Positions 1 through 40,000 of a DNA stretch of 40,000 nucleotides are shown in pieces. The position numbers and the translations under genes are program-made. This stretch comes from Sulfuricellaceae bacterium. GTDB lineage: Bacteria > Pseudomonadota > Gammaproteobacteria > Burkholderiales > Sulfuricellaceae. The notes under the pieces were generated by a model that saw only the letters and a program-made list of their open reading frames with translations, ran no database searches and was not told the DNA's origin. Where the stretch lies: contig JAUYFQ010000062.1 in NCBI GenBank assembly GCA_030690895.1, positions 1-40,000 of the forward strand. Reading direction: 5' to 3'. Every line of letters starts with the position of its first letter. Position 1 is the first letter of the stretch.

Positions 1-212
1 CGATGCCTCCCGCCCTTGTCAACCACAAATCACCCTTCACCCCGCCAGTGGGGGTTAGGGGGCTTTCGCCTGAAAATCAAAAAAATGCGCTGTGGTGATG
101 CAAATGGCATGGAGGGGGATTTGTGCAACATTCAGGCTAACAATCCAATATCTCAACCAGAGATCACGCCGCCAAGGACCAGTCCACGACCAAGCACTGC
201 CAAATAATCCCA

Positions 213-740
213 TTACACCGACAGCAAACACCGTTGCAACTCGGTCATGGCGGCAAAGGTTTTGGGGTCTATGCCGGAGGAAGTGAAATCGTAGGTATCC
301 GGGTAAGGGCTGGCGGCGGAGATTTTGGCGGCATCGACCCAGCTATTGAGCCAGTCCAGCTCGCCAGCCGTATCGTTTGCCTGTAGCCATTTGCCCGCTG
401 CCGTGGCGATTTGCCAGAAACCGTTACGCGAGAGTGAGCCGTGAATGCGGGCAATGGCGCTGGCATCGCGGGAGCGGAGCGCGGCCAGCAAGTGTTCGAT
501 GCTTTCTTGCAATAATGCGGCTCTGGCGGCTTCAGCACGGCGATTGAGTGCTTCCTGCATGGCGCGGTAAGCGGGGTGGGTCTGATCGCCGGGTGGAGCC
601 AGTGCCAGCAGGGATTGCAGCGCAACCAAGGCCGACATGACTTGGGCAGGATTGCGGAACTGGTCTGAAAAGCGCGCGGCCAATTCATCCAGTTGGGTGG
701 TTGTCAGGGTCAGACTGAGGGTGTCTGGCGGAGTCGTCAT
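213..740 (-). CDS. hypothetical protein (~175 aa), translationally coupled to the upstream norD-like gene
   Basis: Frame of ORF 213..869. The internal ATG at 740-738 forms an ATGA overlap with the TGA stop (739-737) of the upstream gene; the longer form would overlap that gene by about 130 nt. No motif recognised. Confidence 0.55.
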   Translation of the reverse strand: MTTPPDTLSLTLTTTQLDELAARFSDQFRNPAQVMSALVALQSLLALAPPGDQTHPAYRAMQEALNRRAEAARAALLQESIEHLLAALRSRDASAIARIHGSLSRNGFWQIATAAGKWLQANDTAGELDWLNSWVDAAKISAASPYPDTYDFTSSGIDPKTFAAMTELQRCLLSV

Positions 741-2563
741 CGGGTCAGTTGCGCGTAGAGCATGGGCAATTCTTTCGGCAATTCTGCCGGTTTGCGGATC
801 ACCACATAGCCATTCACGCCAAACAGGTGCGGCAGGTAGCTGCTGCCTTTTTCGTCGATGGTGACGCAAAAGGGGCGCAGCCCCATCTGGCGCGCTTCGT
901 GGATGGCGACGCGGGTATCTTCCACGCCATAGCGCCCCTCATACTGATCGAGGTCGTTGGGCTTGCCGTCGGTCAGAATCAGCAACAGCCGCTGCGTGGC
1001 AGGCTGCTTTGCCAGCAACTGGCTGGCATGGCGGATGGCTGCGCCCATGCGGGTGTAAAAACCAGGCTTGATGGCGGCAATACGGCCTCGCACTTCGGCA
1101 TTGTATTTTCTTTCGAATTCCTTGAGGACGTGGAAGCGGATATTCTCCCGCCGCAGGGAAGAAAATCCATACAGCGCGAAACGGTCGCCGGTGGCGGACA
1201 AGGCTTCGGAAAACAGGAACAGGGTGTCGCGGATGACATCGATGACCCGCTCGTTGTCATTGATGTGGGCATCGGTCGAAAGCGAAAGATCAGCCAGCAG
1301 CAAGCAGGCCAGGTCGCGGTCCTGATAATGGTGGGCGCGATAAAGCCCCTGTTCGCGCGCCGTCAGGCCGCTGATGCGGTCGGCGGTGAACTGCACGCAG
1401 GCATCCAGATCCAGATCCGTGCCATCGAACTGACCCTTGAGCCACACCTTGGCGGGCGTCAGCGCCTCAAACTGGCTGCGCAAGCGTCGCGCGGTAGCAG
1501 ACAGATGGGGAGGCAGATCGCAAGGCTCGGCCTGACGCGCCAGCATGGGCTGCAAGCGGCAATGGCGGGCTTGCAGCAACTGCTTCTTGTAATGCCATTC
1601 CGGCAGCAGGATGCCGTCGCCCAAGGGCAGGTCATCCGAGCCTGCCGAGGGAAGATCCAGATCAAATTTCAAACGCGAGGCAGTGGTTTTTCCATCTTCA
1701 GCCACGCTGAGACGGTCGAGGTCTTCGGCGGCACGAGGGTCGGGCGCTTCGTCCTCTTCGGTCGGGCGATTGATCTTGAGATATTCCGCCCAGCTAAAAA
1801 TGCTTTCAGCACGAAAGAACAGCATGAAGCCGTCCTTGCCGTCCGGTGTCTCCACGCGTTCAGCCTGATAGCGCTTGTCCTGATCGGTTTTCTGGCTGTC
1901 GCCGCTTTCGTGCTCTTCAGGGTCGTTGCGACGGGCGCCAGCAGCCGGACTGGCGGGGGGATTGGGATGCAGCCACAGGATGACGGGCTGAGGTGGGCGC
2001 TTGGCGGGGGGCATGCCCGTTACACTGCCGGGCTCGGAAAGCGCGGCGCGGATCGCCAGTTCCTGCTCGCGCTCGCCGCCGGACAGGCGATCCGGGTTCG
2101 GGCGCAGCGCCAGTGCTGCGGCCACCAGACGCTGGTAGCGCGGCAACATGCCGGGGAAACGCGCCAGCACAGCCAGCGCAGCCTGCTGGTTGCGGCGCAA
2201 CCAGGGCAAGGTTTCATCGGATTCAGTGGCGGCCAGTGCAATCAGCCAGAGGTAAAGGTCGCGGTTCAGGGCCTGGTCGGGGAAGAAATCCAGCTCAGCA
2301 GGCAGATTCAGCGTTTCGCCATCCAGCCAGGTCAGCTCGGTTTTGGTGTTGCTGCCCGCAATGCGCTGCAACAGCCCACGCCTCGCGCCGTGGGTCGTGG
2401 CGGTAGCGGATTTGACCGCCAACCCGCTATCCCCGCCCCAGGCGCGGAACACGATGCCAGCCGTTTTGCTGATTTGTTCCAGAGAAACGGCGGCCTTGGG
2501 AAAACGCTTTTCGGCCGCGCCGGTAATCAGTTTGTGCCAGAGCGCGCCAACTTGTTCTTCCAT
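737..2563 (-). CDS. norD: NorD/CbbO-type von Willebrand factor A domain protein (activase partner protein)
   Basis: 608-aa ORF. The C-terminal VWA domain has a MIDAS DxSxS motif (LLLADLSLSTD) and LLLILTDGKPND. Length and N-terminus (MEEQVGALWHKL...) resemble NorD. No norQ/cbbQ AAA+ gene is adjacent. Confidence 0.8.
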   Translation of the reverse strand: MEEQVGALWHKLITGAAEKRFPKAAVSLEQISKTAGIVFRAWGGDSGLAVKSATATTHGARRGLLQRIAGSNTKTELTWLDGETLNLPAELDFFPDQALNRDLYLWLIALAATESDETLPWLRRNQQAALAVLARFPGMLPRYQRLVAAALALRPNPDRLSGGEREQELAIRAALSEPGSVTGMPPAKRPPQPVILWLHPNPPASPAAGARRNDPEEHESGDSQKTDQDKRYQAERVETPDGKDGFMLFFRAESIFSWAEYLKINRPTEEDEAPDPRAAEDLDRLSVAEDGKTTASRLKFDLDLPSAGSDDLPLGDGILLPEWHYKKQLLQARHCRLQPMLARQAEPCDLPPHLSATARRLRSQFEALTPAKVWLKGQFDGTDLDLDACVQFTADRISGLTAREQGLYRAHHYQDRDLACLLLADLSLSTDAHINDNERVIDVIRDTLFLFSEALSATGDRFALYGFSSLRRENIRFHVLKEFERKYNAEVRGRIAAIKPGFYTRMGAAIRHASQLLAKQPATQRLLLILTDGKPNDLDQYEGRYGVEDTRVAIHEARQMGLRPFCVTIDEKGSSYLPHLFGVNGYVVIRKPAELPKELPMLYAQLTR

Positions 2564-2651
2564 GTGAAGCTAGCCATGAATTGGGGAATAGGGAGTTTAA
2601 CGAAAACCATGCGAGATGCCTTGCTTTGCATCAATTAGAGGCGTCCTGGCG

Positions 2652-3119
2652 TCAGCGCTTCTTCCTGGACGCCTTGACTTCAAGATAGATCGGCCCCCAG
2701 ATTGGATGCCCGGCCTCGGCCCTGGTCAATTCAGCACGCGGGTTAAGCGCCAGCATTTTATTAAACTCCGCCCGGCAGGTCGCTTCGTCCCCTGTCACGC
2801 AGGCGATGAAAGCCAGGTGTTTATGTGCCGACACCTGCTCGGTTCTGCTTAACCCCTGGGAAAGCGCCTTTTTCAGGTTGCGGCTTGCTTGCGGGTATTG
2901 CCCTTCTTCATAAAACCGCAAACCCTGCCGATATTCGGCGAGGCCCTTGTTTTCGGCTTTTGCCGGTTTGGGCGGCTCGGCTGCTTTTTCTTCCACTACC
3001 ACTTCTTGGACAACCACTGGTGCAGCCGCTTTCGATTCTGGTGCTGGTTCGGGCGCAGGCTGAGTCGTGGTGCAGGCAGCGACGGATATCGTCAAAAATA
3101 GTGCAAGCAGAAAATTCAT
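2652..3119 (-). CDS. lipoprotein with a TPR-like C-terminal region
   Basis: Signal peptide plus lipobox (LTISVAAC), a Pro/Ala/Glu-rich linker, then a helical repeat-like region (YRQGLRFYEEGQYPQA...). Confidence 0.65.
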   Translation of the reverse strand: MNFLLALFLTISVAACTTTQPAPEPAPESKAAAPVVVQEVVVEEKAAEPPKPAKAENKGLAEYRQGLRFYEEGQYPQASRNLKKALSQGLSRTEQVSAHKHLAFIACVTGDEATCRAEFNKMLALNPRAELTRAEAGHPIWGPIYLEVKASRKKR

Positions 3120-3154
3120 CCTAAAAACCTCAGTTGAGAATTGAATGAAAAATG

Positions 3155-4682
3155 GTAACTACTCAGGTCTCGCTTTGTAGTTCGTGGTGAAGTTCAAGCG
3201 AAGCGAGGCTGAGGGGGTTGGCCTTGGAAAGTCAGAGTGAGGGCATGGAAGAGATTGGCCTCCTGCTTGTGCATGGTAGCGAGGTAGGAGCGGATGGTGC
3301 AGAAGGTATCGGCGCCGTTCTTGGTTCTGAAACTGCCGGAGATTTTTTGTTTGACCTTGGGCATTCGAACGGCTTGCTCGGCGAGGTTGTTGGTGAAAGG
3401 GATATTGTGATCAGTGGCGAAACGCCAGACATCATCGGCATAGGCGCGCAAGCGCAGGAGGAGGTTTGCCGCCTTGCTCTGTCGCGTTCGACCGCGTTTG
3501 CCCGATCTCGGGGCGAGCGGATTGACGGCATCCCCTTCGGCGAGAATTTCGGCGTAACGGGCGCGGAAATCCACGATCCGTCCCATCGGCAAGGGACTGC
3601 CAACCTCGTTCACCTCGTGGCAGGCCGCAACCAGCAGGTCAATCATGCGACCGGCCCAGGCTTGTCCCAGCTCTTCGAGGACATAGGTCAGTTCACGCAA
3701 GTGATGGGCATTGCACAAGCCGTGTTGGCAAGCGAGGTCACGATAGGGCTTCCAGCCATCGTGAATGAGCGTACCCAGAAAGCCGGGAAGAATGGCCAAG
3801 GCATCGAATGCCTGCCGGCCCCGCTTCGCGTGACAAGCGACCCACGTCAGCGTCGTCGTGGCCAAAACGTGCATCCAGTGCAGCGAACCGGCGACGCGCA
3901 TTCCCGTCTCATCCGCGTGGGCGACTTCGGCTGCTTGAATCGCCCGGCCAATCGAGTCAACTGCCGATTGGAGACGAATACGGGCCCCATCGCTGGCGGC
4001 CAACACCGTCGCTTCGGCCATCGGCAGGCCGAAGAAATCCCCCATCAACGCCGCCGTGCGTTGCACCGGCATCATGTGGTGGTGGGTCAGATGAACCACG
4101 GCAGCCAGTGCCGACGGCCCATACTGCACCGGCGAACAAATGCCATCGGGGAATGTGCCCCGGCAAATTTTGCCGCAGGCGCACTGCGCGGCAAAAACCT
4201 GATGCTCGGTGACCTCAAAACGCAGCGGCGGAAGATCGAACACCTGGCGCGTCTCAATCACCGTCGGGTCACTCAGGAAACGATGGCATTCGTCGCAGTG
4301 CAACGGCGGGAGATGCATGACGGCATGATCCGGTGCGGCCACCTTCTTGAGCGTGTGACCCGCATGGCCCTTCTGGCCGCCCTTCGGGTGTTGCCCCGCT
4401 TTGCGCAGCGACTTGGGCTTTGGCTTGTTCAGCCCATCCGAGGAGGGCGGCTTGCTCGAATTGCGGCTGTTCTGCCCCAGCCGGGCTTCCAGTTCCGTGA
4501 CCTTTGCCTGAAGTGCAGTCACTTGTGCCGCCAGGTCGCGAACCAGCGCGCGCAAGGGCCACAGCTCGCGAATCAGTTCATCTTTCTCGGCAACGCTCAG
4601 TCGGGCAAGGTCGGGAAGTTCGTCCATGCCAACTTAAAAGCACAAGGCGTGCCATGTGCCTGACATATACCTGAGTAGTTAC
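3155..4682 (-). mobile_element. IS66-family insertion sequence, single-ORF type (1528 bp)
   Basis: Perfect 14-bp terminal inverted repeats, GTAACTACTCAGGT (3155-3168) and ACCTGAGTAGTTAC (4669-4682), bracket the transposase ORF. GTAA termini are typical of IS66. No flanking direct repeat found. Confidence 0.8.
3194..4627 (-). CDS. IS66 family transposase
   Basis: 477 aa. N-terminal coiled coil (LQAKVTELEARL), then SKPPSSDGLNKPKPKSLR and GGQKGHAGHTL, characteristic of IS66 TnpC-type transposases. Confidence 0.9.
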   Translation of the reverse strand: MDELPDLARLSVAEKDELIRELWPLRALVRDLAAQVTALQAKVTELEARLGQNSRNSSKPPSSDGLNKPKPKSLRKAGQHPKGGQKGHAGHTLKKVAAPDHAVMHLPPLHCDECHRFLSDPTVIETRQVFDLPPLRFEVTEHQVFAAQCACGKICRGTFPDGICSPVQYGPSALAAVVHLTHHHMMPVQRTAALMGDFFGLPMAEATVLAASDGARIRLQSAVDSIGRAIQAAEVAHADETGMRVAGSLHWMHVLATTTLTWVACHAKRGRQAFDALAILPGFLGTLIHDGWKPYRDLACQHGLCNAHHLRELTYVLEELGQAWAGRMIDLLVAACHEVNEVGSPLPMGRIVDFRARYAEILAEGDAVNPLAPRSGKRGRTRQSKAANLLLRLRAYADDVWRFATDHNIPFTNNLAEQAVRMPKVKQKISGSFRTKNGADTFCTIRSYLATMHKQEANLFHALTLTFQGQPPQPRFA

Positions 4683-4688
4683 TTTAGG

Positions 4689-5312
4689 TTAATGAATAAC
4701 TGCGCCCCCGGATTTCTGCCACACCAGCGCGCGGTTATTGGCTGGCATGGGAATATCCCGCAGCAAGGTCATGCACTGCGCCATTGCCAGTCTGTCGATG
4801 GCTTCAAAATCCCGCACCCCGCTTTCCGGGTCGCGGTTCTTGAGCCAGACATCGAAGCGCGCATTGCTTTCCGAGGTGAACTTTCCATCGTAATTGAACG
4901 GGCCGTACAGGCAGAGCACACCGCCGCTTGCCAGCGTGCGGCCTATGCCCTCGAACATGCGCTGGACTGCAAGCCATGAAACGATGTGGACTGTGTTGGC
5001 GTTAAAGATGGCGTCAACGTGCGGCGCGCGCCAGTCAGTTGCGTTTATATCCAGCAGGACTGGTGGAAGGATATTGGGCAATCTCGCCTCATCCAGCCAG
5101 GCATGGATGCTGCCATGGTTGGCTTCCAGTTCACTGGTCTGCCAGCTCAGGTGAGACAAGGCCGCGCCGAAGTAGACGGCGTGTTGACCCGTGCCGCTGG
5201 CGATCTCCAGCACCCGTTGCCGGTCGGCAAAAACCTCCCGCAGGACAGCCAGTATCGGATCGCGGTTTTGTTCGCAGGATTCTGCATAGTGTTTCATTCT
5301 GTAACCCTTCAT
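4689..5312 (-). CDS. DUF938-type class I SAM-dependent methyltransferase
   Basis: 207 aa with SAM motif I (VLEIASGTGQH) and overall DUF938-like sequence. An alternative ATG start lies at 5297. Confidence 0.8.
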   Translation of the reverse strand: MKGYRMKHYAESCEQNRDPILAVLREVFADRQRVLEIASGTGQHAVYFGAALSHLSWQTSELEANHGSIHAWLDEARLPNILPPVLLDINATDWRAPHVDAIFNANTVHIVSWLAVQRMFEGIGRTLASGGVLCLYGPFNYDGKFTSESNARFDVWLKNRDPESGVRDFEAIDRLAMAQCMTLLRDIPMPANNRALVWQKSGGAVIH

Positions 5313-5481
5313 TTACCACGAAACACACGAAATGCACGAAAAATGCAAAAGCGTATAAACAGGTAGTCCATGCGACACCTTACCGAATGAGTGAAAAGAA
5401 AAATATAGCCAACAAATCGATTTTTTCGTGTATTTCGTGTATTTCGTGTATTTCGTGTATTTCGTGTATTTCGTGGTTAAC
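5313..5481. repeat. inverted short-period repeat array: CACGAAA units on the left arm, 5.8 copies of the tandem 9-mer TTTCGTGTA on the right arm
   Basis: Left arm CCACGAAACACACGAAATGCACGAAAAA (5316-5343). Right arm TTTCGTGTA x5 plus TTTCGTGG (5424-5476). The arms are reverse complements around a loop of about 80 nt. Confidence 0.85.
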
Positions 5482-5493
5482 AGGTTTTCAGCT

Positions 5494-6963
5494 TCACGAC
5501 GAGCAACTCACGCTAATGTGCTGCGCCCAGTCCGGGGGGAGGGCGGCGTATTGCTCCATTTCGGGTTGTTCATCGAAGGGGTGCGAGAGCAGGGCGAGCA
5601 AGCGGTCGATCTCGGTGTAATCACGCTGTGAAACCGCTTTTTCGATGGCTATCTGAGCCAGGTAGTTGCGCAAGATGTACTTCGGGTTGACGCTGTCCAT
5701 GCGATATTTGCGTTCTGAATCAAGGCTGTTTTCCTGTACCAGACGGGCGCGGTAGGACTCTGCCCAGTGGTCGAAGGCTGGCCGGTCGACGAACTGGTCG
5801 CGCAGTGCCGGATTCAGTTCGCCGGGCAGGGAATTGAACTGGCCGAGACTGCGGAAAAAATGGGTGTAGTCCACTCGCCCGGCCTTCATCAGCGTCAGCA
5901 GTCCGCTGACCAGTTCGGCGTCCCCTTCCGTCGGCTGCATCAGCCCCAGCTTGGCTGCCATCAAATTCAAGTATTGCGCCTCATACTGCGCCGGGTAGCT
6001 GTCCAGAATCGCCTGCGCTTCTTCAGCCGGGATGATCGGCGTCAATGCCTGCGCCAGGCAGGACAGGTTCCACAAGCCGATATAGGGTTGCTGGTCGAAG
6101 GCATAACGACCTTCGTGATCCGAGTGGTTGCAGATGAAGCCCGGGTCGAAACCATCCATGAAGCCGAAGGGGCCGTAATCGAAGGTCAAGCCAAGGATGG
6201 ACATGTTGTCGGTATTCATCACGCCATGTGCAAAGCCAACCGCCTGCCATTGCGCCATCAGCCTGGCCGTGCGTGTTACCACCTCGGCCAGAAAGCGGGC
6301 ATATCGATCCGGCTCGCCGCTCAGATGGGCATAGTGGCGGTCGATCACATAATCAGCCAGCGCCGCAATCGGCTCGGCCTGCCGACGGTAATAGAATACT
6401 TCAAACGAGCCAAAGCGCACATGCGAGGGCGCCAGGCGCGTGACCACTGCCGCACTTTCTATCGTCTCGCGATAGATTTCTTCATCACTCCCCACGATGC
6501 ACAGCGCGCGCGTCGTCGGGATACCCAGGCCGTGCATGGCCTCCGAGCAGAGATATTCGCGGATGCTGGAGCGCAGCACGGCGCGCCCATCGCCCTGGCG
6601 GGAATAAGGCGTGACACCCGCGCCCTTGAGCTGAATTTCCCAGGCTTCGCCTGACTTGTTTTTGACCTCGCCCAATAAAATGGCACGGCCATCGCCGAGT
6701 TGCGGCACGTAATGGCCAAACTGGTGGCCTGCATAGAGCATGGAAAGCGGCTCGCTGCCGGGCAGCAGGCGATTGCCGGTAAAGTACCCGGCAAAATCCT
6801 CACGCACGGCTTCCTGACTATCCAGATCAATGAGCGCAGCAGCACCGGCATTGAAGCTGACCAGGTAGGGTTCGGGCAGGGGCGTGGGCAACAGCTTGCT
6901 ATGAAACGTGTCCGCCAGGCGGGCAAAGCTGTTGTCGAAGTTGAGTCGGTTGAGTGGGTTCAT
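5494..6963 (-). CDS. selO: protein adenylyltransferase SelO (YdiU/UPF0061 family)
   Basis: 489 aa with an N-terminus typical of SelO (LNFDNSFARL..., HQFGHYVPQLGDGRAILLGEV) and a kinase-like fold signature (GVMNTDNMSILG). Confidence 0.9.
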   Translation of the reverse strand: MNPLNRLNFDNSFARLADTFHSKLLPTPLPEPYLVSFNAGAAALIDLDSQEAVREDFAGYFTGNRLLPGSEPLSMLYAGHQFGHYVPQLGDGRAILLGEVKNKSGEAWEIQLKGAGVTPYSRQGDGRAVLRSSIREYLCSEAMHGLGIPTTRALCIVGSDEEIYRETIESAAVVTRLAPSHVRFGSFEVFYYRRQAEPIAALADYVIDRHYAHLSGEPDRYARFLAEVVTRTARLMAQWQAVGFAHGVMNTDNMSILGLTFDYGPFGFMDGFDPGFICNHSDHEGRYAFDQQPYIGLWNLSCLAQALTPIIPAEEAQAILDSYPAQYEAQYLNLMAAKLGLMQPTEGDAELVSGLLTLMKAGRVDYTHFFRSLGQFNSLPGELNPALRDQFVDRPAFDHWAESYRARLVQENSLDSERKYRMDSVNPKYILRNYLAQIAIEKAVSQRDYTEIDRLLALLSHPFDEQPEMEQYAALPPDWAQHISVSCSS

Positions 6964-7049
6964 GCGGCTGATTATAACCGACTAATTTAGTAAGGTATAT
7001 CTGTATGTGCCCAAAAATGCGGCAAAATATACGCTGGCGTATGAAGCGG

Positions 7050-8282
7050 TCACTTCGTTTGGAATGCGCTGGACATCAATTCAACTTCGGCATTTGAAAT
7101 GCCAGTCTTCCTGGCCACACTTTTCCATTTTCCAACAACGCTCAAAATTTCTTCAACAACCATCCCCGCTTGACCGGTATCAAGTCCATACCATGCTGCG
7201 GTTGATAAAGCGGCATCCAGGTTGGGACGATTATCCGACTCGTCGATGTTCAGGACGTGTTCTGCCTTGTCAATATTCGGATTAACATCAAAAGCAGGGG
7301 AGAGTCGCCACCCATCAGACCCCAGTAGAAAACCATGATTACGCAAATGGTCGTCACGATTGGACACGGCGATATTGAATACGACACGGCGAAACAACTG
7401 CTCAAGATCAGAGTGTAGTGTTCTGCCAGCACCGTTGTTATGGAGAAATTGGGCAATATCCAGGTAACTGGCGCCCTCGCTTTGTTGCTTCTTCAGCATG
7501 GTCATGGCTGAGGTATAAAACACGCGATTATGACCAGATCTATCAAAACGCTGCACACAGAAGGTGTGATACTGGCTTCCAAAACGCAGAACTCGTGCTG
7601 GCGGCATGATTACGTTTGCCGTCAGTGCCAAGGTGTGTAGCACAGCTTCCCATGCACCAATATCCCGGTCATCATCACGTGCTGGAAATTTTGCTATCCA
7701 TAATGACCCATCGTTATCGGTAAAATTTGCTTTGGGTCTGGCGCCACCCAATGATGCCCCTGGTGCAACGAGTACCGACAACCAGCGCCGCAGAGCATCC
7801 AGATCCGTGATGTGCTTATTGGTGATTTCACGGGCAACCGCTTCAAGTTCACGCAGGCTTGCAACGGGTGGGGCAGGCAATCGATGAGCGGCAAGAAACT
7901 CGGTGGACCCTTCATGACGAAAGCGTAGCGCCCCCTGCCTTGTTGCATCCTGTACGCCGATCAAGTAGTCCCATGAATGCAATGTCCTGGTTTGGCGTTT
8001 GGCATCCTTTGCCTCCAATGCCTCGCGACGCTTCATGAGCGTCTGCCCCCATCGATCAGGTGATGAATCGAGGAACACGCCAAAGTTGCCTGCGTCCGGG
8101 TTAGGGAAAAAAGGGGCTGCGTCCAGGGACAAATCTGGATCCAGCACAAAACTGGAAGGATGCTTGAGCCACGCAGGATCGTAATGGAATCTAATCTGCC
8201 CTCGATCATGCATGAGCAACCCGACTTTGTGCATTCCTTCAATGAAATCAACGTCGAGCCAGACCTCAAGCGTGTCGCTCAC
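7050..8282 (-). CDS. hipA: HipA-family serine/threonine kinase toxin (type II TA)
   Basis: 410 aa with HipA N-terminal coupling-domain-like sequence and a kinase core (NRDDHLRNHGFL). The GTG start overlaps the hipB stop (GTGA). Confidence 0.85.
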   Translation of the reverse strand: MSDTLEVWLDVDFIEGMHKVGLLMHDRGQIRFHYDPAWLKHPSSFVLDPDLSLDAAPFFPNPDAGNFGVFLDSSPDRWGQTLMKRREALEAKDAKRQTRTLHSWDYLIGVQDATRQGALRFRHEGSTEFLAAHRLPAPPVASLRELEAVAREITNKHITDLDALRRWLSVLVAPGASLGGARPKANFTDNDGSLWIAKFPARDDDRDIGAWEAVLHTLALTANVIMPPARVLRFGSQYHTFCVQRFDRSGHNRVFYTSAMTMLKKQQSEGASYLDIAQFLHNNGAGRTLHSDLEQLFRRVVFNIAVSNRDDHLRNHGFLLGSDGWRLSPAFDVNPNIDKAEHVLNIDESDNRPNLDAALSTAAWYGLDTGQAGMVVEEILSVVGKWKSVARKTGISNAEVELMSSAFQTK

Positions 8283-8623
8283 GGCTTGACACTTTTTTTT
8301 GATGCCCTCTTCGGTGTTGGAAGCCCGAGATCCTGAAGACGGCGCCCCAATTTGTCGTCAGACGCAATTAACGCCAAATCACCTTCAAGATGAAGGACTG
8401 ACAAGATTCTCAGGGTCGTTCCAATTGTTACTGAAGAAGATCCGTCCTCGGCACGACTGAGTGTCATTCTGGAAATGCCTGCTCGCGTCGCCACGGTTTC
8501 AGCCGATAGTTTGCGACGTAAACGCGCAAGGCGAATCCGCCCTCCCAATTCGGTCAGGAGTATTTGTTCAGATGGAAAAACCAAAGGTGGCTTGCTCGGC
8601 ATAATGTAACGCATTATAGGCAA
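8279..8623 (-). CDS. hipB: HipB-like XRE-family HTH antitoxin
   Basis: HTH region (LSAETVATRAGISRMTLSRAEDG) with a 4-nt overlap to hipA. Start uncertain: TTG 8623, ATG 8614 or ATG 8602. Confidence 0.75.
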   Translation of the reverse strand: MPIMRYIMPSKPPLVFPSEQILLTELGGRIRLARLRRKLSAETVATRAGISRMTLSRAEDGSSSVTIGTTLRILSVLHLEGDLALIASDDKLGRRLQDLGLPTPKRASKKSVKP

Positions 8624-8657
8624 CCACAGTAATAATGTAAATTATGCGTTACATTAT
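8601..8657. promoter_or_regulatory. putative hipBA operator pair
   Basis: ATAATGTAACGCATTAT (8601-8617) and ATTATGCGTTACATTAT (8641-8657) are reverse complements (16/17). They overlap the candidate start codons and a TATAAT on the minus strand. Confidence 0.5.
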
Positions 8658-8699
8658 TGTTTTGAATGTTTCTTCAGCGATAAGCCCGATCATGGGGCC

Positions 8700-10511
8700 T
8701 TACTCGGGTTTTTCAGTGGACCGGCCAGCGTTTTTCCGCCGCCGGGCATGGCGCAGAATGGCGGCCACCAGAATATCCGGCTCGATGGGTTTGGCGACAT
8801 GCTCTGCCATGCCGGAGGCCAGGCATTTGTCCCGCTCCTCTTCCATGGCATGCGCGGTGAGGCCGATGATGGGCAGGTCAGGCGAGAGTTCGCGCAGGCG
8901 CCGGGCGGCGGTGTGGCCGTCCATGACAGGCATCTGGATGTCCATCAGCACGATGTCCCATGAGTCCGCACCGTCACGCTCGACCTGCTCTACGGCCAGC
9001 AGGCCGTTGACGACACAGGTCACTTGCGCGCCTTCGTTGCTGAGCAGGTCTTTCAGTACCAGCCGGTTGAGGGCGTCGTCCTCGGCCGCCAGGATAGAAA
9101 TGCCAGCCAGATGCAGGTCGGCGGCCGAGGCAACTGCTGCCGGAGGCGGGAGCGGGGCAGGTGGTGCGATCTCGTCCAGCGGCAGCTGTACCACGAAGCG
9201 GGTGCCGGTCCAGGCAACACTGTTGACGTGGATTTCGCCACCCATCAGGTCGACCAGGCGCTTGCTGATGGCGAGTCCCAGCCCGGTGCCGCCAAAGTGG
9301 CGCGTCGTGGAACTGTCAGCCTGCTCGAAGGCGCTGAACAGGTGGCTGACCTGCTCCTTGCTCATGCCAATGCCGGTGTCGACGATCTCGAACACCAAGC
9401 GCCCGCCGTCCCGTCTGGCGGTCAGGGTGACGCTGCCTTGCTCGGAGAACTTGACGGCGTTATCGAGCAGGTTGACCAGCACCTGGGTCAGGCGCAGCGG
9501 GTCGCCCAGGCAGCCGGCGGGCAGACCGGCAGCCTTGTGCAGTGTGAAGGTCAAGCCCTTGGCACGCGCCTTTTCGGCGGCGAACTCGACGGCATGGTCG
9601 ATGACCGCGTCGAGGCTGATGGCTACCCGCTCGATGGTCAGCTTGCCGGCTTCGATCTTGGAGAAGTCGAGGATGTCATTGACGATGGCCAGCAGGTGCC
9701 GGCCTGCATCGTGGATACGGGCGAAGGTGGCAGAGGCATCGCTGCCGACGCCGCTGTCGCGCTGGCCGATGCGGGCGAGATTGAGCACGCCGTTGAGGGG
9801 AGTGCGTATTTCGTGACTCATGTTGGCGAGAAAGTCGTTCTTGACCTGGGCCAGGTGCTCGGCATCTGCCAGTGCAGCCGCGCGCGCGGCTTCAAGCGAG
9901 GCCAGAGCCTCCTCGGCTTGTTTGCGCTCGCTGATATCGGAGAACACAATGCGCACCACCGGGTCTTCGCCCACTTTTTGCAGCCGCAAGCTGTCCAGTC
10001 GTACGGGGAGGCGGGATCCATCGCCGCGCAAAAGCGTTACCTCGCTAATCTGATGGTCGCCATGTTGCGTCACGCGCAGGAAATTTTGCTGCCAGTGCTC
10101 GCTGTCCTCGGCGGCAATGAAGCGGGCGAAGCGACGCTGGATCAATTTGCTGCGGTCTTCTCCCAGCATTGCCGCGCCGGTAAGGTTGATTTCCAAGATC
10201 AGGGCATGGGCCGTGAGGGTGAGGTAGCCGACAGGGGCGAATTCATAGAGGTCGAGGTAGCGGGACTCTTCCAGGGCGAGCTGCGTCTGCCGCAAGGTTT
10301 CATTCTGCATTTCCAGTTCGATCTGGTGTACCTGGAGTTCGTGCAGCAGTTCCTCGGCTGGACGGAGCGGCACTGTCACCACTGGTGCATCGAGACCCAG
10401 TTGCGCCTCGGCCAGAATGCGCAGGGGGTCTTGCTGGTCCGGTTTCGTGCTCATTGGGGTCCCTTTAATGCCACTTGAAATGATCGACAGGCAGTTTGTT
10501 ACTTTGTCCAC
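8700..10511 (-). CDS. hybrid sensor histidine kinase (PAS, HisKA, HATPase, receiver)
   Basis: H-box SHEIRTPLNG, N-box LLDNAVKF, G-boxes DTGIGM and GGTGLGL, and a C-terminal receiver (ILAAEDD...LMDIQMPVMDG). Alternative ATG start at 10454. Confidence 0.85.
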   Translation of the reverse strand: MDKVTNCLSIISSGIKGTPMSTKPDQQDPLRILAEAQLGLDAPVVTVPLRPAEELLHELQVHQIELEMQNETLRQTQLALEESRYLDLYEFAPVGYLTLTAHALILEINLTGAAMLGEDRSKLIQRRFARFIAAEDSEHWQQNFLRVTQHGDHQISEVTLLRGDGSRLPVRLDSLRLQKVGEDPVVRIVFSDISERKQAEEALASLEAARAAALADAEHLAQVKNDFLANMSHEIRTPLNGVLNLARIGQRDSGVGSDASATFARIHDAGRHLLAIVNDILDFSKIEAGKLTIERVAISLDAVIDHAVEFAAEKARAKGLTFTLHKAAGLPAGCLGDPLRLTQVLVNLLDNAVKFSEQGSVTLTARRDGGRLVFEIVDTGIGMSKEQVSHLFSAFEQADSSTTRHFGGTGLGLAISKRLVDLMGGEIHVNSVAWTGTRFVVQLPLDEIAPPAPLPPPAAVASAADLHLAGISILAAEDDALNRLVLKDLLSNEGAQVTCVVNGLLAVEQVERDGADSWDIVLMDIQMPVMDGHTAARRLRELSPDLPIIGLTAHAMEEERDKCLASGMAEHVAKPIEPDILVAAILRHARRRKNAGRSTEKPE

Positions 10512-10528
10512 GTTATTGCGTAGCCCGA

Positions 10529-13459
10529 CTACGCCTTGATTTCTTCCATCGCCAGCAAAATCAATTGAACATCGCCGGATTTGCCGACGATACGACGGGC
10601 ATTCAACAGCATCCTGCGCCTGCCGATGACGGGGAAGTCATTTTCCACCACAAAACCCTCGAAACTCTGGTCGCGCGGCAGGATGGTATCCAGCAGTTCC
10701 CGCAATGCGGGAATGTCCCACTGGCGGTTGCCCAGTTCGTAGAGCGGACAACCCACGGTATCTTCCGCCGTGACCTGGAATTCCTGGTAAAACGAGCGGC
10801 TGGCCGAGGTGATTTGCAAGGCGCCATTCAGCACGACCAGCGGCTCGCGCACGGTATCGACGATGGCTTCGGCCAGTTCCCGCGCTGATCTCTCCGCCGC
10901 CTCGGCCCGGGTGCGTTCGCTGATGTCGGTGAAAGTCAGTACCACGCCTTCGATCACATTATCCAGCGTGCGGTAGGGCTGGATGCGGGCCAGGTAGCAG
11001 GCGTCGCCCGCAGTGCGCACCTCGCGCTCGCGTGGCGCCAGTGACTCGAGCACAGCCTTGGCATCGGCAAGCAGGTCTTCGTTCTCAAGATTGGATTTGA
11101 TGTCGCCCAGCGGCCGGCCCACGTCCGAGGCCACCAGGCGGTAGATGCCCGCTGCCTCGCGCGTGAAACGCTTGATCGACAGGTGCTGGTCGAGGAAGAT
11201 GGTGCCGATGTTGATGTTGTCGAGCAGATTCTTCATGTCGTTCTGCATCCCGGCCAGTTGCTCGATCTTGGCTTGCAGCTCGGCATTGACGGTCACCAGT
11301 TCTTCATTGACGGATTGCAGCTCTTCCTTGGAAGTTTCCAGTTCCTCGTTGGTGGATTGCAATTCTTCATTGGTCGACTGCAATTCCTCGTTGGTGGATT
11401 TGAGTTCTTCGTTGGAGGCCTGCTGTTCCTCGATGGTGGCCTGAAGATTTTCCCTGGTGTAGGCGAGATCGCGCTCCAGTTCCTCGACGCGCCGCTGTTC
11501 GCCATGCCCTGATGCCGCCCCCTTGCCGCGTCCCGGTTTGCCGGGTACTGGATGTGCCACGTCCTGGAAGCTGTTCAGCTGCAATTTCTCGTTGGAGTCA
11601 GGGTCGGGCAGGGGACGCAGGCTGAGGCTCACGGACTGAAAGTCGCCATTGGTCTTGATGTTCAGTTCGCGGCCCAGGGTGGGCATGCCCTGACCGGCGC
11701 CGATCAAGGCTGCGCGCAGTTCCAGTTGCAGGCCCTCGCGCGCCATGTCGACCACGTTGAGCGTGGCCTGACCGGGGGCCGGGCGCAGGTATTTGCCGGT
11801 GTCGCCGTGCACAAACAGGATGTTGCCCTTCATGTCTGTCACCACCGAGGCGGGCGCGTAGGCATGCAACAGCGTGCGTCTGGTCAGTTCGGCGAAGTTG
11901 GTTTCCTTGGTTTTCTTGATCACTTCACTTTGCCCCTTGGTATTGCCGTCGCCGGTCCACGACAGCCCGCCCGACATCACCGCACGGACGGAGGATGCAG
12001 AACCGGTAGCGCGGTAGAGCTTCCATTTGCGGTTGAGCGGTGCGAACAGCTCGGGGTGGTTGCCGGTGCTTTCCGAGGGCGAGAGAAACAGCACCCCACC
12101 CGGCTTGAGGGCGTAATGGAAGGCAGGGATGAGGCGGTTTTGCAGTTCCGGTTCCAGATAGATCATCAGGTTGCGGCAACTGAGCAGGTCGAGCCGGGTA
12201 AAAGGGGGGTCCTTGATAACGTTCTGGATGGCAAACACCACCATCTCGCGGATATCCTTCTTTACCCGGTAGCCCGCGTCCTCCTTGATGAAAAAGCGGC
12301 GCAGCCGCTCAGGGTGGATATCCTGGGCGATATTGGGCGGATAGATGCCGACACGCGCTATGGCAATGGCGTCATCGTCGAGGTCGGTGCTGTAGAGCTG
12401 GATTTTGAATTCCTGCCGTGTTTCATCCATGTACTCGCGCAGCAGCATGGCGATGGAATAGGACTCCTCGCCGGTGGCGCAACCCGCCACCCAGGCGCGG
12501 AATACATAGTCTTCGGGTTTGCCCGCCAGCAGTTGCGGCAGGACTTCCTCCTTCAGTTTTGCGAAGGCATCCGGATCGCGGAAGAAGCTGGTGACGTTGA
12601 TCAGCAGTTCCCTGAAAAGTATTTGCACCTCGGCTGGATGCTCCTTGAGATAGCGCGCGTAAATCTCGATATCCCCGATGTTGTGTTGCGACATGCGCCG
12701 CTCGATGCGGCGGCCGATGGTGCTCTTCTTGTATTGGGTGAAATCGTGGCCGGTGGCGCTGCGCAACAGCATCAAGATCCGTTTCATGCCGCTGGCTGCT
12801 GCGGGGGCTGGCGGCGCTTCATGCTGTACCGCCATGGCGTGCATGTCCGCCAACAGTATCGCGGGCATTTTTTCTACCGGCAGGACATGAGTGGCATAAC
12901 CGGCCTGGATGGCGCTGACGGGCATGCCGTCGTACTTGGCAGTGGTCGGTTCCTGCGCCAGTGTGACCCCGCCCGCGCCGAGGATGGCACGCAGTCCCAG
13001 CGTGCCGTCGGTGCCGGTGCCGGAAAGGATGATGCCAATCGCCTGCTCCCCCTGATCTTCGGCCAGTGAACGCAGGAAAGCGTCGATCGGCATGCGCTGA
13101 CCGCGTGGCAATTCCGGCACGGAGAGTTGCAGCGTGCCGTGGAAGATGGCCATGTCGCGGTTGGGCGGAATGACGTGAACCCGGTCAGGGGTCAACACCA
13201 TCTGATCCGTCGCTTCGACCACCGGCATGGCCGTGGTGCGTTGCAGGATTTCGCTGAGCAGGCTGGCATGGCTCGGGTCGAGATGTGGAACCAGTACGAA
13301 GGCCATGCCGCATTCGGGCGGGATATGGCGGAAAAATTGCTCGAAAGCTTCCAGTCCGCCGGCGGACGCGCCGATGCCGACAATGGGAAAAGCGGCAGCG
13401 CGGGTGTCCGGCGTTTCCGGGCTGGCAGCGGTCTTGATCTGGTTTTTCCTCACAGCCAT
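10529..13459 (-). CDS. CheB-methylesterase/CheR-methyltransferase fusion protein with coiled coil and PAS domains
   Basis: CheB-like GASAGGLEA, CheR-like SAM site (AGCATGEESYS), a heptad coiled coil (STNEELQ repeats) and a C-terminal PAS. The ATG at 13459 has AAGGA upstream; the ORF track begins at GTG 13489. Confidence 0.85.
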   Translation of the reverse strand: MAVRKNQIKTAASPETPDTRAAAFPIVGIGASAGGLEAFEQFFRHIPPECGMAFVLVPHLDPSHASLLSEILQRTTAMPVVEATDQMVLTPDRVHVIPPNRDMAIFHGTLQLSVPELPRGQRMPIDAFLRSLAEDQGEQAIGIILSGTGTDGTLGLRAILGAGGVTLAQEPTTAKYDGMPVSAIQAGYATHVLPVEKMPAILLADMHAMAVQHEAPPAPAAASGMKRILMLLRSATGHDFTQYKKSTIGRRIERRMSQHNIGDIEIYARYLKEHPAEVQILFRELLINVTSFFRDPDAFAKLKEEVLPQLLAGKPEDYVFRAWVAGCATGEESYSIAMLLREYMDETRQEFKIQLYSTDLDDDAIAIARVGIYPPNIAQDIHPERLRRFFIKEDAGYRVKKDIREMVVFAIQNVIKDPPFTRLDLLSCRNLMIYLEPELQNRLIPAFHYALKPGGVLFLSPSESTGNHPELFAPLNRKWKLYRATGSASSVRAVMSGGLSWTGDGNTKGQSEVIKKTKETNFAELTRRTLLHAYAPASVVTDMKGNILFVHGDTGKYLRPAPGQATLNVVDMAREGLQLELRAALIGAGQGMPTLGRELNIKTNGDFQSVSLSLRPLPDPDSNEKLQLNSFQDVAHPVPGKPGRGKGAASGHGEQRRVEELERDLAYTRENLQATIEEQQASNEELKSTNEELQSTNEELQSTNEELETSKEELQSVNEELVTVNAELQAKIEQLAGMQNDMKNLLDNINIGTIFLDQHLSIKRFTREAAGIYRLVASDVGRPLGDIKSNLENEDLLADAKAVLESLAPREREVRTAGDACYLARIQPYRTLDNVIEGVVLTFTDISERTRAEAAERSARELAEAIVDTVREPLVVLNGALQITSASRSFYQEFQVTAEDTVGCPLYELGNRQWDIPALRELLDTILPRDQSFEGFVVENDFPVIGRRRMLLNARRIVGKSGDVQLILLAMEEIKA
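11298..11423 (-). repeat. intragenic 21-bp tandem repeat (6 units) encoding the NEELQST heptad coiled coil
   Basis: The units at 11298, 11319, 11340, 11361, 11382 and 11403 are all variants of CAGTTCYTCRTTGGTGGATTG. Confidence 0.7.
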
Positions 13460-13630
13460 GAGTTCCTTGATTATGGGAGGCGTTGGCACGGGGTGGTCAG
13501 CACAAAATGCCCAAATCTAATTTGGCATCTTATTCCAAATTTACAGTCAATCCCACTACAGTTCGGCGGGTCTTTTCCTCATCTGCTCCAGACTTCTCCA
13601 CTGGTCTTCAGAAACGCCAGCAAAATTAAA

Positions 13631-13750
13631 CCCGGATTATCCATTGGAATGCGCATTCATGTAGGAGCGCCGCCCCGGCGCGAATGCGGACGCGATTCGC
13701 GGCGAGGGCGCCGCTCCTACAGTGGCTTTGGCCCTAATGAACAATCCCGG
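13631..13750. repeat. MITE-like palindromic element with a TGTAGG...CCTACA REP-like core
   Basis: Imperfect terminal inverted repeats CCCGGATTATCCATTGG and CCTAATGAACAATCCCGG; inner hairpin 13660-13721; flanked by TTAAA on both sides (13626-13630, 13751-13755). Confidence 0.55.
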
Positions 13751-13824
13751 TTAAAGTGTACTGATTTAGTAAAGTATTCGCGCTTGCGTTAGAATCAAGC
13801 CATGAACATAAAGGATATGCCCCG

Positions 13825-14955
13825 TTGAGCCACCTCAAAATTCACGAAAACATTGCCGACATCCCAGCCAGCCAGTGGAATGCGCTGGCCGGAAGCTGTC
13901 CTTTCCTGAAACATGCCTTTTTTCTTGCGCTGCAGGAAAGCGGCTGTGCGACAGCGACAACCGGCTGGCAGGCGCAGTTTTTGACACTCAGTGAGGGGGA
14001 TACGCTGGTGGGCGGCATGCCGCTTTATCTCAAGAGCCATTCCTGGGGCGAATTCGTATTTGACTGGGCGTGGGCGGATGCTTACCAGCGCCAGGGCATG
14101 AAGTATTACCCCAAGCTGCTGAATGCCGTGCCTTTTACGCCCGCTTCCGGGCCGCGCATTCTGGCGGCCTCGCCTGATTTGCGCACGCACCTGCTGAAGG
14201 CCGCCTTGCGCCTGGCGGAAGAAATGGGCGTGTCGTCGCTGCATTGCCTGTTTCCTTTTGAAGATGAGGCGCGCGCCATGGAGGGGGAGGGCATGATGTT
14301 GCGGCAGGGGGTTCAGTTCCATTGGCGCAACCCCGGCTATGCCGATTTCGAGGATTATCTGGCCGACATGAGTCACGACAAGCGCAAGCGCATCCGGCAG
14401 GAGCGGCGCAAGGTCAGGGAGGCAGGCATCCGCTTCGAGCAGTTGAGTGGCGCACAGCTTCTTGACGAGCACTGGGAATTTTTCATGCGCTGTTATGAAA
14501 ATACCCATCTTCAATTCAACTCGCCCATGGCGCTGAATCTGGATTTCTTCCGGCGGGTCAGCGCCAGCATGGCGGAGAATATCCTGCTGGTGATCGCACT
14601 CAAGGATGACAAACCCATCGCCGGATCGCTCTGTTTTTACAGCGACGAAGCGCTTTACGGGCGCTCCTGGGGTGCGCTGGAATACCACCCGGCCCTGCAT
14701 TTCGAGGCTTGTTACTATCAGGCCATCGAGTTCTGCATAGCAAGACGAATCCCCTTGTTTGAAGGCGGTGCGCAGGGCGAGCACAAGCTGTCGCGGGGGT
14801 TTTTGCCGACCGTGATCTGGTCGGCGCACTGGCTGGCGCACCCGGGGTTTTACCGGGCGGTGGACGAATACCTGCGGCGCGAAAGCAAAGGCATGGCTCG
14901 CTATGTAGATGATCTCAGGGAACGCAGTCCTTTCAAGGAGGAAATCGATGTCTGA
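13825..14955 (+). CDS. GNAT-family N-acetyltransferase (COG3146/FemAB-like)
   Basis: 376 aa with an N-terminus typical of this family ([12 protein letters not shown]...[15 protein letters not shown]). TTG start with AAAGGA upstream. Confidence 0.75.
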
Positions 14956-15403
14956 TCCAGACGAAAAATATACCCGGCCGGACGATGAAACACTGAAGCA
15001 CACCCTCAGCCCGGAGCAATACCACGTCACCCAGCAGTGCGGAACCGAGCCGCCTTTTCGCAATGCCTGGTGGGACAATCATCGCGCAGGCCTGTATGTG
15101 GATGTGGTGACCAGCGAGCCGCTTTTCAGCTCGCAGGATAAATTCGATTCCGGTACCGGTTGGCCGAGTTTTACGCGACCGGTCAGCGCGCATTCGTTGA
15201 CGGAGCGCAAGGATCACGCGCACGGCATGATCCGGGTCGAAGTCAGAAGCGCCCGGGGGGATTCCCACCTGGGGCATGTGTTCGATGATGGGCCGAGTCC
15301 TGTGAATCTGCGCTACTGCATCAATTCGGCAGCGTTAAGATTCATTCCGGTTGAGGCGCTGGAAGCGGAAGGCTATGGCGAGTTCAGGACGCTGTTTGAG
15401 TGA
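14948..15403 (+). CDS. msrB: peptide-methionine (R)-S-oxide reductase MsrB
   Basis: The SelR/MsrB signature GTGWPSF and the catalytic RYCINSAAL are present. The ATG at 14948 overlaps the GNAT stop by 8 nt. Confidence 0.9.
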
Positions 15404-15538
15404 ACCATTATCCTGTGGCGCATTCGTCCTGCATATAAATCGAATTTATTGACTTGAATCAATTATTTTATAGGGATAGTAGGCGTACCTTACGCGAAGG
15501 CATGTATGCCCAACCAAACTATAAAATGAGGAGATTCA

Positions 15539-16129
15539 ATGATGAAATCAACAAGGGTCGCCGCCGTTCTGTGCGGCGGGTATTTGCTGGCGACAGCCTC
15601 GGCCTGGGCTGAAAGCCCCAGCCGGGCTGCCATGTTATCCAATACCTGCGCCGGCTGTCATGGCACCAACGGCGCCAGTGTCGGGCCGAGCATGCCTGTC
15701 ATTTCTGGCATGTCCGAGGCTTTTCTGCTGGACAGCATGAAAAAATTCAAGAGTGGCGAACGCCCTTCCAGCATCATGGGACGGCTGGCCAAGGCCTATT
15801 CCGACGACGAGCTCAAGCTGGTAGCCGAATACTTTGCCAAGCACCCGTTCGTCAGTGCCAAGCAGGAAACGGATCCGGCCAAGGTGGCGATCGGCAAGCA
15901 GATTCATGAACAGCGCTGCAAGAAATGCCACATCGACAATGGTCGTGACTCCGAGGATGGCAGCATTCTGGGCGGACAATGGAAGGAGTATTTGCAGATC
16001 AGCATGAGCGAGTTTCGCTCAGGTAAGCGGGTCATGCCCAAGAAAATGGCGGAAAAAATGGAGGGTGAAAACAAGCTGACACCCGAAGAGGTTGAAGCCA
16101 TTATCCATTTTTATGCCAGCCAGAAGTGA
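15539..16129 (+). CDS. fccA: dihaem cytochrome c subunit of flavocytochrome c sulfide dehydrogenase
   Basis: Signal peptide, two CxxCH haem sites (CAGCHG, CKKCHI), GAGGAG ribosome-binding site, and position directly upstream of the flavoprotein subunit. Confidence 0.85.
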   Translation: MMKSTRVAAVLCGGYLLATASAWAESPSRAAMLSNTCAGCHGTNGASVGPSMPVISGMSEAFLLDSMKKFKSGERPSSIMGRLAKAYSDDELKLVAEYFAKHPFVSAKQETDPAKVAIGKQIHEQRCKKCHIDNGRDSEDGSILGGQWKEYLQISMSEFRSGKRVMPKKMAEKMEGENKLTPEEVEAIIHFYASQK

Positions 16130-16139
16130 GGAGTTGATC

Positions 16140-17423
16140 ATGAACCGCAGAAATTTCATTCAAATGGCTGGCGCAGTTGCCGGTCTCAGCCTGGCGTCCT
16201 GCGCCTCGGTCTCATCTGTAAATCCGCCGGTAAGCGATTTGGCCGCCAAAAAAGGGCGACGCGTAGTCGTCGTCGGGGGTGGTTACGGTGGCGCGATTGC
16301 CGCCAAATACATACGCATGAGCGACCCTTCCATCGAAGTAGTGCTGGTCGAACGCAACAAGACCTTTATTTCCTGCCCCTTCAGCAACCTGGTCATCGGC
16401 GGCACCCGCAACCTCAAAGACAACATGATCAGCTATGATGCGCTGGCGTCGAATCATGGCGTCAAGATGGTTTTTGAAGAAGTGACGGCGGTGGATGCAG
16501 CCGCCAAGAAAATTCGGGTTGCCAGCGGTGATATCAGCTATGACCGCCTGATCCTTTCCCCCGGTATTGATTTCCGCTTCTCGGAAATCGAGGGCTATGA
16601 TCCGATAGAAACGCCCCGCGTTATCCCGCACGCCTGGAAAGCAGGCGAGCAAACCCTGTTGCTGCGCCAGCAACTGGTGGATATGCCCAATGGCGGGGTC
16701 GTGGTGCTGTCGATCCCGCTGACGCCGTACCGCTGCCCGCCCGGCCCTTACGAGCGGATCAGCCAGATCGCCTGGTATCTCAAGAACCACAAACCCAAGT
16801 CCAAGATCATTGTGCTCGACGCAAATCCGGACATCATCTCCAAGGGCGCCCTGTTCAAGAAAGCCTGGGAAAAACACTACAAGGGTCTGATCGAGTTTCG
16901 CTCCAGCAACCAGATTACCGAGGTCAACACCAAGGCTCGCAGCGTGGGTAATGGCGTGGAGGAATTCAAGGGCGCAGTGGTGAACATGATCCCGCCGCAA
17001 AAGGCCGGGCTGATTGCCCACATGGCCGGGGTGGTGGGCGAAGACAAGAAATGGTGTCCAGTCAATCAGACCACCTTCGAATCCACCCTCGTGCCCGGCG
17101 TACACGTCATCGGCGATGCCTGCATGGCGGGGCCGATGCCGAAATCCGGCTACTCCGCCAACTCACAGGCCAAGGTGTGCGCACTCAACGTGGTGCAGAT
17201 GATGAACGGCATGGCCATGATTCCGCCATCGCATGTCAACGTGTGTTATAGCTTCGTCACCGATAAGGAGGCGATCTCGGTATCAGCGGTGTACCGGGTT
17301 GACGACAAGGGCGCCACCATCGTGGTTCCCAATTCCGGCGGGGTGTCGCCAGACCTGTCCGAGCTGGAAGGTGTTTATGCCAAGAGCTGGATCAAGAATA
17401 TCCTGCACGAAATGTCTTCCTGA
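16140..17423 (+). CDS. fccB: flavoprotein subunit of flavocytochrome c sulfide dehydrogenase (FccB/SoxF type)
   Basis: Tat signal (MNRRNFIQMAG), FAD-binding GxGxxG (VVVVGGGYGGAIAAKY) and GAGGAG upstream of ATG 16140. Confidence 0.9.
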   Translation: MNRRNFIQMAGAVAGLSLASCASVSSVNPPVSDLAAKKGRRVVVVGGGYGGAIAAKYIRMSDPSIEVVLVERNKTFISCPFSNLVIGGTRNLKDNMISYDALASNHGVKMVFEEVTAVDAAAKKIRVASGDISYDRLILSPGIDFRFSEIEGYDPIETPRVIPHAWKAGEQTLLLRQQLVDMPNGGVVVLSIPLTPYRCPPGPYERISQIAWYLKNHKPKSKIIVLDANPDIISKGALFKKAWEKHYKGLIEFRSSNQITEVNTKARSVGNGVEEFKGAVVNMIPPQKAGLIAHMAGVVGEDKKWCPVNQTTFESTLVPGVHVIGDACMAGPMPKSGYSANSQAKVCALNVVQMMNGMAMIPPSHVNVCYSFVTDKEAISVSAVYRVDDKGATIVVPNSGGVSPDLSELEGVYAKSWIKNILHEMSS

Positions 17424-17447
17424 TCTGGTCGGGGCAACCTCGACTCC

Positions 17448-17475
17448 AAGCCCGCCTGATGGCGGGCTTTTTTAT
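17448..17475 (+). terminator. rho-independent terminator after fccB
   Basis: Stem AAGCCCGCC, loop TGAT, stem GGCGGGCTT, followed by a T-tract. Confidence 0.75.
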
Positions 17476-17502
17476 TCCTGGCCGTTTGGCGGAAAGTCCG
17501 CT

Positions 17503-18543
17503 TCAGAGCAATTTGAGGGCATCATCAATGCGGGATAAATTGTCCTGTTCTTCGTGTATTTCATCGTGCGGGATACGCACAATCAGCAGCGACCGGGCTG
17601 GATGTCCGGCGCGCATGACTTCGGTCAGTTCAATTGGTTTTCCGCTGTTCTGATCCGATGGATTTCTGACGATATTCATGTCGTCCAGGTGCCATGAAGC
17701 GGTTTGCAGGCTCAGCAGAGAATCCGATGCAGTCAGCACCTTCAGCATCTCATGCAGGAAAAAATCCAGCGTAGGCGTGTGAACGGCGGTTTGGGCCAGT
17801 TCAGCTTCCTTCTCCTTGATCTGGTCATACAGCGCAGCCACCTCTTCACTGGTGATTTCGATACGCTCGCACAGGCAGGCTTTCCCCTGATCCTGGCGGC
17901 GTTTCATCCTTAGCCGGGCGCGTAACATGGCCAGTTCCTGCTCCAGTCCATTATGCTGGGATCGTGCTTGTTCGATATTCGCGAGTATCCGTTGCGCCAT
18001 GAATTCCAGCGCAAACCCTTTGGTTTTTTCGCGTAGCGCCGTTTCGCTGGCAGAGGCGGCAATCACGCGGTGATCAGTAAAGCTGATTTGTGTCTGTGGA
18101 ACATCGCGCAGCATGGTTTCCCCACGCAGTTCCATTCCCAGTACCTTGCGGACTTGCAGGGTGGAAGCCAGCATGGCGTAGCAGCTATCGTCCGGGTCTG
18201 GCATCTTGGCACAGACTTGAAGGACGTTGCCGCGATTAAAAATTCGCCCCATTTCATCGCCGCTTCCGAACATGGCGCGAAGCTCGGGGGTTGATATCCA
18301 CTGCCGGGTTGATGCATCGAGCGGCCCGGCAATCCTGTCGATCACATCCTCGATATGCTGAAGCGCGTGCCAGACTGGTGCGCCGAGTTTTTCCCCATAG
18401 CCCGGCAGAAACGCCAAGCGGGGATTGATTTCATACAGCAGGCGCTCAATGGCGGCATCAATCTCGGCTTGATGCCGCTCAACCGGGCTTTTTCTTCTGC
18501 TGAGAAAATACCGTAGAATATGGCGTATGGATTTGATGCCCAT
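17503..18543 (-). CDS. hypothetical protein (~346 aa) with a central coiled-coil segment
   Basis: Long ORF with no recognisable motif. The ATG at 18543 is preferred because the track start at 18612 would overlap the divergent protease gene. Confidence 0.6.
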   Translation of the reverse strand: MGIKSIRHILRYFLSRRKSPVERHQAEIDAAIERLLYEINPRLAFLPGYGEKLGAPVWHALQHIEDVIDRIAGPLDASTRQWISTPELRAMFGSGDEMGRIFNRGNVLQVCAKMPDPDDSCYAMLASTLQVRKVLGMELRGETMLRDVPQTQISFTDHRVIAASASETALREKTKGFALEFMAQRILANIEQARSQHNGLEQELAMLRARLRMKRRQDQGKACLCERIEITSEEVAALYDQIKEKEAELAQTAVHTPTLDFFLHEMLKVLTASDSLLSLQTASWHLDDMNIVRNPSDQNSGKPIELTEVMRAGHPARSLLIVRIPHDEIHEEQDNLSRIDDALKLL

Positions 18544-18600
18544 TGGCGTTTGGTTCCGAGCGTAACACCTCAATCTTAAACCTCTTGAAAGATAAAATCG

Positions 18601-20484
18601 ATGCGTTTCCAATTGCAGACAATCAAATTCATCTTGTTTCTACTGGCTGGTTTTTCACCAGCGGGCGCAGTGGAGCTGGGTTCGCTGGCAACGGGTGAGG
18701 ATGCTCTTGTTGCCTATTCAGGATATGCAGGCTCGCTTCGATCACCGTTGAAACCGAATGTTGATATTCGACTGGAAGCAGTGCCGGAAGACGAAATCGC
18801 CAGATTTCGCGAGATCAATGCCAAGCCAGCGCGGAACGGGCCGCGACCTGCGCCTTACGCAGTTGCCTTTCCTCGCCCATTGCCAGAAAAAGCAGTGTTG
18901 CCTGGACTGCTTGCCCAGAAGTGGAAATGTTTGCCGGAGGGGGGGTGCGTTGCCCAAATCAGGCTGACTTCGAACGGCGCAGCGGCACTGCGAGCGGAAA
19001 TTCGCTTTGATCGGCTGGATGAGGGTGTGGAGTTGAGGTTTATCGGTAGTGATGAGCCTGCAAAAGTGCTGGGGCCACTAACTGCAAGGCAGATTCGTCA
19101 GCAAAATTTATCGTACTGGACACCGATTACCGAAGGGGAGTCGTTGACCCTGGAGATTTACCTTCCATCAACTACCGGCCCGGATGCGCTTCAGGGTGAA
19201 ATCACGCGTCTTTCTCATTTTATCGATCACCCTGCCAAGCTCCCTAAACCAGGAATGGTAAAGCCGGGATATGCCGGTTCGCAGAGTTGTGAAGTCGATG
19301 TTTCCTGCCTGAATAATGCCAGCCTGAGCACCCATGCCAATTCGGTTGCACGTATGTATTTCACGGTTGATGGATCTACTTTTGTTTGTTCTGGCACGCT
19401 GCTTAACAACACCAGGATGGATCTGACGCCCTATTTTTATACCGCTGCCCACTGTATTAGTACGCAGGCGGAGGCAGACTCGCTGGTTACCTACTGGTTT
19501 TATGAAGCCGCTGCATGTAACAGCACGGTGGTCTCTTCAGGTGCTGTACAGCGGTTCAATGGCGGCACTCTGTTGTATGCCAACTCGACTGATACTGAAG
19601 CCAGTTTACTGAGACTGAATGACGCTCCCCCCAGCGGCGTCATGTTCAGTGGATGGGACAGTTCAGCGATTTCGGTGGGAACTCAGGTAACGGGTATTCA
19701 TCATCCCGAAGGGGACGTAAAGAAAGTTTCAACCGGTAATGTGACTAACATAGGGCTGAGCTTCATTCTTGCCGAAACGGATGTCCTCTACACCGGATTC
19801 ACCGAGGCATTCTGGACATCTGGCGTGGTCGAGCATGGGAGCAGCGGATCAGGCCTGTTTAGCGGGAGTGGCAACCAGTACCGATTGCGCGGCAGCCTGA
19901 CTTCCGGTGATGGTTCCTGTCAGGAAGCGCCGAGAACGGGTGTTTACTCGCCATTTGATCGGGTCTATCCCGCCATTGCTCAGTATCTTAGCCCCTCAGA
20001 TACAGGATCGGAAGTGGCCGAGTTCTATAATACCAAGTTGATTCACTTTTTTATTACCGCAAACTCAGCTGAGGCGGCGGCCATCGATAACGGTAGCGCA
20101 GGACCGGGCTGGATTCGGACAGGGAATACCTTCAAATCAGGTGGCAGCAATGCAGTGTGCCGTTTCTATGGCAGCCAGCAACCAGGGCCAAATTCGCATT
20201 TTTACACGGCGGATGCGGCTGAATGCGCCAGTCTCAAGCAGATTCAGGTCAGCATTCCAGATACTCAGAAACGCTGGAATTACGAAGGACTGGATTTTGT
20301 TACATCAGTACCTGTCAATGGCGCTTGTTTTACTGGAACCATGCCGGTGTACCGTGCCTATAACAATGGATTTTCTCGTGGTATAGACAGTAATCATCGC
20401 ATAACTACCAGCCTGGACGCCATTCAGGATGTGGTCAACCTTGGCTGGGTGAATGAAGGTGTGGTGATGTGCGCACCCATTTAG
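18601..20484 (+). CDS. secreted trypsin-like (S1) serine protease with a C-terminal repeat domain
   Basis: Signal peptide (FILFLLAGFSPAGAVE), catalytic His motif TAAHC and Ser motif GSSGSG. The C-terminal region has FYN...HFF and RFY...HFYT repeats (DUF5648-like; family assignment is tentative). Confidence 0.8.
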   Translation: MRFQLQTIKFILFLLAGFSPAGAVELGSLATGEDALVAYSGYAGSLRSPLKPNVDIRLEAVPEDEIARFREINAKPARNGPRPAPYAVAFPRPLPEKAVLPGLLAQKWKCLPEGGCVAQIRLTSNGAAALRAEIRFDRLDEGVELRFIGSDEPAKVLGPLTARQIRQQNLSYWTPITEGESLTLEIYLPSTTGPDALQGEITRLSHFIDHPAKLPKPGMVKPGYAGSQSCEVDVSCLNNASLSTHANSVARMYFTVDGSTFVCSGTLLNNTRMDLTPYFYTAAHCISTQAEADSLVTYWFYEAAACNSTVVSSGAVQRFNGGTLLYANSTDTEASLLRLNDAPPSGVMFSGWDSSAISVGTQVTGIHHPEGDVKKVSTGNVTNIGLSFILAETDVLYTGFTEAFWTSGVVEHGSSGSGLFSGSGNQYRLRGSLTSGDGSCQEAPRTGVYSPFDRVYPAIAQYLSPSDTGSEVAEFYNTKLIHFFITANSAEAAAIDNGSAGPGWIRTGNTFKSGGSNAVCRFYGSQQPGPNSHFYTADAAECASLKQIQVSIPDTQKRWNYEGLDFVTSVPVNGACFTGTMPVYRAYNNGFSRGIDSNHRITTSLDAIQDVVNLGWVNEGVVMCAPI

Positions 20485-20495
20485 TGGATTAAGCC

Positions 20496-20607
20496 CAATA
20501 CTGTTCACTTATGCCGTTCGTGGGGAGCTTGTCGAACCACATATCGTTTATCCAAAGCCCTTCGACAGGCTCAGGGCGAACGGTTCAGGGTTAAGTGAAC
20601 AGCATTA
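20496..20607. mobile_element. MITE-like palindromic element flanked by a 10-bp direct repeat
   Basis: Terminal inverted repeats CAATACTGTTCACTTA and TAAGTGAACAGCATTA (14/16), an inner imperfect hairpin (CCGTTCG...CGAACGG), and perfect flanking direct repeats GGATTAAGCC at 20486-20495 and 20608-20617. Confidence 0.6.
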
Positions 20608-20610
20608 GGA

Positions 20611-23600
20611 TTAAGCCAGGGGTTTCTCTCCCCCCTCTTCGGCCAGCCTCTGATAGGCCCGGTAACGCTCCTCAATTTCCTGCTGGAAGACGGCCATGCA
20701 GGCATCGCCTTCCTTCTCGACATGTTTTAGCAAACCACGGAAACGCGGCTCGCTTTTGACCAGGTCGATGAAGGGGATGCTGGGGGCTTTTGAGTCCATG
20801 ACCAGCGGGTTCTTGCCTTCTGCGATGCGTCTTGGGTCGTGGCGGAACAGCGGCCAATGGCCGGAATCAACAGCCAGTTCCTGCTGGTGGTGCTGGTTGC
20901 TCATGTCGTAGCCGTGCTCGCCGCATGGGCTGTAGGCGATGATCAGCGAGGGGCCGTCGAAGGATTCGGCTTCCAGGAAGGTTTTGAGGGTATGGATGTC
21001 CTTTGCGCCGTAGGCGACATGGGCGACATAGACATTGCCGTAGCTCATGGCGATACGGGCCAGGTCTTTCTTGCCGGTGGCTTTTCCGTTGGCGGCGAAT
21101 TTGGCCGTGGCGCCGCGCGGGGTGGCTTTGCTGGCCTGACCGCCGGTGTTGGAATAAACCTCGGTATCGAGCACCAGAATATTGACGTTGCGCCCGGAGG
21201 CCAGCACATGATCGACGCCACCGAAGCCGATGTCGTAAGCCCAGCCGTCGCCGCCGATGATCCAGACGCTTTTCTTGACCAGGTTTTCCGCCAGGCTTTC
21301 CAGATTGCGCGCATCACTAATAAGGGACTCGCGTAGCGAGCCTGTGTCCCTCTCGCCTTTATGCCCTTCAGGGTACTCTGGGAGAGAGTTAGGAGAGAGG
21401 GAAATGATCGTCTTGAGTTTTGCCAATAGCTGCGCCACGCGCTCGCGCTGTTGCTGGATACCGGCTTCGCTGGACTGGTCGGCGGCGAGGATGGCGTCCA
21501 CCAGTTCTGTACCAAGCTGGTCTTTCATCTTTGTCGCCAGTTCGCCAGCATGTTCTGCATGTTTGTCGATGGTGACGCGGAAACCCAAACCAAATTCGGC
21601 GTTGTCCTCGAACAGCGAATTGTTCCAGGCCGGCCCGCGACCTTGCGTGTTCTGGCTATAGGGCGTGGTGGGCAGGTTGCCGCCGTAGATCGAGGAGCAG
21701 CCCGTCGCGTTGGCGACCACCATGCGGTCGCCGAACAATTGGGTAGCCAGGCGAATATAAGGCGTTTCTCCGCAACCCACACAGGCGGTGGGGAACTCGA
21801 ACAGCGGTTGCATCACCATGGCGCCCTTGATGGTGGAAATGCGCAGTTTGGTGCGGTCAAATTCCGGCAGTTTGAGGAAGAAGGCGAAGTTTTCCCGCTC
21901 TGTTACACGCAATGGCGCTTGTGGCCGCATTTCCAGCGCCTTGTGGCCGTCTTCCTTGCTCACCGCCGGGCAAATGTCCACGCACAGGCCGCAGCCGGTA
22001 CAGTCTTCCGGCGCAACCTGATAACTGACATGCATGCCTTCCTCGAACTCCTTGCCCTTGATCTGGATGTGCTTGAAGCTGGGCGGAGCGTCCTTGGCCA
22101 GTTCGGCATCAAATACCTTGGAGCGGATCGCGGTGTGCGGGCAGACGAAGGGGCATTTGCCGCAGTAGATACAGAGCGCTGCGTCCCATACCGGGATTTC
22201 CTGCGCCAGATTGCGCTTGTCGTAATGCGCGGTGCCGGTCGGCCAGGTGCCGTCGTTGGGCAGCAAGGACACCGGGATCAAATCGCCACGCCCGAGCATG
22301 ATTTCCCCGCTTACGCGGCGGACAAAGGCCGGTGCATTGGCCGGGATGTGGTTCTCCATTTCGAAGCAACTGGAAGACTGCTCGGGCACGTCCACCTGAT
22401 ACAGGTTGGCGAGGGTTTCGTCGATGGCTTTCCAGTTGGCTTCGACGATGGCCTGGCCTTTTTTGCCATAGGTTTTTTCAGCGGCGTATTTGATTTTCTC
22501 GATTGCCACGTCTTGCGGCAGCACGCCGGAAATGGCAAAAAAGCAGGCCTGCATGATGGTGTTGATGCGCGTCCCCATGCCAGTGGCGCGGGCGACGGCA
22601 TACGCATCAATCGTATAAAAGCGCAGTTTCTTGTCTATGATCTGTTGCTGCATCTTGCATGGCAATGTCGCCCAGACTTTATCAGGCGCAGCCGGTGAAT
22701 TCAGCAGGAACACCGCATTGTCAGCCGCGTTTTCGAGCATCTCGATGCGCTCGATGAAAATTGGCTGGTGGCAGGCGATGAAATTGGCCTCATCCGTGCC
22801 GATCAGGTAGCTGGAGTGGATGGGCTTGGGCGAAAAGCGCAGGTGCGAGGTGGTCATTGCTCCGGCTTTTTTCGAGTCATAGACGAAATAGCCTTGTCCA
22901 TAGAGTTCGGTTTCCTCACCCATGATCTTGATGGTGTTCTTGTTGGCAGAAACCGTGCCGTCCGAGCCCAATCCATAAAACAGCCCGCGCAACACGCCTG
23001 TCCCCGCATCGACGCGGTAGGCCGGGTTCCAGTCCAGGCTGGTGTGGGTGAGATCATCGATGATGCCGATGGTGAAATGATTCTTCGGTCTGTCCTTGCT
23101 GAGCTCGTCGAAAATGCCCGCGATCATGCCCGGTGTGAATTCCTTGGAGGAGAGGCCGTAACGACCGCCAACTACCGCTAACCCTCTCCCTAGCCCTCCC
23201 CCGCTCTTGTGCCCTTCAGGGTATGCGGGGGAGGGGACCATTGCTCCCTCTCCCGCCTGCGGGGGAGGGTTGGGGAGAGGGTTAATATTGGCGAGGGGGG
23301 TAGTGCTGGCGAAATTATCGAAAACCCCATGTTCTACCAGCGCAGTCACCACGTCCTTGTAAAGCGGTTCGCCATCTGCGCCAGGCTCCTTGCAGCGGTC
23401 GAGCACGGCAATTTTCCGGGTGCTGGCGGGCAGCACTTCGATCAGCCTCGAAGGGTCGAGAGGCCGATACAAGCGCACCTTGACCATGCCCACTTTCTCG
23501 CCGCGTGCGACCAGGTGTTGCACGGTTTCTTCCACCGCCTCGGCGCCAGAGCCCATGAGAATGATGATCCGCTCCGCGTCCGCCGCGCCTACATATTCAA

Positions 23601-24381
23601 ACAGCTTGTACTGACGTCCGGTGAGCTGGGCGAACTTGTCCATTTCATATTGCACGATGCCGGGCATCAGGTCGTAGTAGGCATTGACCGTTTCGCGTGC
23701 CTGGAAATACACGTCGGGGTTCTGCGAGGTACCGCGCACCACCGGGTGCTCGGGCGAGAGCGCACGGGCGCGATGAGCGCGAACCAGTTCGTCGGAAATC
23801 ATTTCGCGTACGGTTTCGATCGGCACTTGCTCGATTTTCGCCACTTCATGCGAAGTGCGGAAGCCATCGAAAAAATGCAGAATCGGAATACGGGCTTCGA
23901 GCGTGGCGGCCTGGGCGATCAAGGCCAGATCCTGTGCTTCCTGCACCGAGTTGGAACTCAGAAAGGCAAACCCCGTCCCGCGCGCGGCCATCACGTCGCT
24001 ATGGTCGCCAAAAATGGACAAGCCCTGCGCGGCCAGCGAGCGCGCCGCCACATGCATCACGAAAGGCGTCAGTTCCCCGGCAATCTTGTACATGTTGGGA
24101 ATCATCAGGAGCAAACCCTGCGAAGCGGTGAAAGTCGTCGCCAGCGCCCCGGTCTGGAGCGCGCCATGAATGGTTCCCGCCGCGCCTGCCTCGCTTTGCA
24201 GTTCGATCACTTCCGGCACAGTGCCCCACAGGTTTTTCTGACCCATGGCGCTCCAGGCATCCGAATATTCCCCCATCGGCGAAGATGGCGTGATCGGATA
24301 AATGGCGATAACTTCGTTGGTGAGGTGAGCGATGTAGGCGGCGGCTTCGTTGCCGTCAACGGTGACTGTGGTGGCTGACAT
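20611..24381 (-). CDS. nifJ: pyruvate:ferredoxin (flavodoxin) oxidoreductase
   Basis: 1256 aa with two ferredoxin-type clusters (CIYCGKCPFVCP, CTGCGLCVDICP), the TPP motif GGDGWAYDIGFGG and AGGAG upstream of the ATG. It carries two repeat-derived in-frame insertions. Confidence 0.95.
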   Translation of the reverse strand: MSATTVTVDGNEAAAYIAHLTNEVIAIYPITPSSPMGEYSDAWSAMGQKNLWGTVPEVIELQSEAGAAGTIHGALQTGALATTFTASQGLLLMIPNMYKIAGELTPFVMHVAARSLAAQGLSIFGDHSDVMAARGTGFAFLSSNSVQEAQDLALIAQAATLEARIPILHFFDGFRTSHEVAKIEQVPIETVREMISDELVRAHRARALSPEHPVVRGTSQNPDVYFQARETVNAYYDLMPGIVQYEMDKFAQLTGRQYKLFEYVGAADAERIIILMGSGAEAVEETVQHLVARGEKVGMVKVRLYRPLDPSRLIEVLPASTRKIAVLDRCKEPGADGEPLYKDVVTALVEHGVFDNFASTTPLANINPLPNPPPQAGEGAMVPSPAYPEGHKSGGGLGRGLAVVGGRYGLSSKEFTPGMIAGIFDELSKDRPKNHFTIGIIDDLTHTSLDWNPAYRVDAGTGVLRGLFYGLGSDGTVSANKNTIKIMGEETELYGQGYFVYDSKKAGAMTTSHLRFSPKPIHSSYLIGTDEANFIACHQPIFIERIEMLENAADNAVFLLNSPAAPDKVWATLPCKMQQQIIDKKLRFYTIDAYAVARATGMGTRINTIMQACFFAISGVLPQDVAIEKIKYAAEKTYGKKGQAIVEANWKAIDETLANLYQVDVPEQSSSCFEMENHIPANAPAFVRRVSGEIMLGRGDLIPVSLLPNDGTWPTGTAHYDKRNLAQEIPVWDAALCIYCGKCPFVCPHTAIRSKVFDAELAKDAPPSFKHIQIKGKEFEEGMHVSYQVAPEDCTGCGLCVDICPAVSKEDGHKALEMRPQAPLRVTERENFAFFLKLPEFDRTKLRISTIKGAMVMQPLFEFPTACVGCGETPYIRLATQLFGDRMVVANATGCSSIYGGNLPTTPYSQNTQGRGPAWNNSLFEDNAEFGLGFRVTIDKHAEHAGELATKMKDQLGTELVDAILAADQSSEAGIQQQRERVAQLLAKLKTIISLSPNSLPEYPEGHKGERDTGSLRESLISDARNLESLAENLVKKSVWIIGGDGWAYDIGFGGVDHVLASGRNVNILVLDTEVYSNTGGQASKATPRGATAKFAANGKATGKKDLARIAMSYGNVYVAHVAYGAKDIHTLKTFLEAESFDGPSLIIAYSPCGEHGYDMSNQHHQQELAVDSGHWPLFRHDPRRIAEGKNPLVMDSKAPSIPFIDLVKSEPRFRGLLKHVEKEGDACMAVFQQEIEERYRAYQRLAEEGGEKPLA
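21346..21404. repeat. intragenic palindromic repeat in nifJ (encodes SLSPNSLPEYPEGHKGERD)
   Basis: Hairpin TCCCTCTC...GAGAGGGA. The 25-mer at 21380-21404 is the exact reverse complement of 31891-31915 (hoxU/Y junction). Confidence 0.8.
23179..23284. repeat. composite intragenic palindromic repeat in nifJ (encodes NPLPNPPPQAGEGAMVPSPAYPEGHKSGGGLGRGL)
   Basis: Two nested hairpins with outer ends TAACCCTCTCC...GGAGAGGGTTA. The core matches the copies at 31925 and 38659 with about 3 mismatches. Confidence 0.8.
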
Positions 24382-24414
24382 GATGACTCCTGATTGATCC
24401 TGGAAAACTCAATT

Positions 24415-24538
24415 AACCACGGGGCACACGGGGATCACGGGGCAAAATCAATACGTTGCATGACTTTTTGCCATCACCCATCAGGTGAGGCATACCAAAA
24501 TCCAAAATCTCATGGCATCCCCCGCGTGTCCCGTGGTT
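24415..24538. repeat. inverted short-period repeat element (CACGGGG units) upstream of nifJ
   Basis: Left arm AACCACGGGGCACACGGGGATCACGGGG (24415-24442); right arm CCCCCGCGTGTCCCGTGGTT (24519-24538). Collinear with the 5313-5481 element. Confidence 0.7.
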
Positions 24539-24622
24539 CAAATGCGGTTTTAGGTTTATGCACTGAAACCACAATAAACCTGTTGAACCGGGCTGGCAAG
24601 TATCTGGATTTTGCTGTCCGGA

Positions 24623-27436
24623 TTAAGTGCTTTTCCACGATGGGTCGGGCTGCCAGGCGGCGATCCAGGCCGGAAGTTCTGCTGCGGGCATGGGGCGCGC
24701 GATGCCGTGGCCCTGGCCCAGAAAACACCCCAGATGCAGGAGCATCCGGCCGTGCGCGGCTGTTTCCACGCCTTCGGCAATCACGGAGCGGTGGAATGCC
24801 TCGGCCAGGCCGATGACGCCTTCGATGATCGCCATGTCTTCCACATCGGTGAGCATGTCGCATACGAAGGACTGATCGATCTTGAGCGTTTCTGCAGGCA
24901 GGCGTTTCAGATAGGTGAGCGAGGAGTAGCCCGTGCCGAAATCATCCAGGGCGAACGATACGCCTATCCGCTGACAGGCCTTGATCAGGCCGGAGACATG
25001 GGCTACATCCTCGATTGCCGCACTTTCCAGTACCTCCAGTTCGAGCCGGTTTTTCGCCACGTCGGGGTAGCGGTCGAGCATTATCTTCATGCGCTCGGCA
25101 AAATTGAAGCAGGCCAGGTGGTGTGCGGCAATATTGACGCTCACCCGCATATCCAGCCCCGCTGCACGCCAAGCCGCCATCTGGCGCAGGGCTTCGGTAA
25201 TCACCCACTCGCCGATCCGGATTTCCAGTTCAGCATCCTCCAGCATCGGCAGAAATTCGCCAGGCAGCAGCATGCCACGCTCCGGATGGCGCCAGCGGAT
25301 CAGGGCTTCGGTGCCAACCACGATACCTGCGCACATGTCCACCTTGGGCTGATAGTAAAGGCAGAATTCCTCTTTAAGCAGTGCGGTTTCGATCCGGTTG
25401 AGCAATTCACGACGCCGACGAACCGTATGGTCGTGCTGCGGATCAAACAGGTGGTAACGATTGCGCCCGGCTTCCTTGGCCGCATACATGGCCTGGTCGG
25501 CATGGCGCATCAGGGTGTCGGAATCTGACCCATCGCCTGGAAAAATAGTGGCGCCAATGCTGGCGGTGACCGACAGTTTTTCGCCGTCGACAGGCACCGG
25601 TTGTGAAACGGCATGCAGCACGCGGGTCAGCGTGCCTTCGCATTCTTCGACATCGGCCAAGCCTGCCAGCAGAAGCACGAATTCGTCGCCACCCAGGCGA
25701 GCCACGGTGTCGCCGCCGCGCACTGCGGCATTCAGGCGCGTCGCGACTTCTGCGAGCAAACGGTCGCCCATGGCATGACCGTGGGTGTCGTTAATCGGTT
25801 TGAATCCATCCAGATCGAGATAGCAGATGGCCAGTTTTTCTCCGGAACGCTCGGCCTGGGCCAGGGCCACTTTCATACGGTCGGTGAGCAGCGCCCGGTT
25901 TGGCAGGCCGGTTAGCGGATCATAGTGAGCCATATGTTCCAGGCGGGCTTCCTGAGCCTTGAGCTCTGAAACGTCGGTGAAAATACCGATATAGCGGCTT
26001 ATCTTCCCGGCAGCATCTCGAACCGCGACGATGGAAAGGCGATCGGGATAAATGCCGCCATTTTTACGCCGGTTCCATATTTCCCCGTGCCAGTGCCCCT
26101 TGGTCTGAATATCCTTCCACATGGACTCGTAGAAAGCGGGCTCGTGCATGCCAGAAGCCAGTAAGCGTGGCGTTTGGCCCAGCGCCTCGTCGCGGCTGTA
26201 ACCGGTAATCTGGCTGAATGCCGGATTTACTTCGATGATGATCCGTTCGGCATCGGTGACCACGATGGATTCGATGGCGTTCTCGAATACGCCAGCCGCC
26301 AGGGCCAGTCGCTCCAGCGTTTCATGTTCCTCGGTCTGGTCGCGAAAAACCAGGACTACGCCGCCAACCCTGCCATCGGCATGACGAATCGGTGCGGCGG
26401 AATCGGCGATGAGGATCTCCGTGCCATCACGGGCGATCAGCAAGGTATGGTTGGCCAGACCCACGATTACGCCTTCGCGTAGTGCTTGGGCTGTCGGGCA
26501 TTCCACTTCCAGACGCGTGTACTCGTTGATGATGCGAAAAACTTCCAGCAGGGGCTGGCCGCGCGCTTCTTCTGCTTTCCAGCCGGTCAGGCCTTCTGCC
26601 ACCGGGTTCATGAAGCTCACCCGGCTTTCGTTGTCAGCGGTGATCACCCCGTCGCCAATGGAGGACAACGTGACTGAAAGTCGCTCGGCTTCCTGGCGTA
26701 GATCGGCTTGCGCCGTTTCAACGGCTTCTGCCATACGGTTGAAGGCTGTGATAATACGGGTTACTTCCGGGCTGCCACGAAGTGGGATGCGGGTCGATAA
26801 CTGCCCATTGGCCAGTGCCCCCGCGCCTTTGCCGAGTGCGGAGAGGGGGCGCAGACTGCTTTTCAGGATCAGCAGGATACCGATGAAGTCCAGCGCCACC
26901 GCCAGCACCAGAATATTCAAATGGCTAAGGAAGGAAGCCCACAGACGCTCGATTTTGACTGATGCCGAGGTGACGAGCGTGACGGCGCCGTAGTTTCTGC
27001 CTCCTATGCTCAGGGTGCGCGTCGCCTGCTGCTCGGGGATGTTGACCCAGTGGATGAACCATCCCGGCGCGTGAGGTAATTTTGGCTTGTCAATTGCCTC
27101 TATGACCCGGCCTTTTCGGTCCACCCAGGTGACATGATCGATTTCATTGTGTTTGGCCCGCTGTTTGAGCGTTTGTTCGATATTGGCGTAGTCGCCGATG
27201 ACCGCCCACTCTGAAATGGCTGGCAACAGGGATTCCATCTCATTGCTGAGTTCTGCCGAAATCTCGATTCGGGAAAATTCAGCATCCTTGCTGGTGGAGA
27301 CGTAGAGCAGCAGGACGCCGGCCACAATCAAGGCGAATCCCGCACTGAACATCATGCGCATGACGAGGGTCAGACGTGACCAGAATCGTGCCAGCAAATT
27401 TTTCTCCAAATGATCCTGGTAGTCATGTTGAATCAC
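24623..27436 (-). CDS. membrane sensor with HAMP, two PAS, GGDEF and EAL domains (c-di-GMP turnover)
   Basis: 937 aa with N-terminal TM segments, the GGDEF motif (RLGGDEFVLL), the EAL motif (TEALIRW) and DDFGTGYSSL. Confidence 0.9.
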   Translation of the reverse strand: MIQHDYQDHLEKNLLARFWSRLTLVMRMMFSAGFALIVAGVLLLYVSTSKDAEFSRIEISAELSNEMESLLPAISEWAVIGDYANIEQTLKQRAKHNEIDHVTWVDRKGRVIEAIDKPKLPHAPGWFIHWVNIPEQQATRTLSIGGRNYGAVTLVTSASVKIERLWASFLSHLNILVLAVALDFIGILLILKSSLRPLSALGKGAGALANGQLSTRIPLRGSPEVTRIITAFNRMAEAVETAQADLRQEAERLSVTLSSIGDGVITADNESRVSFMNPVAEGLTGWKAEEARGQPLLEVFRIINEYTRLEVECPTAQALREGVIVGLANHTLLIARDGTEILIADSAAPIRHADGRVGGVVLVFRDQTEEHETLERLALAAGVFENAIESIVVTDAERIIIEVNPAFSQITGYSRDEALGQTPRLLASGMHEPAFYESMWKDIQTKGHWHGEIWNRRKNGGIYPDRLSIVAVRDAAGKISRYIGIFTDVSELKAQEARLEHMAHYDPLTGLPNRALLTDRMKVALAQAERSGEKLAICYLDLDGFKPINDTHGHAMGDRLLAEVATRLNAAVRGGDTVARLGGDEFVLLLAGLADVEECEGTLTRVLHAVSQPVPVDGEKLSVTASIGATIFPGDGSDSDTLMRHADQAMYAAKEAGRNRYHLFDPQHDHTVRRRRELLNRIETALLKEEFCLYYQPKVDMCAGIVVGTEALIRWRHPERGMLLPGEFLPMLEDAELEIRIGEWVITEALRQMAAWRAAGLDMRVSVNIAAHHLACFNFAERMKIMLDRYPDVAKNRLELEVLESAAIEDVAHVSGLIKACQRIGVSFALDDFGTGYSSLTYLKRLPAETLKIDQSFVCDMLTDVEDMAIIEGVIGLAEAFHRSVIAEGVETAAHGRMLLHLGCFLGQGHGIARPMPAAELPAWIAAWQPDPSWKST

Positions 27437-27437
27437 C

Positions 27438-27465
27438 TGTAGGTCGGCCTTCAGGCCGACCTACA
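27438..27465. repeat. REP-like perfect hairpin
   Basis: TGTAGGTCGGCC, loop TTCA, GGCCGACCTACA (12-bp stems). No T-tract on either strand. Located between the binding-protein gene and the GGDEF/EAL gene. Confidence 0.7.
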
Positions 27466-27493
27466 TACCCTTGCGATCTATATTGGCAGGCTG

Positions 27494-28333
27494 CTAGCGC
27501 GCTTCTTTTTTCCAGATGCTGCGATAGACCTCTCGCTGATTCTGATACTCTCCATCCTGCGCCGGGACGAAGCCATAGGGTGCTTCCTGCTTGATGATGG
27601 CGGCACTCGCAGCCAGAATTTTCATCCCTTCCGAGTCGTCTGCCATGCCAACCATCGCGTCCCGCACGGCTTTCACTACCTGAGCTGGAATTCGCGGGTG
27701 TGCGGCAGCCGGAAAGTCGAGATACTCGCCGGATGTCCACAGCGCCCGGTACTTGAAGTTCTCGCGCTCGCCATATCCGCGCATGACCTTGGAATTGACT
27801 CCCGCAGCCATAATGGCGCCAGACCGCAGTTGTGCCATGACCCCTTCCTGATTGCCTGCAAAGACCGGTTTTACCTCTATCCCCGCCTGAATCAGCATGG
27901 ACATTGGCGCTGCGTAGCCTGTGAATCCATTTTTATTGGGGAAGCCGATTTCCTTGCCTTGCAAGTCATTCAGCGACCGTATGGGCGAATTTTCCGCCAC
28001 AACGATCTGGCTTAGCAAGGGTTTGCCAGCTACTCGGGCAAATACCCGGTAGCCTGCTGCATCATGGCTGGGCGCAAAAATATGGTTGTTGAAAACGAAA
28101 TCGTATTCGCCCCGCATTTCGGCATCAGAGGTTTCCTGTGAGGTTTTGCCCATTTTGAGCTCCAGCGTGACGCCACTCTTTCTGCTGACGTACTCCAGGA
28201 TTGGGTTCCAGTATTCAGCGGTAAGCAGGGCGCTACGATGGTTGAGCACGCCGAAGGAATAGGTTTCCGCCCAGGCGGACTGCGAAAAGAAGGCCAGAAA
28301 CAGGAGGAATGCCGAGAAGATCGATTTGTTCAC
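27494..28333 (-). CDS. PhnD/SsuA-like periplasmic substrate-binding protein
   Basis: Signal peptide (FLLFLAFFSQSAWA) and the family pattern (YSFGVLNHRSALLTAEYWNPILEYV...). Lies directly upstream of the sensor gene. Confidence 0.75.
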   Translation of the reverse strand: MNKSIFSAFLLFLAFFSQSAWAETYSFGVLNHRSALLTAEYWNPILEYVSRKSGVTLELKMGKTSQETSDAEMRGEYDFVFNNHIFAPSHDAAGYRVFARVAGKPLLSQIVVAENSPIRSLNDLQGKEIGFPNKNGFTGYAAPMSMLIQAGIEVKPVFAGNQEGVMAQLRSGAIMAAGVNSKVMRGYGERENFKYRALWTSGEYLDFPAAAHPRIPAQVVKAVRDAMVGMADDSEGMKILAASAAIIKQEAPYGFVPAQDGEYQNQREVYRSIWKKEAR

Positions 28334-28419
28334 CAGGATTCCCCCGCCATGTCAAATTGTCAGATTTTGCGATCATCCAGCAAATCGCCTGTTTTGCCAA
28401 GAAATGCTTGTTGTTCCGG

Positions 28420-28490
28420 TGATGAGTAATGGGTGATGGGTAATGAGTGATAAAAACCTCCGCCCATCACCCATCACCCATTACTCATCA
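28420..28490. repeat. heptamer-array palindrome (RGTRATG units) in the divergent region upstream of hoxF
   Basis: Perfect 22-bp inverted repeat TGATGAGTAATGGGTGATGGGT (28420-28441) and ACCCATCACCCATTACTCATCA (28469-28490), each arm built from tandem 7-mers. Confidence 0.85.
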
Positions 28491-28553
28491 ATCTGTTTTT
28501 GGTCATACTTCTGGAGTAAAGTTGAAACTCCAAATCTTAGGCGAGACCGAATA

Positions 28554-30383
28554 ATGGAATCCCGGGAAATTCAGAATATGGAGTCATTTCTTGCTTCGCT
28601 TCTCAAGCAGAGCGGCGAGGACTCCGGCTCCCTGCTGCAAATTCTGCGCGAGGTGCAGGATCATTTTCATTTCATTCCGCCTGAAGCCATCGAATGGCTT
28701 GCTGCACGGCTGGATGTGCCACGCAGCCGGATCGAGGGCGTGGCGGGGTTTTATTCCTTTCTGTCCTTGGCCCCGCAGGGGGAATACCGCGTCCTGTTCT
28801 CCGACAATATCACCGATCAGATGCTGGGCAAGCTGGAGCTGATGCAGTATTTCTGCAACAAGCTGTGGGTCGAGCCGGGCAAGGTTTCGGAAGACAATCT
28901 GGTAAGCGTGGACAGCACGTCCTGCACCGGGATGTGCGACCAGGGGCCAGCAGCGCTGGTGAATGGCTGGCCGCTGACCAATCTCGACCCCAACCGGCTG
29001 GACTTGATTGCCGAGCTGATCCGCGTACGCAAGCCGCTGGCCGATTGGCCGCCGATGTTGTTTGAGGTGCAGGACAAGATACAGAAGGCTGGCGTCTTGC
29101 TGGGCGAGGCGTTTGAGCCCGGAGCGGCAATCCGCGCCACGCTGGCGCGCGGCGCGATGGCGACGCTGGATGAAGTGGAACGCGCCAATCTGCGAGGACG
29201 GGGCGGAGCCGGGTTCAAGACCGCGTCCAAGTGGCGTTTTTGTCACGCTGCCATCGACGAGCGCGAGGGCAGCATGATCTGCGATGTGGGCGGCCTGCCG
29301 CAGCGGGTCATGGTGTGTAACGCCGACGAGGGCGAACCGGGGACGTTCAAGGATCGCGTGCTGCTCAATAGCTACGCCGATCTGGTGTTCGAGGGCATGA
29401 CGGTGGGTGCGCGGGTGGTCGGGGCGAGCCTGGGTTTTCTCTACCTGCGCGGTGAATACCGCTATCTGAAAGCGCCACTGGAAGCCGTACTGGCGCGTCG
29501 GCGCGAGAGCGGGTTGCTGGGGCGCTCGATTTTGGGTGAGGCAGGATTCGATTTCGATATTGAAATCCATCTGGGGGCGGGCGCCTATATCTGTGGCGAG
29601 GAATCGGCGCTGATCGAGTCGCTCGAAGGCCAGCGCGGACGGCCGCGCAACCGACCCCCTTTTCCGGTGACGCAAGGCTACATGGGCAGGCCGACGGTCG
29701 TGGATAACGTCGAGACGTTCGCCTGCGCCGCAAAAATTGCCGAGAAGGGCGGCGCATGGTTTGCCGCCATGGGCACGGCGCAATCGACCGGCAGCAAGCT
29801 GCTTAGCATCTCCGGCGACTGCGAGCGGCCCGGTATTTACGAATACCCGTTCGGGGTAACGGTAGAAGAAGTGCTACGCGATTGTGGCGCAAGTGATGCG
29901 CATGCCGTGCAGGTAAGCGGCCCTTCCGGAACGCTGGTTTCCTGGCAGGAATTCGGTCGCCGGATTGCGTTCGAGGATATTCCGACCGCCGGCGCATTCA
30001 TGGTTTTCCACCGCCAGCGCGAAATGTTTCTGGCAGCACATAATTTCACGAATTTTTTTGCGCATGAAAGCTGCGGTTTCTGCACCCCGTGCCGGGTCGG
30101 CACGCAATTACAAAAGCGCATCATGGACAAGATCGCCAGCGGTCACGGCACCCCGGCTGATCTGGAAGAACTCAAACGGCTGGGCGAGATTCTGGTCAAT
30201 ACCAGTCATTGCGGTCTGGGACACAGCGCGGCCAACCCCATCCTGGATACGCTGAAAAAATTCCCCGGCACGTTTGAGCGCAAACTCAAAAATCTGGCTT
30301 TTGAGCCCGCCTTCGACCTGGACGGCGCATTGGCAACCGCACGCCAGATTACCGGGCGAGATGATGAATGGGCGCATTTGTAA
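28554..30383 (+). CDS. hoxF: NAD-reducing [NiFe] hydrogenase diaphorase subunit HoxF (fused NuoE-like and NuoF-like)
   Basis: FMN site RGRGGAGFKT, NADH site GAGAYICGEESALIESLEG and 4Fe-4S site ESCGFCTPCRVG. Start taken at ATG 28554 because the track start (28443) lies inside the repeat. Confidence 0.88.
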   Translation: MESREIQNMESFLASLLKQSGEDSGSLLQILREVQDHFHFIPPEAIEWLAARLDVPRSRIEGVAGFYSFLSLAPQGEYRVLFSDNITDQMLGKLELMQYFCNKLWVEPGKVSEDNLVSVDSTSCTGMCDQGPAALVNGWPLTNLDPNRLDLIAELIRVRKPLADWPPMLFEVQDKIQKAGVLLGEAFEPGAAIRATLARGAMATLDEVERANLRGRGGAGFKTASKWRFCHAAIDEREGSMICDVGGLPQRVMVCNADEGEPGTFKDRVLLNSYADLVFEGMTVGARVVGASLGFLYLRGEYRYLKAPLEAVLARRRESGLLGRSILGEAGFDFDIEIHLGAGAYICGEESALIESLEGQRGRPRNRPPFPVTQGYMGRPTVVDNVETFACAAKIAEKGGAWFAAMGTAQSTGSKLLSISGDCERPGIYEYPFGVTVEEVLRDCGASDAHAVQVSGPSGTLVSWQEFGRRIAFEDIPTAGAFMVFHRQREMFLAAHNFTNFFAHESCGFCTPCRVGTQLQKRIMDKIASGHGTPADLEELKRLGEILVNTSHCGLGHSAANPILDTLKKFPGTFERKLKNLAFEPAFDLDGALATARQITGRDDEWAHL

Positions 30384-30566
30384 TGGGTCTTCGTAACGAC
30401 TCAGGCCTCTCGCCAAAATGGAGGAAAAATGTTGGGTTACGGTGCAAAAAACGGCACCTGACAGTATCTAACATGGAATGGCTTTACACGTATGGTGACA
30501 TGGATGCGAGGTGCATCTCTTGCACGGCAAGAACCGTGTTACAGCTCTTGATATCAACCCAATAAA

Positions 30567-30583
30567 GGTATAGTTTATATACC
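30567..30583 (+). promoter_or_regulatory. putative brnTA operator
   Basis: GGTATA-N5-TATACC palindrome ending 1 nt before the brnT ATG. TTGATATCAA palindrome at 30548-30557. Confidence 0.4.
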
Positions 30584-30847
30584 ATGCTTACCTTTGAGTT
30601 TGACGAATCCAAGAGCCAGGCAAATTTTTCCAAGCACGGCATCAACTTCGTTGATGCACAGCTTCTATGGAATGACCCGATGCTATTGGAAATCCCGGCA
30701 AAAACGGAAGAGGAGCCCCGATATCTGGTGATAGGGCTTATCAACGGAAAACACTGGTCAGCCATCTTCACCCACAGAGGCGTAAATATCCGACTGATTT
30801 CCGTTCGTCGGTCGCGAACTGAGGAGGTAGCACTCTATGAAAGCTGA
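30584..30847 (+). CDS. brnT: BrnT-family (DUF497) type II toxin
   Basis: 87 aa with the pattern FEFDESKSQANFSKHGINFVDA...LISVRRSR typical of BrnT. Overlaps the downstream antitoxin gene. Confidence 0.8.
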   Translation: MLTFEFDESKSQANFSKHGINFVDAQLLWNDPMLLEIPAKTEEEPRYLVIGLINGKHWSAIFTHRGVNIRLISVRRSRTEEVALYES

Positions 30848-31106
30848 AACATTCGATAAGCAGTTTGATGAAGGCGCAGATGTTACCGCCTCTCTGGATT
30901 TATCCAAGGCAAAGCGAGTTTTGCTGGAGCAAAAACGCGTTAACGTCGATTTCCCTACATGGATGATTGAATCGTTAGATCGAGAAGCGGGGAGGCTCGG
31001 AGTTACCCGGCAATCCATCATCAAGGTGTGGCTCGCCGAGCGCCTCGAAAGCTCCGCTCCTGGCACGCAACCCCAGCGGGTGTGCCGCGATGTGGCTCTT
31101 CGCTAA
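30837..31106 (+). CDS. brnA: BrnA-type CopG/RHH antitoxin
   Basis: 89 aa. The C-terminal RHH-like segment (VNVDFPTWMIESLDREAGRLGVTRQSIIKVWLAERL) is typical of BrnA. 11-nt overlap with brnT. Confidence 0.75.
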   Translation: MKAETFDKQFDEGADVTASLDLSKAKRVLLEQKRVNVDFPTWMIESLDREAGRLGVTRQSIIKVWLAERLESSAPGTQPQRVCRDVALR

Positions 31107-31168
31107 ACTCCACGAAACCATCAGGGTGAATAAGAAAGGATGGCCTGTGGTTAACAAGGCGTTTTGAA

Positions 31169-31906
31169 ATGAAGACTCTGAAAATAGACGGATGCGAAAT
31201 CCCCTTCACCACCGGGCAGACCATCATGGATGCGGCGCTGGCTGCCGGGGTTTATATCCCGCATCTGTGCCATCACCCCGAATTCAAGCCGCACGGTAGT
31301 TGCAAGCTGTGTACGGTGAAGGTGAACGGGCGTCATGTGTCGGCCTGTACCTTGCCGGTGGGCGAGGGTATGGAGGTGGAGAACAATAGTGCGGAACTGA
31401 ATGCCGATCGCCTTGCGCTGGTGCAGATGCTGTTTGTCGAGGGCAATCACTTGTGTCCGACTTGCGAAAAAAGCGGGAATTGCCAGCTCCAGGCGGTGGC
31501 CTACCATCTCAATATGTTGACCCCGCATTACAATCATTTTTACCCGCCGCGCGAGCTTGATGCCTCTCATCCCGATGTGTTCCTGGATCGCAACCGCTGC
31601 ATTTTGTGCGAGCTGTGTGTGCGAGCCAGTCGGGATGTGGATGGCAAGGAGGTGTTTGGCCTTTCCGGGCGTGGAGCCAGTTCCCGCCTGGTGGTGAATT
31701 CACCCAGCGGCAGGCTGGCCGATAGCAGCTTTGCTGTTACCGACAAGGCCGCCAGGGTGTGCCCGACCGGCGCGATTCTGATCAAGCGGGTGGGATTCAG
31801 CGTGCCGATTGGTGAGCGGATTTTTGATCGGCATGACATTAGTGAACTGGGCATTAGTGAACCGGGCGAAGGTGGAGGTCAACATGGCAGTTTCCCTCTC
31901 TCCTAA
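31169..31906 (+). CDS. hoxU: hydrogenase diaphorase iron-sulfur subunit HoxU
   Basis: A 2Fe-2S N-terminus (CHHPEFKPHGSCKLCTV) followed by 4Fe-4S motifs (CPTCEKSGNC, CILCELCVRAS). The last codons and the TAA stop lie inside a repeat element. Confidence 0.9.
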   Translation: MKTLKIDGCEIPFTTGQTIMDAALAAGVYIPHLCHHPEFKPHGSCKLCTVKVNGRHVSACTLPVGEGMEVENNSAELNADRLALVQMLFVEGNHLCPTCEKSGNCQLQAVAYHLNMLTPHYNHFYPPRELDASHPDVFLDRNRCILCELCVRASRDVDGKEVFGLSGRGASSRLVVNSPSGRLADSSFAVTDKAARVCPTGAILIKRVGFSVPIGERIFDRHDISELGISEPGEGGGQHGSFPLS

Positions 31907-32561
31907 CTCTCTCCCGGGGGGTAGCCCCCTCCCCAACCCTCCCCCGCAAGCGGGAGAGGGGGCAATGGTCAAGGGCGCTTGTTCTGATTTGAGGGACGCA
32001 GGCTCGCTTTGCGAGTCTCATATTAGGCCTAAAATCCGTATTGCCACCTGTTCGCTGGCGGGCTGCTTCGGCTGCCACATGTCCTTGCTGGATATTGATG
32101 AAAAACTGCTCGATCTGCTTGAGCTGGTCGAATTCAACCGTAGCCCGTTAACCGATATCAAACACTGCGGGCCGTGTGATGTCGGTATTGTCGAAGGCGG
32201 GGTGTGCAATGCCGAGAATGTCCACGTCCTGAAGGAATTTCGCAAGCACTGCAAGGTGTTGGTCGCCATGGGCGCCTGCGCGATTACCGGCGGCCTGCCC
32301 GCCATGCGCAACAATATTGACCTGTGGGACTGCTTTCAGGAGGTGTATCTGTACGAAGGCGGGCTGGAGGGTGGACAAATTCCAAATGACCCCGAGCTGC
32401 CCCTGCCGTTCGACAAGGTTCACCCCATCTATGAAGTGGTCAAAGTGGATTATTTCCTGCCCGGCTGTCCGCCCTCTGCCGATGCGATCTGGCACTTCTT
32501 GACCGAATTGCTGGCGGGCAGGGAACCAGGCGTGACCGGGAAGCAATTACATTTTGATTAG
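31884..32561 (+). CDS. hoxY: [NiFe] hydrogenase small subunit HoxY
   Basis: The conserved core starts at KIRIATCSLAGCFGCHMSLLDIDE. ATG 31884 has GGAGG 6 nt upstream. An alternative ATG at 31965 lies inside the repeat. The N-terminal ~27 aa are repeat-encoded. Confidence 0.85.
   Translation: MAVSLSPNSLPGGSPLPNPPPQAGEGAMVKGACSDLRDAGSLCESHIRPKIRIATCSLAGCFGCHMSLLDIDEKLLDLLELVEFNRSPLTDIKHCGPCDVGIVEGGVCNAENVHVLKEFRKHCKVLVAMGACAITGGLPAMRNNIDLWDCFQEVYLYEGGLEGGQIPNDPELPLPFDKVHPIYEVVKVDYFLPGCPPSADAIWHFLTELLAGREPGVTGKQLHFD
31888..31977. repeat. composite palindromic repeat at the hoxU/hoxY junction
   Basis: Module TTTCCCTCTCTCCTAACTCTCTCCC (31891-31915) plus a core at 31925-31977 that is 52/53 identical to 38659-38711. 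Confidence 0.85.
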
Positions 32562-32633
32562 GGATGTTGGCTGTTTCCGCACCCCTTATGTGTCCAGCGA
32601 TTCTGGAAATTACTGGGGCGTTTCTTGTTGTTT

Positions 32634-32646
32634 AACGCGTCGCGTT
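32634..32646 (+). promoter_or_regulatory. putative HigA operator upstream of higB
   Basis: Perfect palindrome AACGC-GTC-GCGTT, 14 nt upstream of the higB ATG. The same half-sites recur at 33054-33066. Confidence 0.45.
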
Positions 32647-32659
32647 ATATCATGCAGCC

Positions 32660-32938
32660 ATGATTCAGTCATTCAAGTGCAGCATTACGCAGGCGCTGTT
32701 TTCCGGGCAGGCTGCTCCACGCTTTATAAATATCCGTTCTGTTGCTGAACGAAAATTGCAAATGTTGCACCGGGCAACGCGTTTGGATGATTTGCGTATC
32801 CCGCCTCAAAATAGGCTGGAAAAGCTGAAAGGTACTCGCAAGGCGCAATGGAGTATCCGCATCAATGACCAATGGCGCATATGCTTTCGTTTTGAAGATG
32901 GGAATGCTTTTGAAGTTGAGATCGTGGACTACCACTAA
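32660..32938 (+). CDS. higB: HigB-type (RelE/ParE superfamily) toxin
   Basis: 92 aa with IRINDQWRICFRFEDGNAFEVEIVDYH, typical of plasmid-maintenance killer HigB. Confidence 0.8.
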   Translation: MIQSFKCSITQALFSGQAAPRFINIRSVAERKLQMLHRATRLDDLRIPPQNRLEKLKGTRKAQWSIRINDQWRICFRFEDGNAFEVEIVDYH

Positions 32939-33046
32939 CGGGCATGGCGAATTGCCGCCCCAAATAATGTACCCATGGGCATAAAAAACATCGATTCGCC
33001 ATGCCCGTTTCCCCCACCCCTGCCCTCCCCCGGTGGGAGAGGGGGA
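32939..33046. repeat. two repeat hairpins in the higB-higA spacer
   Basis: Hairpin CGGGCATGGCGAATTG (32939-32954) with CGATTCGCCATGCCCG (32992-33007), then a degenerate GC-rich core CCCCCACCCCTGCCCTCCCCCGGTGGGAGAGGGGG (33011-33045). Confidence 0.65.
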
Positions 33047-33084
33047 CGAAGGCAACGCTTCGCGTTGTTTCACGTTAAAAGGAA

Positions 33085-33399
33085 ATGATTGTGACTGTGA
33101 CCAATGGCATGCGCCCGATTCATCCGGGAGAAATTTTGCGCGAGGAATTCATGATCCCTCTGGGACTGTCTGCCAACGCGTTGGCGCTCGCCCTGCGCGT
33201 ACCTGCGCCACGCGTTAATGACATTGCGCGAGAGCGACGCGCGATCAGTGCCGATACCGCTCTACGCCTGTCACGCTATTTTGGCACCAGCGCGGAATTC
33301 TGGCTGGGCTTACAAGCTGACTTTGACCTGAAAATCACTCAGGCTGAAAATGGCATCAAAATTGAACAGGATATTGTCCCCATGCCCGTTGCGGCATAG
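33085..33399 (+). CDS. higA: HigA-family HTH antitoxin
   Basis: Contains HPGEILREEF...GLSANALALALRVPAPRVNDIARERRAISADTALRLSRYFGTSAEFWLGLQ, classic HigA/VapI. Alternative ATG at 33109. Confidence 0.85.
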   Translation: MIVTVTNGMRPIHPGEILREEFMIPLGLSANALALALRVPAPRVNDIARERRAISADTALRLSRYFGTSAEFWLGLQADFDLKITQAENGIKIEQDIVPMPVAA

Positions 33400-33412
33400 C
33401 GGCGAATCAGCT

Positions 33413-34897
33413 ATGACATTTGAACTGGAAACTGCCGCCCACCCGGAAAACCTCAGACGCGTGGTGATCGAGCCCGTGACCCGCGTGGAAGGGCACGGAA
33501 AAGTCACCCTGCTGATGGACGAGAATAACCGCGTGCACCAAGCGCGCTTTCATATTGTCGAATTTCGCGGTTTCGAGAAATTCATCCAGGGGCGGCCATA
33601 TACCGAGGTGCCGGTGCTGGTGCAGCGCCTGTGCGGGATTTGCCCGGTCAGCCACCATCTGGCGGCGACCAAGGCGATGGACCAGATTGTCGGCGCAACG
33701 ATCACCCCCAGTGCAGAAAAGCTGCGCCGCCTCATGCACATGGGGCAGATTTTGCAATCTCACGCCCTGCATTTCTTTTATCTGGCCTCGCCGGATTTGT
33801 TGTTCGGTTTTGATGCCGAGGTGGGGCAGCGCAATATCGTGGGTGTGGCAACTGCTTTTCCGGACATCGCCCGCCAGGGCATCGCCCTGCGCAAGTATGG
33901 GCAGGAAATCATTCGTCTGACGGCTGGCAAGCGCGTCCATGGCACGGGCTCCATCCCCGGCGGGGTCAACAAGAATCTGAACCGCGCCGAGCGGGATGGT
34001 TTGCTGGCCGAGATCGACCAGATCATTGCCTGGAGCCTGGCGGCGGTGCAAATGGTGAAAAAACTCTTCAGTGACCGGCCAGAGTTTTATACCGGCTTCG
34101 GCTTCTATCGCTCCAGCTTCATGAGCCTGGTGCGCCCGGATGGCGCGCTGGACTTGTACCACGGCGGCTTGCGCGCCCGCGATGAGCACGGACAGGATAT
34201 TTTCGACCATCTCGATACCGACCGTTACTGGGACGTCATCCACGAAGAAGTCAAACCCTGGTCGTACATGAAATTCCCCTTCATCCGCTCGCGTGGGCCG
34301 GAGGAGGGCTGGTATCGGGTGGGACCGCTGGCACGGGTGAACAATTGCGATTTCATTCCCAGTCCCCTGGCAGAGCAGGAACGCCAGGTTTTCAAGCAAG
34401 CCGGCGATGCCACTCATGCCACGCTGGCCTACCACTGGACGCGCATGATAGAAATGTTGCACTGCGCCGAAGTCATCCGCGAGCTGTTGCTGGACGACGA
34501 CCTGTCCGGGGACGATCTGGTCAATACCGGCGAGCGTCAGTTGCGCGGCGTCGGGGTGATCGAAGCGCCACGCGGCACCTTGATTCACCACTACCGCATC
34601 AATGAAGACGAACAGATCGTGCGCGCCAACCTGATCGTTTCCACTACCCACAACAACCATGCCATGAACGAAGCCATTCGCCAGGTGGCGCTGCAATATC
34701 TGGATGGACAGGAACTGACCGAAGGCCTGCTCAACCATATCGAAGTCGCCATCCGCGCCTTCGACCCCTGCCTCTCCTGCGCCACTCATGCGTTGGGAAA
34801 AATGCCGCTGGAAGTGGAGTTGCTGGATGCCGCCGGAACGCAGGTCGGTCGTCTGGTGAAAAACTCTGAAGAGCCGGACTGGTGCGCCCCATCCTGA
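33413..34897 (+). CDS. hoxH: [NiFe] hydrogenase large subunit HoxH
   Basis: N-terminal Ni-binding RLCGICPVSH and C-terminal DPCLSCATH followed by a cleavable extension. ATG 33413 lies 13 nt after the higA stop; the track start 33350 would overlap higA. Confidence 0.92.
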   Translation: MTFELETAAHPENLRRVVIEPVTRVEGHGKVTLLMDENNRVHQARFHIVEFRGFEKFIQGRPYTEVPVLVQRLCGICPVSHHLAATKAMDQIVGATITPSAEKLRRLMHMGQILQSHALHFFYLASPDLLFGFDAEVGQRNIVGVATAFPDIARQGIALRKYGQEIIRLTAGKRVHGTGSIPGGVNKNLNRAERDGLLAEIDQIIAWSLAAVQMVKKLFSDRPEFYTGFGFYRSSFMSLVRPDGALDLYHGGLRARDEHGQDIFDHLDTDRYWDVIHEEVKPWSYMKFPFIRSRGPEEGWYRVGPLARVNNCDFIPSPLAEQERQVFKQAGDATHATLAYHWTRMIEMLHCAEVIRELLLDDDLSGDDLVNTGERQLRGVGVIEAPRGTLIHHYRINEDEQIVRANLIVSTTHNNHAMNEAIRQVALQYLDGQELTEGLLNHIEVAIRAFDPCLSCATHALGKMPLEVELLDAAGTQVGRLVKNSEEPDWCAPS

Positions 34898-35340
34898 TTT
34901 TTGGCTACGGCAACCCGAGCCGGGGTGACGATGCCATTGGCCCGCTCCTGATCGAGCAACTGGCCAGGCTGGACTTGCCGGACGTGGATCTATTGACGGA
35001 TTTCCAGCTCCAGGTCGAGCATGCGCTGGATCTGCGCGGGCGCGAGCGGGTGTTGTTTGTCGATGCCAGTTATGTCTGCCAAGACCCTTATGAGCTGACC
35101 CGCATCCAGCCTGCGGCTGACGCCAGCTATACCTCCCACGCCATGAGTCCTGCGGCAGTGCTGCAAGCCTGTGCCGAATTGTATGGTGAGGAACCCGAGA
35201 GCTGGATGCTGGCAGTGAGGGGCGTCTCGTTTGAGTTGGGCGAGCCTTTGAGCGTCGAGGCTACAGGCAGTCTGGATGCGGCTGTTACGAAGGTTTTGGT
35301 GTGGCTTGACGGTGACTGTGCGCAGAATGAAGTAAAATGA
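34882..35340 (+). CDS. hoxW: hydrogenase maturation endopeptidase HoxW
   Basis: The motif GYGNPSRGDDAIGP is typical of HybD/HoxW proteases. The GTG start overlaps the hoxH end by 16 nt. Confidence 0.85.
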   Translation: MRPILIFGYGNPSRGDDAIGPLLIEQLARLDLPDVDLLTDFQLQVEHALDLRGRERVLFVDASYVCQDPYELTRIQPAADASYTSHAMSPAAVLQACAELYGEEPESWMLAVRGVSFELGEPLSVEATGSLDAAVTKVLVWLDGDCAQNEVK

Positions 35341-35346
35341 ACACCT

Positions 35347-35895
35347 ATGGCACTCAAAGCAACCATCTTCAAGGTAGAACTCAATATTTCAGACATGGAT
35401 CGTCATTATTACGGCGACCATACGCTGACCATTGCGCGCCACCCATCCGAAACCGACGAACGCATGATGGTGCGTCTGCTGGCGTTCGCGCTGCATGCGC
35501 ACGAGGCATTGGCGTTTGGGCGGGGGGTCAGTACCGATGACGAGCCAGACTTGTGGCAAAAGGATTTGACCGGTGCCATCGAGTGCTGGATCGACGTCGG
35601 CCTGCCGGATGAAAAACTTATCCGCAAGGCTTGCGGGCGCTCGAAGCAGGTGTTTGTCTACAGCTATGGCGGCCGTGGCGCGGATATCTGGTGGGGGCAA
35701 AACAGCAGCAAGCTCGAACGCCTGGATAACCTGACCATCATGAACCTGCCCCTTGCCACCACTCAGGCTATGGCGAAACTGGCCGAGCGCAACATGTCTT
35801 TGCAATGCACCATTCAGGATGGCGAAATCTGGCTGTCTGGCGAGAATGACACGGTGCAGGTGAGTTTGATACCCATCATGGCATCTCGTAGGTAA
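35347..35895 (+). CDS. yaeQ: YaeQ family protein
   Basis: MALKATIFKVELNISDMDRHYY...LTIARHPSETDERMMVRLLAFAL matches the YaeQ family pattern. Confidence 0.85.
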   Translation: MALKATIFKVELNISDMDRHYYGDHTLTIARHPSETDERMMVRLLAFALHAHEALAFGRGVSTDDEPDLWQKDLTGAIECWIDVGLPDEKLIRKACGRSKQVFVYSYGGRGADIWWGQNSSKLERLDNLTIMNLPLATTQAMAKLAERNMSLQCTIQDGEIWLSGENDTVQVSLIPIMASRR

Positions 35896-35968
35896 AGGGG
35901 TAGCTTCACCCGCCCTGATTTCAATTTTTAGATCGGTGGTGCATCTGGTGAGCTACTGCGCAGTTAAA

Positions 35969-36093
35969 CTGAGATTGTTCATTAGACAGGATCTCGTCAA
36001 AACAACGGGATGTAGGGGCGAATTTATTCGCCAAAGGCGGTTAATACCCATGGGCACAAGAACCGCCCCTACAAGTGCTAATGGACATCTGGG
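35969..36093. repeat. MITE-like element, second copy of the 13631-13750 family (opposite orientation)
   Basis: Shares ATTGTTCATTAG, a TGTAGG...CCTACA core (36011-36073) and AATGGA..GGG ends with the reverse complement of 13631-13750. TTAAA lies on the left flank (35964-35968). Confidence 0.55.
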
Positions 36094-36159
36094 TGCAACT
36101 GTCATTGCATGCTGAGCTTTGTAACGCTTTCCGGAACTTGAACTTAAAACGGGGGTAAG

Positions 36160-36549
36160 ATGAAAAAGATTGTAATTTTATCAATGTGTTGCGCTGTATT
36201 TTCTGCCCAGGCAGGCGCTTTCAAGTGCCAGGACGGAAATGGACGCACGGTTTACCAGGAGACGCCCTGCGAACAGGCCAGCCTTAAATCTGTTGGAACG
36301 ATCAAGGCGCCCGAACTCAGCTCCGATGAAGAACGCGCGCGCATGAAGGGCATCAATAAAAAAGCCAGTGCGGATTTTGATGATGCCATGAGCACAAGGA
36401 AAAAAATGGAAAAATCCGAGAAAGAAGAGCGGGAAGCCGCGCACAAGCGATCTCTGGATGAACGGAATGCCATAGCCAGCGAACGACAGGCTAGGGCAGC
36501 CGAAAGAGATGCGCAGGCGAGCGAAGTGCGCAACACCTTAAAACGGTAG
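36160..36549 (+). CDS. DUF4124 domain protein (secreted, charged C-terminal tail)
   Basis: Signal peptide, then FKCQDGNGRTVYQETPC (DUF4124 pattern), then a Lys/Glu/Arg-rich tail. Confidence 0.7.
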   Translation: MKKIVILSMCCAVFSAQAGAFKCQDGNGRTVYQETPCEQASLKSVGTIKAPELSSDEERARMKGINKKASADFDDAMSTRKKMEKSEKEEREAAHKRSLDERNAIASERQARAAERDAQASEVRNTLKR

Positions 36550-36578
36550 AGGGGCATCGGCAAAAACAAAAGGCACGG

Positions 36579-39500
36579 TTAACCCGCCACCACTCGAACC
36601 CTGCCTTGCTCATCCCGCACAGCCCGCCCCAGCGCCACCAGGGTTTCCAGCAGTTGCGGCAAGCGTTTTTTCCATGCGCCCTTGCCGCTGAAATGCTCGG
36701 CCAGCTCGGACTCGGAAAGCGGCTTGCCTGCGCTGGACAAAATCTGGGCGATGGCGGCCATTTGGGCGGGGAGTTCGGCGGGCCAGGGGGATTTGCTTTG
36801 CGCATTCTCCCCCTCGCCGGTATTTACCCCCTCCCCAACCCTCCCCCGGAGGGAGAGGGGGCTATCCATTGGGGTTTCAGCGTTTGTACCATTAAGTTGC
36901 TGCTGTTGCGGGGCTGCCTGGGGATGCTGGTAGGCGGGGCGCAGCCAGCGGATTTGGCCTTGGGCTTCCTCGGCGGCGCGTTCGGTGTTGAGGGCGACGA
37001 GTCTTTCGAGGATAGTTTCGGCCACGCCCCCTTCTCCTCCGGCCTGGTAGGGCGCAATAACCAACGGGCATTGCGCCGGAGGCATCTGGTGCAATGCGCC
37101 ACGCTTATTGCACCCTACAATATCCAGGTCGCTCCAGCCATAAGCTTGCAGCACCGCCGCATCAAGGTCGTCGTGGAAGGATTTGAGCACGGCGACCAGG
37201 CCTTTTTCGTAAATCGCCTGCTCCTTCGCGTTTCGGTCTGCGCCAGTTCTCAGTTTTTCCAGCACGTTATATAGCCCGGTCAGCGTTAACTCTGGATGCT
37301 CGGCCAGCACGCGCTTGCGGTGGGCGTCGAGCTGTTCGGCGAGAGAGCGAATGCGAGCAGATAAAACAAATCGCTCTTGTCCATTGCCCCCTCTCCCTCC
37401 GGGGGAGGGTTGGGGAGGGGGTAAGTCGGGGAAAGGGAAAGTCTCGAAGCAGCGGGATTTGTTGTAGCGCGGCCTGTCTTCCAGCGTGCCACCTTGCGCC
37501 AGCGCCCAGATGACATGCACCTGGCTCGACAGCACGCCCAGCCAATAAGCATCATCGAGCGCGATGCAAATCAGTTTGTTGTCCGGCGCAATTTCAGCAT
37601 CCAGAAACTGGAAAACTCGGTGCTTGGCGGTTTCGACGGTGGCGATGTAGCGTGGCAGGCCGGTGAGCGTGGCACGCATGACTTTGCGCGGCTCTCCGAA
37701 AATCCACCAGTTGTCGCGGTAACTTGCCCGGTTGTTGAGGTCACGTTCGGGTTTTACCCGTTCCAGCACCCATTGATAGGTGGCTGGCCAGCGGCGACGC
37801 ACTTCGTCTGCATCATGGCCGTAGAGATCGATCAATTTGACGCCGCGCGGTCGGTCGGTGAGGTCGCGACCATTGCGGTAGGGCTTGATTGGCGCATCGG
37901 TTTCGAGTTGCGCAGCTTGTTCCGGCGTGACGATAAAACCCGAACCAAACAACTGAAAACCACGATTCGCAAGCCCTTCATTGGCCCGCAACCCCAACGC
38001 CCCCGCCACATTCGCCCCAATGCTCAAGTCGGCATGAATCACGCCAACACGCTGTGCCAGCGTCACTTCCAACCCCTCGCCGCTGCCGCTTCGCTCGTCG
38101 GTCACGGTGAGCAGGCATCCCTGCTCCCCTCTCCCTCCGGGGGAGGGGGTGGGGGTGGGGGAGGGGGAGGGGGAGGGCACGCCAACCGTCATCGCAATCC
38201 GAACCGCCGCGCCGCCGCTGTTTTCCACCCAGGGATGGTCGGGGATGGCGAAGGCCAGGTGTAGCATCTTCACCCTCTCCCCAACCCCTCTCCCGTCAAG
38301 GGAGAGGGGTTTTTCTCCCCTCCCCCCTCGCGGGGGAGGGGCTGGGGGAGAGGGGTTTAAGGTCGGAGAGGGAGATAAATACGCTTCCAGCACGCGGCGG
38401 TTGAAGGTCTGGCGCAGGCTGTTGGTGGTGATGAAGCCAAAGCGTTGCGCCTTGCCTGCTGTGACCAGCGCGGCGGCCTTGTGCCACCAGAACATGACCA
38501 GGTCGGCGGATTCCGGCACCTCCGGGTAGGCGGCGCGCAAGGCGTCCACGTAGGCGTCGCCCAGCGCGGCACGCATGGCGGATGCGCCGATGAAGGGCGG
38601 GTTGCCGATGATGTAGTCGGCTTCGGGCCAATCTGCTGGTTTACCCTTGCCTGCTTTACCCCCTCCCCAACCCTCCCCCGCAAGCGGGAGAGGGGGCAAT
38701 GGTGAAGGGCGATGGGTTTTATCTGGGGGCAATGGTGAGGGGCGATTGTTTAGAACGGCGTCACGGCATTCGATGTTGTGAAAATCGCGCAGCACCGGTT
38801 CGGGCGGGAGGCTGGCGCCTTTTGTGCGGAAGTGCCATTGCAGGTGGCCGATCCATAGCACCAGTTCGGCGATGGCGGCGGCGCGGGGGTTGAGTTCGAT
38901 TCCAAGAAACTGGTGCGGATCGACGGTCAGTCCTTCGGCGTCGAGACTGCCGGAGGCGCCGAGGTCTTGCAGCAAATCCAGCACTTCGCCTTCGAGCCGC
39001 TTCATGTGTTCCATAGTGACGTAGAGGAAGTTGGCCGAGCCGCAGGCGGGGTCGAGTACGCGAATGTTGCATAGCCGGTAGTGGAAGGCGCGGATTTCCT
39101 GTTGCGCTTCTTTTGCGCGGCCTTCGCGGTCGAGCAGCAGGGCGGCGGCCTGGATGTTGGCCCATTCTGCGCGTAGCGGTTCCATCACGGTGGGGAGCAC
39201 CAGGCGTTCGACGTAGGCGCGGGGGGTGTAGTGCGCGCCGAGGCTGTGGCGTTCGCTGGGGTCGAGGGCGCGTTCGAGCAGGGTGCCAAAAATGGCGGGT
39301 TCGACCAGCGTCCAGTCGGCATGGGCGGCGCGTAACAAAAGGGTGATTTGTTCGCGGTTTAACGCTAGCGCGGTTGGATTTTTGAAGAACTTGCCGTTGA
39401 AGCGCGGCAGTTTGGCGCGCAGGGCGATGGAGAAACCGCCGCTGTCCATTTTTTGCCACAGTTCGCTGACCATGGCTTCAAATTGTTCCGGCGCGTCGGC

Positions 39501-40000
39501 CAGACTTTCGAGCAGGGCGGTGAAGCCGCCTTTGCCGTCTTGTCTGGGTAGCAGGGCGACATCTTCGGCGAACAGGGTGAACAGGCAGCGGGTGAGGAAT
39601 CCGGCGACTTCGTGGGTGTCGTGCCCGGCCTGTTCGAGCGATTTGGCGAGCAAAGCGAGGTCGGCGGAGATTTTACGGGTGACTTTTGCGGAGATGCGGG
39701 TGGGGTCGAGCGCCATGGGGTCTAGCCAGACCTGGCGCAGGCGTTCGCGGATTTCAGGCCGGTTCAGGTCGGGTATGCGGATGCGGTGGCTGCCAGGGTC
39801 GGGATAGGGCAGGTATGCGCCGCCACTGCGGCTGAATTCGCTGTATAGCTCGATGACATCGCCGACATCGATGATGATCAGAAAGGGTGGGCGGGTTTCG
39901 TCAGATGGCAAGCTGCGGGCGTAGTTTTGCGCTTGGCCATGGGCGCCGCGCAGGGCGATTTTAGCACCCTGAGTTTCGCGGTTCTGCTGCACGCCTTTGG
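36579..40000 (-). CDS. MmeI-like (type IIL/IIG family) N6-adenine DNA methyltransferase; 5' end outside the window
   Basis: SAM motif I VLDPACGSANFL, motif IV NPPFIGA, and a helical spacer FLTRCLFTLFAEDVALLP as in the MmeI family. The frame stays open to the window edge, so the GTG at 39992 is probably internal. Five repeat-derived insertions. Confidence 0.8.
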   Translation of the reverse strand, partial: KGVQQNRETQGAKIALRGAHGQAQNYARSLPSDETRPPFLIIIDVGDVIELYSEFSRSGGAYLPYPDPGSHRIRIPDLNRPEIRERLRQVWLDPMALDPTRISAKVTRKISADLALLAKSLEQAGHDTHEVAGFLTRCLFTLFAEDVALLPRQDGKGGFTALLESLADAPEQFEAMVSELWQKMDSGGFSIALRAKLPRFNGKFFKNPTALALNREQITLLLRAAHADWTLVEPAIFGTLLERALDPSERHSLGAHYTPRAYVERLVLPTVMEPLRAEWANIQAAALLLDREGRAKEAQQEIRAFHYRLCNIRVLDPACGSANFLYVTMEHMKRLEGEVLDLLQDLGASGSLDAEGLTVDPHQFLGIELNPRAAAIAELVLWIGHLQWHFRTKGASLPPEPVLRDFHNIECRDAVLNNRPSPLPPDKTHRPSPLPPLPLAGEGWGGGKAGKGKPADWPEADYIIGNPPFIGASAMRAALGDAYVDALRAAYPEVPESADLVMFWWHKAAALVTAGKAQRFGFITTNSLRQTFNRRVLEAYLSPSPTLNPSPPAPPPRGGRGEKPLSLDGRGVGERVKMLHLAFAIPDHPWVENSGGAAVRIAMTVGVPSPSPSPTPTPSPGGRGEQGCLLTVTDERSGSGEGLEVTLAQRVGVIHADLSIGANVAGALGLRANEGLANRGFQLFGSGFIVTPEQAAQLETDAPIKPYRNGRDLTDRPRGVKLIDLYGHDADEVRRRWPATYQWVLERVKPERDLNNRASYRDNWWIFGEPRKVMRATLTGLPRYIATVETAKHRVFQFLDAEIAPDNKLICIALDDAYWLGVLSSQVHVIWALAQGGTLEDRPRYNKSRCFETFPFPDLPPPQPSPGGRGGNGQERFVLSARIRSLAEQLDAHRKRVLAEHPELTLTGLYNVLEKLRTGADRNAKEQAIYEKGLVAVLKSFHDDLDAAVLQAYGWSDLDIVGCNKRGALHQMPPAQCPLVIAPYQAGGEGGVAETILERLVALNTERAAEEAQGQIRWLRPAYQHPQAAPQQQQLNGTNAETPMDSPLSLRGRVGEGVNTGEGENAQSKSPWPAELPAQMAAIAQILSSAGKPLSESELAEHFSGKGAWKKRLPQLLETLVALGRAVRDEQGRVRVVAG
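36805..36873. repeat. intragenic GC-rich palindromic repeat, methyltransferase locus A
   Basis: Core CCCCCTCCCCAACCCTCCCCCGGAGGGAGAGGGGG (36827-36861), translated antisense as SPLSLRGRVGEGV. Confidence 0.75.
37381..37425. repeat. intragenic GC-rich palindromic repeat, methyltransferase locus B (reverse orientation)
   Basis: CCATTGCCCCCTCTCCCTCCGGGGGAGGGTTGGGGAGGGGGTAAG, translated as LPPPQPSPGGRGGNG. Confidence 0.8.
38120..38177. repeat. intragenic repeat hairpin plus G5-run tract, methyltransferase locus C
   Basis: CCCCTCTCCCTCC/GGGGGAGGGGG followed by (G5N)n to 38177; encodes PSPSPSPTPTPSPGGRGEQG. Confidence 0.75.
38268..38378. repeat. intragenic double palindromic repeat, methyltransferase locus D
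   Basis: Hairpins at 38273-38309 and 38315-38355; encodes SPSPTLNPSPPAPPPRGGRGEKPLSLDGRGVGERV. Confidence 0.75.
38637..38752. repeat. intragenic GC-rich palindromic repeat, methyltransferase locus E
   Basis: Core at 38659-38711 (52/53 identical to 31925-31977) plus a direct duplication of GGGGGCAATGGTGA(A)GGGCGAT. Lies between the DAVL motif and WPEADYIIGNPPF. Confidence 0.8.

Follow-up and report, generated by a model that had tools for sequence, protein, structure and literature searches.

Rickettsia palindromic elements, which are AT-rich and longer than the repeats described here, are known only from a genus of obligate intracellular bacteria. Small dispersed repeats of cyanobacteria, reportedly described by Elhai et al. 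in 2008, are said to be very small, mutually nesting and sometimes situated in coding sequence. As summarised in papers citing Ogata et al. 2000 (PMC3733652, PMC3184786), the palindromic Rickettsia elements are inserted in frame at tolerated positions and read in several frames, with host genes left open. Bacterial MITEs are likewise very small, nesting units that occasionally lie in coding sequence (reviewed in PMC10969869). REP/REPIN sequences are short GC-rich hairpins, often inverted dimers, mostly located directly downstream of genes and in a minority of cases within them, notably in tRNA synthetase, helicase and repair genes; in REP/RAYT (TnpA_REP) REPtrons, one nuclease/transposase-type gene lies between inverted copies (PMC3733652). 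BoxC/PIT (potential intrastrand triplex)/TM_ECO elements of E. coli and other Proteobacteria (Bachellier et al. 1990s; Hoyne/Maher 2000; Holder et al. 2015, PMC4666352) are multicopy, occur in both orientations and frequently as inverted pairs, and have loops more variable than their stems; no associated transposase has been reported.

Here we analysed a 40,000-nt stretch of DNA from an uncultured sulfur bacterium of the Sulfuricellaceae (the window), whose core repeat shares these BoxC/PIT/TM_ECO features as well as the three-block sequence design. Whereas all 23 BoxC/TM_ECO copies of E. coli K-12 are intergenic, eight of nine sites in the window lie in frame within genes, with nesting, and there is a lineage-specific tail (GCAATGG...) and a 70-nt companion element. 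The likeness to Rickettsia elements extends to in-frame position in open host genes, several reading frames and tolerated sites; no sequence relation was seen, and the core family differs in being about 40 nt long, GC-rich, cross-phylum and usually extragenic. From REPs, with which it shares architecture and location, it differs by the lack of a GTAG or CGTC tag. MITEs and the cyanobacterial repeats belong to other sequence families; unlike in these, neither target-site duplications nor terminal inverted repeats were definable for the core (A) or its companion (B).

Repeat inventory of the window

In each repeat, a purine block and a pair of pyrimidine blocks form an imperfect hairpin. Core A (CCCCCTCCCCAACCCTCCCCCG) has exact matches at 31925(+), 36827(+), 38659(+) and 37400-37421(-); near copies have one mismatch (23260-23281(-)) or three (23182(+), 33011(+)), and 100 shuffles gave no match. 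Profile searching (nhmmer, 127 copies in the profile) recovered degenerate copies at 38126-38147(-), 38272-38309(+) and 38318-38349(-), with no match over positions 1-23,000. The copies and degenerate relatives (33011, 38126, 38273, 38315) listed in an earlier note, made from the letters alone, were confirmed. In total, ten core copies, two copies of B and two of an 18-nt mini-insert occupy nine sites between 21.3 and 38.8 kb; the first 21 kb contain none of these three. Orthologue alignments, a check proposed in the note, identified eight sites as true in-frame insertions (two in PFOR, one at the HoxY N-terminus, five in an MmeI-like gene), a proportion that is not an unbiased genome estimate because the window was chosen for copy richness. 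The ninth is a higB-higA spacer.

Segments 31925-31977 and 38659-38711 differ by a single base (52/53 identical, as had been noticed), their hosts, hoxY and the MmeI-like gene, being unrelated. Within genes, the repeats are read in either orientation and in five or more frames. Freedom from stop codons in all six frames, claimed for the family, holds for the approximately 40-nt core, but not for the flanks of some copies or for the TAA-containing companion 25-mer. Since shuffling the 53-mer with its composition preserved also leaves 25% of sequences without a stop (versus 8% of window 53-mers), this property of the core is mostly an effect of its polypyrimidine/polypurine composition.

Nested inserts in the PFOR gene

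20611..24381 (-): pyruvate:ferredoxin oxidoreductase (nifJ/PFOR), 1256 aa; Pfam POR_N, PFOR_II, POR, EKR, Fer4, TPP_enzyme_C
23176..23290 (-): PFOR insert 1, two inverted A copies, 23243-23282(-) intact and 23181-23236(+); site +117 nt versus L120
21316..21405 (-): PFOR insert 2, element B (TTTCCCTCTCTCCTAACTCTCTCCC-RGAG-GGNGAGAGGGAC plus hairpin GGCTCGCTACGCGAG ... TATTAG) with nested 18-mer; DNA alignment with L119 and L120
21358..21375 (-): 18-nt mini-insert TACCCTGAAGGGCATAAA, encoding YPEGHK, within B's loop slot; missing from the otherwise identical L119 B copy

The PFOR frame is open through both insertion sites, and the flanking sequence is highly conserved; the 120 orthologues compared measure about 1190-1219 aa. 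In insert 1 (fold -37.8 kcal/mol, z = -6.9), the loop of copy 23181-23236(+) holds the 18-mer (23206-23223). The solved PFOR 6CIN has nothing equivalent to this insert, which falls between residues 350 and 350 of the chain and is found, as a shorter version, in a single orthologue, the closest one (93% identity by BLASTP, 95% in the alignment). Insert 2 (single-strand fold z = -3.5) encodes ISLSPNSLPEYPEGHKGERDTGSLRESLIS and makes the site 81 nt longer than in L120; it is missing from the closest (93%) orthologue and present, minus the 18-mer, in an 84%-identical Sulfurimicrobium orthologue. At this site L119 has B without the 18-mer and L120 is empty, the syntenic L120 having no copy in its 23.6 kb. 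No linked gene change accompanies the presence or absence of the PFOR inserts among close relatives.

The companion 25-mer at 31891-31915(+) is, as the note had stated, identical to 21380-21404(-), and forms the 5' part of the 70-nt element B, which has the three-block design of the core. Alignment of three B copies revealed constant ends (TTTCCC...TATTAG) around an interior slot that is empty or filled by the 18-mer or by A plus tail. The 18-nt unit TACCCTGAAGGGCAYAAR occupies hairpin loops at 21358-21375 and 23206-23223, the second having an exact 14-nt core at 23210-23223. The repeats nest inside one another and are present or absent among close relatives.

The hoxU-hoxY junction and higBA

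31169..31906 (+): hoxU (Pfam); current stop TAA, 31904-31906, inside element B
31884..32561 (+): hoxY as read from an ATG that follows GGAGG; codons 3-48 repeat-derived
31891..32026 (+): element B with nested A copy (31922-31977) plus tail in the loop slot; alignment of three B copies
32660..33399 (+): toxin-antitoxin pair higB (32660-32938) and higA (33085-33399); Pfam HigB-like_toxin, HTH_3; NCBIfam HigA
33008..33048 (+): A copy with three mismatches in the 146-nt higB-higA spacer, the window's only extragenic copy

In L120, hoxU ends ...GGGNE*, overlapping the hoxY ATG; in the window, the TAA within the 25-mer is the current hoxU stop codon. The Oxidored_q6 domain of HoxY starts only at ...KIRIATC (Pfam), and a second in-frame hoxY ATG lies at 31965, downstream of the A-copy purine block GGGAGAGGGGGCA. 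The higBA pair is inserted between hoxY and hoxH, which are 9 nt apart in L120. A 134-aa minus-strand ORF across 33011 was rejected as spurious; the copy there lies in the toxin-antitoxin spacer, as had been noted.

Inserts in the MmeI-like gene

36579..39992 (-): MmeI-family methyltransferase/restriction-type protein; Pfam MmeI_N, MmeI_hel, MmeI_Mtase, MmeI_TRD
36826..36862 (+): A copy in a C-terminal linker (DSPLSLRGRVGEGV), antisense to the MmeI-like gene
37047..37118 (-): 72-nt GTAG...CTAC palindromic REP dimer, another family separate from the core, in frame (VGCNKRGALHQMPPAQCPLVIAPY)
37372..37423 (-): A copy plus GCAATGG tail (LPPPQPSPGGRGGNGQERF); 48-nt insert versus short homologues
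38126..38175 (-): degenerate A copy plus G-run (SPSPSPTPTPSPGGRGE); 39-nt insert
38268..38369 (-): pair of degenerate A copies, 38272-38309(+) and 38318-38349(-); 102-nt insert
38640..38751 (+): A copy 38658-38697, then two tail repeats GGGGGCAATGGTGARGGGCGAT (38692-38718, 38725-38751); insert of about 102-105 nt

The window ORF is 100% identical to P0121; since the latter has 1245 aa, the gene runs past the window end. Relative to short homologues it has at least seven inserts, and those of 39, 48, 102 and about 105 nt lie at sites of variable length among homologues. Such an unusual load, in a MAG, could point to decaying pseudogenes or assembly artefacts. We regard this as the least probable reading of all, since the frames are open over 1256 and 1245 codons, the same inserts recur in independent assemblies (P0001, L119, L122) and flanks are highly conserved. 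The host assignments (PFOR, HoxU, HoxY, MmeI family) were upheld by Pfam, as were HigB and HigA. Judging from these alignments, the 52/53 identity, the copy-free L120 and a second host of the lineage, the RlmN-like ORF of L122, the insertions are real and recent; the PFOR and MmeI-like alignments support the proposal of mobile or recently acquired palindromic repeats in intact genes, as in Rickettsia.

The inserts lie at linkers and variable loops, as would be expected of selected protein modules, i.e. flexible Pro/Gly linkers useful to the host proteins. But the same DNA yields unrelated peptides in its various frames and orientations, it is the DNA and not the peptide that is conserved, and orthologues function without inserts. 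This highly improbable explanation is largely refuted by the frame diversity.

Family identity and distribution

Rather than being new, the core fits the BoxC/PIT/TM_ECO "intrastrand triplex" family (Holder 2015, PMC4666352): the window motif conforms to CCCTCNCCC-N3-6-GGGNGAGGG-N3-GGGNGAGGG, and the core's reverse complement, CCCTCTCCC-GCTTGC-GGGGGAGGG-TTG-GGGAGGGGG, matches the published pattern but for one mismatch. Nor is its behaviour undescribed, as the note had assumed: intragenic in-frame REPs are known from the free-living Opitutus, Thauera, Xanthomonas and others (Di Nocera 2013, PMC3733652), and BRE repeats lie within genes of Betaproteobacteria (PMC3110155). The same 27 specified bases occur with unrelated flanks at 118+ loci in Alpha-, Beta- and Gammaproteobacteria, Planctomycetota, Acidobacteriota, Armatimonadota and Myxococcota; the core is nearly unchanged in at least five phyla. 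Placement "almost only inside ORFs" holds for the lineage studied (10 of 11 sites in the window and L122, whose RlmN-like ORF has two in-frame copies), but not for other taxa, where 6/106 copies are intragenic in frame versus 55% of random positions. About 94% are extragenic there, often directly 3' of stop codons; genuine intragenic copies were found in SDR, MutY, TgpA, AlaRS, LeuRS, HrpB and ThiC genes.

Near-identity across phyla and the frequent position after stop codons would also suit a host-beneficial DNA or RNA structure (triplex, G-quadruplex, hairpin) tuning transcription, translation or mRNA stability, with intragenic copies being functional. Other points in favour are the four G-tracts of the G-rich strand GGGGGAGGGTTGGGGAGGGGG, triplex formation by TM_ECO in vitro (PMC4666352) and the hoxY case, in which the A tail brings a purine block and an in-frame ATG. 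Against this rather improbable explanation stand the occurrence in both orientations and at least five intragenic frames, the presence/absence pattern in close relatives, the lack of promoter, terminator or polymerase-blocking activity in vivo in earlier work (PMC4666352), and the folding of single copies, which exceeds that of shuffles by only a small margin (z = -1.4 to -2.5).

Association with DUF559 genes

Genes for DUF559, a Vsr-like PD-(D/E)XK endonuclease (the REP-associated enzyme being a Y1 HUH transposase), lie between inverted repeat copies in Rhizobiales, Myxococcota, Betaproteobacteria and E. coli (ycjD). We found rc(A)-DUF559-A units in L093, L023, L124 and L129, and whole repeat-DUF559-repeat cassettes in frame inside hrpA (L116) and the MmeI-like homologue P0176, there at the linker corresponding to the solo copy 36826..36862. 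Downstream of the BoxC-like hairpin that terminates E. coli ycjD lie a second, duplicated ycjD 3' fragment and a canonical BoxC. A DUF559-BoxC link was not found in the literature searched, though TM_ECO no. 9 appears in Holder's table between the fabI and ycjD genes (PMC4666352).

About 112 of 120 close DUF559 homologues have a repeat at their end, in any of three frames; since most of them are orthologues from a single locus (pheS-pheT), they amount to one event. Repeat-coded flanks were detected in 66 of 150 diverse representatives versus 0-0.1% of control segments, and in random 8-kb loci four of five DUF559 genes lie at most 170 nt from a copy. Conversely, intact DUF559 adjoins only 3/173 copies in other taxa (98% solo), and the 40-kb window contains no DUF559 gene, RAYT or other transposase. 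In L116, the repeats flanking DUF559 represent a different variant from the solo copy on the same contig. In E. coli, ycjD is present in 3378/5426 genomes; UTI89, without ycjD at fabI, has one TM_ECO and K-12 has 23, a correlation of two strains confounded by phylogroup.

DUF559 genes might instead encode homing-type endonucleases and be free-standing, with pre-existing repeat doublets as the recognition site into which they insert; the solo repeats would then spread otherwise, e.g. by template switching during replication, gene conversion among copies or some transposase. This possibility, which we consider unlikely, draws on an "empty" rc(A)-28 nt-A doublet adjoining a DUF559 gene (L003), the solo state of the window linker relative to P0176, the predominance of solo copies and the presence of group I intron homing endonucleases among Vsr/DUF559-fold nucleases (PMC3424549). 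Homing, however, depends on flank homology and on its own does not account for spread to unrelated sites, and DUF559 is flanked by two whole inverted copies, not halves of one site.

Proposed origin of the intragenic repeats

We think it likely that the repeats are selfish DNA of the BoxC/PIT/TM_ECO type, short and non-autonomous, inserted in frame into coding DNA, with DUF559 as candidate mobiliser. In one Sulfuricellaceae lineage, a local variant of the core with the GCAATGG tail, its 70-nt relative B and the 18-nt loop insert have entered coding DNA. They may have persisted because their polypyrimidine/polypurine composition leaves the core stop-free in every frame, selection retains only net insertion lengths divisible by three, and survivors lie at inter-domain linkers, variable loops or termini. 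To judge from the intact frames, the repeats are presumably translated into Pro/Ser/Gly/Arg/Glu-rich peptides, and hairpin loops of resident copies would be favoured secondary targets, giving rise to nested composites.

The observation that opened this analysis is confirmed and its original interpretation partly supported; the DUF559 association goes beyond it. DUF559 is the best candidate partner because its genes are bracketed by inverted copies in several phyla, like RAYT by REPs, which suggests a REP/RAYT-like selfish system in which the endonuclease would provide the mobilising activity. The flanking of DUF559 by repeats may explain how the repeats spread.

Repeat copies in the window

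The GC-rich three-block repeat (A) was searched for by its 22-nt core and by an nhmmer profile built from 127 copies, run over the window (GC content ~57%). The core occurs four times exactly, once with one mismatch and twice with three mismatches, as compared with no match in 100 shuffles. The profile identified ten copies, all of them beyond the first 23 kb. Two identical copies of the companion 25-mer lie at 31891 (plus strand) and 21380 (minus strand). With these core, profile and 25-mer matches, the repeat described in the earlier note is confirmed. The copies and the genes around them are:

23181-23236, plus strand: A copy (profile)
23243-23282, minus strand: A copy (profile)
31924-31963, plus strand: A copy (profile)
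33023-33045, plus strand: A copy (profile; core match at 33011), between higB and higA
36826-36862, plus strand: A copy (profile)
37386-37423, minus strand: A copy (profile)
38126-38147, minus strand: A copy (profile)
38272-38309, plus strand: A copy (profile)
38318-38349, minus strand: A copy (profile)
38658-38697, plus strand: A copy (profile)
20611-24381, minus strand: PFOR (nifJ; Pfam)
32660-32938: higB, flanking the A copy at 33011
33085-33399: higA, flanking the A copy at 33011
36579-39992, minus strand: MmeI-family protein (Pfam)

HoxU and HoxY were likewise confirmed as hosts by Pfam. A minus-strand ORF running across the copy at 33011 is spurious, this copy being located in the higB-higA spacer. 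Elsewhere in the window, a 9-nt unit, TCGTGTATT, is repeated about six times in tandem (5417-5479).

In-frame insertions into PFOR, hox and MmeI-like genes

The view that the host ORFs have taken up the repeat in frame held up in orthologue alignments of PFOR, hoxY and the MmeI-like gene: the copies are true in-frame inserts of recent origin. The best PFOR relatives are from Sulfurimicrobium, Sulfuricella and Gallionellaceae. At PFOR site 1, window residues ~363-403 have no counterpart in any aligned orthologue except the closest one (P0001; 93% identity by BLASTP, 95% in the alignment), which carries a shorter version of the insert. When aligned with the solved structure of Moorella PFOR (6CIN), site 1 falls exactly between the two blocks of the alignment. 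The insert at site 2 (residues ~993-1022) is shared with the Sulfurimicrobium protein P0002 (84% identity), there minus the six residues YPEGHK, and is absent from P0001 and all other orthologues. In the syntenic region of a relative (L120), the order of PFOR and hoxFUYH is conserved, the inserts are missing and 23.6 kb of DNA contain not a single copy; compared with this DNA, the window has gained 117 nt at site 1 and 81 nt at site 2. In the DNA of a second relative (L119), site 2 is present minus an 18-nt unit. An inverted repeat (20485-20618; 27-nt arms, 85% complementary, 80 nt apart) lies between a trypsin-like protease gene and the PFOR 3' end.

In L120, the end of hoxU (...GGGNE*) overlaps the hoxY ATG (MSDVKKIRISTC). 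The window hoxY has kept the ribosome-binding site and ATG seen in L120; 46 codons derived from the repeat now separate the ATG from PKIRIATC, and the window hoxU stop is a TAA within the inserted element. The lineage-specific tail of the A element, GGGAGAGGGGGCAATGG (31958-31967), places an ATG a few bases past a purine-rich, Shine-Dalgarno-like block, and this in-frame ATG at 31965 could serve as an alternative hoxY start. Further upstream, the annotated hoxF start (28443) lies within an inverted repeat (28420-28490) with 26-nt arms that are 96% complementary and separated by 19 nt. Since the window hoxF ORF is ~37 codons longer than that of relatives, the true start may lie further downstream.

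The only extragenic site belongs to a higB-higA toxin-antitoxin pair (32660-33399) inserted within the hydrogenase operon between hoxY and hoxH, which are 9 nt apart in L120. In the higB-higA spacer, the A copy has on its immediate left a perfect 13-bp inverted repeat, GGGCATGGCGAAT...ATTCGCCATGCCC, enclosing a 41-nt loop (32940-33006). In a Gallionella locus (L002) the copy follows a comparable left flank, GCCATGCCCGTTTCCCC, which suggests a longer composite element.

The MmeI-like ORF, 100% identical to the database protein P0121 from a Sulfuricellaceae bacterium MAG, has received at least seven inserts relative to short homologues in the alignment. These measure 39, 48, 102 and ~105 nt, in addition to a 72-nt REP dimer, a copy in the C-terminal linker and one past the window end; every insert is found at a position where homologues differ in length. 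The in-frame palindromic dimer (37047-37118) has GTAG/CTAC ends of the RAYT-associated REP type and represents a second, unrelated repeat family in this gene. MmeI-like proteins of other Betaproteobacteria (P0123, P0124, P0134 and P0176) contain other repeat-coded peptides at the same variable sites, e.g. PSPSGRGAGGEGG, PSPLAGEGPGERG and GDRPQFYESKNRGLSPI. MmeI-like genes seem to have taken up repeats of several families time and again.

Anatomy and folding

The edges of A were fixed by comparing 127 copies with unrelated flanks, giving the layout CCCC-CTCCCC-AA-CCCTCCCCCG-loop-(C)GGGAGAGGG-RGC. The companion element B comprises 70 nt, TTTCCCTCTCTCC-TAAC-TCTCTCCC-GGAG-GGAGAGAGGGA plus a small hairpin, ends with TATTAG and includes the 25-mer as its 5' part; its block design parallels that of A. 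Three aligned B copies have constant ends and one interior slot, which is empty in L119, filled by an 18-mer in PFOR and by A plus its tail in hoxY. The same 18-mer also occupies the loop of the A copy at PFOR site 1. The three states of the slot, together with this loop insert, directly demonstrate nesting into hairpin loops.

Folding is strong for the composites (z = -6.9 and -3.5). The computed hairpin energies of single A copies, -10.6 to -13.1 kcal/mol (z = -1.4 to -2.5), are only marginally better than those of shuffles. The core is indeed free of stop codons in all six frames, as had been pointed out in the earlier note, but so are 25% of composition-matched shuffles. Judged by open frames, at least five frame/orientation combinations are translated; NPLPNPPPQAGEGAMVPSPAYPEGHK is an example of a predicted junction peptide of host protein and insert.

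Relation to known repeat families

BoxC/PIT/TM_ECO repeats, which are numerous in E. coli and in hundreds of further genomes, follow the three-block pattern 5'-CCCTCNCCC N3-6 GGGNGAGGG N3 GGGNGAGGG-3' (PMC4666352). When one stem mismatch is permitted, the reverse complements of the copies at 31925, 36827, 37386 and 38659 conform to this pattern as CCCTCTCCC-(GCTTGC or TCC)-GGGGGAGGG-TTG-GGGAGGGGG, with the one mismatch in block 3. The repeat is also dispersed and multicopy, in both orientations and in inverted pairs, with ten copies in the window and at least 118 loci in other taxa. These loci (one genome per species) are from Alpha-, Beta- and Gammaproteobacteria, Planctomycetota, Acidobacteriota, Armatimonadota and Myxococcota, and all of them share the same 27 specified bases. 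For the published family, 3610 occurrences were reported in 262 proteobacterial genomes, and all 23 TM_ECO copies of E. coli K-12 are intergenic (PMC4666352). By contrast, eight of nine window sites are intragenic by orthologue alignment, whereas ~94% of copies elsewhere follow the intergenic rule; location is a described property of the family and not part of the motif definition. The TM_ECO motif forms a triplex in vitro and is associated with genome instability, with no known function or mobilising element (PMC4666352). In a Thioalkalivibrio MAG (L014, L053, L085), the A-type core is found beside a BoxC variant, CCCTCTMCMTCAGGGAGAGGGYYGGGGTGAGGG, that resembles the one of E. coli, which shows that a single genome can harbour several superfamily variants.

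With Rickettsia palindromic elements (RPEs) the core shares in-frame insertion into intact ORFs at structurally permissive positions. It resides in free-living bacteria of several phyla, whereas RPEs are not known outside Rickettsia, and we set it apart on the basis of this host range. RPEs are also longer and AT-rich. The core works like an RPE, yet we do not count it as a member. It differs from REP/REPIN in lacking the GTAG or CGTC tag, A ending in CCCC... and ...GGGAGAGGGRGC; GTAG/CTAC ends are confined to the separate 72-nt dimer at 37047-37118. Unlike in MITEs, the ends of B (TTTCCC... / ...TATTAG) are not inverted repeats, and no target-site duplication is visible when filled and empty sites are compared. 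At the gathering threshold, Rfam reported no family in the whole window. The BRE repeats of Betaproteobacteria were judged by their description, which gives no printed consensus; the described unit (~90 bp, tandem arrays) does not fit (PMC3110155).

Genic and extragenic copies

In-frame intragenic location was scored as an open frame with GC3 periodicity on both sides of a copy. In other taxa, 6 of 106 copies passed, versus 55% of random positions in the same loci. The test worked in high-GC taxa; at 57% GC it was too insensitive (39% of random positions in the window pass and only three of eight true sites were detected), which is why homology was used for the window. Pfam confirmed seven intragenic copies, in genes for SDR (L002), MutY (L047), TgpA (L049), AlaRS (L102), LeuRS (L095), HrpB (L100) and ThiC (L033), three of them from Gallionella. 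In metagenomes, the tailed variant specific to the lineage was rare (two loci); at one of these, L122, two copies lie in frame in an RlmN-like gene. Given the low score relative to random positions and the few confirmed genic cases, the family normally lies outside genes, and in-frame copies survive at a low rate. They are enriched in the window lineage, an estimate biased by the choice of the window for its repeats. In viral contigs we found two matches for A and none for B, and hence no sign of a phage vehicle.

The earlier note had named the RPE family as the precedent and did not know of such behaviour in genomes of this kind. It was right in kind, the copies being in frame and the hosts intact, but overstated the novelty: BoxC/PIT/TM_ECO repeats were known, and in-frame REP-type insertions in free-living bacteria have already been described (PMC3733652; PMC3184786; PMC3110155).

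Association with DUF559 endonucleases

Clustering of ORFs from the at least 118 loci yielded a single small recurrent family, the Pfam-confirmed, Vsr-like PD-(D/E)XK endonuclease domain DUF559; the remaining clusters were large generic families (ABC-F, SDR and others). In the same all-vs-all clustering of the ORFs of these loci, no recurrent transposase-like family emerged. In REP-RAYT systems the flanked gene is a Y1 (HUH) RAYT, whereas here the recurrent flanked gene is DUF559. For four of the five DUF559 genes among these loci, the distance to a copy is less than 170 nt. The genes of L093 (Hyphomicrobiales) and L023 (Kofleriaceae) are bracketed by two copies: rc(A) precedes the ATG by 7-22 nt, and the other copy, in forward orientation, overlaps the 3' end; L124 and L129 have the same bracketing between pheS and pheT. 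In Rhizobiales/Hyphomicrobiales (L093, L124-L129), this repeat-flanked gene is found in the spacer between the last two genes of the conserved rpmI-rplT-pheS-pheT operon. In L116, hrpA contains an in-frame cassette (A-like, rc(A)-like, DUF559, A-like) that separates the DEAD domain from Helicase_C. P0176, a homologue of the window MmeI-like protein, has DUF559 with repeat-coded flanking peptides in the same linker that contains a solo copy in the window. The DUF559-flanking unit, which is proposed here and is not an established family, is thus present in L093, L023, L124, L129, L116 and P0176, and on the 3' side only at E. coli ycjD.

This DUF559 gene ends with CCCTCTCCC-TGAAAGAG-CGAGGGGG, followed by a duplicated ycjD 3' fragment and a canonical BoxC; in K-12 (L123, 1351040-1351760) the fragment adjoins the BoxC. 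TM_ECO no. 9 is listed between fabI and ycjD in the published supplement table (PMC4666352). An accessory gene, ycjD is carried by 3378 of 5426 complete E. coli genomes (62%). UTI89 lacks ycjD at the fabI locus and has one TM_ECO, as compared with 23 in K-12; this comparison is suggestive only, as it involves two strains and is confounded by phylogroup. The UTI89-type sapF-fabI interval (L134) harbors a TetR regulator and an RND efflux operon in place of ycjD. As this is a replacement island, we rejected the ycjD-less locus as an informative empty site.

Of 120 close homologues of the L093 protein, some 112 have a C-terminus encoded by the repeat, which is read as SPLPNPPPQAGEG, PSPTLPRKRGRE or PSLPSPASGGGG in the three frames used. 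As these homologues are for the most part orthologues from a single locus, they are counted as one event. Homologues with N-terminal extensions use reverse-orientation frames. At these genes it is the DNA, and not the peptide, that is conserved. A profile of tail-less DUF559 cores was run against 1.84 billion cluster representatives: 66 of the best 150 matches had a repeat-coded signature within 50 residues of the domain, compared with 0-0.1% in control segments. Several matches are cassettes in larger proteins, some with an HsdS-like WFVDFxPVRAK motif. A conserved stem mismatch (T:G on one strand) was considered as a Vsr-type substrate and dropped, some DUF559-flanking copies having perfect stems.

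We tentatively propose, at somewhat less than even confidence, that BoxC/PIT-type repeats are the cis elements of a cross-phylum selfish system around DUF559 Vsr-like endonucleases. It would resemble REP-RAYT with a PD-(D/E)XK nuclease and would colonise genes in frame, either solo or as repeat-DUF559-repeat cassettes. The nuclease might spread the solo repeats, or it might merely home into them. Only 3 of 173 copies in other taxa abut an intact DUF559 gene, and the 40-kb window contains none. Our literature search retrieved no paper linking DUF559 or ycjD to BoxC.

Implications

In the window, the BoxC family has entered essential genes (PFOR and a hydrogenase subunit) and left them unbroken. 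The consequences are lineage-specific peptide insertions, changed gene ends (a new hoxU stop and possibly a new hoxY start) and nested composites. In metagenome-assembled genomes, such features are practical pitfalls for annotation, for the calling of orthologues and for structure prediction. The association of repeat and DUF559 is the most useful outcome, as it makes the origin of BoxC-type repeats testable by experiment. If it reflects a functional partnership, a domain of unknown function would gain a role, and E. coli YcjD would become a testable candidate for the enzyme that recognises or moves BoxC.

Follow-up and report, generated by a model that had tools for sequence, protein, structure and literature searches.

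The Rickettsia palindromic elements (RPEs) were reportedly described by Ogata and colleagues in 2000 as 'selfish DNA in protein-coding genes'. RPEs are AT-rich, about 100–150 bp long and carried by obligate intracellular Rickettsia. Another family of short bacterial repeats, BoxC/PIT/TMECO, has to our knowledge gone some 30 years without an assigned function or spreading mechanism. BoxC elements, also named PIT for potential intrastrand triplex (Hoyne and Maher, 2000, as cited in PMC4666352), include the 'TMECO' motifs of Enterobacteria (Holder et al., 2015, NAR; PMC4666352), which follow the pattern 5'-CCCTCNCCC N3-6 GGGNGAGGG N3 GGGNGAGGG. Copies in E. coli K-12 MG1655 are reported to be always intergenic; palindromic pairs have been described, no association with transposons is reported for the family, and even in E. 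coli the formation of triplexes in vivo is unsupported (PMC4666352). Here we describe repeats of this family that lie in frame within a gene for a central redox enzyme and that are by analogy RPE-like: 'selfish DNA' of triplex-motif type within a coding gene. Membership in the BoxC/PIT/TMECO family, an insertion size of 117 nt and the generality of such insertions in this genome and related lineages all go beyond the initial annotation of the locus.

The host gene is nifJ of a Sulfuricellaceae bacterium, which occupies 20611..24381 on the minus strand of the window (the whole 40-kb stretch of DNA that was analysed) and encodes, in an intact ORF of 1256 codons, a homodimeric-type pyruvate:ferredoxin (flavodoxin) oxidoreductase (PFOR) whose NCBI record (MDP2828304.1) is likewise annotated as intact. 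The protein has the Pfam domains POR_N, PFOR_II, POR, EKR, Fer4 and TPP_enzyme_C, the PFOR_II match being interrupted at residue 351, and aligns to the PDB PFORs 6cin and 1b0p with E=0, leaving query residues 353–397 unaligned. The full domain set I–VII, the TPP-binding motif and three [4Fe-4S] cysteine motifs are present, and in the alignment of homologues the Cys and GDG columns and all invariant catalytic and cluster-binding positions are retained. With a dN/dS of 0.09–0.11, that is about 0.1, the gene is indicated to be under purifying selection, and we infer that PFOR still works despite carrying two inserts. The initial annotation had allowed for a pseudogene; with the ORF intact, the invariant residues kept and this dN/dS, that possibility finds no support within the window. 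The PFORs of relatives are 1189–1210 aa long, and the greater length here is explained by the two inserts, which sum to 66 aa, as had been supposed.

Insert 1 (23179..23295, minus strand) measures a net 117 nt, or 39 aa, relative to the closest insert-free homologues, and contributes in frame the PFOR residues 363–401 (peptide LANINPLPNPPPQAGEGAMVPSPAYPEGHKSGGGLGRGL). Most of it is a 106-bp composite palindrome (23179..23284) in which two three-box units stand in inverted, head-to-head orientation between the outer ends TAACCCTCTCC...GGAGAGGGTTA; its 26-nt arms, separated by 54 nt, show 92% complementarity, and its minus-strand reading is NPLPNPPPQAGEGAMVPSPAYPEGHKSGGGLGRGL. The palindrome and its outer ends are as the initial annotation had described them, as is the read-through, flanked by PFOR sequence that stays in frame, whereas the size given for the insertion, 106 bp, is that of the palindrome and not of the net insertion. 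The remainder is an 11-nt leader, CTCGCCAATAT (23285..23295, minus strand), which encodes part of LANI and is itself part of the inserted repeat: it also accompanies the copy at 36811, and a 51-nt match to 36802–36852 runs through it, such that repeat-family sequence accounts for all 117 nt. Unit 1 (23244..23281, minus strand) is composed of boxA CCCTCTCCCC, AA, boxB CCCTCCCCCGC, a loop and boxA' GGCGGGAGAGGGAG; unit 2 (23182..23237, plus strand) has the inverted orientation, and its hairpin loop is enlarged at the apex by an 18-nt module, TACCCTGAAGGGCACAAG (23206..23223, minus strand), that encodes YPEGHK. Chance falls far short of explaining the palindrome. Folding of the single strand, computed with Watson-Crick pairs only, gives -40 kcal/mol for DNA (z=-5.7) and -80 kcal/mol for RNA (z=-6.4), values that none of 200 shuffles equals, and the window has 5 occurrences of the palindrome's end motif where 0.27 would be expected. 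Copies at 31922 and 38655 share 49-nt stretches with the palindrome at 92% identity, and the matches of its DNA to intergenic copies in the same window bear out the foreign origin proposed for the loop. No Rfam family matched the window at gathering score; the sub-threshold matches on the palindrome were to generic eukaryotic miRNA hairpin models, scored less than half the threshold and were treated as noise.

Insert 1 is missing from about 200 other PFORs, the sole exception being a 95%-identical sister (P0001) with a shorter form. The insert columns are gapped in all other aligned homologues (10 of the 11); the insert is also missing from P0242, a partial sequence of the same 90% cluster, and from all of the best 80 metagenomic PFOR relatives retrieved. 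At the DNA level the filled site was compared with the empty sites of two further loci, L001 (Sulfurimicrobium) and L002. Length differs between the two closest relatives, the window and P0001, the latter lacking the YPEGHK stretch at the matching position; since P0001 is known from protein alone, the boundaries of its shorter allele are those of the protein alignment. This distribution shows insert 1 to be a recent insertion and not an ancestral linker, and the conserved lineage-specific linker that the initial annotation had considered is not what the alignment contains, the insert being shared with P0001 only.

Both AlphaFold models were built from a shallow alignment comprising 63 sequences with at least 63% identity. 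Modelling of the full length (aa 1–1200) gave a poor result (pLDDT 47.9), which was set aside for a model of the domain II fragment, in which the core reaches pLDDT 74–94 and insert 1, at pLDDT 33–39 and with no secondary structure, lies between the helix 341–351 and the strand 402–405. Insert 1 is predicted to form an unstructured loop in PFOR domain II, in agreement with the loop expected from the earlier reading; as the full-length model was poor, its position at the surface is suggested by the fragment model together with the topology. The intact ORF and the dN/dS also point to the tolerance of a Pro/Gly-rich insert by PFOR that had been put forward.

Insert 2 (21319..21399, minus strand) adds a net 81 nt, or 27 aa, in frame within PFOR domain VI (residues 995–1021; peptide LSPNSLPEYPEGHKGERDTGSLRESLI). 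It is a different but related palindromic element, with repeat similarity extending over 21317–21404; it matches an intergenic copy at 31891–32026, has no inverted termini and, set against the empty site, gives ambiguous microhomology only. Sulfurimicrobium L001 has insert 2 at the same site without the 18-nt module, and by comparison with it the second module of the window, TACCCTGAAGGGCATAAA (21358..21375, minus strand), amounts to 18 nt cleanly added to the hairpin loop. These two are the only exact copies of the module in the window, both within PFOR, and there is no copy among 121 other loci. A third near-match at 1907–1924 has 3 mismatches, lies in ordinary coding DNA of a VWA/NorD-like ORF and was judged to be chance. 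The window and P0002 both have insert 2, whereas their sisters P0001 and P0005 lack it. Between the window and P0002 the DNA identity of nifJ is a mosaic along the gene and is raised around insert 2; a recombination tract bringing insert 2 is only suggested by this pattern because the protein of the region is equally close to that of the insert-free P0005.

The units of the insert 1 palindrome belong to a dispersed three-box repeat with the architecture C-box, AA, C-box, loop, G-box. The window holds at least 11 such units (at least 10 found by regular expression and one variant copy), of which one, at 23246–23281 (plus strand), fits the strict TMECO pattern exactly and the rest fit a relaxed three-box definition only; the strict pattern had no match in 100 shuffles. 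Nine of the 11 are inside two genes and are translated. Inverted pairs occur at 23182–23281 and 38273–38355. Mirror symmetry holds for the main unit type, C5TC4-AA-C3TC5 with G5AG3, and for the variant at 38273–38309 (CCCTCTCCCC / CCCCTCTCCC / GGGAGAGGGG); in the two PFOR units, which are hybrids, boxA departs from a perfect Hoogsteen match to boxA' by one or two mismatches. Single units elsewhere are asymmetric, their two ends being TTACCCCC... and ...GGGGGCAATGG. An intergenic insert-2-type element between hoxU and hoxY (31891..32026, plus strand) has a three-box unit (31925–31962) nested in the corresponding hairpin loop, and another unit lies between higB-like and higA-like genes (33008..33045, plus strand). 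The second gene with translated copies is an MmeI-family type IIL restriction-modification ORF (36579..39992, minus strand) that runs off the window; its full protein, of 1245 aa, is a 100% match to P0121 (MDP2828318.1). The ORF contains 5–6 in-frame units, at 36811–36865, 37358–37440, 38125–38177, 38266–38355 and 38640–38751, and its homologues lack the repeat-coded segments.

Beyond the window, the core 18-mer of the repeat recurs at 119 or more loci spread over many phyla, including some outside Proteobacteria, and in nearly all of these it is followed by a loop and a G-rich box. Many long stop-free ORFs cross the motif in other genomes, which in GC-rich DNA is probably chance, and only ORFs in which Pfam domains flank the motif were retained: LeuRS of Gallionellaceae UBA2239, with three repeat-coded extra segments, and ThiC, with one such segment in a linker. 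Judging from these coding sequences, in-frame insertion of the repeats is general in this genome and related lineages. The repeat is read in different frames (for example PLPNPPPQAGEG versus PSPQPSPACGGG) and in both orientations; per copy examined, the number of open frames is 2–6 out of 6, with at least 3 in most copies.

The likeness to BoxC/PIT/TMECO is found in the three-block C-G-G architecture, the exact fit of 23246–23281 to the published pattern, and the multi-copy, dispersed occurrence with inverted pairs, small local indels and no known transposase. The repeats differ from that family in that most units are of the variant type CCCCCTCCCC-AA-CCCTCCCCCG..., with a 2-nt second loop, that hairpin loops can be expanded or hold nested elements, that the host is a betaproteobacterium, and in location: reportedly intergenic in E. 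coli K-12, but here intragenic and in frame, in PFOR and the MmeI-like gene. In the literature searched we found no report of in-frame BoxC/TMECO insertions, an absence that is no proof of novelty. With the RPEs the present elements share the form of short palindromic repeats carried in frame in conserved genes and translated at permissive, surface-type positions with function apparently preserved; they are set apart by composition, the units here being GC-rich and of the homopurine/homopyrimidine triplex type, and by their host, a free-living sulfur-oxidiser lineage. They also resemble MITEs and REP/REPIN elements (Correia, Nezha, the Coxiella QMITEs, REPIN-RAYT) in being small, palindromic, hairpin-forming, multi-copy and occasionally in frame, and the PFOR composite is reminiscent of the inverted doublet of a REPIN; however, single units here are not bounded by inverted repeats, and there is no consistent GTAG/CGTC head, most units starting with TTACCCCC and GTAG occurring at the 31918 copy only. 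No RAYT-like ORF was noticed within the 40-kb window.

We consider it probable that an inverted pair of BoxC/PIT/TMECO-type repeats inserted in PFOR, was tolerated because it passed the filters of reading frame and loop position, and belongs to a family that spreads via repair or recombination. Within each unit a C-rich box, its mirror C-rich box and the complementary G-rich box would allow one strand to fold as a hairpin or an intrastrand triplex. The unit pair with its 11-nt leader entered the helix–strand loop of domain II recently, and the related 81-nt element entered domain VI. As the boxes are homopyrimidine or homopurine, no stop codon is possible within them and most frames through an element would be open; in insert 1 the frame in use is the sole stop-free frame of the coding strand, so the argument covers the boxes and not the loops or ends. 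Selection would then retain insertions, and later changes in length, that are multiples of three and lie in permissive loops or linkers, the low-complexity peptide (Pro/Ser/Leu-rich, then Gly/Glu/Arg-rich) being a probable by-product of the DNA element. Spread and remodelling would most likely begin when the hairpin or triplex causes the DNA to break or replication to stall, with template switching or gene conversion between the many similar copies following. Signs of remodelling are the 18-nt module at two hairpin apices and the unit nested in the loop of the 31891–32026 element; breakage with template switching would explain such apex-nested insertions, as well as loop swapping and presence or absence at the same site in close relatives. 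Repair or recombination as the route of spread is what we infer from these patterns.

Among other origins, it is unlikely that the palindrome is a classical MITE, moved in trans by a TA-duplicating transposase of the IS630/Tc1-mariner type and in frame by luck. The composite does have 26-nt terminal inverted repeats that are 92% complementary and a length of about 106 bp, it can be read as TA + ACCCTCTCC...GGAGAGGGT + TA in keeping with an IS630/mariner target-site duplication, and other bacteria do have MITEs inserted in frame (for example PMC5896051 and PMC10969869). The flanking TA, however, could equally belong to the palindrome; neither inverted termini nor consistent TA flanks accompany the single three-box units elsewhere, insert 2 also lacks inverted termini, no transposase was noticed among the large ORFs of the window and selected small ones, and the published family has no transposon link (PMC4666352). 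Nested insertion in hairpin loops and same-site presence or absence in two clades favour repair or recombination over a transposase. An artefact, be it a mis-assembled or chimeric contig or a decaying pseudogene, is highly improbable: the contig does come from a metagenome-assembled genome, and assemblies typically go wrong at repeats, but PFOR is colinear, in frame on both sides of the insert and without a stop over 1256 codons, an independent assembly from another sample (the 76.5-kb contig of P0001) has a related insert at the same site, a third assembly (L001) has insert 2 at its site, and a dN/dS of about 0.1 argues against decay.

That insert 1 was selected for a function, either as a regulatory mRNA structure, for translational pausing or transcript stability, or as a new loop for protein interaction, is in our view improbable. 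The coding-region RNA hairpin is predicted to be very stable (-80 kcal/mol), the insert is kept in two lineages (the window and P0001), and both PFOR inserts gained an identical 18-nt module, all of which a function could account for. Set against this are the variation in length between those two closest relatives, the absence from all other PFORs compared and the predicted disorder of the peptide; moreover, the same DNA also occupies intergenic sites and is read in other frames and orientations where it lies in unrelated genes, so the peptide is not a conserved protein module. Recent insertion and tolerance of a repeat pair remains the reading we prefer, and a wider one can be offered tentatively, though we hold it more doubtful than not: that BoxC/PIT repeats are actively spreading, transposase-independent selfish DNA found across phyla, favouring the hairpin apices of existing copies for re-insertion or conversion, and that, as no stops occur in their homopurine/homopyrimidine boxes, they routinely colonise the loops and linkers of essential enzymes (PFOR, LeuRS, ThiC, restriction enzymes). 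If true, this would make them a free-living counterpart of the Rickettsia RPEs and a general source of disordered Pro/Gly-rich insertions.

In-frame copies in a central redox enzyme and other conserved genes contrast with the always-intergenic report from E. coli K-12 MG1655, and the filled, partly filled and empty alleles among close relatives open insertion, remodelling and excision to study. For protein evolution the repeats may represent a ready supply of disordered loops. PFOR links pyruvate to ferredoxin and to the adjacent Hox hydrogenase, and as the ribosome must unwind the -80 kcal/mol hairpin in the coding region, expression of PFOR could be altered. For annotation, the repeats lengthen ORFs, split domain matches and create spurious 'PLPNPPPQAGEG' or 'PSPxxGxGxG' peptides.

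The gene for pyruvate:ferredoxin oxidoreductase (PFOR, nifJ; 20611..24381, minus strand) is an uninterrupted open reading frame of 1256 codons, free of stops, that carries two in-frame insertions (insert 1 and insert 2). Its full-length product aligns with E=0 to PFOR structures solved for Moorella thermoacetica (6cin) and Desulfovibrio africanus (1b0p, 7plm), with one clean break in both PDB alignments: query residue 352 pairs with residues 350/352 and the alignment restarts at query 398–403. PFOR sequence lies in the same frame on both sides of the repeat, as proposed in the initial annotation. Pfam assigns the POR_N, PFOR_II, POR, EKR, ferredoxin and TPP_enzyme_C domains, the PFOR_II match being cut off at residue 351. 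Every invariant column in alignments of 12 and 63 PFORs is retained, among them the cysteines of the clusters and the thiamine-diphosphate motif GDG...NTGGQ; dN/dS is 0.11 against L001 and 0.09 against L002, two related DNA loci, and the NCBI entry for the protein, MDP2828304.1 from a Sulfuricellaceae MAG, describes an intact PFOR. The open frame, the invariant columns, the dN/dS values and the NCBI annotation argue that the gene is alive with its inserts in place, and leave a pseudogene reading without support in this window. A 27-nt inverted repeat (20485–20618; 85% complementary, arms 80 nt apart) overlaps the PFOR stop codon and fills the short spacer between the end of the gene and a convergent protease gene.

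We set the limits of the inserts at the alignment columns that are gapped in all sequences from P0003 onward, in an alignment with the 11 nearest or representative homologues. By this measure insert 1 spans 23179–23295 (residues 363–401; 39 aa, 117 nt) and insert 2 spans 21319–21399 (residues 995–1021; 27 aa, 81 nt). The composite palindrome on which the initial annotation had placed the insertion (23179–23284; TAACCCTCTCCCTAGCCCTCCCCCGC...GCGGGGGAGGGTTGGGGAGAGGGTTA) is indeed there and its translated peptide is exactly the one given, but the net insertion is larger than the palindrome. The 11 nt beyond it (CTCGCCAATAT, coding strand) are found again in front of the 36811 repeat copy, so that all 117 nt of insert 1 are repeat-family sequence. 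Together the two inserts add 66 aa, which accounts for a protein of 1256 aa where relatives have 1189–1210 aa, and the suggestion that the excess matches the two inserts was correct. The palindrome itself, with arms of 26 nt that are 92% complementary and separated by 54 nt, is not a chance feature: it folds as a single strand to -40.3 kcal/mol as DNA (z -5.7) and -79.7 kcal/mol as RNA (z -6.4), 200 shuffles yield no fold as stable, and its terminal 11-mer occurs 5 times in the window vs 0.27 expected.

Among the aligned homologues, the partial Sulfurimicrobium PFOR P0242 and the best 80 metagenomic relatives, insert 1 is carried only by the window PFOR and by P0001, a homologue from an independent assembly that is 95.2% identical and has a shorter, 29-aa version. 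It is missing from the other 10 aligned homologues, from P0242, which belongs to the same 90% cluster and reads ...VEHADDDGHFATLPRVVG, and from the best 80 metagenomic relatives of residues 300–470, whose matches span ~133 aa, not 171 aa. This distribution identifies it as a repeat-derived insertion rather than a conserved, lineage-specific PFOR linker. Insert 2 is shared with P0002, from a Sulfurimicrobium MAG (locus L001), and is missing from P0001, P0005 and all other aligned homologues; in each of two separate clades one member has it and the other lacks it (window vs P0001, 95% identity; P0002 vs P0005, 96%). The empty site in L002 DNA reads ATCGATTCCGCCGATGCG. The filled sites of the window and L001 are ~91% identical, the same as their flanks; what sets them apart is 18 nt cleanly inserted into the hairpin loop on the window side. 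All allele length differences are multiples of three (117, 87, 81, 63 and 18 nt), and the gene shows a mosaic pattern of DNA identity over its length. The main value of the locus lies less in PFOR itself than in this allele series, with its filled, partly filled and empty sites, through which the movement and remodelling of these long-unexplained repeats can be studied in nature.

The window holds a short-repeat family comprising 10 units found with an architecture regex (pyrimidine box, 1–4 nt, pyrimidine box, loop, purine box) and one further variant at 33008. In the typical unit, TTA-CCCCCTCCCC-AA-CCCTCCCCCGC-AA-GCGGGAGAGGGGG-CAATGG, the purine box is complementary to the second pyrimidine box and forms a hairpin with it, while the first box mirrors the second and thus runs parallel to the purine box. 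An intrastrand triple helix requires just such a mirror layout, which makes the unit a potential triplex. Rfam has no family covering the window repeats or inserts, and a REP/REPIN identity was rejected on two criteria applied within the window, the GTAG/CGTC head and an associated RAYT gene.

Full-text matching of GGGAGAGGG pointed to the BoxC, PIT or “TMECO” motif, 5'-CCCTCNCCC N3-6 GGGNGAGGG N3 GGGNGAGGG, with 3610 copies across 262 proteobacterial genomes (Holder et al., 2015; PMC4666352). This motif adopts a stable triplex structure in vitro, frequently occurs as palindromic pairs, has no link to transposons and is associated with small local deletions, and slippage and repair at the motifs have been proposed as the cause of local instability (PMC4666352). 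Within the window the strict published pattern has a single match (23246–23281), inside insert 1. By sequence and architecture we assign the window repeat to this family, as a member or close variant, and the composite palindrome is two such units in inverted orientation (23182–23237, plus strand; 23244–23281, minus strand). Insert 2 is an element related to, and distinct from, the three-box unit, consisting of CTCTCTCCC-loop-GGGAGAGAG and a second small hairpin, and it is most similar to the intergenic copy at 31891–32026. The window repeat would be a predicted triplex former, and its location differs from that reported for E. coli K-12, where the motif is “always located intergenically” (PMC4666352). 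Our literature search, which had incomplete coverage, found no paper on in-frame BoxC/TMECO insertions. The classic selfish repeats translated within conserved genes are the Rickettsia palindromic elements, which the window repeat resembles in behaviour and from which it differs in composition and host. What is new is thus a known repeat family in a location previously unreported for it, with behaviour like that of the Rickettsia elements in another lineage.

In-frame insertion of the repeat is general, occurring in several genes and lineages. The MmeI-family type IIL restriction-modification ORF at 36579–39992 (Pfam MmeI_hel, MmeI_Mtase and MmeI_TRD; PDB 5hr4; 100% identity to MDP2828318.1) contains 5 or 6 units in frame, and the segments that they encode are missing from its homologues. 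Several homologues from other Betaproteobacteria have LPSPxGxGxGGEG-type inserts of their own (alignment with P0123, P0124 and P0126), some of which share their alignment position with those of the window protein, which suggests recurrent site use or old, decaying insertions. The core 18-mer CTCCCCAACCCTCCCCCG occurs at at least 119 loci (L003–L121; e.g., L009, L015, L016, L066, L072), in nearly all of which it is followed by a short loop and then a G-rich box (GGGGGAGGG or GGGAGAGGG), with loops and flanks that differ by lineage. Its hosts include Bradyrhizobium, Azospirillum, Methylocystis, Xanthobacter, Gallionella, Thioalkalivibrio, Chloroflexi, Planctomycetes and Thermoanaerobaculia, and the matches listed extend over Alpha-, Beta- and Gammaproteobacteria, Chloroflexi, Planctomycetes, Acidobacteria and one CPR genome; horizontal spread, a shared binding factor and structural convergence are all possible sources of this cross-phylum identity. 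Two repeat-spanning ORFs have conserved domains on either side. The LeuRS of Gallionellaceae UBA2239 (L072:2622-5618, minus strand) has three in-frame, repeat-coded extra segments of ~47, 22 and 17 aa relative to 6q89, one between the catalytic domain and the editing domain, one within the catalytic body and one ahead of the anticodon-binding domain, and ThiC (L118:3828-6200, plus strand) has an in-frame repeat, read SPLPNPPPQAGEG, in the linker from the ThiC-associated domain to the radical-SAM domain. In PFOR and ThiC the repeat DNA is translated as PLPNPPPQAGEG, in LeuRS and the MmeI-like protein as PSPQPSPACGGG or PPPQPSPGGRGG, and the opposite orientation is also found. Since frames and orientations differ among genes, the DNA would be the propagating unit and the peptide a by-product.

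Tolerance of the repeat may begin with its composition, as no TAA, TAG or TGA can occur in a homopyrimidine or homopurine box; the copies examined have 2 to 6 of 6 frames open, and most have at least 3. Selection would then retain solely frame-preserving insertions within permissive loops and linkers. As to spread, no transposase was seen among the window ORFs examined and none is known for the BoxC/PIT/TMECO family; that the composite palindrome is a classical MITE with a TA duplication seems to us improbable. A hairpin or triplex that causes breakage or stalling, after which the many similar copies undergo template switching or gene conversion, would fit the presence and absence of insert 2 in two clades together with the mosaic DNA identity. 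It would also fit an 18-nt module, TACCCTGAAGGGCAYAAR (encoding YPEGHK), which lies at 21358–21375 and 23206–23223, 1.85 kb apart at the apexes of two different repeat hairpins, both in PFOR, with no further copy in the window and none in the 121 other loci searched, and a complete repeat unit that the intergenic copy 31891–32026 carries, nested, at this same apex position.

Structure prediction bears out the expectation of a loop. A 1200-residue AlphaFold model was too poor (mean pLDDT 47.9) and was set aside for a model of residues 255–470, in which the domain II core has pLDDT 74–94 and insert 1 (353–399) has pLDDT 33–39 and no secondary structure. The insert follows helix 341–351 and precedes strand 402–405, so that the model places it in a loop at the edge of the alpha/beta domain. 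The peptide is predicted to be disordered and would be exposed in the PFOR dimer.

Elsewhere in the window, a hoxFUYH(W) bidirectional-hydrogenase operon is split by two type II toxin-antitoxin cassettes (30584–31106 and 32660–33399): a BrnT/CopG-like pair sits between hoxF and hoxU, and a HigB/HTH pair, its toxin and antitoxin genes separated by a three-box repeat, between hoxY and hoxH. The four hox genes are contiguous in L002. A near-perfect 26-nt inverted repeat made up of TGATGGGTAATG-like motifs (28420–28490; 96% complementary, arms 19 nt apart) extends across the hoxF ORF start at 28443 and could serve as a binding site for a regulator or form a hairpin. A tandem array of ~5–6 copies of the 9-nt unit TCGTGTATT (5417–5479) lies at the edge of ORF 5494..6963 (minus strand).

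Follow-up and report, generated by a model that had tools for sequence, protein, structure and literature searches.

Two intergenic sequences of the window, by which we mean the whole stretch of 40,000 nucleotides analysed here, carry complementary arms in which the same position of a repeated unit reads AAA in one sequence and GGG in the other, the exchange being made on both arms at once. The question arises as to whether such a pattern speaks for the conservation of a structure, as a sequence-only reading of this DNA had suggested, or has another origin. Our best reading is that the matching arms reflect the common descent of a repeat unit and not a conserved regulatory RNA, and it seems rather probable to us that both sequences, hereafter elements A and B, belong to a palindromic insertion element that is dispersed in the manner of REPINs or MITEs and acts as DNA, and that they are copies of it without a gene.

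Two elements and their empty sites

Element A lies between the gene of a DUF938 methyltransferase (ORF 4689-5312, minus strand) and selO (5494-6963, minus strand), while element B separates nifJ, which encodes PFOR (20611-24381, minus strand), from a LapD-HAMP-PAS-GGDEF-EAL gene (24623-27436, minus strand). The sequence-only reading had described two collinear elements, each provided with a complementary opposite arm, and both are present at the places it gave, with an arm-to-arm complementarity of 82% over 39 nt in A and of 89% over 19 nt in B. Their full spans are wider than first described, namely 5298-5492 (~195 bp) for A and ~24404-24551 for B, the boundary of the latter being approximate. 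The two elements are built as follows.

5293-5297, minus strand: target-site duplication of element A, DUF938-side copy; ATGAA on the minus strand, including the real DUF938 start codon
5298-5312, minus strand: outer terminal segment of element A; atgaagggttacaga on the minus strand, within the insertion, pairs with 5481-5492
5313-5341, plus strand: purine-strand arm of element A, TTACCACGAAAcaCACGAAAtgCACGAAA; TTACC end, then 3 units CACG-AAA-NN
5342-5423, no strand: centre of element A; 82 bp, AT-rich, non-conserved, without ORF
5424-5480, plus strand: inverted arm of element A; 5.8 perfect units TTTCGTGTA, then GGTTAA (100% matches, score 104)
5481-5492, minus strand: outer terminal segment of element A; gctgaaaacctg on the minus strand, within the insertion
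5493-5497, minus strand: target-site duplication of element A, selO-side copy; GTGAA on the minus strand, including the selO stop TGA 5496-5494
24404-24412, plus strand: outer terminal segment of element B; aaaactcaa with ctgg before it, pairs with 24539-24551 and resembles the element A terminus CTGAAAAC
24413-24444, plus strand: purine-strand arm of element B, TTAACCACGGGGcaCACGGGGatCACGGGGca; TTAACC end, then 3 units CACG-GGG-NN
24445-24519, no strand: centre of element B; 75 bp, without ORF, with a small hairpin CCATCACCCATCAGGTGAGG inside
24520-24538, plus strand: decayed inverted arm of element B, CCCCGCGTGTCCCGTGGTT; ~2 units, one indel
24539-24551, plus strand: outer terminal segment of element B, caaatgcggtttt; exact boundary approximate

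The arms of both elements are thus arrays of 9-bp units, each made of CACG, a purine triplet and two variable bases, and they finish with a TTAACC end; the triplet is AAA in A and GGG in B. The triplet swap noticed from the letters therefore stands, whereas its lengths (AAA for GGGG) do not: the exchange is three for three, since the CACG core accounts for the fourth G, and the unit measures 9 bp in both elements. The string CACG-N5-CACG-N5-CACG has six exact matches in the window, all within A or B (0.29 in shuffles), and both elements also match a generalised pattern of C-R-C-N-R-R-D arrays with 1-2 nt spacers and a TAACC cap, found six times in the window against 0.04 expected. Apart from the arms, the only similarity between A and B resides in their outer termini, which are of the CTG(R)AAAAC type in both despite the different triplets. 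With terminal inverted repeats, a length under ~600 bp and no ORF, A and B have the size and shape of MITEs. The number of units is unequal between the two arms of element A (3 versus 6), which is typical of slippage. As for element B, the first 30 nt of its arm (24413-24442) are identical to an arm found in a betaproteobacterial MAG (L033), and its centre is partially similar to the centre of that same L033 element. An independent Logan contig encoding an identical SelO protein ends within the arm of element A; the element is therefore real and not the artefact of a single assembly, and it breaks assemblies.

The position of the elements relative to their neighbours needs some revision. Element A had been placed 1 nt from a downstream ATG at 5312, but this ATG is spurious and lies inside the insertion, the DUF938 start being ATG 5297-5295 by homology; the segment 5298-5312 brings an AAGGG stretch 8 nt upstream of this real start. 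The suggestion that the better-conserved arm is the one nearest the downstream gene is valid for B and not for A, whose distal arm has six perfect units. Likewise, element B does not directly follow the stop codon of the EAL gene but ends ~70 nt from it.

Comparison with relatives is most informative at the selO/DUF938 junction. The DUF938 homologues point to an affiliation with Sulfuricella/Sulfurimicrobium-like betaproteobacteria, and selO and DUF938 overlap in three relatives, by 13 nt in a 90%-identical relative and through an ATGA in L120 and L323 (87% and 78% identity, respectively). These last two, the relatives that were compared as DNA, both display the empty junction TCATGAAAC, where the window reads tcgTGAA / gctgaaaacctgTTAACCACG...CGTGGTAAatgaagggttacaga / aTGAAac. 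The alignment of the window with the empty junction opens one single gap of ~200 nt (~195 bp inserted), with TGAA on both sides. This duplication is documented at one site only and, because TGAA is found two times on either flank of A, the ends of the element can be placed in more than one way; the duplication leaves intact both the selO stop (5496-5494) and the real DUF938 start (5297-5295). The point of insertion of element A is precisely the ATGA shared by selO and DUF938, TGAA was duplicated there, and this insertion uncoupled the two genes by replacing their ATGA coupling with a 195-nt spacer. Upstream of nifJ, the spacer measures 80 bp in the closest relative (93% nifJ identity, identical nifJ N-terminus and gene order) versus 241 bp in the window; the 161 extra bp correspond to the size of element B plus its outer flanks, in a comparison made by spacer length only. 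The 76.5-kb contig of this relative that carries the 80-bp nifJ spacer is devoid of element A too. The closest relatives lack A and B at the corresponding sites, and the two are therefore insertions, not conserved cis-elements; both entered the lineage after its split from the closest sampled relative.

A dispersed family and the covariation of its arms

The sequence-only reading had suggested a census of further copies. A genome collection with one genome per species was scanned with the pattern TTAACCACG-N5-CACG-N5-CACG, the triplets being left free, and returned at least 128 matches in at least 118 loci from more than 10 phyla; further members thus exist, and the covariation of their arms exceeds the shuffled background. 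Among the matches listed, hosts comprise Verrucomicrobiota, Planctomycetota, Beta- and Gammaproteobacteria, Desulfobacteraceae, Acidobacteriota, Lentisphaerae/Kiritimatiellae, Spirochaetia, Chloroflexi (Herpetosiphon), Bacteroidota, Cloacimonadota, Armatimonadota, Acidimicrobiia and one Methanosarcinaceae MAG, and eight triplet classes occur (AAA, AAG, GAT, GAG, GAA, GGG, AAT and GCG). Arm-bearing complete genomes include those of Herpetosiphon aurantiacus DSM 785 (CP000875.1), Singulisphaera sp. GP187 and Thioalkalivibrio denitrificans ALJD. All three triplets of an arm are identical in 96 of the 128 matches listed and near-uniform in 124. An inverted partner stands 9-400 nt away, within a 450-nt limit, for 55 of 87 arms (63%) among the matches listed versus 2 of 87 (2%) in the control, and in 53 of these 55 pairs both arms have the same triplet.

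The family logo starts with a purine-rich and then a T-rich stretch, followed by TTAACCACG and by R-A-D-N-A-CACG repeats. In the wider family the unit becomes C-R-C-N-R-R-D-N-N, in arrays of 2 to 6 or more units, and the centres of the elements are non-conserved and mostly without ORF. Extension of the palindrome past TTAACC is weak across the family (7.8 versus 6.9 matches of 17). Several features are those of mobile DNA: two loci of one MAG (L042 and L074) carry copies with related centres, a CGCAGAG-type element is nested inside a GGG-type element in L031, and L111 is a composite. Classical GTAG REPs occur only as insertions in the centres of elements, at L012, L036 and L053. The pattern is widespread in viral contigs as well, one of which (42.6 kb) has at least five arms. 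Among the matches listed these are mostly single arms in short intergenic gaps, and no GxxExxY gene, the cargo described below, was found in the 1.08 Mb of viral contigs examined; both features are unpredicted by a simple two-ended transposon model.

The compensatory exchange of AAA/TTT for GGG/CCC is real and family-wide. Across 37 independent arm pairs, 92% of the cells pair, versus 82.6% in shuffled pairs and 34-44% in a shifted register, and the triplet columns contain Watson-Crick alternatives only, position 1 being distributed into 19 A-U and 18 G-C with 0 unpaired. The core CACG is invariant among these 37 pairs; the CACG/CGTG scaffold, called invariant in the sequence-only reading, is not so in the wider family, where the cores CACG, CGCG, CACA, CGCA and CGCC co-vary between arms too. 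The two spacer bases behave in another way: they are Watson-Crick in 56% of cases versus 37% after shuffling and remain unpaired in 27-38%, and their G-T versus A-C mismatches follow composition, hence there is no wobble signature. Two loci (L208 and L240) even have heterotypic arms that cannot pair. Across the elements no sense/antisense bias was seen in orientation relative to the flanking genes. On the minus strand, which corresponds to the mRNA, no U-tract follows the hairpin at A or at B, and 3' of GGTTAA the family logo is A-rich, then pyrimidine-rich, with no T-run. No Rfam 15 covariance model matched at gathering score in the window and 12 family loci, where only noise appeared at E values up to 5.

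How far, then, does pairing under selection explain the arms? A cis-acting structured RNA, whether terminator, attenuator or processing/stability hairpin, would account for the strength of the hairpins predicted on the mRNA strand of the two elements (-60.1 kcal/mol, z = -4.05, and -57.6 kcal/mol, z = -4.8), for triplet columns that are fully compensatory and for the location of A and B inside or beside operon-like gene pairs. We nevertheless give it little credence. Besides the empty orthologous sites of the nearest relatives, the elements adjoin unrelated genes in many phyla, the unpaired spacer bases come with no G-U excess, and the heterotypic arms, the indifferent orientation and the lack of both U-tract and Rfam match all count against it. 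Triplets are uniform among the direct repeats of one arm too, which pairing does not require, and pairing alone is an insufficient explanation of the results. Together with the non-conserved centres, these observations go against the proposal that a structure is conserved here rather than a sequence, and the idea that the elements act as terminators is likewise unsupported. The simplest account of the covariation is descent: in mobile palindromes whose two arms are copies, in inverted orientation, of a single unit kept uniform within the lineage, such a pattern is to be expected. The likeness of the arms may be reinforced by one protein reading both ends or by DNA pairing during movement, and RNA-level side effects of the predicted hairpins of A and B are possible. 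Equally attached to gene starts is the notion that the arrays are operators for a transcription factor controlling nifJ and DUF938. Direct repeats near gene starts and two inverted arrays would fit it, but we judge it very improbable indeed, given that the arrays are missing in relatives with the same genes, that the neighbours of such arms, in viral contigs and in over 10 phyla, are genes with no relation to one another, and that a 9-bp phasing with variable triplets matches no known regulon.

Some other readings of the arms were considered and left aside. A bidirectional terminator was rejected for want of a T-run. The reverse strand of an arm can be read as (L/F/I/P)-R-V...R-G-stop, and in L009 and L098 the arm and the gene share a frame; this coding reading was rejected on the out-of-frame arm of L118 and on the occurrence of both orientations. 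GGAG and AAGG, which recur in viral contigs shortly before start codons, evoke a Shine-Dalgarno sequence or translation enhancer, which was rejected as a general function with 33 single arms in sense versus 29 in antisense. A resemblance to DnaA boxes concerns the GAT class only and was dropped.

The GxxExxY gene and its possible part in the movement of the elements

The clustering of ORFs from the 118 genome loci listed yielded one single family adjoining the arms, that of the ~120-aa GxxExxY proteins (TIGR04256 / PF13366 PDDEXK_3, of the PD-(D/E)XK nuclease family), at seven loci, all directly flanked by arms. The purine array stops immediately ahead of the GxxExxY start codon in L098, L118 and L009; in L098 and L118 the complementary array starts just after the stop codon, the sequence of L009 ending within the gene. 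The reverse test, which started from 80 metagenomic GxxExxY genes, gave a concordant picture among the matches listed: an inverted repeat of at least 15/20 links the gene flanks in 50 of 75 cases versus 0 of 75 after shuffling. Where repeated units stand on both sides of the gene, 26 of 30 cassettes carry an identical 7-mer on both flanks (3.7 in shuffles). Strict CACG arms accompany only ~6 of the 80 genes; in other flanks this architecture is built from different units. GGG arms were seen beside none of the GxxExxY genes examined, and AAA units only in L083, within a mixed AAG/AAA array. P0006 has a different gene context. As for A and B, they have the arrays of a GxxExxY cassette without its gene, their centres of 82 and 75 bp being free of ORFs. 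Neither the window nor the relatives' loci hold a GxxExxY gene or any transposase, the profile HMM search for GxxExxY ORFs having covered the fetched loci, those of the relatives (L119-L121) included. In L125 and L128-L130, which are related metagenomic contigs, the cassettes lie at one common position, upstream of a pilT-like gene, which suggests long residence over frequent movement.

The GxxExxY family is large, with at least 7,993 clusters at 90% identity (E <= 1e-5), and rare on plasmids (7 of 72,556 records). Its predicted fold is a minimal PD-(D/E)XK (pLDDT 92.7), and a fold search with this model retrieved generic PD-(D/E)XK neighbours of the lambda-exonuclease/Cas4/Hjc type, weakly (TM 0.5-0.6); a search of PDB sequences with the GxxExxY profile gave no match. 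In a review where the family is listed, the function is entered as unknown. In the literature searched on GxxExxY, PF13366 and TIGR04256 and on the 23S IVS protein no flanking repeats are described, and the literal arm sequences were met there only as primers.

What might such a gene do between such arms? The elements consist of inverted arrays of 9-bp units, each array capped by (T)TAACC, around a short non-conserved centre. Both arms, and all the units within an arm, would descend from one unit, which slippage and inter-arm templating would keep uniform, and lineages would differ in their unit. We put forward, tentatively, that the arrays are candidate sites of the small GxxExxY PD-(D/E)XK nuclease, which would recognise them, and that gene-less copies are mobilised in trans, perhaps via a hairpin or cruciform intermediate. 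On the side of the host, the selO-DUF938 and EAL-nifJ transcripts would each gain a hairpin of ~-58 to -60 kcal/mol. It is tempting, and frankly speculative, to extend this picture and to regard the GxxExxY proteins as the enzymes of a REPIN-RAYT-like replicator system equipped with a PD-(D/E)XK nuclease, in which the triplet and the core variant would be a paralogue specificity code written in both arms and A and B would be non-autonomous progeny; such a system would extend over more than 10 phyla of bacteria, and into viral contigs as well.

Two other accounts of the insertions deserve to be weighed against movement by the GxxExxY nuclease. Elements A and B could be ordinary MITEs derived from a conventional IS, in which a transposase, DDE or other, reads the TTAACC/CTGAAAAC ends and GxxExxY is a frequent passenger. 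Their terminal inverted repeats, small size, absence of ORF and 4-5 bp duplication are all that one would expect of a MITE, and so are outer termini of the CTG(R)AAAAC type that persist despite the triplet difference. This account seems rather unlikely to us, for in ~2.3 Mb of genome, metagenome and viral loci no arm pair was seen to enclose anything of IS size or any gene recognisable as a transposase, GxxExxY being the only recurrent cargo. The Pfam check of arm-enclosed ORFs covered this GxxExxY cargo and one DUF4926-like ORF. A parent IS with the same ends was found neither between strict CACG arms up to 2.5 kb apart (genome loci and window) nor between generalised arms up to 1.2 kb apart (~2.3 Mb). 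To our knowledge, known IS ends do not typically consist of tandem 9-mers that change from copy to copy. The other account inverts the roles and regards the gene-less palindromes as landing pads cut by a free-standing GxxExxY homing endonuclease gene, which would be copied in by repair via arm homology, the palindromes themselves being spread by another route. Homing endonucleases of the PD-(D/E)XK type exist, for instance I-Ssp6803I. The gene does lie precisely between the arms, its start adjoining the 5' array and its end the 3' array, with an identical unit on its two sides, and gene-less forms are far commoner (55 pairs versus 7 loci among the matches listed). All the same, no filled and empty versions of one palindrome were found among the loci examined, and it is left unexplained how palindromes come to insert elsewhere, for instance between selO and DUF938, so that homing appears quite improbable.

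Significance and comparison with known repeat systems

Two odd intergenic sequences of the window are explained as recent insertions, one of which split the translationally coupled selO and DUF938 while the other sits in front of nifJ, the gene of pyruvate:ferredoxin oxidoreductase. From these positions both insertions may affect gene expression. It is worth noting that arms which co-vary by descent will yield false positives when structured RNAs are sought by covariation, and that palindromic repeats of this family break assemblies. With the arms, the GxxExxY/PDDEXK_3 family, large and so far uncharacterised, also receives its first concrete setting in the genome, which leads to the testable hypothesis that GxxExxY is a nuclease acting on the nonamer arrays that flank its own gene.

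Dispersed palindromic repeats are already known as a kind from the REP/REPIN, MITE, Correia and ERIC elements. No description of the present family was found in Rfam 15 or in the open literature searched, although subscription journals or database comments could contain one; tandem-nonamer arms that vary by copy and class, the cross-phylum spread and the link to GxxExxY thus appear to be undescribed. The cyanobacterial STRR heptamer repeats are short tandem intergenic units, sometimes arranged in inverted blocks, with no TTAACC cap. Both systems share tandem units of 7-9 bp in intergenic DNA; the units themselves differ, and we know of no demonstrated gene-cassette link for STRRs.

Another comparison is with the Correia elements of Neisseria and the ERIC/IRU elements of enterobacteria, MITEs of 100-200 bp with terminal inverted repeats and without ORF, inserted beside or between genes with a short target duplication. 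Co-transcribed hairpins that alter mRNA processing are experimental for Correia and ERIC and predicted for A and B. Unlike these MITEs, the elements described here have ends made of homogenised tandem nonamers that differ between copies, and no known parent insertion sequence; the duplication at element A is TGAA instead of the TA of Correia. The ORF-bearing intervening sequences of 23S rRNA in Leptospira and Coxiella (PF05635) recall the GxxExxY cassettes in another respect, for they too are insertion-like units with a ~120-aa ORF between inverted repeats that form a long stem if transcribed. Their four-helix-bundle 'IVS protein' (PF05635) belongs to a different family, however, and A and B lie outside rRNA and carry no ORF.

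A further system that invites comparison is that of the REP/REPIN elements and RAYT transposases, said to have been described by Nunvar in 2010 and by Bertels and Rainey in 2011. As in REP/REPIN, we are dealing with short intergenic palindromes in many copies, made of two inverted repeats with complementary arms around a short spacer, and falling into sequence classes of which a genome may hold several. As in REP-RAYT, an associated gene is bracketed by inverted repeats. The differences are no less clear: in place of the GTAG/GTGG head of REPs, the arms start with (T)TAACC followed by tandem 9-bp CACG units, and in place of RAYT, an HUH Y1 transposase (PF01797), the recurrent bracketed gene encodes a ~120-aa PF13366 / TIGR04256 protein. 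Finally, whereas REPs are lineage-specific, the architecture and, in part, the core sequence of the present elements are common across phyla.

Cargo and occurrence of the arms

In several related metagenomic contigs (L125, L128, L129 and L130), cassettes made of arms, which are inverted arrays of 9-bp units, and a gene of the predicted nuclease family GxxExxY occupy one shared position immediately upstream of a pilT-like gene (MPYLDQFLQAIV...). This common position suggests that the cassettes have been resident at a single site for a long time; in L128 the 3' arm has been lost. The space between the arms may also accommodate an alternative cargo, as in another locus (L019, 5092-5433) an arm pair surrounds, in place of the GxxExxY gene, an 80-aa ORF with a weak match to DUF4926. 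Among the matches listed, the sole archaeal one is a paired CACGGAA-type hairpin in a Methanosarcinaceae MAG (L048), which could reflect either contamination of the bin or genuine transfer.

In viral contigs, about 90% of the arms are unpaired, and single arms are the rule among the matches listed. The 42.6-kb viral contig IMGVR_UViG_3300009185_000039 (fetched as L225, L228 and L243) harbors at least five single arms of the CACGGAG type, which lie in short intergenic gaps, some of them immediately 5' of start codons, and a 30-mer nearly identical to these arms is found in other viral contigs.

Surroundings of elements A and B and other repeats of the window

Element A is inserted between selO and the DUF938 gene. 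At window 5295-5312, the start that the longest ORF gives for the latter, ATG 5312, falls inside this insertion, and the DUF938 homologues, 197-200 aa long, have a start that matches ATG 5297 and yields MKHYAES. The features considered near element B, between nifJ and the EAL gene, and elsewhere in the window are as follows.

Short repeats and hairpins of the window
24466-24487: small hairpin in the centre of element B, CCATCACCCATCAGGTGAGG
24575-24592: AAACCTGTTGAACC, in the remaining spacer from B to the EAL gene
28417-28491: palindrome of about five GGTGATG/GGTAATG-type heptamers, a 12-nt loop, then about four CCCATCA-type heptamers
11297-11439: tandem repeat of 21/42-bp period (6.8 or 3 copies, 70-77% matches), within the 986-aa ORF 10529-13489 (minus)
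38139-38177: (GGGGGA) x6.5, within the long ORF 36579-39992 (minus)
31837-31867: direct repeat, two copies of the 15-bp CATTAGTGAACyGGG

Judging from its close similarity to AAACCTGTTAACC, the terminus of A, the stretch at 24575-24592 may be the leftover of a third, decayed element end.

The window also contains a second type of palindrome made of tandem short units (28417-28491), distinct from the nonamer-array elements A and B. It occupies the divergent intergenic region before ORF 28443-30383, whose predicted start lies inside the hairpin. The CCCATCA repeat of the hairpin in B's centre is similar to these heptamers, and a related element (L033) carries ATCACCCAATGGGT at the equivalent position.

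Regarding the other repeats, the one at 11297-11439 is probably a repetitive segment of the protein, and the direct repeat at 31837-31867 is not intergenic according to the ORF list, because two plus-strand ORFs (31169-31906 and 31809-32561) overlap there.

Nested and composite elements

Some of the repeats are nested. A GGG-type element contains a CGCAGAG-type nonamer element (L031, about 350-450), and in L111 a GGG arm is fused to a GAG arm. L208 and L240 show a heterotypic pair: 17 nt beyond an arm of the CACGAAG type comes the complement of an arm of the CACAGAG type, and these two could not pair well with each other. Finally, the centres of three GGG-type elements (L012, L036 and L053) hold inserted hairpins of the classical GTAG-type REP, a short palindromic repeat distinct from the nonamer arrays (GTAGGAGCGGCCTCAGGCCGCGA and similar).

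Follow-up and report, generated by a model that had tools for sequence, protein, structure and literature searches.

Two toxin-antitoxin cassettes between the structural genes of a betaproteobacterial hox hydrogenase operon

A hoxFUYHW operon for a group-3d-type NAD-reducing [NiFe] hydrogenase in a Sulfuricellaceae-like betaproteobacterium hosts two type II toxin-antitoxin (TA) cassettes, which are mobile and unrelated to each other. The window, i.e. the whole stretch of 40,000 nucleotides that was analysed, carries on its plus strand hoxF, brnT-brnA, hoxU, hoxY, higB-higA, hoxH and hoxW, in this order (Table 1). The gaps of 785 nt between hoxF and hoxU and of 851 nt between hoxY and hoxH, and the hoxH ATG 13 nt after the higA stop, were confirmed by coordinates as given in the initial annotation. 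We consider it likely that these are selfish, non-polar TA cassettes in sense orientation that colonised permissive junctions of the operon, brnTA at hoxF/hoxU and higBA at hoxY/hoxH.

Table 1. Features of the hox locus and its TA cassettes, in window positions
Feature	Position	Strand	Description	Match
hoxF	28554-30383	+	diaphorase large subunit, fused NuoE-like and NuoF-like domains, intact	
Putative left copy, imperfectly duplicated hoxF-stop/hoxU-start junction	30371-30385	+	GGCGCATTTGTAATG	
hoxF-to-brnTA leader part	30384-30546	+	163 nt outside conserved cassette	
brnTA promoter/operator-like segment	30547-30583	+	conserved across cassettes	
brnT	30584-30847	+	toxin	PF04365 3.5e-24, profile positions 1-77 of 77
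brnA	30837-31106	+	antitoxin, 11-nt overlap with brnT	NF047399 2e-36; PF12441 4.2e-07
brnA-hoxU trailer	31107-31168	+	62 nt, weak AAGG Shine-Dalgarno only	
Putative right copy of duplicated ancestral hoxF/hoxU junction	31158-31171	+	GGCGTTTTGAAATG	
hoxU	31169-31906	+	diaphorase small Fe-S subunit, intact	NF005745 HoxU 9.6e-53
hoxY	31884 or 31965 to 32561	+	hydrogenase small subunit	PF01058 2.8e-31
REP-like GC-rich palindromic element	31925-31962	+	hoxU/hoxY junction	
hoxY-to-higBA leader part	32562-32623	+	62 nt after hoxY stop	
higBA promoter/operator-like segment	32624-32659	+	conserved columns in cassette alignment	
higB	32660-32938	+	HigB-family toxin	PF05015 6.6e-18
Nested insertion between higB and higA	32939-33090	+	152 nt, structured repeats	
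higA	33091 (GTG)-33399	+	HTH antitoxin	TIGR02607 7.8e-32; PF01381
higA-hoxH spacer	33400-33412	+	13 nt	
hoxH	33413-34897	+	[NiFe] large subunit, intact	PF00374
hoxW	34882-35340	+	maturation endopeptidase, 16-nt overlap with hoxH end	TIGR00072 7.7e-23

The hox genes (dN/dS 0.05-0.19; dS to nearest relatives about 1-1.8) showed conserved domains and motifs. HoxF matched the Pfam domains 2Fe-2S_thioredx, Complex1_51K and NADH_4Fe-4S, and its residues 1-609 were covered in relatives by tblastn (dN/dS 0.08-0.12). HoxU matched Fer2_4, NADH-G_4Fe-4S_3 and Fer4_15; a 15-nt tandem duplication (31837-31866) lies close to the 3' end of its gene. For hoxY there are two candidate starts, ATG 31884 with GGAGG 5 nt upstream, as in relatives, or ATG 31965, and the protein is 88-93% identical to those of loci L008 and L034 over residues 21/23-198. 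HoxH contains the motifs RLCGICPVSH and DPCLSCATH plus a C-terminal extension and is 80-85% identical to HoxH of Sulfuricella and Sulfurimicrobium (dN/dS about 0.10).

Profile matches and PDB chains supported the claim that both pairs are complete TA modules, with all small open reading frames recognised as TA homologues. BrnT, whose nearest homologues are 92-94% identical (dN/dS about 0.10), aligned with 7VD7_A (1.5e-07), and BrnA (dN/dS 0.19-0.22) scored 123.9 bits against NF047399 (cutoff 60), with a C-terminal tail exceeding that of homologues by 3-5 residues. HigB aligned over its full length with 6F8S_B (2.2e-27), a 'putative killer protein' by deposition, and kept the C-terminal VDYH (dN/dS 0.03-0.04). 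HigA scored 108.9 bits against TIGR02607 (cutoff 47.7), with dN/dS of 0.07-0.08 relative to HigA of L094 and L099; alignment with 102-aa homologues points to the GTG at 33091 as its start. All TA and hox reading frames are intact and bear a signature of purifying selection (TA dN/dS 0.03-0.22), a signal that is averaged over the history before insertion too. Since dS to the nearest relatives exceeds 1, this comparison gives no date for the insertions.

In the initial annotation the TA pairs, together with operator-bearing leaders, filled both gaps completely. This needed correction: of the sequence in front of each toxin ATG, just the last 36-37 nt proved conserved, a putative promoter/palindrome segment that each cassette brought with it. 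Upstream of brnT, cassettes of the brnTA type from unrelated contexts share 89-91% nucleotide homology from 30547 onwards. This part takes in TTGATA (30548-30553), TATAGT (30569-30574) and a palindrome abutting the ATG, GGTATA-GTTTA-TATACC (30567-30583); hexamers and palindrome arms are invariant columns among 7 aligned loci. Upstream of higB, homology to the cassettes of Sulfurimicrobium-type loci begins at 32624, with TTGTTG (32625-32630), TATATC (32646-32651) and a perfect palindrome, TAACGCG-T-CGCGTTA (32633-32647). The hexamers stand about 15 nt apart, homologues have an extended -10 box whose TG is missing from the window copy, and a strict sigma-70 scan did not call these segments.

Both leader parts and the 152-nt repeat between higB and higA thus fall outside the cassettes proper. 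For the 163 nt after hoxF we found no similarity to any compared hox or brnTA locus; the spacer 30384-30583 has a GC of 0.455 and no significant RNA structure (z = -1.5). The 62 nt after hoxY weakly resemble the 3' end of arnC, the gene in front of the nearest higBA relatives (GCGATTCTGGAA vs GCAATTCTGGAA), with the alignment score reached in 13 of 2000 shuffles for L094 and 62 of 2000 for L099.

Comparison with about 158 hox loci (76-78 GTDB relatives and 52-79 metagenome loci) bore out the claims that these genes are normally contiguous and that the TA modules inserted later. Median gaps along hoxFUYHW were 5, 4, 13 and 5 nt in the GTDB relatives and 11, 7, 21 and 6.5 nt in the metagenome loci, and ATGA-type overlapping stop and start codons were seen at relatives' junctions. 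The closest HoxU relative, L183 (86%), has an uninterrupted ATGA junction between hoxF and hoxU (GGCGCATTTATGAA), and PFOR, which is the upstream neighbour of hox in the window too, lies at 83-85% identity upstream of uninterrupted, TA-free hox genes in L034, L031, L011, L010 and L007. As had been judged by eye, AT content is higher in the TA genes than in the hox genes (GC 0.47-0.56 vs 0.55-0.60; GC3 0.51-0.58 vs 0.66-0.74), and the GC3 contrast speaks for horizontal acquisition from a foreign source. Relatives of brnTA with 92-93% identity were located in TA islands or adjoining DDE/IS91 transposases in other taxa, with dS of 0.30-0.42, well under that of hox, and the nearest higBA relatives sit within an arn operon, where their orientation is likewise sense. 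Because syntenic relatives lack the modules and the L183 junction is intact, and because of the low GC3 and the cassette homologues in unrelated contexts, we conclude that the ancestral operon was compact, its genes overlapping at stop and start codons, and that both insertions are lineage-specific.

Alignment with the L183 junction also revealed the putative duplicates flanking brnTA, although their local alignment alone is not significant (score reached in 160 of 2000 shuffles); transposon ends were not found around the TA insertions. The 62-nt trailer, in which a fold test found no RNA structure, seems to take the place of the ancestral ATGA translational coupling before hoxU. The higA-hoxH spacer equals the median native hoxY-hoxH spacer in length and, like native spacers, is without a strong Shine-Dalgarno.

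That the arrangement might be an artefact of assembly or binning, with chimeric joins at repeats, is suggested by its source, a contig of a metagenome-assembled genome, and by REP elements of the region, which break short-read contigs. We regard this as extremely improbable. Two Logan contigs from an independent assembly (run SRR13727535), L001 ending at 31917 and L182 starting at 33053, match the window at 100% identity and cover hoxF-brnT, brnA-hoxU and higA-hoxH, three of the four junctions between TA and hox genes, so that a chimera is unlikely; the TA/hox junctions further lie in unique sequence outside repeats, and reading frames and the duplicated junction motif are preserved.

Within the window, matches of the REP-like family fall on about 8 distinct sites vs 0.01 expected. 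Between higB and higA, where the nearest relatives have 0-12 nt, the insertion comprises the two arms of a perfect 16-bp inverted repeat (32937-32952 and 32994-33009), followed by a REP-like element at 33011-33046 and, next to it, a small hairpin at 33047-33062, with a predicted RNA fold of -65.3 kcal/mol (z = -5.4). A genome-wide REP-type element and a 16-bp inverted-repeat element would have entered this spacer after the arrival of the TA cassettes, and another REP copy may have entered the hoxU/hoxY junction, about 150 nt longer than that of L183, also later than the cassettes. So stable a structure could cause attenuation of transcription or upset the balance between toxin and antitoxin; it fits poorly with a fully active HigB.

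With the F/U, U/Y and Y/H junctions all expanded relative to the closest relative, a REP element within the hoxY 5' region, hoxU and hoxH without a strong Shine-Dalgarno, and no hyp genes within the 40-kb window, one might suppose that the insertions are polar and the operon effectively dead or decaying, its intact reading frames reflecting only recent events. This seems highly improbable, as the hox coding sequence, about 5.3 kb in all, holds no frameshifts or stops and keeps complete metal-binding motifs, hoxH of relatives likewise lacks a Shine-Dalgarno, and translation of hoxY from the ancestral-type ATG 31884 would read through the REP element in frame. Moreover, the Synechocystis hydrogenase is active despite an analogous gene architecture (PMC3933540), and neither a terminator scan nor RNA folding found a convincing intrinsic terminator in the hox/TA junctions of the window, where terminators isolating the blocks had been looked for.

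For a non-polar insertion we propose that the hox promoter still transcribes the whole stretch as a single unit, so that the TA genes would be expressed whenever hox is expressed, with the autoregulated TA promoters supplying hoxUY and hoxHW with some further, hox-independent transcription at a low level. Translation of hoxU would no longer be coupled to hoxF, and that of hoxH would now be governed by the higA stop, whose distance of 13 nt mimics the native hoxY-hoxH spacing. The same features could be read as co-option of the modules as hydrogenase regulators, in which internal promoters and the RNase toxins BrnT and HigB, cleaving the polycistronic mRNA, would uncouple or tune HoxF, HoxUY and HoxHW levels under stress. 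Conserved promoter/palindrome segments directly upstream of the hoxU-proximal and hoxH-proximal units, the loss of hoxF/hoxU coupling, and the closeness of hoxH to higA, which probably makes hoxH translation dependent on that of higA, agree with this, and the F/UY/H partition is shared with Synechocystis (PMC4963859). We nevertheless hold co-option to be improbable, since the enzyme needs roughly equimolar subunits, which makes uncoupling likelier to be costly than useful; identical cassette types and promoters are present in unrelated contexts, and the chance of matching two of four junctions is about 1 in 6.

A TA module inside a hox operon is not without precedent, and the novelty is lower than the initial annotation implied. 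In Synechocystis PCC 6803 a TA pair lies between hoxY and hoxH and is co-transcribed with hox (Kopfmann 2016, PMC4963859; PMC3933540), hoxEF-sll1222-hoxUY-ssl2420-sll1225-hoxH forming a single transcription unit (PMC4963859, PMC4264147, PMC3933540). The window thus represents a real but moderately novel case. Besides it, 2 of the roughly 158 surveyed loci carry TA pairs inside hox, a count within hox loci only, which does not separate a permissive junction from TA enrichment at hox. Both are betaproteobacterial and of families unrelated to those of the window: an MNT/HEPN-type pair at hoxY/hoxH in L021, and a DUF4258/zinc-finger pair at hoxH/hoxW in L035 with ATGA overlaps as joints.

Kopfmann et al. 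proposed an operon-stabilising role of TA for Synechocystis (PMC4963859). Applied to the window, the modules would be kept adaptively because loss of the accessory hox locus removes the labile antitoxins and kills or arrests the cell. At least five TA families within hox operons of independent lineages (two in the window, L021, L035 and Synechocystis) are in line with this, as is the placement of the two modules, with hoxUY between them and hoxF and hoxH to either side, where few deletions within the cluster would spare both antitoxins. So is the otherwise mosaic make-up of the region (IS66 transposase, HipA toxin). Still, we find stabilisation unlikely as the reason for retention: about 98% of the surveyed relatives retain hox without TA, and the position of the nearest higBA relatives in an unrelated arn operon argues against hox specificity. 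As selfish cassettes, the modules would stay through their addictiveness rather than by serving the hydrogenase, selection for which would spare only non-polar sense insertions at a few permissive junctions; any stabilisation of the locus against deletion would be a by-product. The other inserts at hox junctions consist of selfish genes outside the TA class or of REP elements, which fits passive tolerance; small mobile genes were found in two further hox loci, L138 (GIY-YIG and DUF559) and L142 (DUF559).

Nine co-directional open reading frames form the hox region of the window, in which a brnT-brnA pair lies between hoxF and hoxU and a higB-higA pair between hoxY and hoxH. The diaphorase subunits HoxF and HoxU, the small subunit HoxY and the endopeptidase HoxW were all identified by profile (Pfam/NCBIfam; see table), and HoxU homologues are named '[NiFe] hydrogenase diaphorase moiety small subunit' or 'HoxS subunit gamma' in their sources. 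The top 'HoxU' match, P0241, was discarded as a tandem-duplicated gene model from a eukaryote assembly. The HoxH translation contains the N-terminal RxCGxC and C-terminal DPCxxCxxH ligand motifs, and about 35 residues, the expected cleavable C-terminal extension, lie beyond the latter. On its subunit composition alone, the enzyme is predicted to be of the NAD-reducing group 3d type, the best NCBIfam matches to HoxH staying below their cutoffs. The initial annotation had read the small intervening genes as toxin-antitoxin (TA) homologues, and profile searches bore this out for all four; its gap lengths between hoxF and hoxU and between hoxY and hoxH proved exact, as did the 13 nt from the higA stop to the hoxH ATG. 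The AT-richness it had noted by eye in the TA segments was reflected in a GC3 of 0.51-0.58 for the TA genes versus 0.66-0.74 for the hox genes.

Features of the hox region and its surroundings in the window, with profile evidence and motifs
Feature	Position (nt)	Strand	Description
IS66-family transposase	3194-4627	-	
HipA-like kinase toxin	7050-8282	-	
Phosphonate-binding-protein gene	27494-28333	-	
Hairpin upstream of hoxF	28417-28495		-46 kcal/mol, z = -9.4
hox region	28554-35340	+	nine ORFs
HoxF		+	NuoE-like 2Fe-2S, Nuo51 FMN and NADH_4Fe-4S domains
HoxU		+	NF005745, 9.6e-53; NuoG N-terminal-like diaphorase subunit
HoxY		+	PF01058; small subunit
HoxH	ATG 33413	+	PF00374; large subunit; RLCGICPVSH and DPCLSCATH
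HoxW		+	TIGR00072; specific endopeptidase
BrnT		+	PF04365, 3.5e-24, 85.3 bits (GA 34.5), profile 1-77 of 77
BrnA		+	NF047399 equivalog, 2e-36, 123.9 bits (cutoff 60)
HigB		+	PF05015, 6.6e-18, 65.4 bits (GA 27); RelE-fold toxin
HigA	GTG 33091	+	TIGR02607, 7.8e-32, 108.9 bits (cutoff 47.7); HTH antitoxin, encoded downstream of toxin; start by homologue alignment
hoxF-hoxU gap	30384-31168		785 nt
Junction motif, first copy	30371-30385		GGCGCATTTGTAATG
Junction motif, second copy	31158-31171		GGCGTTTTGAAATG
brnT leader	30384-30546		163 nt
brnTA homology	30547 to 31055-31088		starts 37 nt 5' of brnT ATG
brnTA promoter-like segment	30548-30583		AGGTATAGT at the -10-like box
brnTA palindrome	30567-30583		GGTATA-GTTTA-TATACC
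brnT/brnA overlap	30837-30847		11 nt
hoxU tandem duplication	31837-31866		15 nt; CATTAGTGAACTGGG / CATTAGTGAACCGGG
Candidate HoxY starts	ATG 31884; ATG 31965		GGAGG 5 nt upstream of the former
hoxY-hoxH gap	32562-33412		851 nt
higB leader	32562-32623		62 nt
higBA homology	32624-32936; 33103-33374		starts 36 nt 5' of toxin ATG
higBA palindrome	32633-32647		TAACGCG-T-CGCGTTA
higB-higA spacer	32939-33090		152 nt
Inverted repeat	32937-32952; 32994-33009		16 bp, perfect
Weak terminator candidate	33047-33062	+	5-bp stem
REP-like sites	31925-31962; 33011-33046; 36839-36862; 37386-37409; 38124-38150; 38285-38309; 38317-38341; 38672-38695		core CCCTCCCCC-N5-GGGAGAGGGG
yaeQ	35347-35895	+	starts 6 nt past hoxW stop
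1137-aa ORF	36579-39992	-	

The window shares its five hox genes and their order, with HoxF a fused NuoE/NuoF-like subunit and HoxW downstream, with the compact hoxFUYHW loci of Sulfuricella, Sulfurimicrobium, Nitrosospira and Dechloromonas, an organisation of the Cupriavidus necator (Ralstonia eutropha) SH type. A HoxH scan of GTDB species representatives returned 80 loci from these genera, Gallionella and others, with 67-85% HoxH identity to the window (best 85%). Contiguity of hoxFUYH, which the initial annotation had assumed to be the norm, was confirmed by median gaps of 5 nt (hoxF-hoxU), 4 nt (hoxU-hoxY), 13 nt (hoxY-hoxH) and 5 nt (hoxH-hoxW) in 76-78 of these loci; in a second sample of 80 metagenome loci the medians were 11, 7, 21 and 6.5 nt. 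The hoxU ATG of relatives overlaps the hoxF TGA (ATGA), the hoxY ATG overlaps the end of hoxU, and the hoxY-hoxH spacer of uninterrupted close relatives measures 8-14 nt and lacks a strong Shine-Dalgarno sequence. In contrast to the 4-13 nt medians of relatives, expansions of 785, about 150 and 851 nt mean that three of the four junctions of the window have been remodelled.

No homologues of BrnT, BrnA, HigB or HigA were found in the 80 genome and 80 metagenome loci (tblastn, 1e-5). The window shares an upstream pyruvate:ferredoxin oxidoreductase gene with five Sulfuricella/Sulfurimicrobium-type loci (83-85% identical), and the hox genes are uninterrupted in all five; the hox locus itself has thus been passed down vertically, with the TA modules added only in the lineage of the window. 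Together with the low TA GC3, this makes the later insertion proposed in the initial annotation a well supported evolutionary interpretation. The closest HoxU relative found (L183, 86% identical) retains the ancestral hoxF-hoxU junction, ...GGGCGCATTTATGAATAC..., and this motif occurs twice in the window, as imperfect copies bordering the 785-nt insert. Through this duplication, insertion into the overlap left hoxF with its stop and hoxU with its start. Direct repeats at the insertions, taken alone, were not significant (160/2000 and 324/2000 shuffles), so that the junction duplication seems credible through the L183 alignment only; terminal inverted repeats of either insertion were likewise not significant (962/2000 and 1459/2000 shuffles).

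BrnT/BrnA is a type II TA system first characterised in Brucella abortus. Like known systems, the window pair matches both profiles over their full length and has the toxin gene first, overlapped by the antitoxin gene; BrnT also matches the toxin chain of PDB 7VD7_A (1.5e-07), and the C-terminal tail of BrnA is slightly longer than in known BrnA proteins. The best 120 BrnT matches, 79-100% identical and including MAG proteins of Rugosibacter, Nitrospirota, Ferrovum, Nitrosomonas, Methylotenera and Leptospirales, point to a very widespread and highly conserved clade, evidently mobile, to which the pair is 92-94% identical. The copies closest to it (92-93% identical) belong to TA islands or neighbour DDE/IS91-type transposase and integrase genes, and none is in a hox operon, unlike the window pair, which stands in a metabolic operon rather than in TA-island, plasmid or transposon surroundings. 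Nucleotide identity to these copies is 89-91% over the cassette. Since dS between brnTA and its closest copies (0.30-0.42) is far below hox dS against nearest relatives (about 1-1.8), a recent horizontal spread of the cassette would fit.

HigB aligned end to end (residues 2-92) with chain 6F8S_B (2.2e-27), deposited as 'putative killer protein' and presumably Pseudomonas putida GraT, and it keeps the C-terminal DYH of the HigB chain in PDB 4MCT, deposited as 'Killer protein / Endoribonuclease HigB'. As in solved HigB/HigA systems, the toxin comes first and HigA is an HTH_3 antitoxin matching TIGR02607. The tight bicistronic arrangement is not present, however, the two genes being separated by 152 nt of repeat DNA versus 0-12 nt in the nearest relatives. 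The HigB proteins nearest to that of the window are 86-87% identical and come from Sulfurimicrobium and metagenomes. The window pair lies in hox. Its nearest higBA relatives (L094-L100, e.g. L094 2915-7314 and L099 1447-6099) instead occupy an arn-type operon for lipid A modification, inserted in sense orientation with an arnC-like and an arnA-like gene on either side. The third gene, which follows the pair, varies, being GIY-YIG (LEM-3-like) in some loci and HARE-HTH in others. The arn operon is a second operon that this higBA lineage has colonised.

The initial annotation had described the TA leaders as operator-bearing. This stood for a conserved, putative control region, with homology from 36-37 nt before the toxin ATGs, and not for the whole leader: the brnT leader had no similarity to any locus fetched, and the higB leader matched nothing in the fetched loci except for a weak resemblance to the 3' end of arnC (13/2000 and 62/2000 shuffles). 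Hexamers resembling -35 and -10 elements and the palindromes were invariant in the upstream alignments of both cassettes, in brnTA (seven loci aligned) as a TTGA-A/T-AT hexamer, a TATA-rich box and a GGTAT...ATACC palindrome, a candidate operator for autoregulation by the TA complex; transcription of both cassettes probably starts at or just before the toxin ATGs. The brnTA promoter-like segment was not called by a promoter scan. Homologues of the cassette (L083, L088, L089, L090, L092, L093) carry a TG directly 5' of the -10-like box, TGGTATATT, as an extended -10, where the window copy reads differently (see table); the brnTA promoter of the window may therefore be weaker than in free-standing cassettes.

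Repeats have further altered the region. The higB-higA spacer contains a perfect inverted repeat, a REP-like GC-rich palindrome and a small hairpin, for which a joint fold of -65.3 kcal/mol (z = -5.4) was calculated; none of the other spacers had significant RNA structure. This structured insert should reduce antitoxin relative to toxin if higA lacks a start of its own and HigB is not attenuated. The REP-like family has about eight distinct sites in the window versus 0.01 expected. One copy is found at the hoxU/hoxY junction, where the window exceeds L183 by about 150 nt; if the first candidate HoxY start is used, the element would be translated in frame as an N-terminal extension, and otherwise HoxY would begin at the second. 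Several other copies lie in frame inside the 1137-aa ORF and encode peptides such as PLPLAGEGWGGGK and SPGGRGEQG. The hoxU/hoxY junction also holds a 15-nt tandem duplication near the hoxU 3' end, perfect but for one position, which adds 'ISELG ISEPG' to the HoxU C-terminus. Taken together, the comparisons show that a compact hoxFUYHW operon, inherited vertically, received two mobile TA cassettes in sense orientation, both bringing a promoter-like control segment, and that REP-type elements landed there later. In the divergent intergenic region between the phosphonate-binding-protein gene and hoxF we also observed a very stable hairpin made up of heptamer-like repeats (GGTGATG, AGTAATG and similar), perhaps a regulatory site or a further mobile repeat; it had no counterpart in the hox upstream regions of relatives. 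Rfam searches of 28000-36000 gave only sub-threshold miRNA-model matches to this hairpin, which we regard as generic hairpin matches.

An assembly artefact would be one explanation for the arrangement. Two Logan contigs of run SRR13727535, 100% identical to the window, cover three of the four TA/hox junctions, so the TA-in-hox arrangement is not a binning artefact. These contigs end exactly at REP elements, and since exact-sequence look-ups of HigB, HoxH and long-form HoxY gave no match, the hoxY-higB junction is without independent assembly support. The interruptions might also be read as signs of a decaying operon. All hox ORFs are full length compared with their homologues, metal-ligand motifs are kept, and dN/dS is 0.05-0.19 for the hox genes, 0.09-0.22 for brnT and brnA and 0.03-0.08 for higB and higA against nearest homologues. 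The brnTA range lends indirect support to a putative ribonuclease toxicity of BrnT neutralised by BrnA, and the higBA range suggests maintained function, predicted to be ribosome-dependent mRNA cleavage by HigB with neutralisation through HigA. Because they integrate a history that predates the insertions, the hox and TA values indicate an absence of decay and do not prove present function.

Other insertions were found at hox junctions of relatives. A Sulfuricellaceae MAG (L021) encodes a nucleotidyltransferase/HEPN-type pair (PF18765 and PF08780) between hoxY and hoxH, with a 183-nt leader and 16 nt to the hoxH ATG. A Rhodocyclaceae MAG (L035) encodes a DUF4258 toxin and a zinc-finger MqsA-like antitoxin (29.4 bits, just below GA 30) between hoxH and hoxW; as ATGA overlaps join the pair to hoxH and the toxin to the antitoxin, it is fully integrated in the operon. 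These are two further independent cases of TA modules in hox. The remaining junction inserts were not TA modules. A 5.2-kb insert parts hoxY from hoxH in L008 (3814-9000), the Sulfuricella MAG whose HoxH is most similar (85%); its genes, which share the hox strand, encode a SAM methyltransferase, a PAS histidine kinase and a response-regulator/DUF3369/GGDEF/EAL protein. One metagenome contig (L138 636-4626) has a small gene at three junctions, namely GIY-YIG between hoxU and hoxY, an unknown 217-aa ORF between hoxY and hoxH, and DUF559 between hoxH and hoxW; a near-identical DUF559 gene occupies the hoxH-hoxW junction of L142 (8065-8906) amid REP-like repeats. The DUF559 and GIY-YIG genes appear to share the niche of the TA modules. 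An antisense cupin/transporter pair (L181) and REP-like elements (L002, L007, L010, L011, L057) were also located at hox junctions. The junction most often hit in the genome set was hoxY-hoxH (more than 150 nt in 7 of 78 loci), which in close relatives is the sole junction without overlapping or abutting neighbour genes.

A precedent comes from Synechocystis PCC 6803, whose hox genes are arranged as hoxEF-sll1222-hoxUY-ssl2420-sll1225-hoxH (Kopfmann et al. 2016, PMC4963859 section 2.4.2, Table 2). The PIN protein Sll1225 and Ssl2420 constitute a type II TA module that lacks its own transcription start and belongs to the hox transcription unit, and Sll1222 is a TA-associated DUF820 protein (PMC4963859). 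TA modules or DUF820 genes occur near hox genes in seven other cyanobacteria, and the authors ask whether the operon is stabilised by TA modules (PMC4963859). The eight genes of the Synechocystis cluster have been described as one polycistronic transcript (PMC4264147), and all eight mRNAs rise jointly once an inducible promoter replaces the operon's own (PMC3933540). Both organisms thus have a bidirectional NAD(P)-linked [NiFe] hydrogenase operon with extra sense genes at hoxF-hoxU and hoxY-hoxH, including a type II TA pair between hoxY and hoxH. The window is betaproteobacterial; Synechocystis is a cyanobacterium, whose eight genes are co-transcribed and whose enzyme is functional (PMC4963859, PMC3933540, PMC4264147). 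Its TA pair is of the PIN/VapC type with antitoxin before toxin, unlike the toxin-first BrnT/BrnA and HigB/HigA pairs of the window; a single DUF820 protein stands at hoxF-hoxU, where the window has a complete module; and its TA pair lacks its own start, whereas both window cassettes keep conserved promoter/palindrome segments. Since the inserted window genes are not homologous to Sll1225, Ssl2420 or Sll1222, the resemblance clearly points to independent, convergent insertions and not to common ancestry. The window repeats a known architecture at the same two junctions, but in another phylum, with unrelated TA families, with a complete TA module at both sites and with seemingly retained cassette promoters.

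The regulatory consequences of the cassettes are put forward here as hypotheses. The initial annotation had raised terminators isolating each block, and a consensus scan of the + strand found none isolating any; candidates were weak only, most of them within coding sequence and one in the higB-higA spacer. From this lack of terminators and the working Synechocystis precedent, the cluster would still be transcribed through from the hox promoter, so that hox and TA genes would be expressed together. In addition, hoxUY, hoxHW and the downstream yaeQ might receive some hox-independent transcription from the TA promoters. Translation of hoxU would have lost its coupling to hoxF, and hoxH would depend on the higA stop at a distance equal to the median native spacing.

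The cassettes probably persist passively and selfishly, as only non-polar sense inserts at permissive junctions would survive and addiction would hinder loss. Alternatively, TA modules could stabilise the hox locus, as asked for Synechocystis, or could have been co-opted as regulators. In a form that joins both, distant phyla would show convergent and preferential colonisation of hox junctions because the operon benefits, either through addiction-based protection or through toxin/promoter tuning of the diaphorase:hydrogenase ratio in redox stress. At least three betaproteobacterial lineages besides Cyanobacteria would show such colonisation, the TA families involved numbering at least five, and protection could matter for an accessory, frequently lost operon; we nevertheless regard this reading as improbable. 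Three observations favour passive persistence over a dedicated function: about 98% of relatives have no TA modules there, non-TA selfish elements occupy these junctions too, and the unrelated arn operon houses the same higBA lineage. If TA modules were truly enriched at hox junctions, this would bear on the long-debated stabilisation of neighbouring genes by chromosomal TA modules.

The TA pairs and the hydrogenase are ordinary representatives of families already known, and the cyanobacterial precedent is published; independent TA invasions of hox operons recur, and in the window the breakpoints can be reconstructed to the nucleotide. With exact breakpoints, the case shows how mobile TA cassettes can be wedged into a translationally coupled metabolic operon without destroying it, in sense orientation, with the stop/start overlap junction duplicated and the native spacing before the next gene mimicked. 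It extends 'TA inside hox' from Synechocystis to Betaproteobacteria and different TA families and, together with the arn-operon higBA copies, suggests that operon junctions are a regular, under-appreciated TA habitat. Operon annotation and expression models should therefore not presume that hydrogenase subunit genes are co-regulated solely from the hox promoter, and engineering or heterologous expression of such clusters would bring toxin genes along.

No hyp maturation genes were found in the 40-kb window. The yaeQ gene, probably co-transcribed with hoxW, was downstream of hox in none of the 80 related genome loci. Mobile and TA-type genes are abundant in the wider region, as the genes for an IS66-family transposase and for a HipA-like kinase toxin upstream in the window show.

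Follow-up and report, generated by a model that had tools for sequence, protein, structure and literature searches.

Introduction

Rickettsia palindromic elements (RPEs) and other intragenic MITEs are short, non-coding palindromic repeats found in-frame in unrelated housekeeping genes; one reading frame is kept open, 20–50 residues are added and the host protein is kept (PMC10969869; PMC3733652). The GTAG/CGTC-tagged REPs form hairpins inside ORFs, many of them in N-terminal positions where it is unclear whether the upstream or the downstream start applies. Their clusters in Thauera encode 43–82 aa, REP dimers are nested in longer palindromes, and the genes often hit include ones for DNA repair, such as uvrC and uvrD (Di Nocera et al., 2013; PMC3733652). 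The REPINs of the REPIN/RAYT system are overwhelmingly extragenic (Bertels and Rainey, 2011; PMC3116915).

Here we analyze a repeat at the junction of hoxU and hoxY in 40,000 nt of a sulfur-oxidising Sulfuricellaceae bacterium (contig JAUYFQ010000062.1, assembly GCA_030690895.1), a stretch referred to below as the window. In-frame repeat insertion into genes is a kind of event that is already known, and the hox case is a clean example of it. As with the RPEs, copies of the hox repeat family lie in-frame in genes that stay open, and each element has one conserved open frame and a family-specific peptide. The likeness drawn here is one of kind, and the lineage differs: free-living Sulfuricellaceae and other Nitrosomonadales-type betaproteobacteria. 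Moreover, in contrast to the RPEs, the hox copy strikes the overlap of two genes and changes a stop codon and a start region together.

Results

The hox locus and its empty-site relatives

In the window, hoxU (31169–31906, + strand) encodes the diaphorase Fe-S subunit, with 245 aa both in the ORF list and in the NCBI annotation (MDP2828310.1). Its Pfam domains (Fer2_4, NADH-G_4Fe-4S_3 and Fer4_15) and the hoxF-U-Y-H context fit this identity; the NCBIfam HoxU model NF005745 aligns to residues 2–207 (9.6e-53; 179 bits, below the equivalog cut-off of 333 bits), and the C-terminal tail lies outside the model. The [NiFe]-hydrogenase small subunit gene hoxY (31884–32561, + strand) encodes 225 aa plus a stop when read from the start at the ancestral position, and its frame is open from 31809 on. 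HoxY matches Oxidored_q6 (PF01058; 2.8e-31), aligns over residues 49–224 with the solved structure 5xf9_C (1.9e-67) and carries the invariant cluster motif GCFGCH (the N-terminal CxxC), all features of the small subunit of an NAD(P)-linked bidirectional [NiFe] hydrogenase. Two toxin-antitoxin cassettes lie within the operon, brnTA (30584–31106) and higBA (32660–33399). Noticed earlier from the sequence alone, a 15-bp tandem duplication (31837–31866, + strand) that encodes ISELG/ISEPG in the variable tail of HoxU was recovered by TRF (period 15, 2.1 copies, 93% matches); it is shared with the sister strain L001 and absent from the empty-site relatives L087–L089.

These three are the nearest relatives that lack the repeat, with hoxY nucleotides 88–91% identical to the window. 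The nearest repeat-less junction reads GGTCATGGCGACGCCTAAAATC, giving a HoxU that ends in ...GGGHGDA* (TAA inside CCTAAA) and a HoxY that begins with MATPKIR. The empty sites of L087 and L088 can be written GGTCATGGCGAC|GCCTAAAATC; L089 stops at GGC TAA A, and in all three the hoxU stop falls inside hoxY codons 4–5 or 2–3. The HoxU tails of the relatives are ...GGGHGDA* (L087, L088) and ...ERKNG*, and their HoxY leaders MATPKIR and MAKLR. The comparison shows a pre-insertion junction that, as reconstructed from the aligned sequences, reads ...GGT CAT GGC GAC GCC TAA in the hoxU frame and ATG GCG ACG CCT AAA ATC in the hoxY frame, a 14-nt overlap. More distant relatives overlap too (ATGAGTGA or ATGAATGA), and their ATG, like that at 31884, sits within GGxGGx..CATG. 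Alignment of HoxU C-termini and HoxY N-termini from related hox operons, the check proposed in the sequence-only reading, bears out its central claim: because the repeat-less relatives have a different HoxU tail and a different HoxY leader, we conclude that the insertion remodeled the junction. Among 80 related genomes, a nearby in-frame ATG, where present, lies about 1–14 residues (mostly 2–10) before K-[ILV]-[RK]. Between the window and L087, hoxY differs at 46 nucleotides and 3 amino acids.

Architecture of the insertion

Empty-site comparison, module matches and the family consensus together delimit a composite palindromic repeat of 138 nt (~31889–32026, + strand). The filled site has gained these 138 nt and lost 3 nt (GAC), a net change of +135 nt or 45 codons. 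An outer element, A, carries a hairpin module, B, nested in its loop. The 5' arm of A (TTTCCCTCTCTCCTAACTCTCTCCC; 31891–31915, + strand) encodes SLSPNSLP in the hoxY frame, and this 25-mer is found again, 100% identical, in nifJ (21404–21380), which places the repeat far above chance. The nested B module (31922–31990, + strand), a REP-like hairpin with a tail, encodes SPLPNPPPQAGEGAMVKGACSD; its hairpin (31925–31963) has a predicted energy of -18.6 kcal/mol, and its core was matched 3 times in the window but never in 100 shuffles. The 3' arm of A (GAGGGACGCAGGCTCGCTTTGCGAGTCTCATATTAG; 31991–32026, + strand) encodes RDAGSLCESHIR, is 86% identical to nifJ 21352–21317, agrees with the family consensus GAGAGGGACGcaGgCTCGCTtCGCGAGTTTCAcGTTAa and contains a further predicted hairpin (31991–32020, -11.1 kcal/mol). 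The repeat had been thought to end near 31966–31977; with 31991–32026 recognized as the 3' arm of the nifJ outer element, it runs to 32026.

At the 5' side the limit can be set only to between 31883 and 31891. The ambiguity lies within CATGGC and arises because the family consensus carries CATG at the same offset (26 of 80 metagenome copies have it at -11, and L168 has the identical CCATGGCAGTTT); ATG 31884, earlier placed 4 nt outside the element, is thus not clearly outside it. A MAFFT placement of the empty-site Shine-Dalgarno sequence and ATG on the element's own GGGAGAGGGGGCAATGG was rejected, as this string occurs in every B copy and the upstream hoxU codons align with 31869–31888. One forward frame of the element is open and the two others contain stops; the open one matches the phase of ATG 31884 and of the HoxY core. 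All modules share this one frame in hoxY, read from ATG 31884, and in nifJ.

The hoxU stop

As the sequence-only reading had it, hoxU ends at the TAA borne by the element (31904–31906, + strand), within CCTAACTC. The same triplet is read through in nifJ, again as claimed, there as CCT AAC, which is also the hoxY frame from ATG 31884. Element or junction sequence supplies the last six sense codons of hoxU (GSFPLS) together with the stop, hoxU reaches six codons beyond the shared ATG, and the two genes now overlap by 23 nt. The ancestral stop, the TAA inside hoxY codons CCT AAA (32030–32032, + strand), is still in the hoxU frame and is no longer reached, stranded 126 nt downstream of the new stop.

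The hoxY start

We consider ATG 31884, rather than ATG 31965, the likely start of hoxY, a prediction made from sequence. ATG 31884 stands at the start position of the relatives and is preceded by the ancestral Shine-Dalgarno sequence GGAGG (31874–31878, + strand), which lies inside HoxU Gly-Gly-Gly codons. Of the two starts offered in the sequence-only reading it is thus the better supported; the GGAGG had been correctly identified, with a spacer given as 6 nt that is actually 5 nt. This spacing is itself ancestral, the relatives having GGGAGGGGGTC-ATG with the same 5-nt spacer, and the duplex with the anti-Shine-Dalgarno sequence is calculated at -12.3 kcal/mol. Read from here, 46 repeat-encoded residues separate Met-Ala from Pro-Lys-Ile-Arg, where about 27 had been counted before, and the conserved core follows directly. 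The predicted product begins with AVSLSPNSLPGG... and would yield the tryptic peptide AVSLSPNSLPGGSPLPNPPPQAGEGAMVK. Solved structures align to HoxY from residue 49–51 only, and in an AlphaFold model of the 225-aa protein (moderate confidence, mean pLDDT 63.5) residues 1–49 have pLDDT 46–49 and no secondary structure, the first strand appearing at residue 51.

The main alternative is that the element supplies the working start: ATG 31965 (31965–31967, + strand), with the purine run GGGAGAGGGGG (31952–31962) as Shine-Dalgarno sequence, would give a HoxY of 198 aa beginning at M28 (MVKGACSD...) with a 22-residue repeat-encoded leader, and ATG 31884 would be dead or minor, or both would be used. 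The in-frame ATG after an SD-like purine run is there as described earlier; we regard use of the element as a start signal as rather unlikely. Its GAGG has a 5-nt spacing and an anti-Shine-Dalgarno duplex of -11.1 kcal/mol, nearly that of ATG 31884. It was chosen in the JGI and Logan gene calls of the sister strain (P0001, 198 aa), whereas NCBI annotates 225 aa on the window contig (MDP2828311.1). The parallel insertions in Sulfuricella described below likewise contain an in-frame GAGGGGG-N5-GTG. Furthermore, folding predicts that the element pairs with the Shine-Dalgarno sequence of ATG 31884 (unpaired probability of GGAGG ~0), which counts against this upstream start. However, the SD-like run is the 3' arm of the B hairpin, and run and ATG 31965 are about 90% paired in it (unpaired probability ~0.1 each). 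This start region is also beyond the reach of ribosomes terminating hoxU, at 59 nt past the stop in the window and 82 nt past it in the sister strain. In nifJ this ATG encodes an internal Met of the repeat, and just half of the B copies possess it: the ...GCAATGG end, reported before to recur in other copies, was found in four of eight aligned B copies (hoxY, one in nifJ, two in the MmeI-like gene) and in a partial copy at 38725. Finally, and also against it, the upstream ATG and its Shine-Dalgarno sequence have been retained where they stood ancestrally, and the frame from that ATG is open and in phase.

The junction RNA as a whole does not fold more stably than its shuffles (z = -0.85), and the RNA argument rests therefore on local pairings only. 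The alternative starts TTG 31989 and ATT 32022 were set aside as lacking a Shine-Dalgarno sequence (-4.6 and -2.5 kcal/mol). A promoter and terminator scan placed nothing in the insertion, its counts being at shuffle level, and an Rfam E-value search over 31500–33200 returned no family. We also note that, since ATG 31965 shares the phase of the core, ATG 31884 would do so by chance in one case out of three.

Sister strain and parallel insertions

The sister strain L001 carries the identical insertion (0 differences over 136 nt) in flanks that are 4.4% different. Its hoxU stops at a TAA of its own, 1 nt before the ATG (TAA C ATG), and the TAA of the element is unused; as far as the sequence tells, this is the classic coupling arrangement, formed at the counterpart of ATG 31884. 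Between window and sister strain, hoxY differs at 23 nucleotides with one amino-acid change (R48K), and the near-absence of amino-acid changes suggests that hoxY is functional. Three Sulfuricella loci (L006, L084 and L086) have repeat insertions of 90, 78 and 81 nt after hoxY codon 4 (MSEQ). These insertions differ from one another in length by multiples of 3 throughout; one such difference, of 9 nt, precedes any internal start, and these in-frame indels upstream of the internal GTG argue for translation from the upstream start.

The repeat family

The window contains about ten copies of the repeat, with nifJ (twice), hoxY and an MmeI-like gene as intragenic hosts. In nifJ, element A, its loop occupied by an 18-nt module C (YPEGHK), lies in-frame at 21317–21404 (- strand); it is absent from P0121, and P0122 has the element without module C. 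Close homologues placed this insertion site, which could not be placed exactly on distant PFOR structures. A B-type inverted dimer, also in-frame in nifJ (23179–23290, - strand), is read in the same frame (PLPNPPPQAGEGAMV), and its doublet arms (23179–23204 and 23259–23284) are 92% complementary. Copies of B, found as sequence matches to 31922–31990, lie at 23236–23284 (-), 38655–38711 (+), 37376–37421 (-) and 36827–36862 (+). The arms 38273–38309 and 38318–38354 pair as well; the hox copy is a single B nested in A.

In contigs of environmental metagenomes, a 22-mer of A has at least 120 exact matches. Hosts of A include GltB, IleRS, RNR, UvrC, a UvrD-like protein, MoeA and a Mur ligase (MurE-like), with ten ORFs retaining full Pfam architectures, and all intragenic A copies encode the family peptide SLSPNSLP...(A/E)GERDxxSLRE. 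Among 80 metagenome loci there were no further hox or nifJ alleles. The idea of a portable start cassette, suggested by A having an ATG and ORF of its own, was dropped: among 77 distinct copies, the downstream long ORF stood in frame 0 relative to A's ATG in 28, in frame 1 in 16 and in frame 2 in 23, which is not significant. A literature search with the element's peptide and DNA motifs returned nothing relevant, and this abundant repeat family of sulfur- and iron-oxidising betaproteobacteria is apparently undescribed.

Discussion

Relation to known repeat systems

The family shares several features with REPs and REPINs: imperfect stem-loop palindromes, many dispersed copies, inverted doublets and no target-site duplication. 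REPIN-like examples are 23179–23284 in the window and the Sideroxydans loci L028 and L051. In contrast to the extragenic REPINs, nine of the approximately ten window copies are inside ORFs. Within the 40 kb covered, no Y1 transposase was found among the Pfam-scanned ORFs. A GTAG tag is not clearly recognizable in the family: the hox copy reads GGTAGCCCCC, where GGTAG precedes the C-rich arm, TTAC, TTAA or TTTC occurs in other B copies, and Sideroxydans copies carry GGGGGTAGA. Compared with those of the tagged REPs, the stems of the family are longer, rich in G/C homopolymers and mosaic. A classical MITE was rejected on the lack of a target-site duplication at the hox site and at nifJ site 2: the filled hox site, set against the empty GGTCATGGCGAC|GCCTAAA, lacks 3 nt and has no duplication, and nifJ site 2 is a replacement. 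The consensus ends TCGCCATGaCCGTTT... and ...GCGAGTTTCAcGTTAa are not mutually inverted, unlike MITE terminal inverted repeats. Intergenic copies in Gallionellaceae have ATGAAT or ATGA on both sides. The ancestral hoxU/hoxY junction, with its 8–14 nt overlap, resembles coupled overlapping genes (ATGA or ATGxxTGA), and the sister strain has re-created a TAA-N-ATG junction; the window differs in its longer overlap and in a stop codon that comes from foreign DNA.

Proposed mechanism

We propose that a non-autonomous palindromic repeat, A carrying the REP-like B, integrated into the 14-nt hoxU/hoxY overlap. Initiation of hoxY would have stayed at ATG 31884, served by the ancestral GGAGG, and HoxY would have gained a Pro/Gly/Ser-rich N-terminal insert of 46 residues that is probably disordered. 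This initiation is likely to be coupled to the translation of hoxU. In naked mRNA, folding predicts a pairing between the GGAGG (31874–31878) and the CCCUC arm of the element (31895–31899); ribosomes terminating hoxU at 31906 would open this pairing, and they would stop short of the -18.6 kcal/mol hairpin, in which the SD-like run and ATG 31965 are masked. The insertion, we infer, is tolerated and not useful.

A stronger version would have the element maintained and not just tolerated. The 5' arm that pairs with the Shine-Dalgarno sequence would then be a co-opted coupling device making hoxY strictly dependent on ribosomes finishing hoxU, the identity between strains would reflect selection or active conversion, and the built-in CATG would allow integration at gene starts by microhomology. 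We think this improbable.

Decay of the hox operon, with hoxY inactivated or uncoupled by the repeat and the two toxin-antitoxin cassettes and its open frame a recent accident, is in our view very improbable. The interruption of the operon by brnTA and higBA and the rearranged neighborhood in the sister strain would fit decay, and the absence of differences in the insertion is compatible with a very recent event. However, all hox ORFs in the window are intact, and none of 22 differences in the hoxY core between the insertion-bearing strains changes an amino acid (hoxU has 31 nucleotide and 6 amino-acid differences). Family insertions elsewhere are in-frame in essential genes (GltB, IleRS, RNR, UvrC, MurE-like), which likewise argues against decay. 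That a metagenome assembler mis-joined the repeat into the junction is hardly credible: the contig is MAG-derived and the Logan contig L002 breaks exactly inside the repeat, but at least three independent assemblies agree on this composite insertion, its site and its frame: the NCBI MAG contig (51,844 bp), those of two JGI samples and one from a Logan run. The flanks differ by 4.4%. JGI samples 3300044950 and 3300059473 are among those in which the population occurs.

Implications

Filled and empty alleles of one overlap in close relatives constitute a natural experiment on two overlapping genes. Its outcome was the replacement of the upstream stop, the preservation of the downstream start region and, probably, a 46-residue leader on an Fe-S subunit; from the insert to the first cluster ligands of that subunit it is only about 10 residues. 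The case explains the disagreement between annotations of 225 aa and 198 aa, and start calls beside such repeats need care. Like the RPEs of Rickettsia, the hox repeat family lies in-frame in essential genes, and for the biology of the hydrogenase it means that HoxY of this bacterium may have an unusual N-terminus.

The hoxU/hoxY Junction

The sequence-only reading proposed that a repeat supplies the hoxU stop codon and possibly a start signal for hoxY, and the present analysis indicates that this observation is real and its interpretation essentially right. As claimed, hoxU (31169-31906, +) is ended by TAA 31904-31906 inside CCTAACTC, an in-frame ATG (31965) lies behind GGGAGAGGGGG, and a 15-bp tandem duplication occupies 31837-31866. 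ATG 31884 is likewise present behind GGAGG (31874-31878), with a spacer of 5 nt rather than 6, and the repeat-derived stretch was drawn too short, as the 3' arm of the outer element, A, reaches 32026.

The HoxY cluster of the window also includes close relatives without the insertion, for three of which the DNA was recovered (L087, L088, and L089; identity to the window 88-91% for the hoxY core and 89-92% for hoxU). In L087 and L088 the hoxU frame reads ...ACG GGA GGG GGT CAT GGC GAC GCC TAA (HoxU ...TGGGHGDA*) and the hoxY frame ATG GCG ACG CCT AAA ATC CGC (HoxY MATPKIR), so that a hoxY Pro codon contributes the T, and the Lys codon the AA, of the hoxU stop; the L089 junction is AAT GGC TAA / ATG GCT AAA CTT. 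Together with the overlaps in more distant relatives (ATGAGTGA or ATGAATGA), these empty sites point to an ancestral hoxU/hoxY overlap of 14 nt. The window keeps both flanks, CATGGC (31883-31888) and GCCTAAAATC (from 32027), and between them has gained 138 nt and lost GAC, a net change of +135 nt or 45 codons. The old hoxU TAA, now at 32030-32032, has stayed in the hoxU frame, but this frame meets the TAA of the element first, and the HoxU tail has thereby gone from HGDA* to HGSFPLS*; the HoxY leader of the repeat-less relatives differs from that of the window as well. As CATGGC is common to the empty site and the element, the 5' junction can be placed only to within this motif, and either placement leaves an ATG at the ancestral position. 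The shared CATGGC hints at a possible role for microhomology.

The junction is a recurrent landing site. In Sideroxydans/Gallionellaceae MAGs, a REPIN-like inverted doublet separates the hoxU stop from the hoxY start (L028, 2800-2990; L051, 2790-2990; L045, about 2829), with the ATGAAT or ATGA overlap duplicated on both sides; the former overlap is thus split and both genes keep their own signals.

The window belongs to a Sulfuricellaceae MAG. The products of hoxY, hoxU and nifJ match exactly MDP2828311.1, MDP2828310.1, and MDP2828304.1 at NCBI (51,844-bp contig), and the nearest GTDB species are Sulfuricella MAGs (HoxY identity 85-86%). On the plus strand are hoxF (28443-30383), hoxU, hoxY (open from 31809, stop at 32561), hoxH (to 34897), and a probable maturation protease gene (34882-35340). 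Two type II toxin-antitoxin cassettes interrupt the operon, brnT/brnA (30584-31106, +) in the hoxF-hoxU gap and higB/higA (32660-33399, +) in the hoxY-hoxH gap; in the sister strain L001 a different 135-aa ORF follows hoxY, and hoxU has no hoxF directly upstream. At the hoxF 5' end (28420-28490), a strong inverted repeat (TGATGAGTAATGGGTGATGGGTAATG; 26-nt arms, 96% complementary, 19-nt spacer) lies upstream of the probable true start of hoxF (about 28554) and may act as an operator or terminator. Elsewhere, a 9-bp unit, TCGTGTATT, forms a tandem array of about six copies (5417-5479).

Architecture and History of the Insertion

The outer element A consists of a 5' arm (31891-31915) and a 3' arm (31991-32026; 86% identical to the nifJ copy at 21352-21317). 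Between them, behind a GGGGGG linker, lies a REP-like module, B (31922-31990), with copies at 23236-23284(-), 38655-38711(+), 37376-37421(-), and 36827-36862(+). The 25-mer TTTCCCTCTCTCCTAACTCTCTCCC is 100% identical to a nifJ segment and the hairpin core occurs three times in the window versus never in 100 shuffles; the resemblance is beyond chance. As the A loop holds B in the hox copy and a different module of 18 nt, C (YPEGHK), in the nifJ copy, the architecture is nested and mosaic. A B-type copy between higB and higA (32996-33050) starts with GCCATGCCCGTTTCCCCC, the leader of the canonical A 5' end, which suggests that A and B are subfamilies with one common 5' end.

The composite insertion recurs at the identical site in a second strain (L001, JGI 3300044950; a 36-kb JGI/NCBI contig and a Logan contig). 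The insertion itself (window 31890-32025, L001 1373-1508) differs at 0 of 136 nt, against 4.4% and 4.3% differences in the flanking hoxU and hoxY (P about 0.002); this could reflect constraint, conversion from other copies, or a recent spread through recombination. Near the insertion the strains differ only at the neighboring positions 31879-31880, whose state decides whether hoxU has a stop here: GGC TAA C ATG in the sister, GGT CAA C ATG in the window. In the sister, HoxU accordingly terminates as ...GGG*, a single nt ahead of the ATG, without using the TAA of the element. A sense codon stands here in every outgroup, so the window probably shows the junction as it was right after the insertion, with the sister's TAA a later change.

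Between the window and L001, hoxY differs at 23 of 678 nt; the 22 differences in the core are all synonymous, and the sole amino-acid change, R48K, falls on the element's final base. The comparison of hoxY with L087 gives 46 nucleotide and 3 amino-acid differences. In hoxU, 31 nucleotide and 6 amino-acid differences were counted. These figures show that the genes bearing the insertion are under purifying selection. The AlphaFold model of HoxY residues 1-49 (pLDDT 46-49, no secondary structure, first strand at residues 51-57) loosely fits a floppy N-terminal appendage.

The Start of hoxY

It is fairly probable that hoxY starts at ATG 31884 (225 aa), possibly together with the element-borne ATG 31965 (198 aa). 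The former occupies the same position as the start in relatives, with the upstream hoxU codons Gly-Gly-Gly-(Gln)-His aligned and the GGAGG spaced by 5 nt as in L087, and NCBI annotates hoxY on this contig from it; the JGI annotation of the sister strain, on the other hand, begins at ATG 31965. Those of the 80 related genomes that have an in-frame ATG nearby place it only about 1-14 residues (mostly 2-10) ahead of K-[ILV]-[RK]. Solved structures align to HoxY from residue 49-51, and between 31965 and the HoxY core there is no canonical start with a Shine-Dalgarno (SD) sequence, TTG 31989 and ATT 32022 both lacking one.

ATG 31884 is also favored by the reading frames of the element. Stops close two of the three forward frames; the third is open, in phase with ATG 31884, and identical to the one that nifJ uses across all three modules (SLSPNSLP, PLPNPPPQAGEGAMV, RDxGSLxESxI). 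An independent, related PLP..AGEG repeat follows HoxY codon 4 (MSEQ) in Sulfuricella (L006, 2900-3000, 90 nt; L084, 1501-1600, 78 nt; L086, 1253-1355, 81 nt; L085 is the empty allele). The allele lengths always differ by multiples of three, in one case by 9 nt ahead of any internal start, the pattern expected for an insert whose translation begins at the upstream ATG.

The two starts have nearly equal anti-SD matches (-12.3 kcal/mol for ATG 31884, -11.1 for ATG 31965), a point against the former, whose GGAGG is moreover predicted to pair locally with CCCUC of the element (-10.9 kcal/mol; probability of being unpaired about 0). Ribosomes may therefore initiate only weakly at ATG 31884 on their own and may need coupling to hoxU translation. 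In favor of ATG 31884, ribosomes terminating hoxU (at 31906, or at the sister's TAA) would be adjacent to it and 59-82 nt short of ATG 31965, whose SD-like run and start codon are predicted to be about 90% paired in a -18.6 kcal/mol hairpin. The whole-region RNA fold was no better than that of shuffles.

The Element A Family

Scanning JGI metagenome contigs with a 22-mer of the A 5' arm matched at least 120 stretches, and 80 loci among the matches listed give an A consensus of about 87 nt, (aa.)TCGCCATGaCCGTTT-CCCTCTCTCCTAACTCTCTCCC-GCAaGCGGGaGAGAGGGACGcaGgCTCGCTtCGCGAGTTTCAcGTTAa. In 26 of these 80 copies the element has its own CATG 11 nt before CCCTC, the exact offset of ATG 31884, and L168 has CCATGGCAGTTT, the same as the window. 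Other modules nested in the A loop recur (L102, L114, L117, L139, L149, L163, and L169).

Eleven of the 80 listed loci lie, in the SLSPNSLP frame, within long ORFs (300 codons or more, with 100 or more open upstream and 80 or more downstream). Ten were scanned against Pfam and all ten are bona fide genes, encoding oligopeptidase M3, UvrC, glutamate synthase large subunit, a UvrD/AddA-like helicase, Mur ligase, an MMPL transporter, ribonucleotide reductase, MoeA (two contigs, same site), and IleRS. The MoeA genes are at L143 3834-5150 and L163 714-2222, one with a B-like module in the loop, and in L137 element A lies within the intein region of the ribonucleotide reductase gene.

About nine of ten copies in the window are intragenic: two in nifJ, one in hoxY, and about six in an MmeI-like type IIG restriction-modification ORF (36579-39992, -; 1137 aa; MmeI_N, hel, Mtase, and TRD domains). 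This ORF remains open across the copies, which lie in both orientations, one directly beside the NPPF methyltransferase motif. The nifJ gene (PFOR, 1256 aa; 20611-24381, -) has two in-frame insertions, 23179-23290 and 21317-21404. The sister NifJ, P0121 (1219 aa, 93% identical), is without module C at site 1 and without element A at site 2, where the empty site reads IQSDD, not IDSAD; a Sulfurimicrobium NifJ (84% identity) carries element A where the window's nifJ has it and lacks module C. On a short time scale, then, the elements are both polymorphic and nested.

With no target-site duplication at the hox site or nifJ site 2 and no terminal inverted repeats in the element, a classical MITE is not supported. 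Hairpins, inverted doublets, and the lack of duplications are as in REP/REPIN elements, although the GTAG tag is not clear. The element has no match in Rfam and its motifs none in the literature searched; in sulfur- and iron-oxidising betaproteobacteria the family appears to be abundant, and it seems not to have been described before.

Palindromic repeats inserted in frame have well-known precedents in Rickettsia RPEs and other MITEs (PMC10969869) and in intragenic GTAG/CGTC REPs, which favor uvrC- and uvrD-type genes, encode 43-82 residues in Thauera clusters, occur nested in longer palindromes, and in some N-terminal copies leave the true start uncertain (PMC3733652). The hox insertion works like these, and its mechanism is ordinary for this element class. 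What is particular here is the target, a gene overlap, where a single insertion replaces a stop codon and lengthens an N-terminus, and the availability of filled, empty, and "repaired" (new TAA) alleles of the same junction.

Follow-up and report, generated by a model that had tools for sequence, protein, structure and literature searches.

Seven in-frame repeat-derived inserts in an MmeI-family restriction-modification gene of a Sulfuricellaceae lineage, with the frame probably kept by purifying selection

How does a gene remain open when a dispersed repeat has entered it again and again? The question is raised by a reverse-strand open reading frame at the end of the window, a 40,000-nt stretch of a Sulfuricellaceae genome. 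In an initial annotation it was read as an MmeI-like DNA methyltransferase interrupted by five repeat insertions, and the product (1/3)^5 was taken to argue either for selection on a functional protein or for an insertion mechanism that preserves the frame. This calculation ignores survivorship, since an intact gene displays only the in-frame subset of its insertions.

The frame comprises 1139 open codons ending in a TAA stop (36579-36581), with its 5′ end beyond the window. The full protein, P0001 (1245 aa), is the NCBI entry 'hypothetical protein Q8O37_06900' of a Sulfuricellaceae MAG and is 100% identical to the window part over aa 107-1245. It contains the Pfam domains MmeI_N, MmeI_hel, MmeI_Mtase and MmeI_TRD, and matches MmeI (PDB 5HR4) both in sequence (E = 7e-39) and, as a structural model, in Foldseek (E = 2e-13); its top PADLOC match is the Type IIG nuclease-methyltransferase profile REase_MTase_IIG PDLC03627 (1361 bits). 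These data identify it as a full-length MmeI-family (Type IIG/IIL) restriction-modification gene that encodes a single polypeptide, its domains arranged as nuclease, helical spacer, gamma-class N6-adenine methyltransferase, target recognition domain (TRD) and C-terminal extension. The MmeI-like assignment is thus retained, and that of a methyltransferase alone is not, as a PD-ExK nuclease motif is also present. No conserved neighbour gene was found across 36 homologous loci, as expected of stand-alone MmeI-type systems (PMC2731913).

The missing N-terminus, whose recovery had been proposed together with an alignment to MmeI-family enzymes, is supplied by P0001 (aa 1-106, including D95, E105 and a further insert, N). 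The nuclease motif lies in FIDCYRRGSFVLEAK as D95-X9-E105-A-K107, a spacing equal to that of the MmeI nuclease residues D70/E80/K82 (PMC2731913), and EAK is nearly invariant across MmeI-type homologues. The earlier remark that no E-x-K is obvious was an artefact of the window edge. The methyltransferase carries DPACGSANFL and NPPF and is of the gamma-class m6A type; residues D, P, A, C and G of motif I are invariant in 61 homologues, and the corresponding MmeI motif is FDPACGCGxFL (PMC4833311). As first described, the family motifs around the inserts share one frame, namely VLDPACGSANFL, WPEADYIIGNPPFIGA (38583-38630), AIPDHPWV (38226-38249) and FETFPFP (37428-37448). All catalytic motifs of P0001 are intact, and we infer that the enzyme is probably active at present.

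Table 1. Positions of the gene, its motifs, its inserts and the other repeat copies (window coordinates unless stated)
Feature	Coordinates	Strand	Details
MmeI-family Type IIG/IIL restriction-modification gene, C-terminal part	36579..39998	-	first 106 codons beyond window end
K107, lysine of PD-ExK motif	39996..39998	-	first visible residue; D95 and E105 outside window
Methyltransferase motif I (AdoMet binding)	39024..39059	-	VLDPACGSANFL; contains DPACG
Methyltransferase motif IV (catalytic), NPPF	38592..38603	-	from homologue alignment; PMC4833311
Insert A	36807..36866	-	20 aa, DSPLSLRGRVGEGVNTGEGE; core 36827-36861; variable linker preceding C-terminal domain
Insert F	37026..37124	-	33 aa, DIVGCNKRGALHQMPPAQCPLVIAPYQAGGEGG; net +32 aa; absent from initial annotation
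Insert B	37362..37427	-	22 aa, DLPPPQPSPGGRGGNGQERFVL; net +16 aa; core 37387-37421 plus tail
Insert C	38121..38177	-	19 aa, PSPSPSPTPTPSPGGRGEQ; net +14 aa
Insert D	38265..38381	-	39 aa replacing ~7-aa native loop; net +34 aa
Insert E	38646..38744	-	33 aa, RPSPLPPDKTHRPSPLPPLPLAGEGWGGGKAGK; net +33 aa vs short-loop class of homologues
Insert N	P0001 aa 60-90, beyond window end	-	+24 aa; peptide ALAPLSPRGRGAGGEGDTGGEGEASPRVQAS; absent from initial annotation
Repeat in frame within pyruvate:ferredoxin oxidoreductase (PFOR) gene	23185..23325	-	ORF 20611-24381
Intergenic copy	31925..31961, tail to ~31985	-	between hoxU-like and hoxY-like genes
Further copy	33011..33045	-	gap between hoxY-like and hoxH-like genes

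Alignment of P0001 with 119 homologues, by which the inserts were defined, confirmed the insertions. The five inserts originally described (A-E) are all real, had been placed correctly to within ~20 nt, and consist of residues extra to the rest of the family; their derivation from repeats also holds, whereas the count of five does not, inserts F and N having been missed, and the published repeat family had gone unrecognised. The inserted peptides form Pro/Ser/Leu-rich and then Gly/Glu/Arg-rich loops, and at least six segments of the triplex-motif type described below and one unrelated 72-nt palindrome are translated in P0001. Insert A shares its core with insert B in inverted orientation (35/35 identical). 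Insert B immediately follows FETFPFP, at the junction of the TRD and the C-terminal helices (MmeI residue ~823-826). Insert C, near the methyltransferase/TRD junction, is flanked by the strands AVRIAMTV and LLTVTDER, and insert D pairs two triplex-motif units, at 38273-38310 and 38316-38352, that are inverted relative to each other (DNA fold -38.2 kcal/mol, z = -5.7). Insert E, between motif I and motif IV as first placed, combines a triplex-motif core (38659-38695), which matches the intergenic copy at 31925-31961 in 37/37 positions, with a duplicated 27-nt tail (38692-38718 and 38725-38751); it is predicted as coil with pLDDT < 50. Insert F is a near-perfect palindrome (37047-37118; DNA fold z = -3.8) that differs in kind from the triplex motif and adjoins a G-rich remnant (AGGEGG), and no second copy of it occurs in the window, the 160 loci or the plasmids. 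Site N lies 4 residues before the catalytic D95.

The core of the repeat is ~33-38 nt long, is arranged as Y-block, loop, R-block and R-block, and often lies within a longer imperfect palindrome, which on several copies is completed by a 30-nt tail (CAATGGNSAAGRGCGAT..GTTTTATCTG). Searching with CCCNCNCCC-N3-7-GGGNGNGGG-N1-4-GGGNGNGGG gave 8 strict and 9 relaxed matches in the window, compared with none in 19 of 20 shuffles and one in the remaining shuffle. Six of the nine lie inside the 3.4-kb MmeI-type gene (binomial p = 2.6e-5) and seven are translated in frame. In sequence pattern the repeat agrees with TM_ECO (BoxC/PIT), a published G/C-rich intrastrand triplex motif whose literal form, CCCTCNCCC-N3-6-GGGNGAGGG-N3-GGGNGAGGG, is found in the copy at 23246-23281. 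That copy, with its partner at 23182-23235 (DNA fold z = -8.2), belongs to an insert of ~45 aa in the PFOR gene that has no counterpart in solved PFOR structures, so that in-frame repeats extend beyond the MmeI-type gene. The BRE repeat of Betaproteobacteria was ruled out as its identity, the motif words being absent from BRE sequences.

Could the insertion process itself respect the reading frame, either through units that are multiples of three or through a codon-aware step? Each of the seven inserts changes the net length by a multiple of three, and the lineage core variant, GGGGGAGGG-TT-GGGGAGGGGG, is free of stop codons in all six frames. An intact ORF, however, can show only in-frame events, so that the multiples of three are forced and uninformative on mechanism. 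The net lengths themselves differ, at +14, +16, +24, +32, +33 and +34 aa (42, 48, 72, 96, 99 and 102 nt), and neither the cores here (33-38 nt) nor the E. coli units (34-37 nt) keep to one length. Moreover, 19 intragenic units from the MmeI-type gene, PFOR and six homologues occupy all six orientation-by-phase classes (3/4/4 and 3/3/2), the same core being read as GEGWGGG, RGGRG, GRGVGER and other peptides. Native residues are replaced to varying extent at the junctions, and whole inserts, unlike cores, have stops in other frames. A frame-preserving mechanism is very hard to credit on this evidence, and we infer that the length classes are set by selection and not by the way in which the repeat is inserted.

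The sites of insertion point the same way. Inserts lie mostly at length-variable or domain-boundary positions, each in a predicted coil between helices or strands, although, with so poor an AlphaFold model (mean pLDDT 61, native TRD segments also being of low confidence), the coil call is weak evidence. Short insertions between conserved elements are tolerated in MmeI enzymes (PMC2731913). In the family, private inserts of ≥ 8 aa occur in 68 of 120 members and cluster at sites D and F, where many homologues carry unrelated repeat families (IPAKAGIQ..RRNDG, LRQAQGER); L020, the closest relative, has no insert at site D. Triplex-motif-like inserts also occupy site C in L020 and in P0016/P0069, and the L020 copy is an independent hit in the opposite orientation. 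The alignment shows independent insertions in homologues, often at shared sites, and their positions vary between lineages. Of 160 homologous loci, 154 keep an intact ORF; L134, which bears six triplex-motif units, is one of them.

A further reading is that the gene was recently inactivated by one or more young insertions, for example N beside the nuclease aspartate or E in the methyltransferase, with stops and frameshifts yet to accumulate. The near-identical cores (A with B, E with the intergenic copy) mark some insertions or gene conversions as recent, and a gene broken by a recent insert might still be stop-free. None of the 119 homologues has as many private inserts as P0001, and restriction genes are often disrupted in sequenced isolates (PMC2731913). 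Inserts N and B could be damaging: their sites are length-invariant in 116-118 of 119 homologues, the site B loop being 12 aa in 118. Against this stands the pattern of substitution. The dN/dS ratio relative to L020 is 0.23 (dS 0.72, 675 codons), a value that averages the whole divergence of the two proteins, most of which may predate the inserts; the codon comparison shows purifying selection averaged over that divergence. Relaxed selection, which the initial annotation had named as half of what would mark a decaying gene, is not borne out: at columns on which six outgroups agree, 9 changes are unique to P0001 and 11 to L020 (p = 0.82), with 29 departures common to both, so that no rate acceleration is seen in the P0001 lineage. 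Of the columns conserved at ≥ 95%, 413/439 are kept. Seven multiple-of-three indels in a neutral gene would have a probability of (1/3)^7 ~ 5e-4, and the ORF stayed intact after inserts C and D, which are degenerate and hence older. With every catalytic motif preserved and homologues intact with up to six such inserts, we regard recent inactivation as unlikely.

The repeats might instead be kept for a function, as hot spots of instability or recombination (a restriction off-switch or a TRD swap), as structures that modulate expression, or as flexible linkers. Triplex-motif loci of E. coli are associated with local genomic instability (PMC4666352), motif density in the gene family is ~3 times that in 1.56 Mb of flanking sequence (12 vs 11 matches; p = 0.006 by hit, 0.07 by locus), and the TRD is bracketed by inserts C/D and B. 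The inverted cores A and B lie 525 nt apart, and inversion between them would truncate the protein 23 codons past site B. No rearranged allele of this type was found, however, and the GTDB and JGI scans gave no close relative. Because positions differ by lineage, none of the inserts shows the conservation expected of a functional element; the tolerance of a non-essential gene would account for the enrichment just as well, and PFOR carries repeats too. Such a role seems improbable to us.

We consider it probable that the repeat colonised the MmeI-type gene and that the frame was kept because purifying selection discards frame-breaking insertions. The varied lengths, both orientations, three phases, coil sites, independent inserts of homologues and low dN/dS argue that selection explains the frame. 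Of the two possibilities first offered, selection is thus supported by dN/dS and the unique changes, and a frame-preserving mechanism finds no support in lengths, orientations and phases. In the proposed sequence of events, a dispersed G/C-rich repeat would have entered the gene in the Sulfuricellaceae lineage through an insertion step apparently blind to frame. The survivors would be insertions that add a net multiple of three nucleotides and fall in loops or domain junctions; others would break the enzyme and be lost to purifying selection. A core free of stops in all six frames would remove a second hurdle to in-frame insertion.

The enzyme shares with MmeI and other Type IIL/IIG enzymes (5HR4; Morgan 2009, PMC2731913; Callahan 2016, PMC4833311) the order of PD-ExK nuclease, helical spacer, gamma-class m6A methyltransferase and TRD, the D-X9-E-X-K spacing, the DPACG..FL and NPPF motifs, the stand-alone gene without conserved partner and the tolerance of short insertions. 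It differs from MmeI in its ~18% structural-alignment identity, in its membership of a longer subfamily (1070-1200 aa, PDLC03627) with a ~200-aa C-terminal extension past the MmeI helical bundle, and in its seven repeat-derived inserts. The repeat resembles TM_ECO (PMC4666352) in its C-rich 9-mer, 3-6 nt loop, G-rich 9-mer, 2-4 nt linker and second G-rich 9-mer, a pattern to which one window copy conforms literally, and in being dispersed, multi-copy, present in both orientations and often in inverted pairs, with no transposase in view. In E. coli, however, TM_ECO is reported to be always intergenic (Holder et al. 2015, PMC4666352), whereas 7/9 window copies are in frame within genes; one to three frames of the E. 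coli consensus contain stops, whereas the lineage variant is stop-free in six, and several window copies bear the 30-nt tail. Small repeats in frame inside genes are known from Rickettsia RPE, the BRE of Betaproteobacteria, RUP/BOX and Coxiella QMITEs (PMC1779305, PMC3184786, PMC3110155, PMC5896051). Like RPE-type repeats, those described here are short dispersed palindromes, both intergenic and in-frame intragenic, that add peptide to conserved proteins. RPE are longer (100-150 bp vs ~35-nt cores) and belong to an obligate intracellular host rather than a free-living betaproteobacterium, and seven insertions in one gene are unusually dense. The phenomenon is already known from coding repeats such as the RPE of Rickettsia, and the in-frame triplex repeats are a new example of it.

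The reading frame at the window edge codes for residues 107–1245 of a restriction-modification protein that was rightly called MmeI-like in the initial annotation. A protein search gave an exact match to P0001 (1245 aa), deposited as 'MAG: hypothetical protein Q8O37_06900 [Sulfuricellaceae bacterium]' on a 51,844-bp contig. The full protein contains the four Pfam domains MmeI_N (E = 1.2e-17), MmeI_Mtase (E = 4e-32), MmeI_hel (9e-15) and MmeI_TRD (2e-9; TRD, target recognition part), and its best PADLOC profile is 'Type IIG restriction enzyme-methyltransferase' (PDLC03627, 1361 bits). Its sole relative of solved structure is MmeI itself (5HR4, E = 7e-39), to which HMMER aligns it in three stretches (MmeI 167–435, 476–544 and 706–823). 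A Foldseek search with the AlphaFold2 model of P0001 again returned only 5HR4 (probability 1.00, about 740 columns, TM merely 0.31/0.43); this model, with a mean pLDDT of 61, is too weak for surface placement and was used for secondary-structure context and fold confirmation. By these matches, P0001 resembles MmeI along its whole length, helical spacer and TRD included.

The last residues visible in the window had been described as showing no obvious E-x-K, a reading that the full protein overturns: FIDCYRRGSFVLEAK provides a PD-(D/E)xK signature, D95-X9-E105-A-K107, of which only K107 lies inside the window, as its first residue. A comparison of motif spacing shows that it equals that of D70, E80 and K82 in MmeI (PMC2731913). 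The insert-free N-terminal domain gave no phmmer match in the PDB; the nuclease domain of MmeI is disordered in 5HR4 (PMC4833311). Motif I (VLDPACGSANFL, aa 420–431) lies upstream of motif IV NPPF (aa 572–575), both fitting the gamma-class N6-adenine methyltransferase pattern given for MmeI, xDPACGxGxFL then NPPF/Y (PMC4833311), and the methyltransferase region aligns to MmeI residues 359–370 and 476–544. Enzymes of this family cleave sequence-specifically at a fixed distance (20/18), form m6A and have no companion methyltransferase, the host being protected by single-strand modification, traits that P0001 may share. Conserved neighbor genes would point to a multi-gene defense system; the 36 homologous loci whose flanks are complete show none, as would suit a single polypeptide that works on its own. 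A DUF4124 gene on the opposite strand lies on the downstream side of the gene in the window. The MmeI-like family is found across many phyla, at 45–60% identity.

Coordinates of the P0001 gene, its inserts, the repeat copies and nearby features (window positions unless stated).
Feature	Position	Remarks
IS66-family transposase	3194–4627 (−)	DUF6444 + zf-IS66 domains
HipA-like toxin kinase gene	7050–8282 (−)	
PFOR (pyruvate:ferredoxin oxidoreductase) gene	20611–24381 (−)	nifJ-like, 1256 aa
PFOR repeat segment	21334–21402	in frame
PFOR repeat segment	23185–23325	in frame
Literal TM_ECO pattern match	23246–23281	
hoxU-like ORF	31169–31906	
Repeat copy + tail	31894–31985	between hoxU-like and hoxY-like genes
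hoxY-like/hoxH-like gap	32561–33350	~790 nt
ORF in this gap	32669–33073 (−)	
Repeat copy in this gap	33011–33045	
P0001 gene (ORF in window)	36579–39998 (−)	1139 open codons, TAA end; runs beyond window edge
Insert A	36807–36866	extra vs family
Core of A	36827–36861	
Insert F	37026–37124	+32 aa; centered on a near-perfect palindrome of different kind
Palindrome of F	37047–37118	72 nt
Insert B	37362–37427	net +16 aa
Core of B	37387–37421	
Insert C	38121–38177	net +14 aa
Insert D	38265–38381	net +34 aa
Site E	38586–38777	
Insert E	38646–38744	net +33 aa vs short-loop class of homologs
Insert N	P0001 aa 60–90, beyond window	+24 aa, ALAPLSPRGRGAGGEGDTGGEGEASPRVQAS

The inserts in this protein were delimited by aligning P0001 with 119 homologs. 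All five segments first reported are indeed extra with respect to the family, and the motifs quoted around them share one frame, but the total is seven once F and N are added. The HMMER alignment to MmeI places E in the loop between the motif I side and motif IV, as had been proposed, B at the TRD/C-terminal junction and C near the methyltransferase/TRD junction. Every insert is predicted to be coil beside helices or strands, which is weak evidence given the poor model. Private inserts are common in this family: 68 of 120 members have at least one, concentrated at sites D and F and built from other repeat families. The empty/filled comparison for P0001 covers sites N, D and E against the homologous locus L020, its closest relative. 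Sites N and D are empty there, and site C holds an independent insertion in opposite orientation. At site E, L020 and 103 of the 119 homologs contain a conserved native segment of 62 aa; P0001 instead looks like the minority of homologs with a short loop (GKPA[DE]WPEADY), to which the repeat has been added, and this suggests that the gene is mosaic or that the native segment was lost.

The repeat core consists of a C-rich block, a short loop, a G-rich block, a linker of 2–4 nt and a second G-rich block, as in CCCCCTCTCCC-TCC-GGGGGAGGG-TT-GGGGAGGGGG; the 35-nt core sequence is CCCCCTCTCCCTCCGGGGGAGGGTTGGGGAGGGGG. With one mismatch allowed, it fits the published intrastrand triplex motif TM_ECO (earlier BoxC or PIT), CCCTCNCCC-N3-6-GGGNGAGGG-N3-GGGNGAGGG (Holder et al. 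2015, PMC4666352). One copy in the PFOR gene matches literally, those in A, B, E and at 31925 are one base off in the third block (GGGAGGGGG), and those in C and D fit more loosely. The 40-kb window contains nine pattern matches, against none in 19 of 20 shuffles and one in the remaining shuffle, and six of the nine fall within the 3.4-kb P0001 gene (p = 2.6e-5). TM_ECO counts 3610 copies across 262 proteobacterial genomes, forms a triplex in vitro and is tied to local genomic instability, without link to known mobile elements (PMC4666352). Its occurrence as many near-identical dispersed copies is also seen here, with window pairs identical at 35/35 and 37/37 positions. Several copies share a tail of ~30 nt that extends them into a longer imperfect palindrome. 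On hairpin folding, strong structure is seen in inverted pairs (z = −5.7 and −8.2), whereas single units (z between −1.8 and +1.1) show no gain over shuffled sequences. BRE, the Betaproteobacterial repeat element, was considered and rejected, its supplementary sequences being free of any motif words, and Rfam gave no family at the gathering threshold over the whole window. Neither RAYT (TnpA_REP, the REP mobilizer) nor any other candidate mobilizing enzyme is encoded in the window, where the sole transposase is of the IS66 type; a HipA-like toxin kinase gene is also present. No further copy of the palindrome of insert F was found in the window, the 160 homologous loci or plasmids.

How, then, does the frame stay open? 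The initial annotation reasoned that five random insertions would all keep it with a chance of (1/3)^5, which argued for selection or for a frame-preserving insertion mechanism. The arithmetic is sound, but the argument falls short because an intact gene displays in-frame events only, and this survivorship was ignored. A frame-preserving mechanism finds no fixed unit length or phase on which to operate: net insert lengths are 42, 48, 72, 96, 99 and 102 nt around cores of 33–38 nt, and 19 intragenic units from this gene, the PFOR gene and six homologs occur in both orientations and all three phases in similar numbers, so that one DNA core is translated as differing peptides. Nor does the open frame merely reflect stop-free repeats, a possibility raised in the initial annotation. 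The core of this lineage is stop-free in all six frames, which the E. coli consensus is not, but the full inserts have stops in other frames, and the open frame is therefore no trivial property of the repeats.

The gene shows no sign of decay. Between P0001 and L020, which are 79% identical in amino acids over the shared part, dN/dS is 0.23 (dS 0.72). Where six outgroups agree on a column, 9 changes are private to P0001 and 11 to L020, while 29 are common to both. P0001 is the most deviant sequence in a leave-one-out comparison (23/439 columns); we rejected this as a sign of decay, P0001 being the outgroup of its own match list, and the 29 shared departures explain its deviant look in such a naive conservation test. 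Scans of GTDB genomes and JGI metagenomes gave 160 homologous loci, 154 of them intact. Neither scan contained a close relative of P0001, the best being 61% identical over the full length, plus the 771-aa fragment L020 at 79%. A gene that died only recently would not yet show decay if the inactivating insertion were very recent, and some insertions are recent, as the identical cores indicate (A and B, 35/35; E and an intergenic copy 6.7 kb off, 37/37). Elsewhere in the family, sites N and B do not vary in length, and N lies four residues upstream of the catalytic aspartate. On these grounds we keep recent death as an unlikely but real alternative, against which the low dN/dS and the balanced private changes speak in favor of a gene maintained by selection.

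A more speculative role is conceivable, in which the repeats would be more than tolerated passengers and would serve as inbuilt sites of instability or recombination through which the cell could shut down or reshape a potentially self-toxic, single-strand-modifying restriction enzyme. The A and B cores are inverted, 525 nt apart, and sit in 55-nt arms that are 87% complementary. Their inversion would truncate the protein just past the TRD, and in silico it yields a truncated ORF with no alternative open frame; otherwise, the TRD, which has inserts C/D on one side and B on the other, might be exchanged. Such a role would account for the enrichment of the motif in this restriction-enzyme family across lineages, where the density of triplex motifs in the gene is ~3 times that of 1.56 Mb of flanking sequence (p = 0.006 when counted by hit and 0.07 by locus). 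We regard this role as quite improbable.

Triplex-motif units also occur in homologs of the P0001 gene. The intact locus L134 (3989–7723 of JGI Ga0209792_1001232, 46% identity) has six in-frame pattern matches at positions unlike those of the window gene, namely the nuclease/spacer junction, a TRD loop and the stretch after HRKRVLA, and L060, L122, L081, L001 and L020 have one or two units each. All of these loci passed the single-ORF intactness check except L001, which was flagged as not intact, yet a single 1218-aa ORF (9842–13498) covers its whole homologous gene. The homolog P0056 has a 200-aa insertion with Pfam PF04480/PF18741 in the variable linker, the region that corresponds to window ~36770–36950. 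Peptides resembling the translated triplex motif (PLTPSPSPRTRGEGG…) lie on either side of it, and an entire domain thus seems to have entered at a site that holds repeats.

Elsewhere in the window, triplex-motif repeats are in frame in the PFOR gene, especially in two segments, and ~45 residues of its product (…NINPLPNPPPQAGEGAMVPSPAYPEGHKSGGGLGR) are without an equivalent in the Moorella PFOR structure 6CIN. A second PFOR variant gives the peptide SLSPNSLPEYPEGHKGERDTGSL, and both variants hold the loop GCCCTTCAGGGTA, translated as YPEGHK. In the hox hydrogenase region, a variant block, CCCTCTCTCCTAACTCTCTCCC, beside the 31925 copy provides the final codons and TAA of the hoxU-like ORF. The hoxY-like/hoxH-like gap is an unusually long spacer by the standard of hox operons, and its only ORF has no Pfam match.

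These observations show that triplex-motif repeats, strictly intergenic by the E. coli description, are translatable in conserved genes of a free-living betaproteobacterium, and that one protein absorbs seven segments (~190 extra residues) while the motifs of its family, along with signs of purifying selection, persist. Annotation pipelines may lose profile coverage to such repeats; the insert-laden P0001 is named 'hypothetical protein'. At NCBI, P0044, P0072 and P0089 bear the same name, and most named homologs are called 'class I SAM-dependent DNA methyltransferase'. For MmeI-type enzymes, which are engineering targets, the insert sites chart naturally permissive positions, and the locus offers a compact test case in which to tell insertion bias of small repeats from filtering by selection.

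Coding regions are already known to harbor small palindromic repeats, such as the Rickettsia RPEs, BRE, RUP/BOX and the Coxiella QMITEs (PMC1779305, PMC3184786, PMC3110155, PMC5896051), and the MmeI literature already records tolerance of short insertions (PMC2731913). The present repeats behave like RPEs in that they are dispersed, both intergenic (31925, 33011) and in frame in conserved genes (those of P0001 and PFOR), and absent from orthologs, the insert sites being empty in L020 (N, D), the 119 homologs and solved PFOR structures. TM_ECO in E. coli K-12 is 'always located intergenically' (PMC4666352), whereas seven of the nine window copies are in frame inside two conserved genes; intergenic location is a descriptive feature of the E. 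coli motif and not a defining one. What is new is the repeat family found in frame here, one reported as intergenic in E. coli, its density, with seven inserts in one gene, and its recurrence across a restriction-enzyme family.
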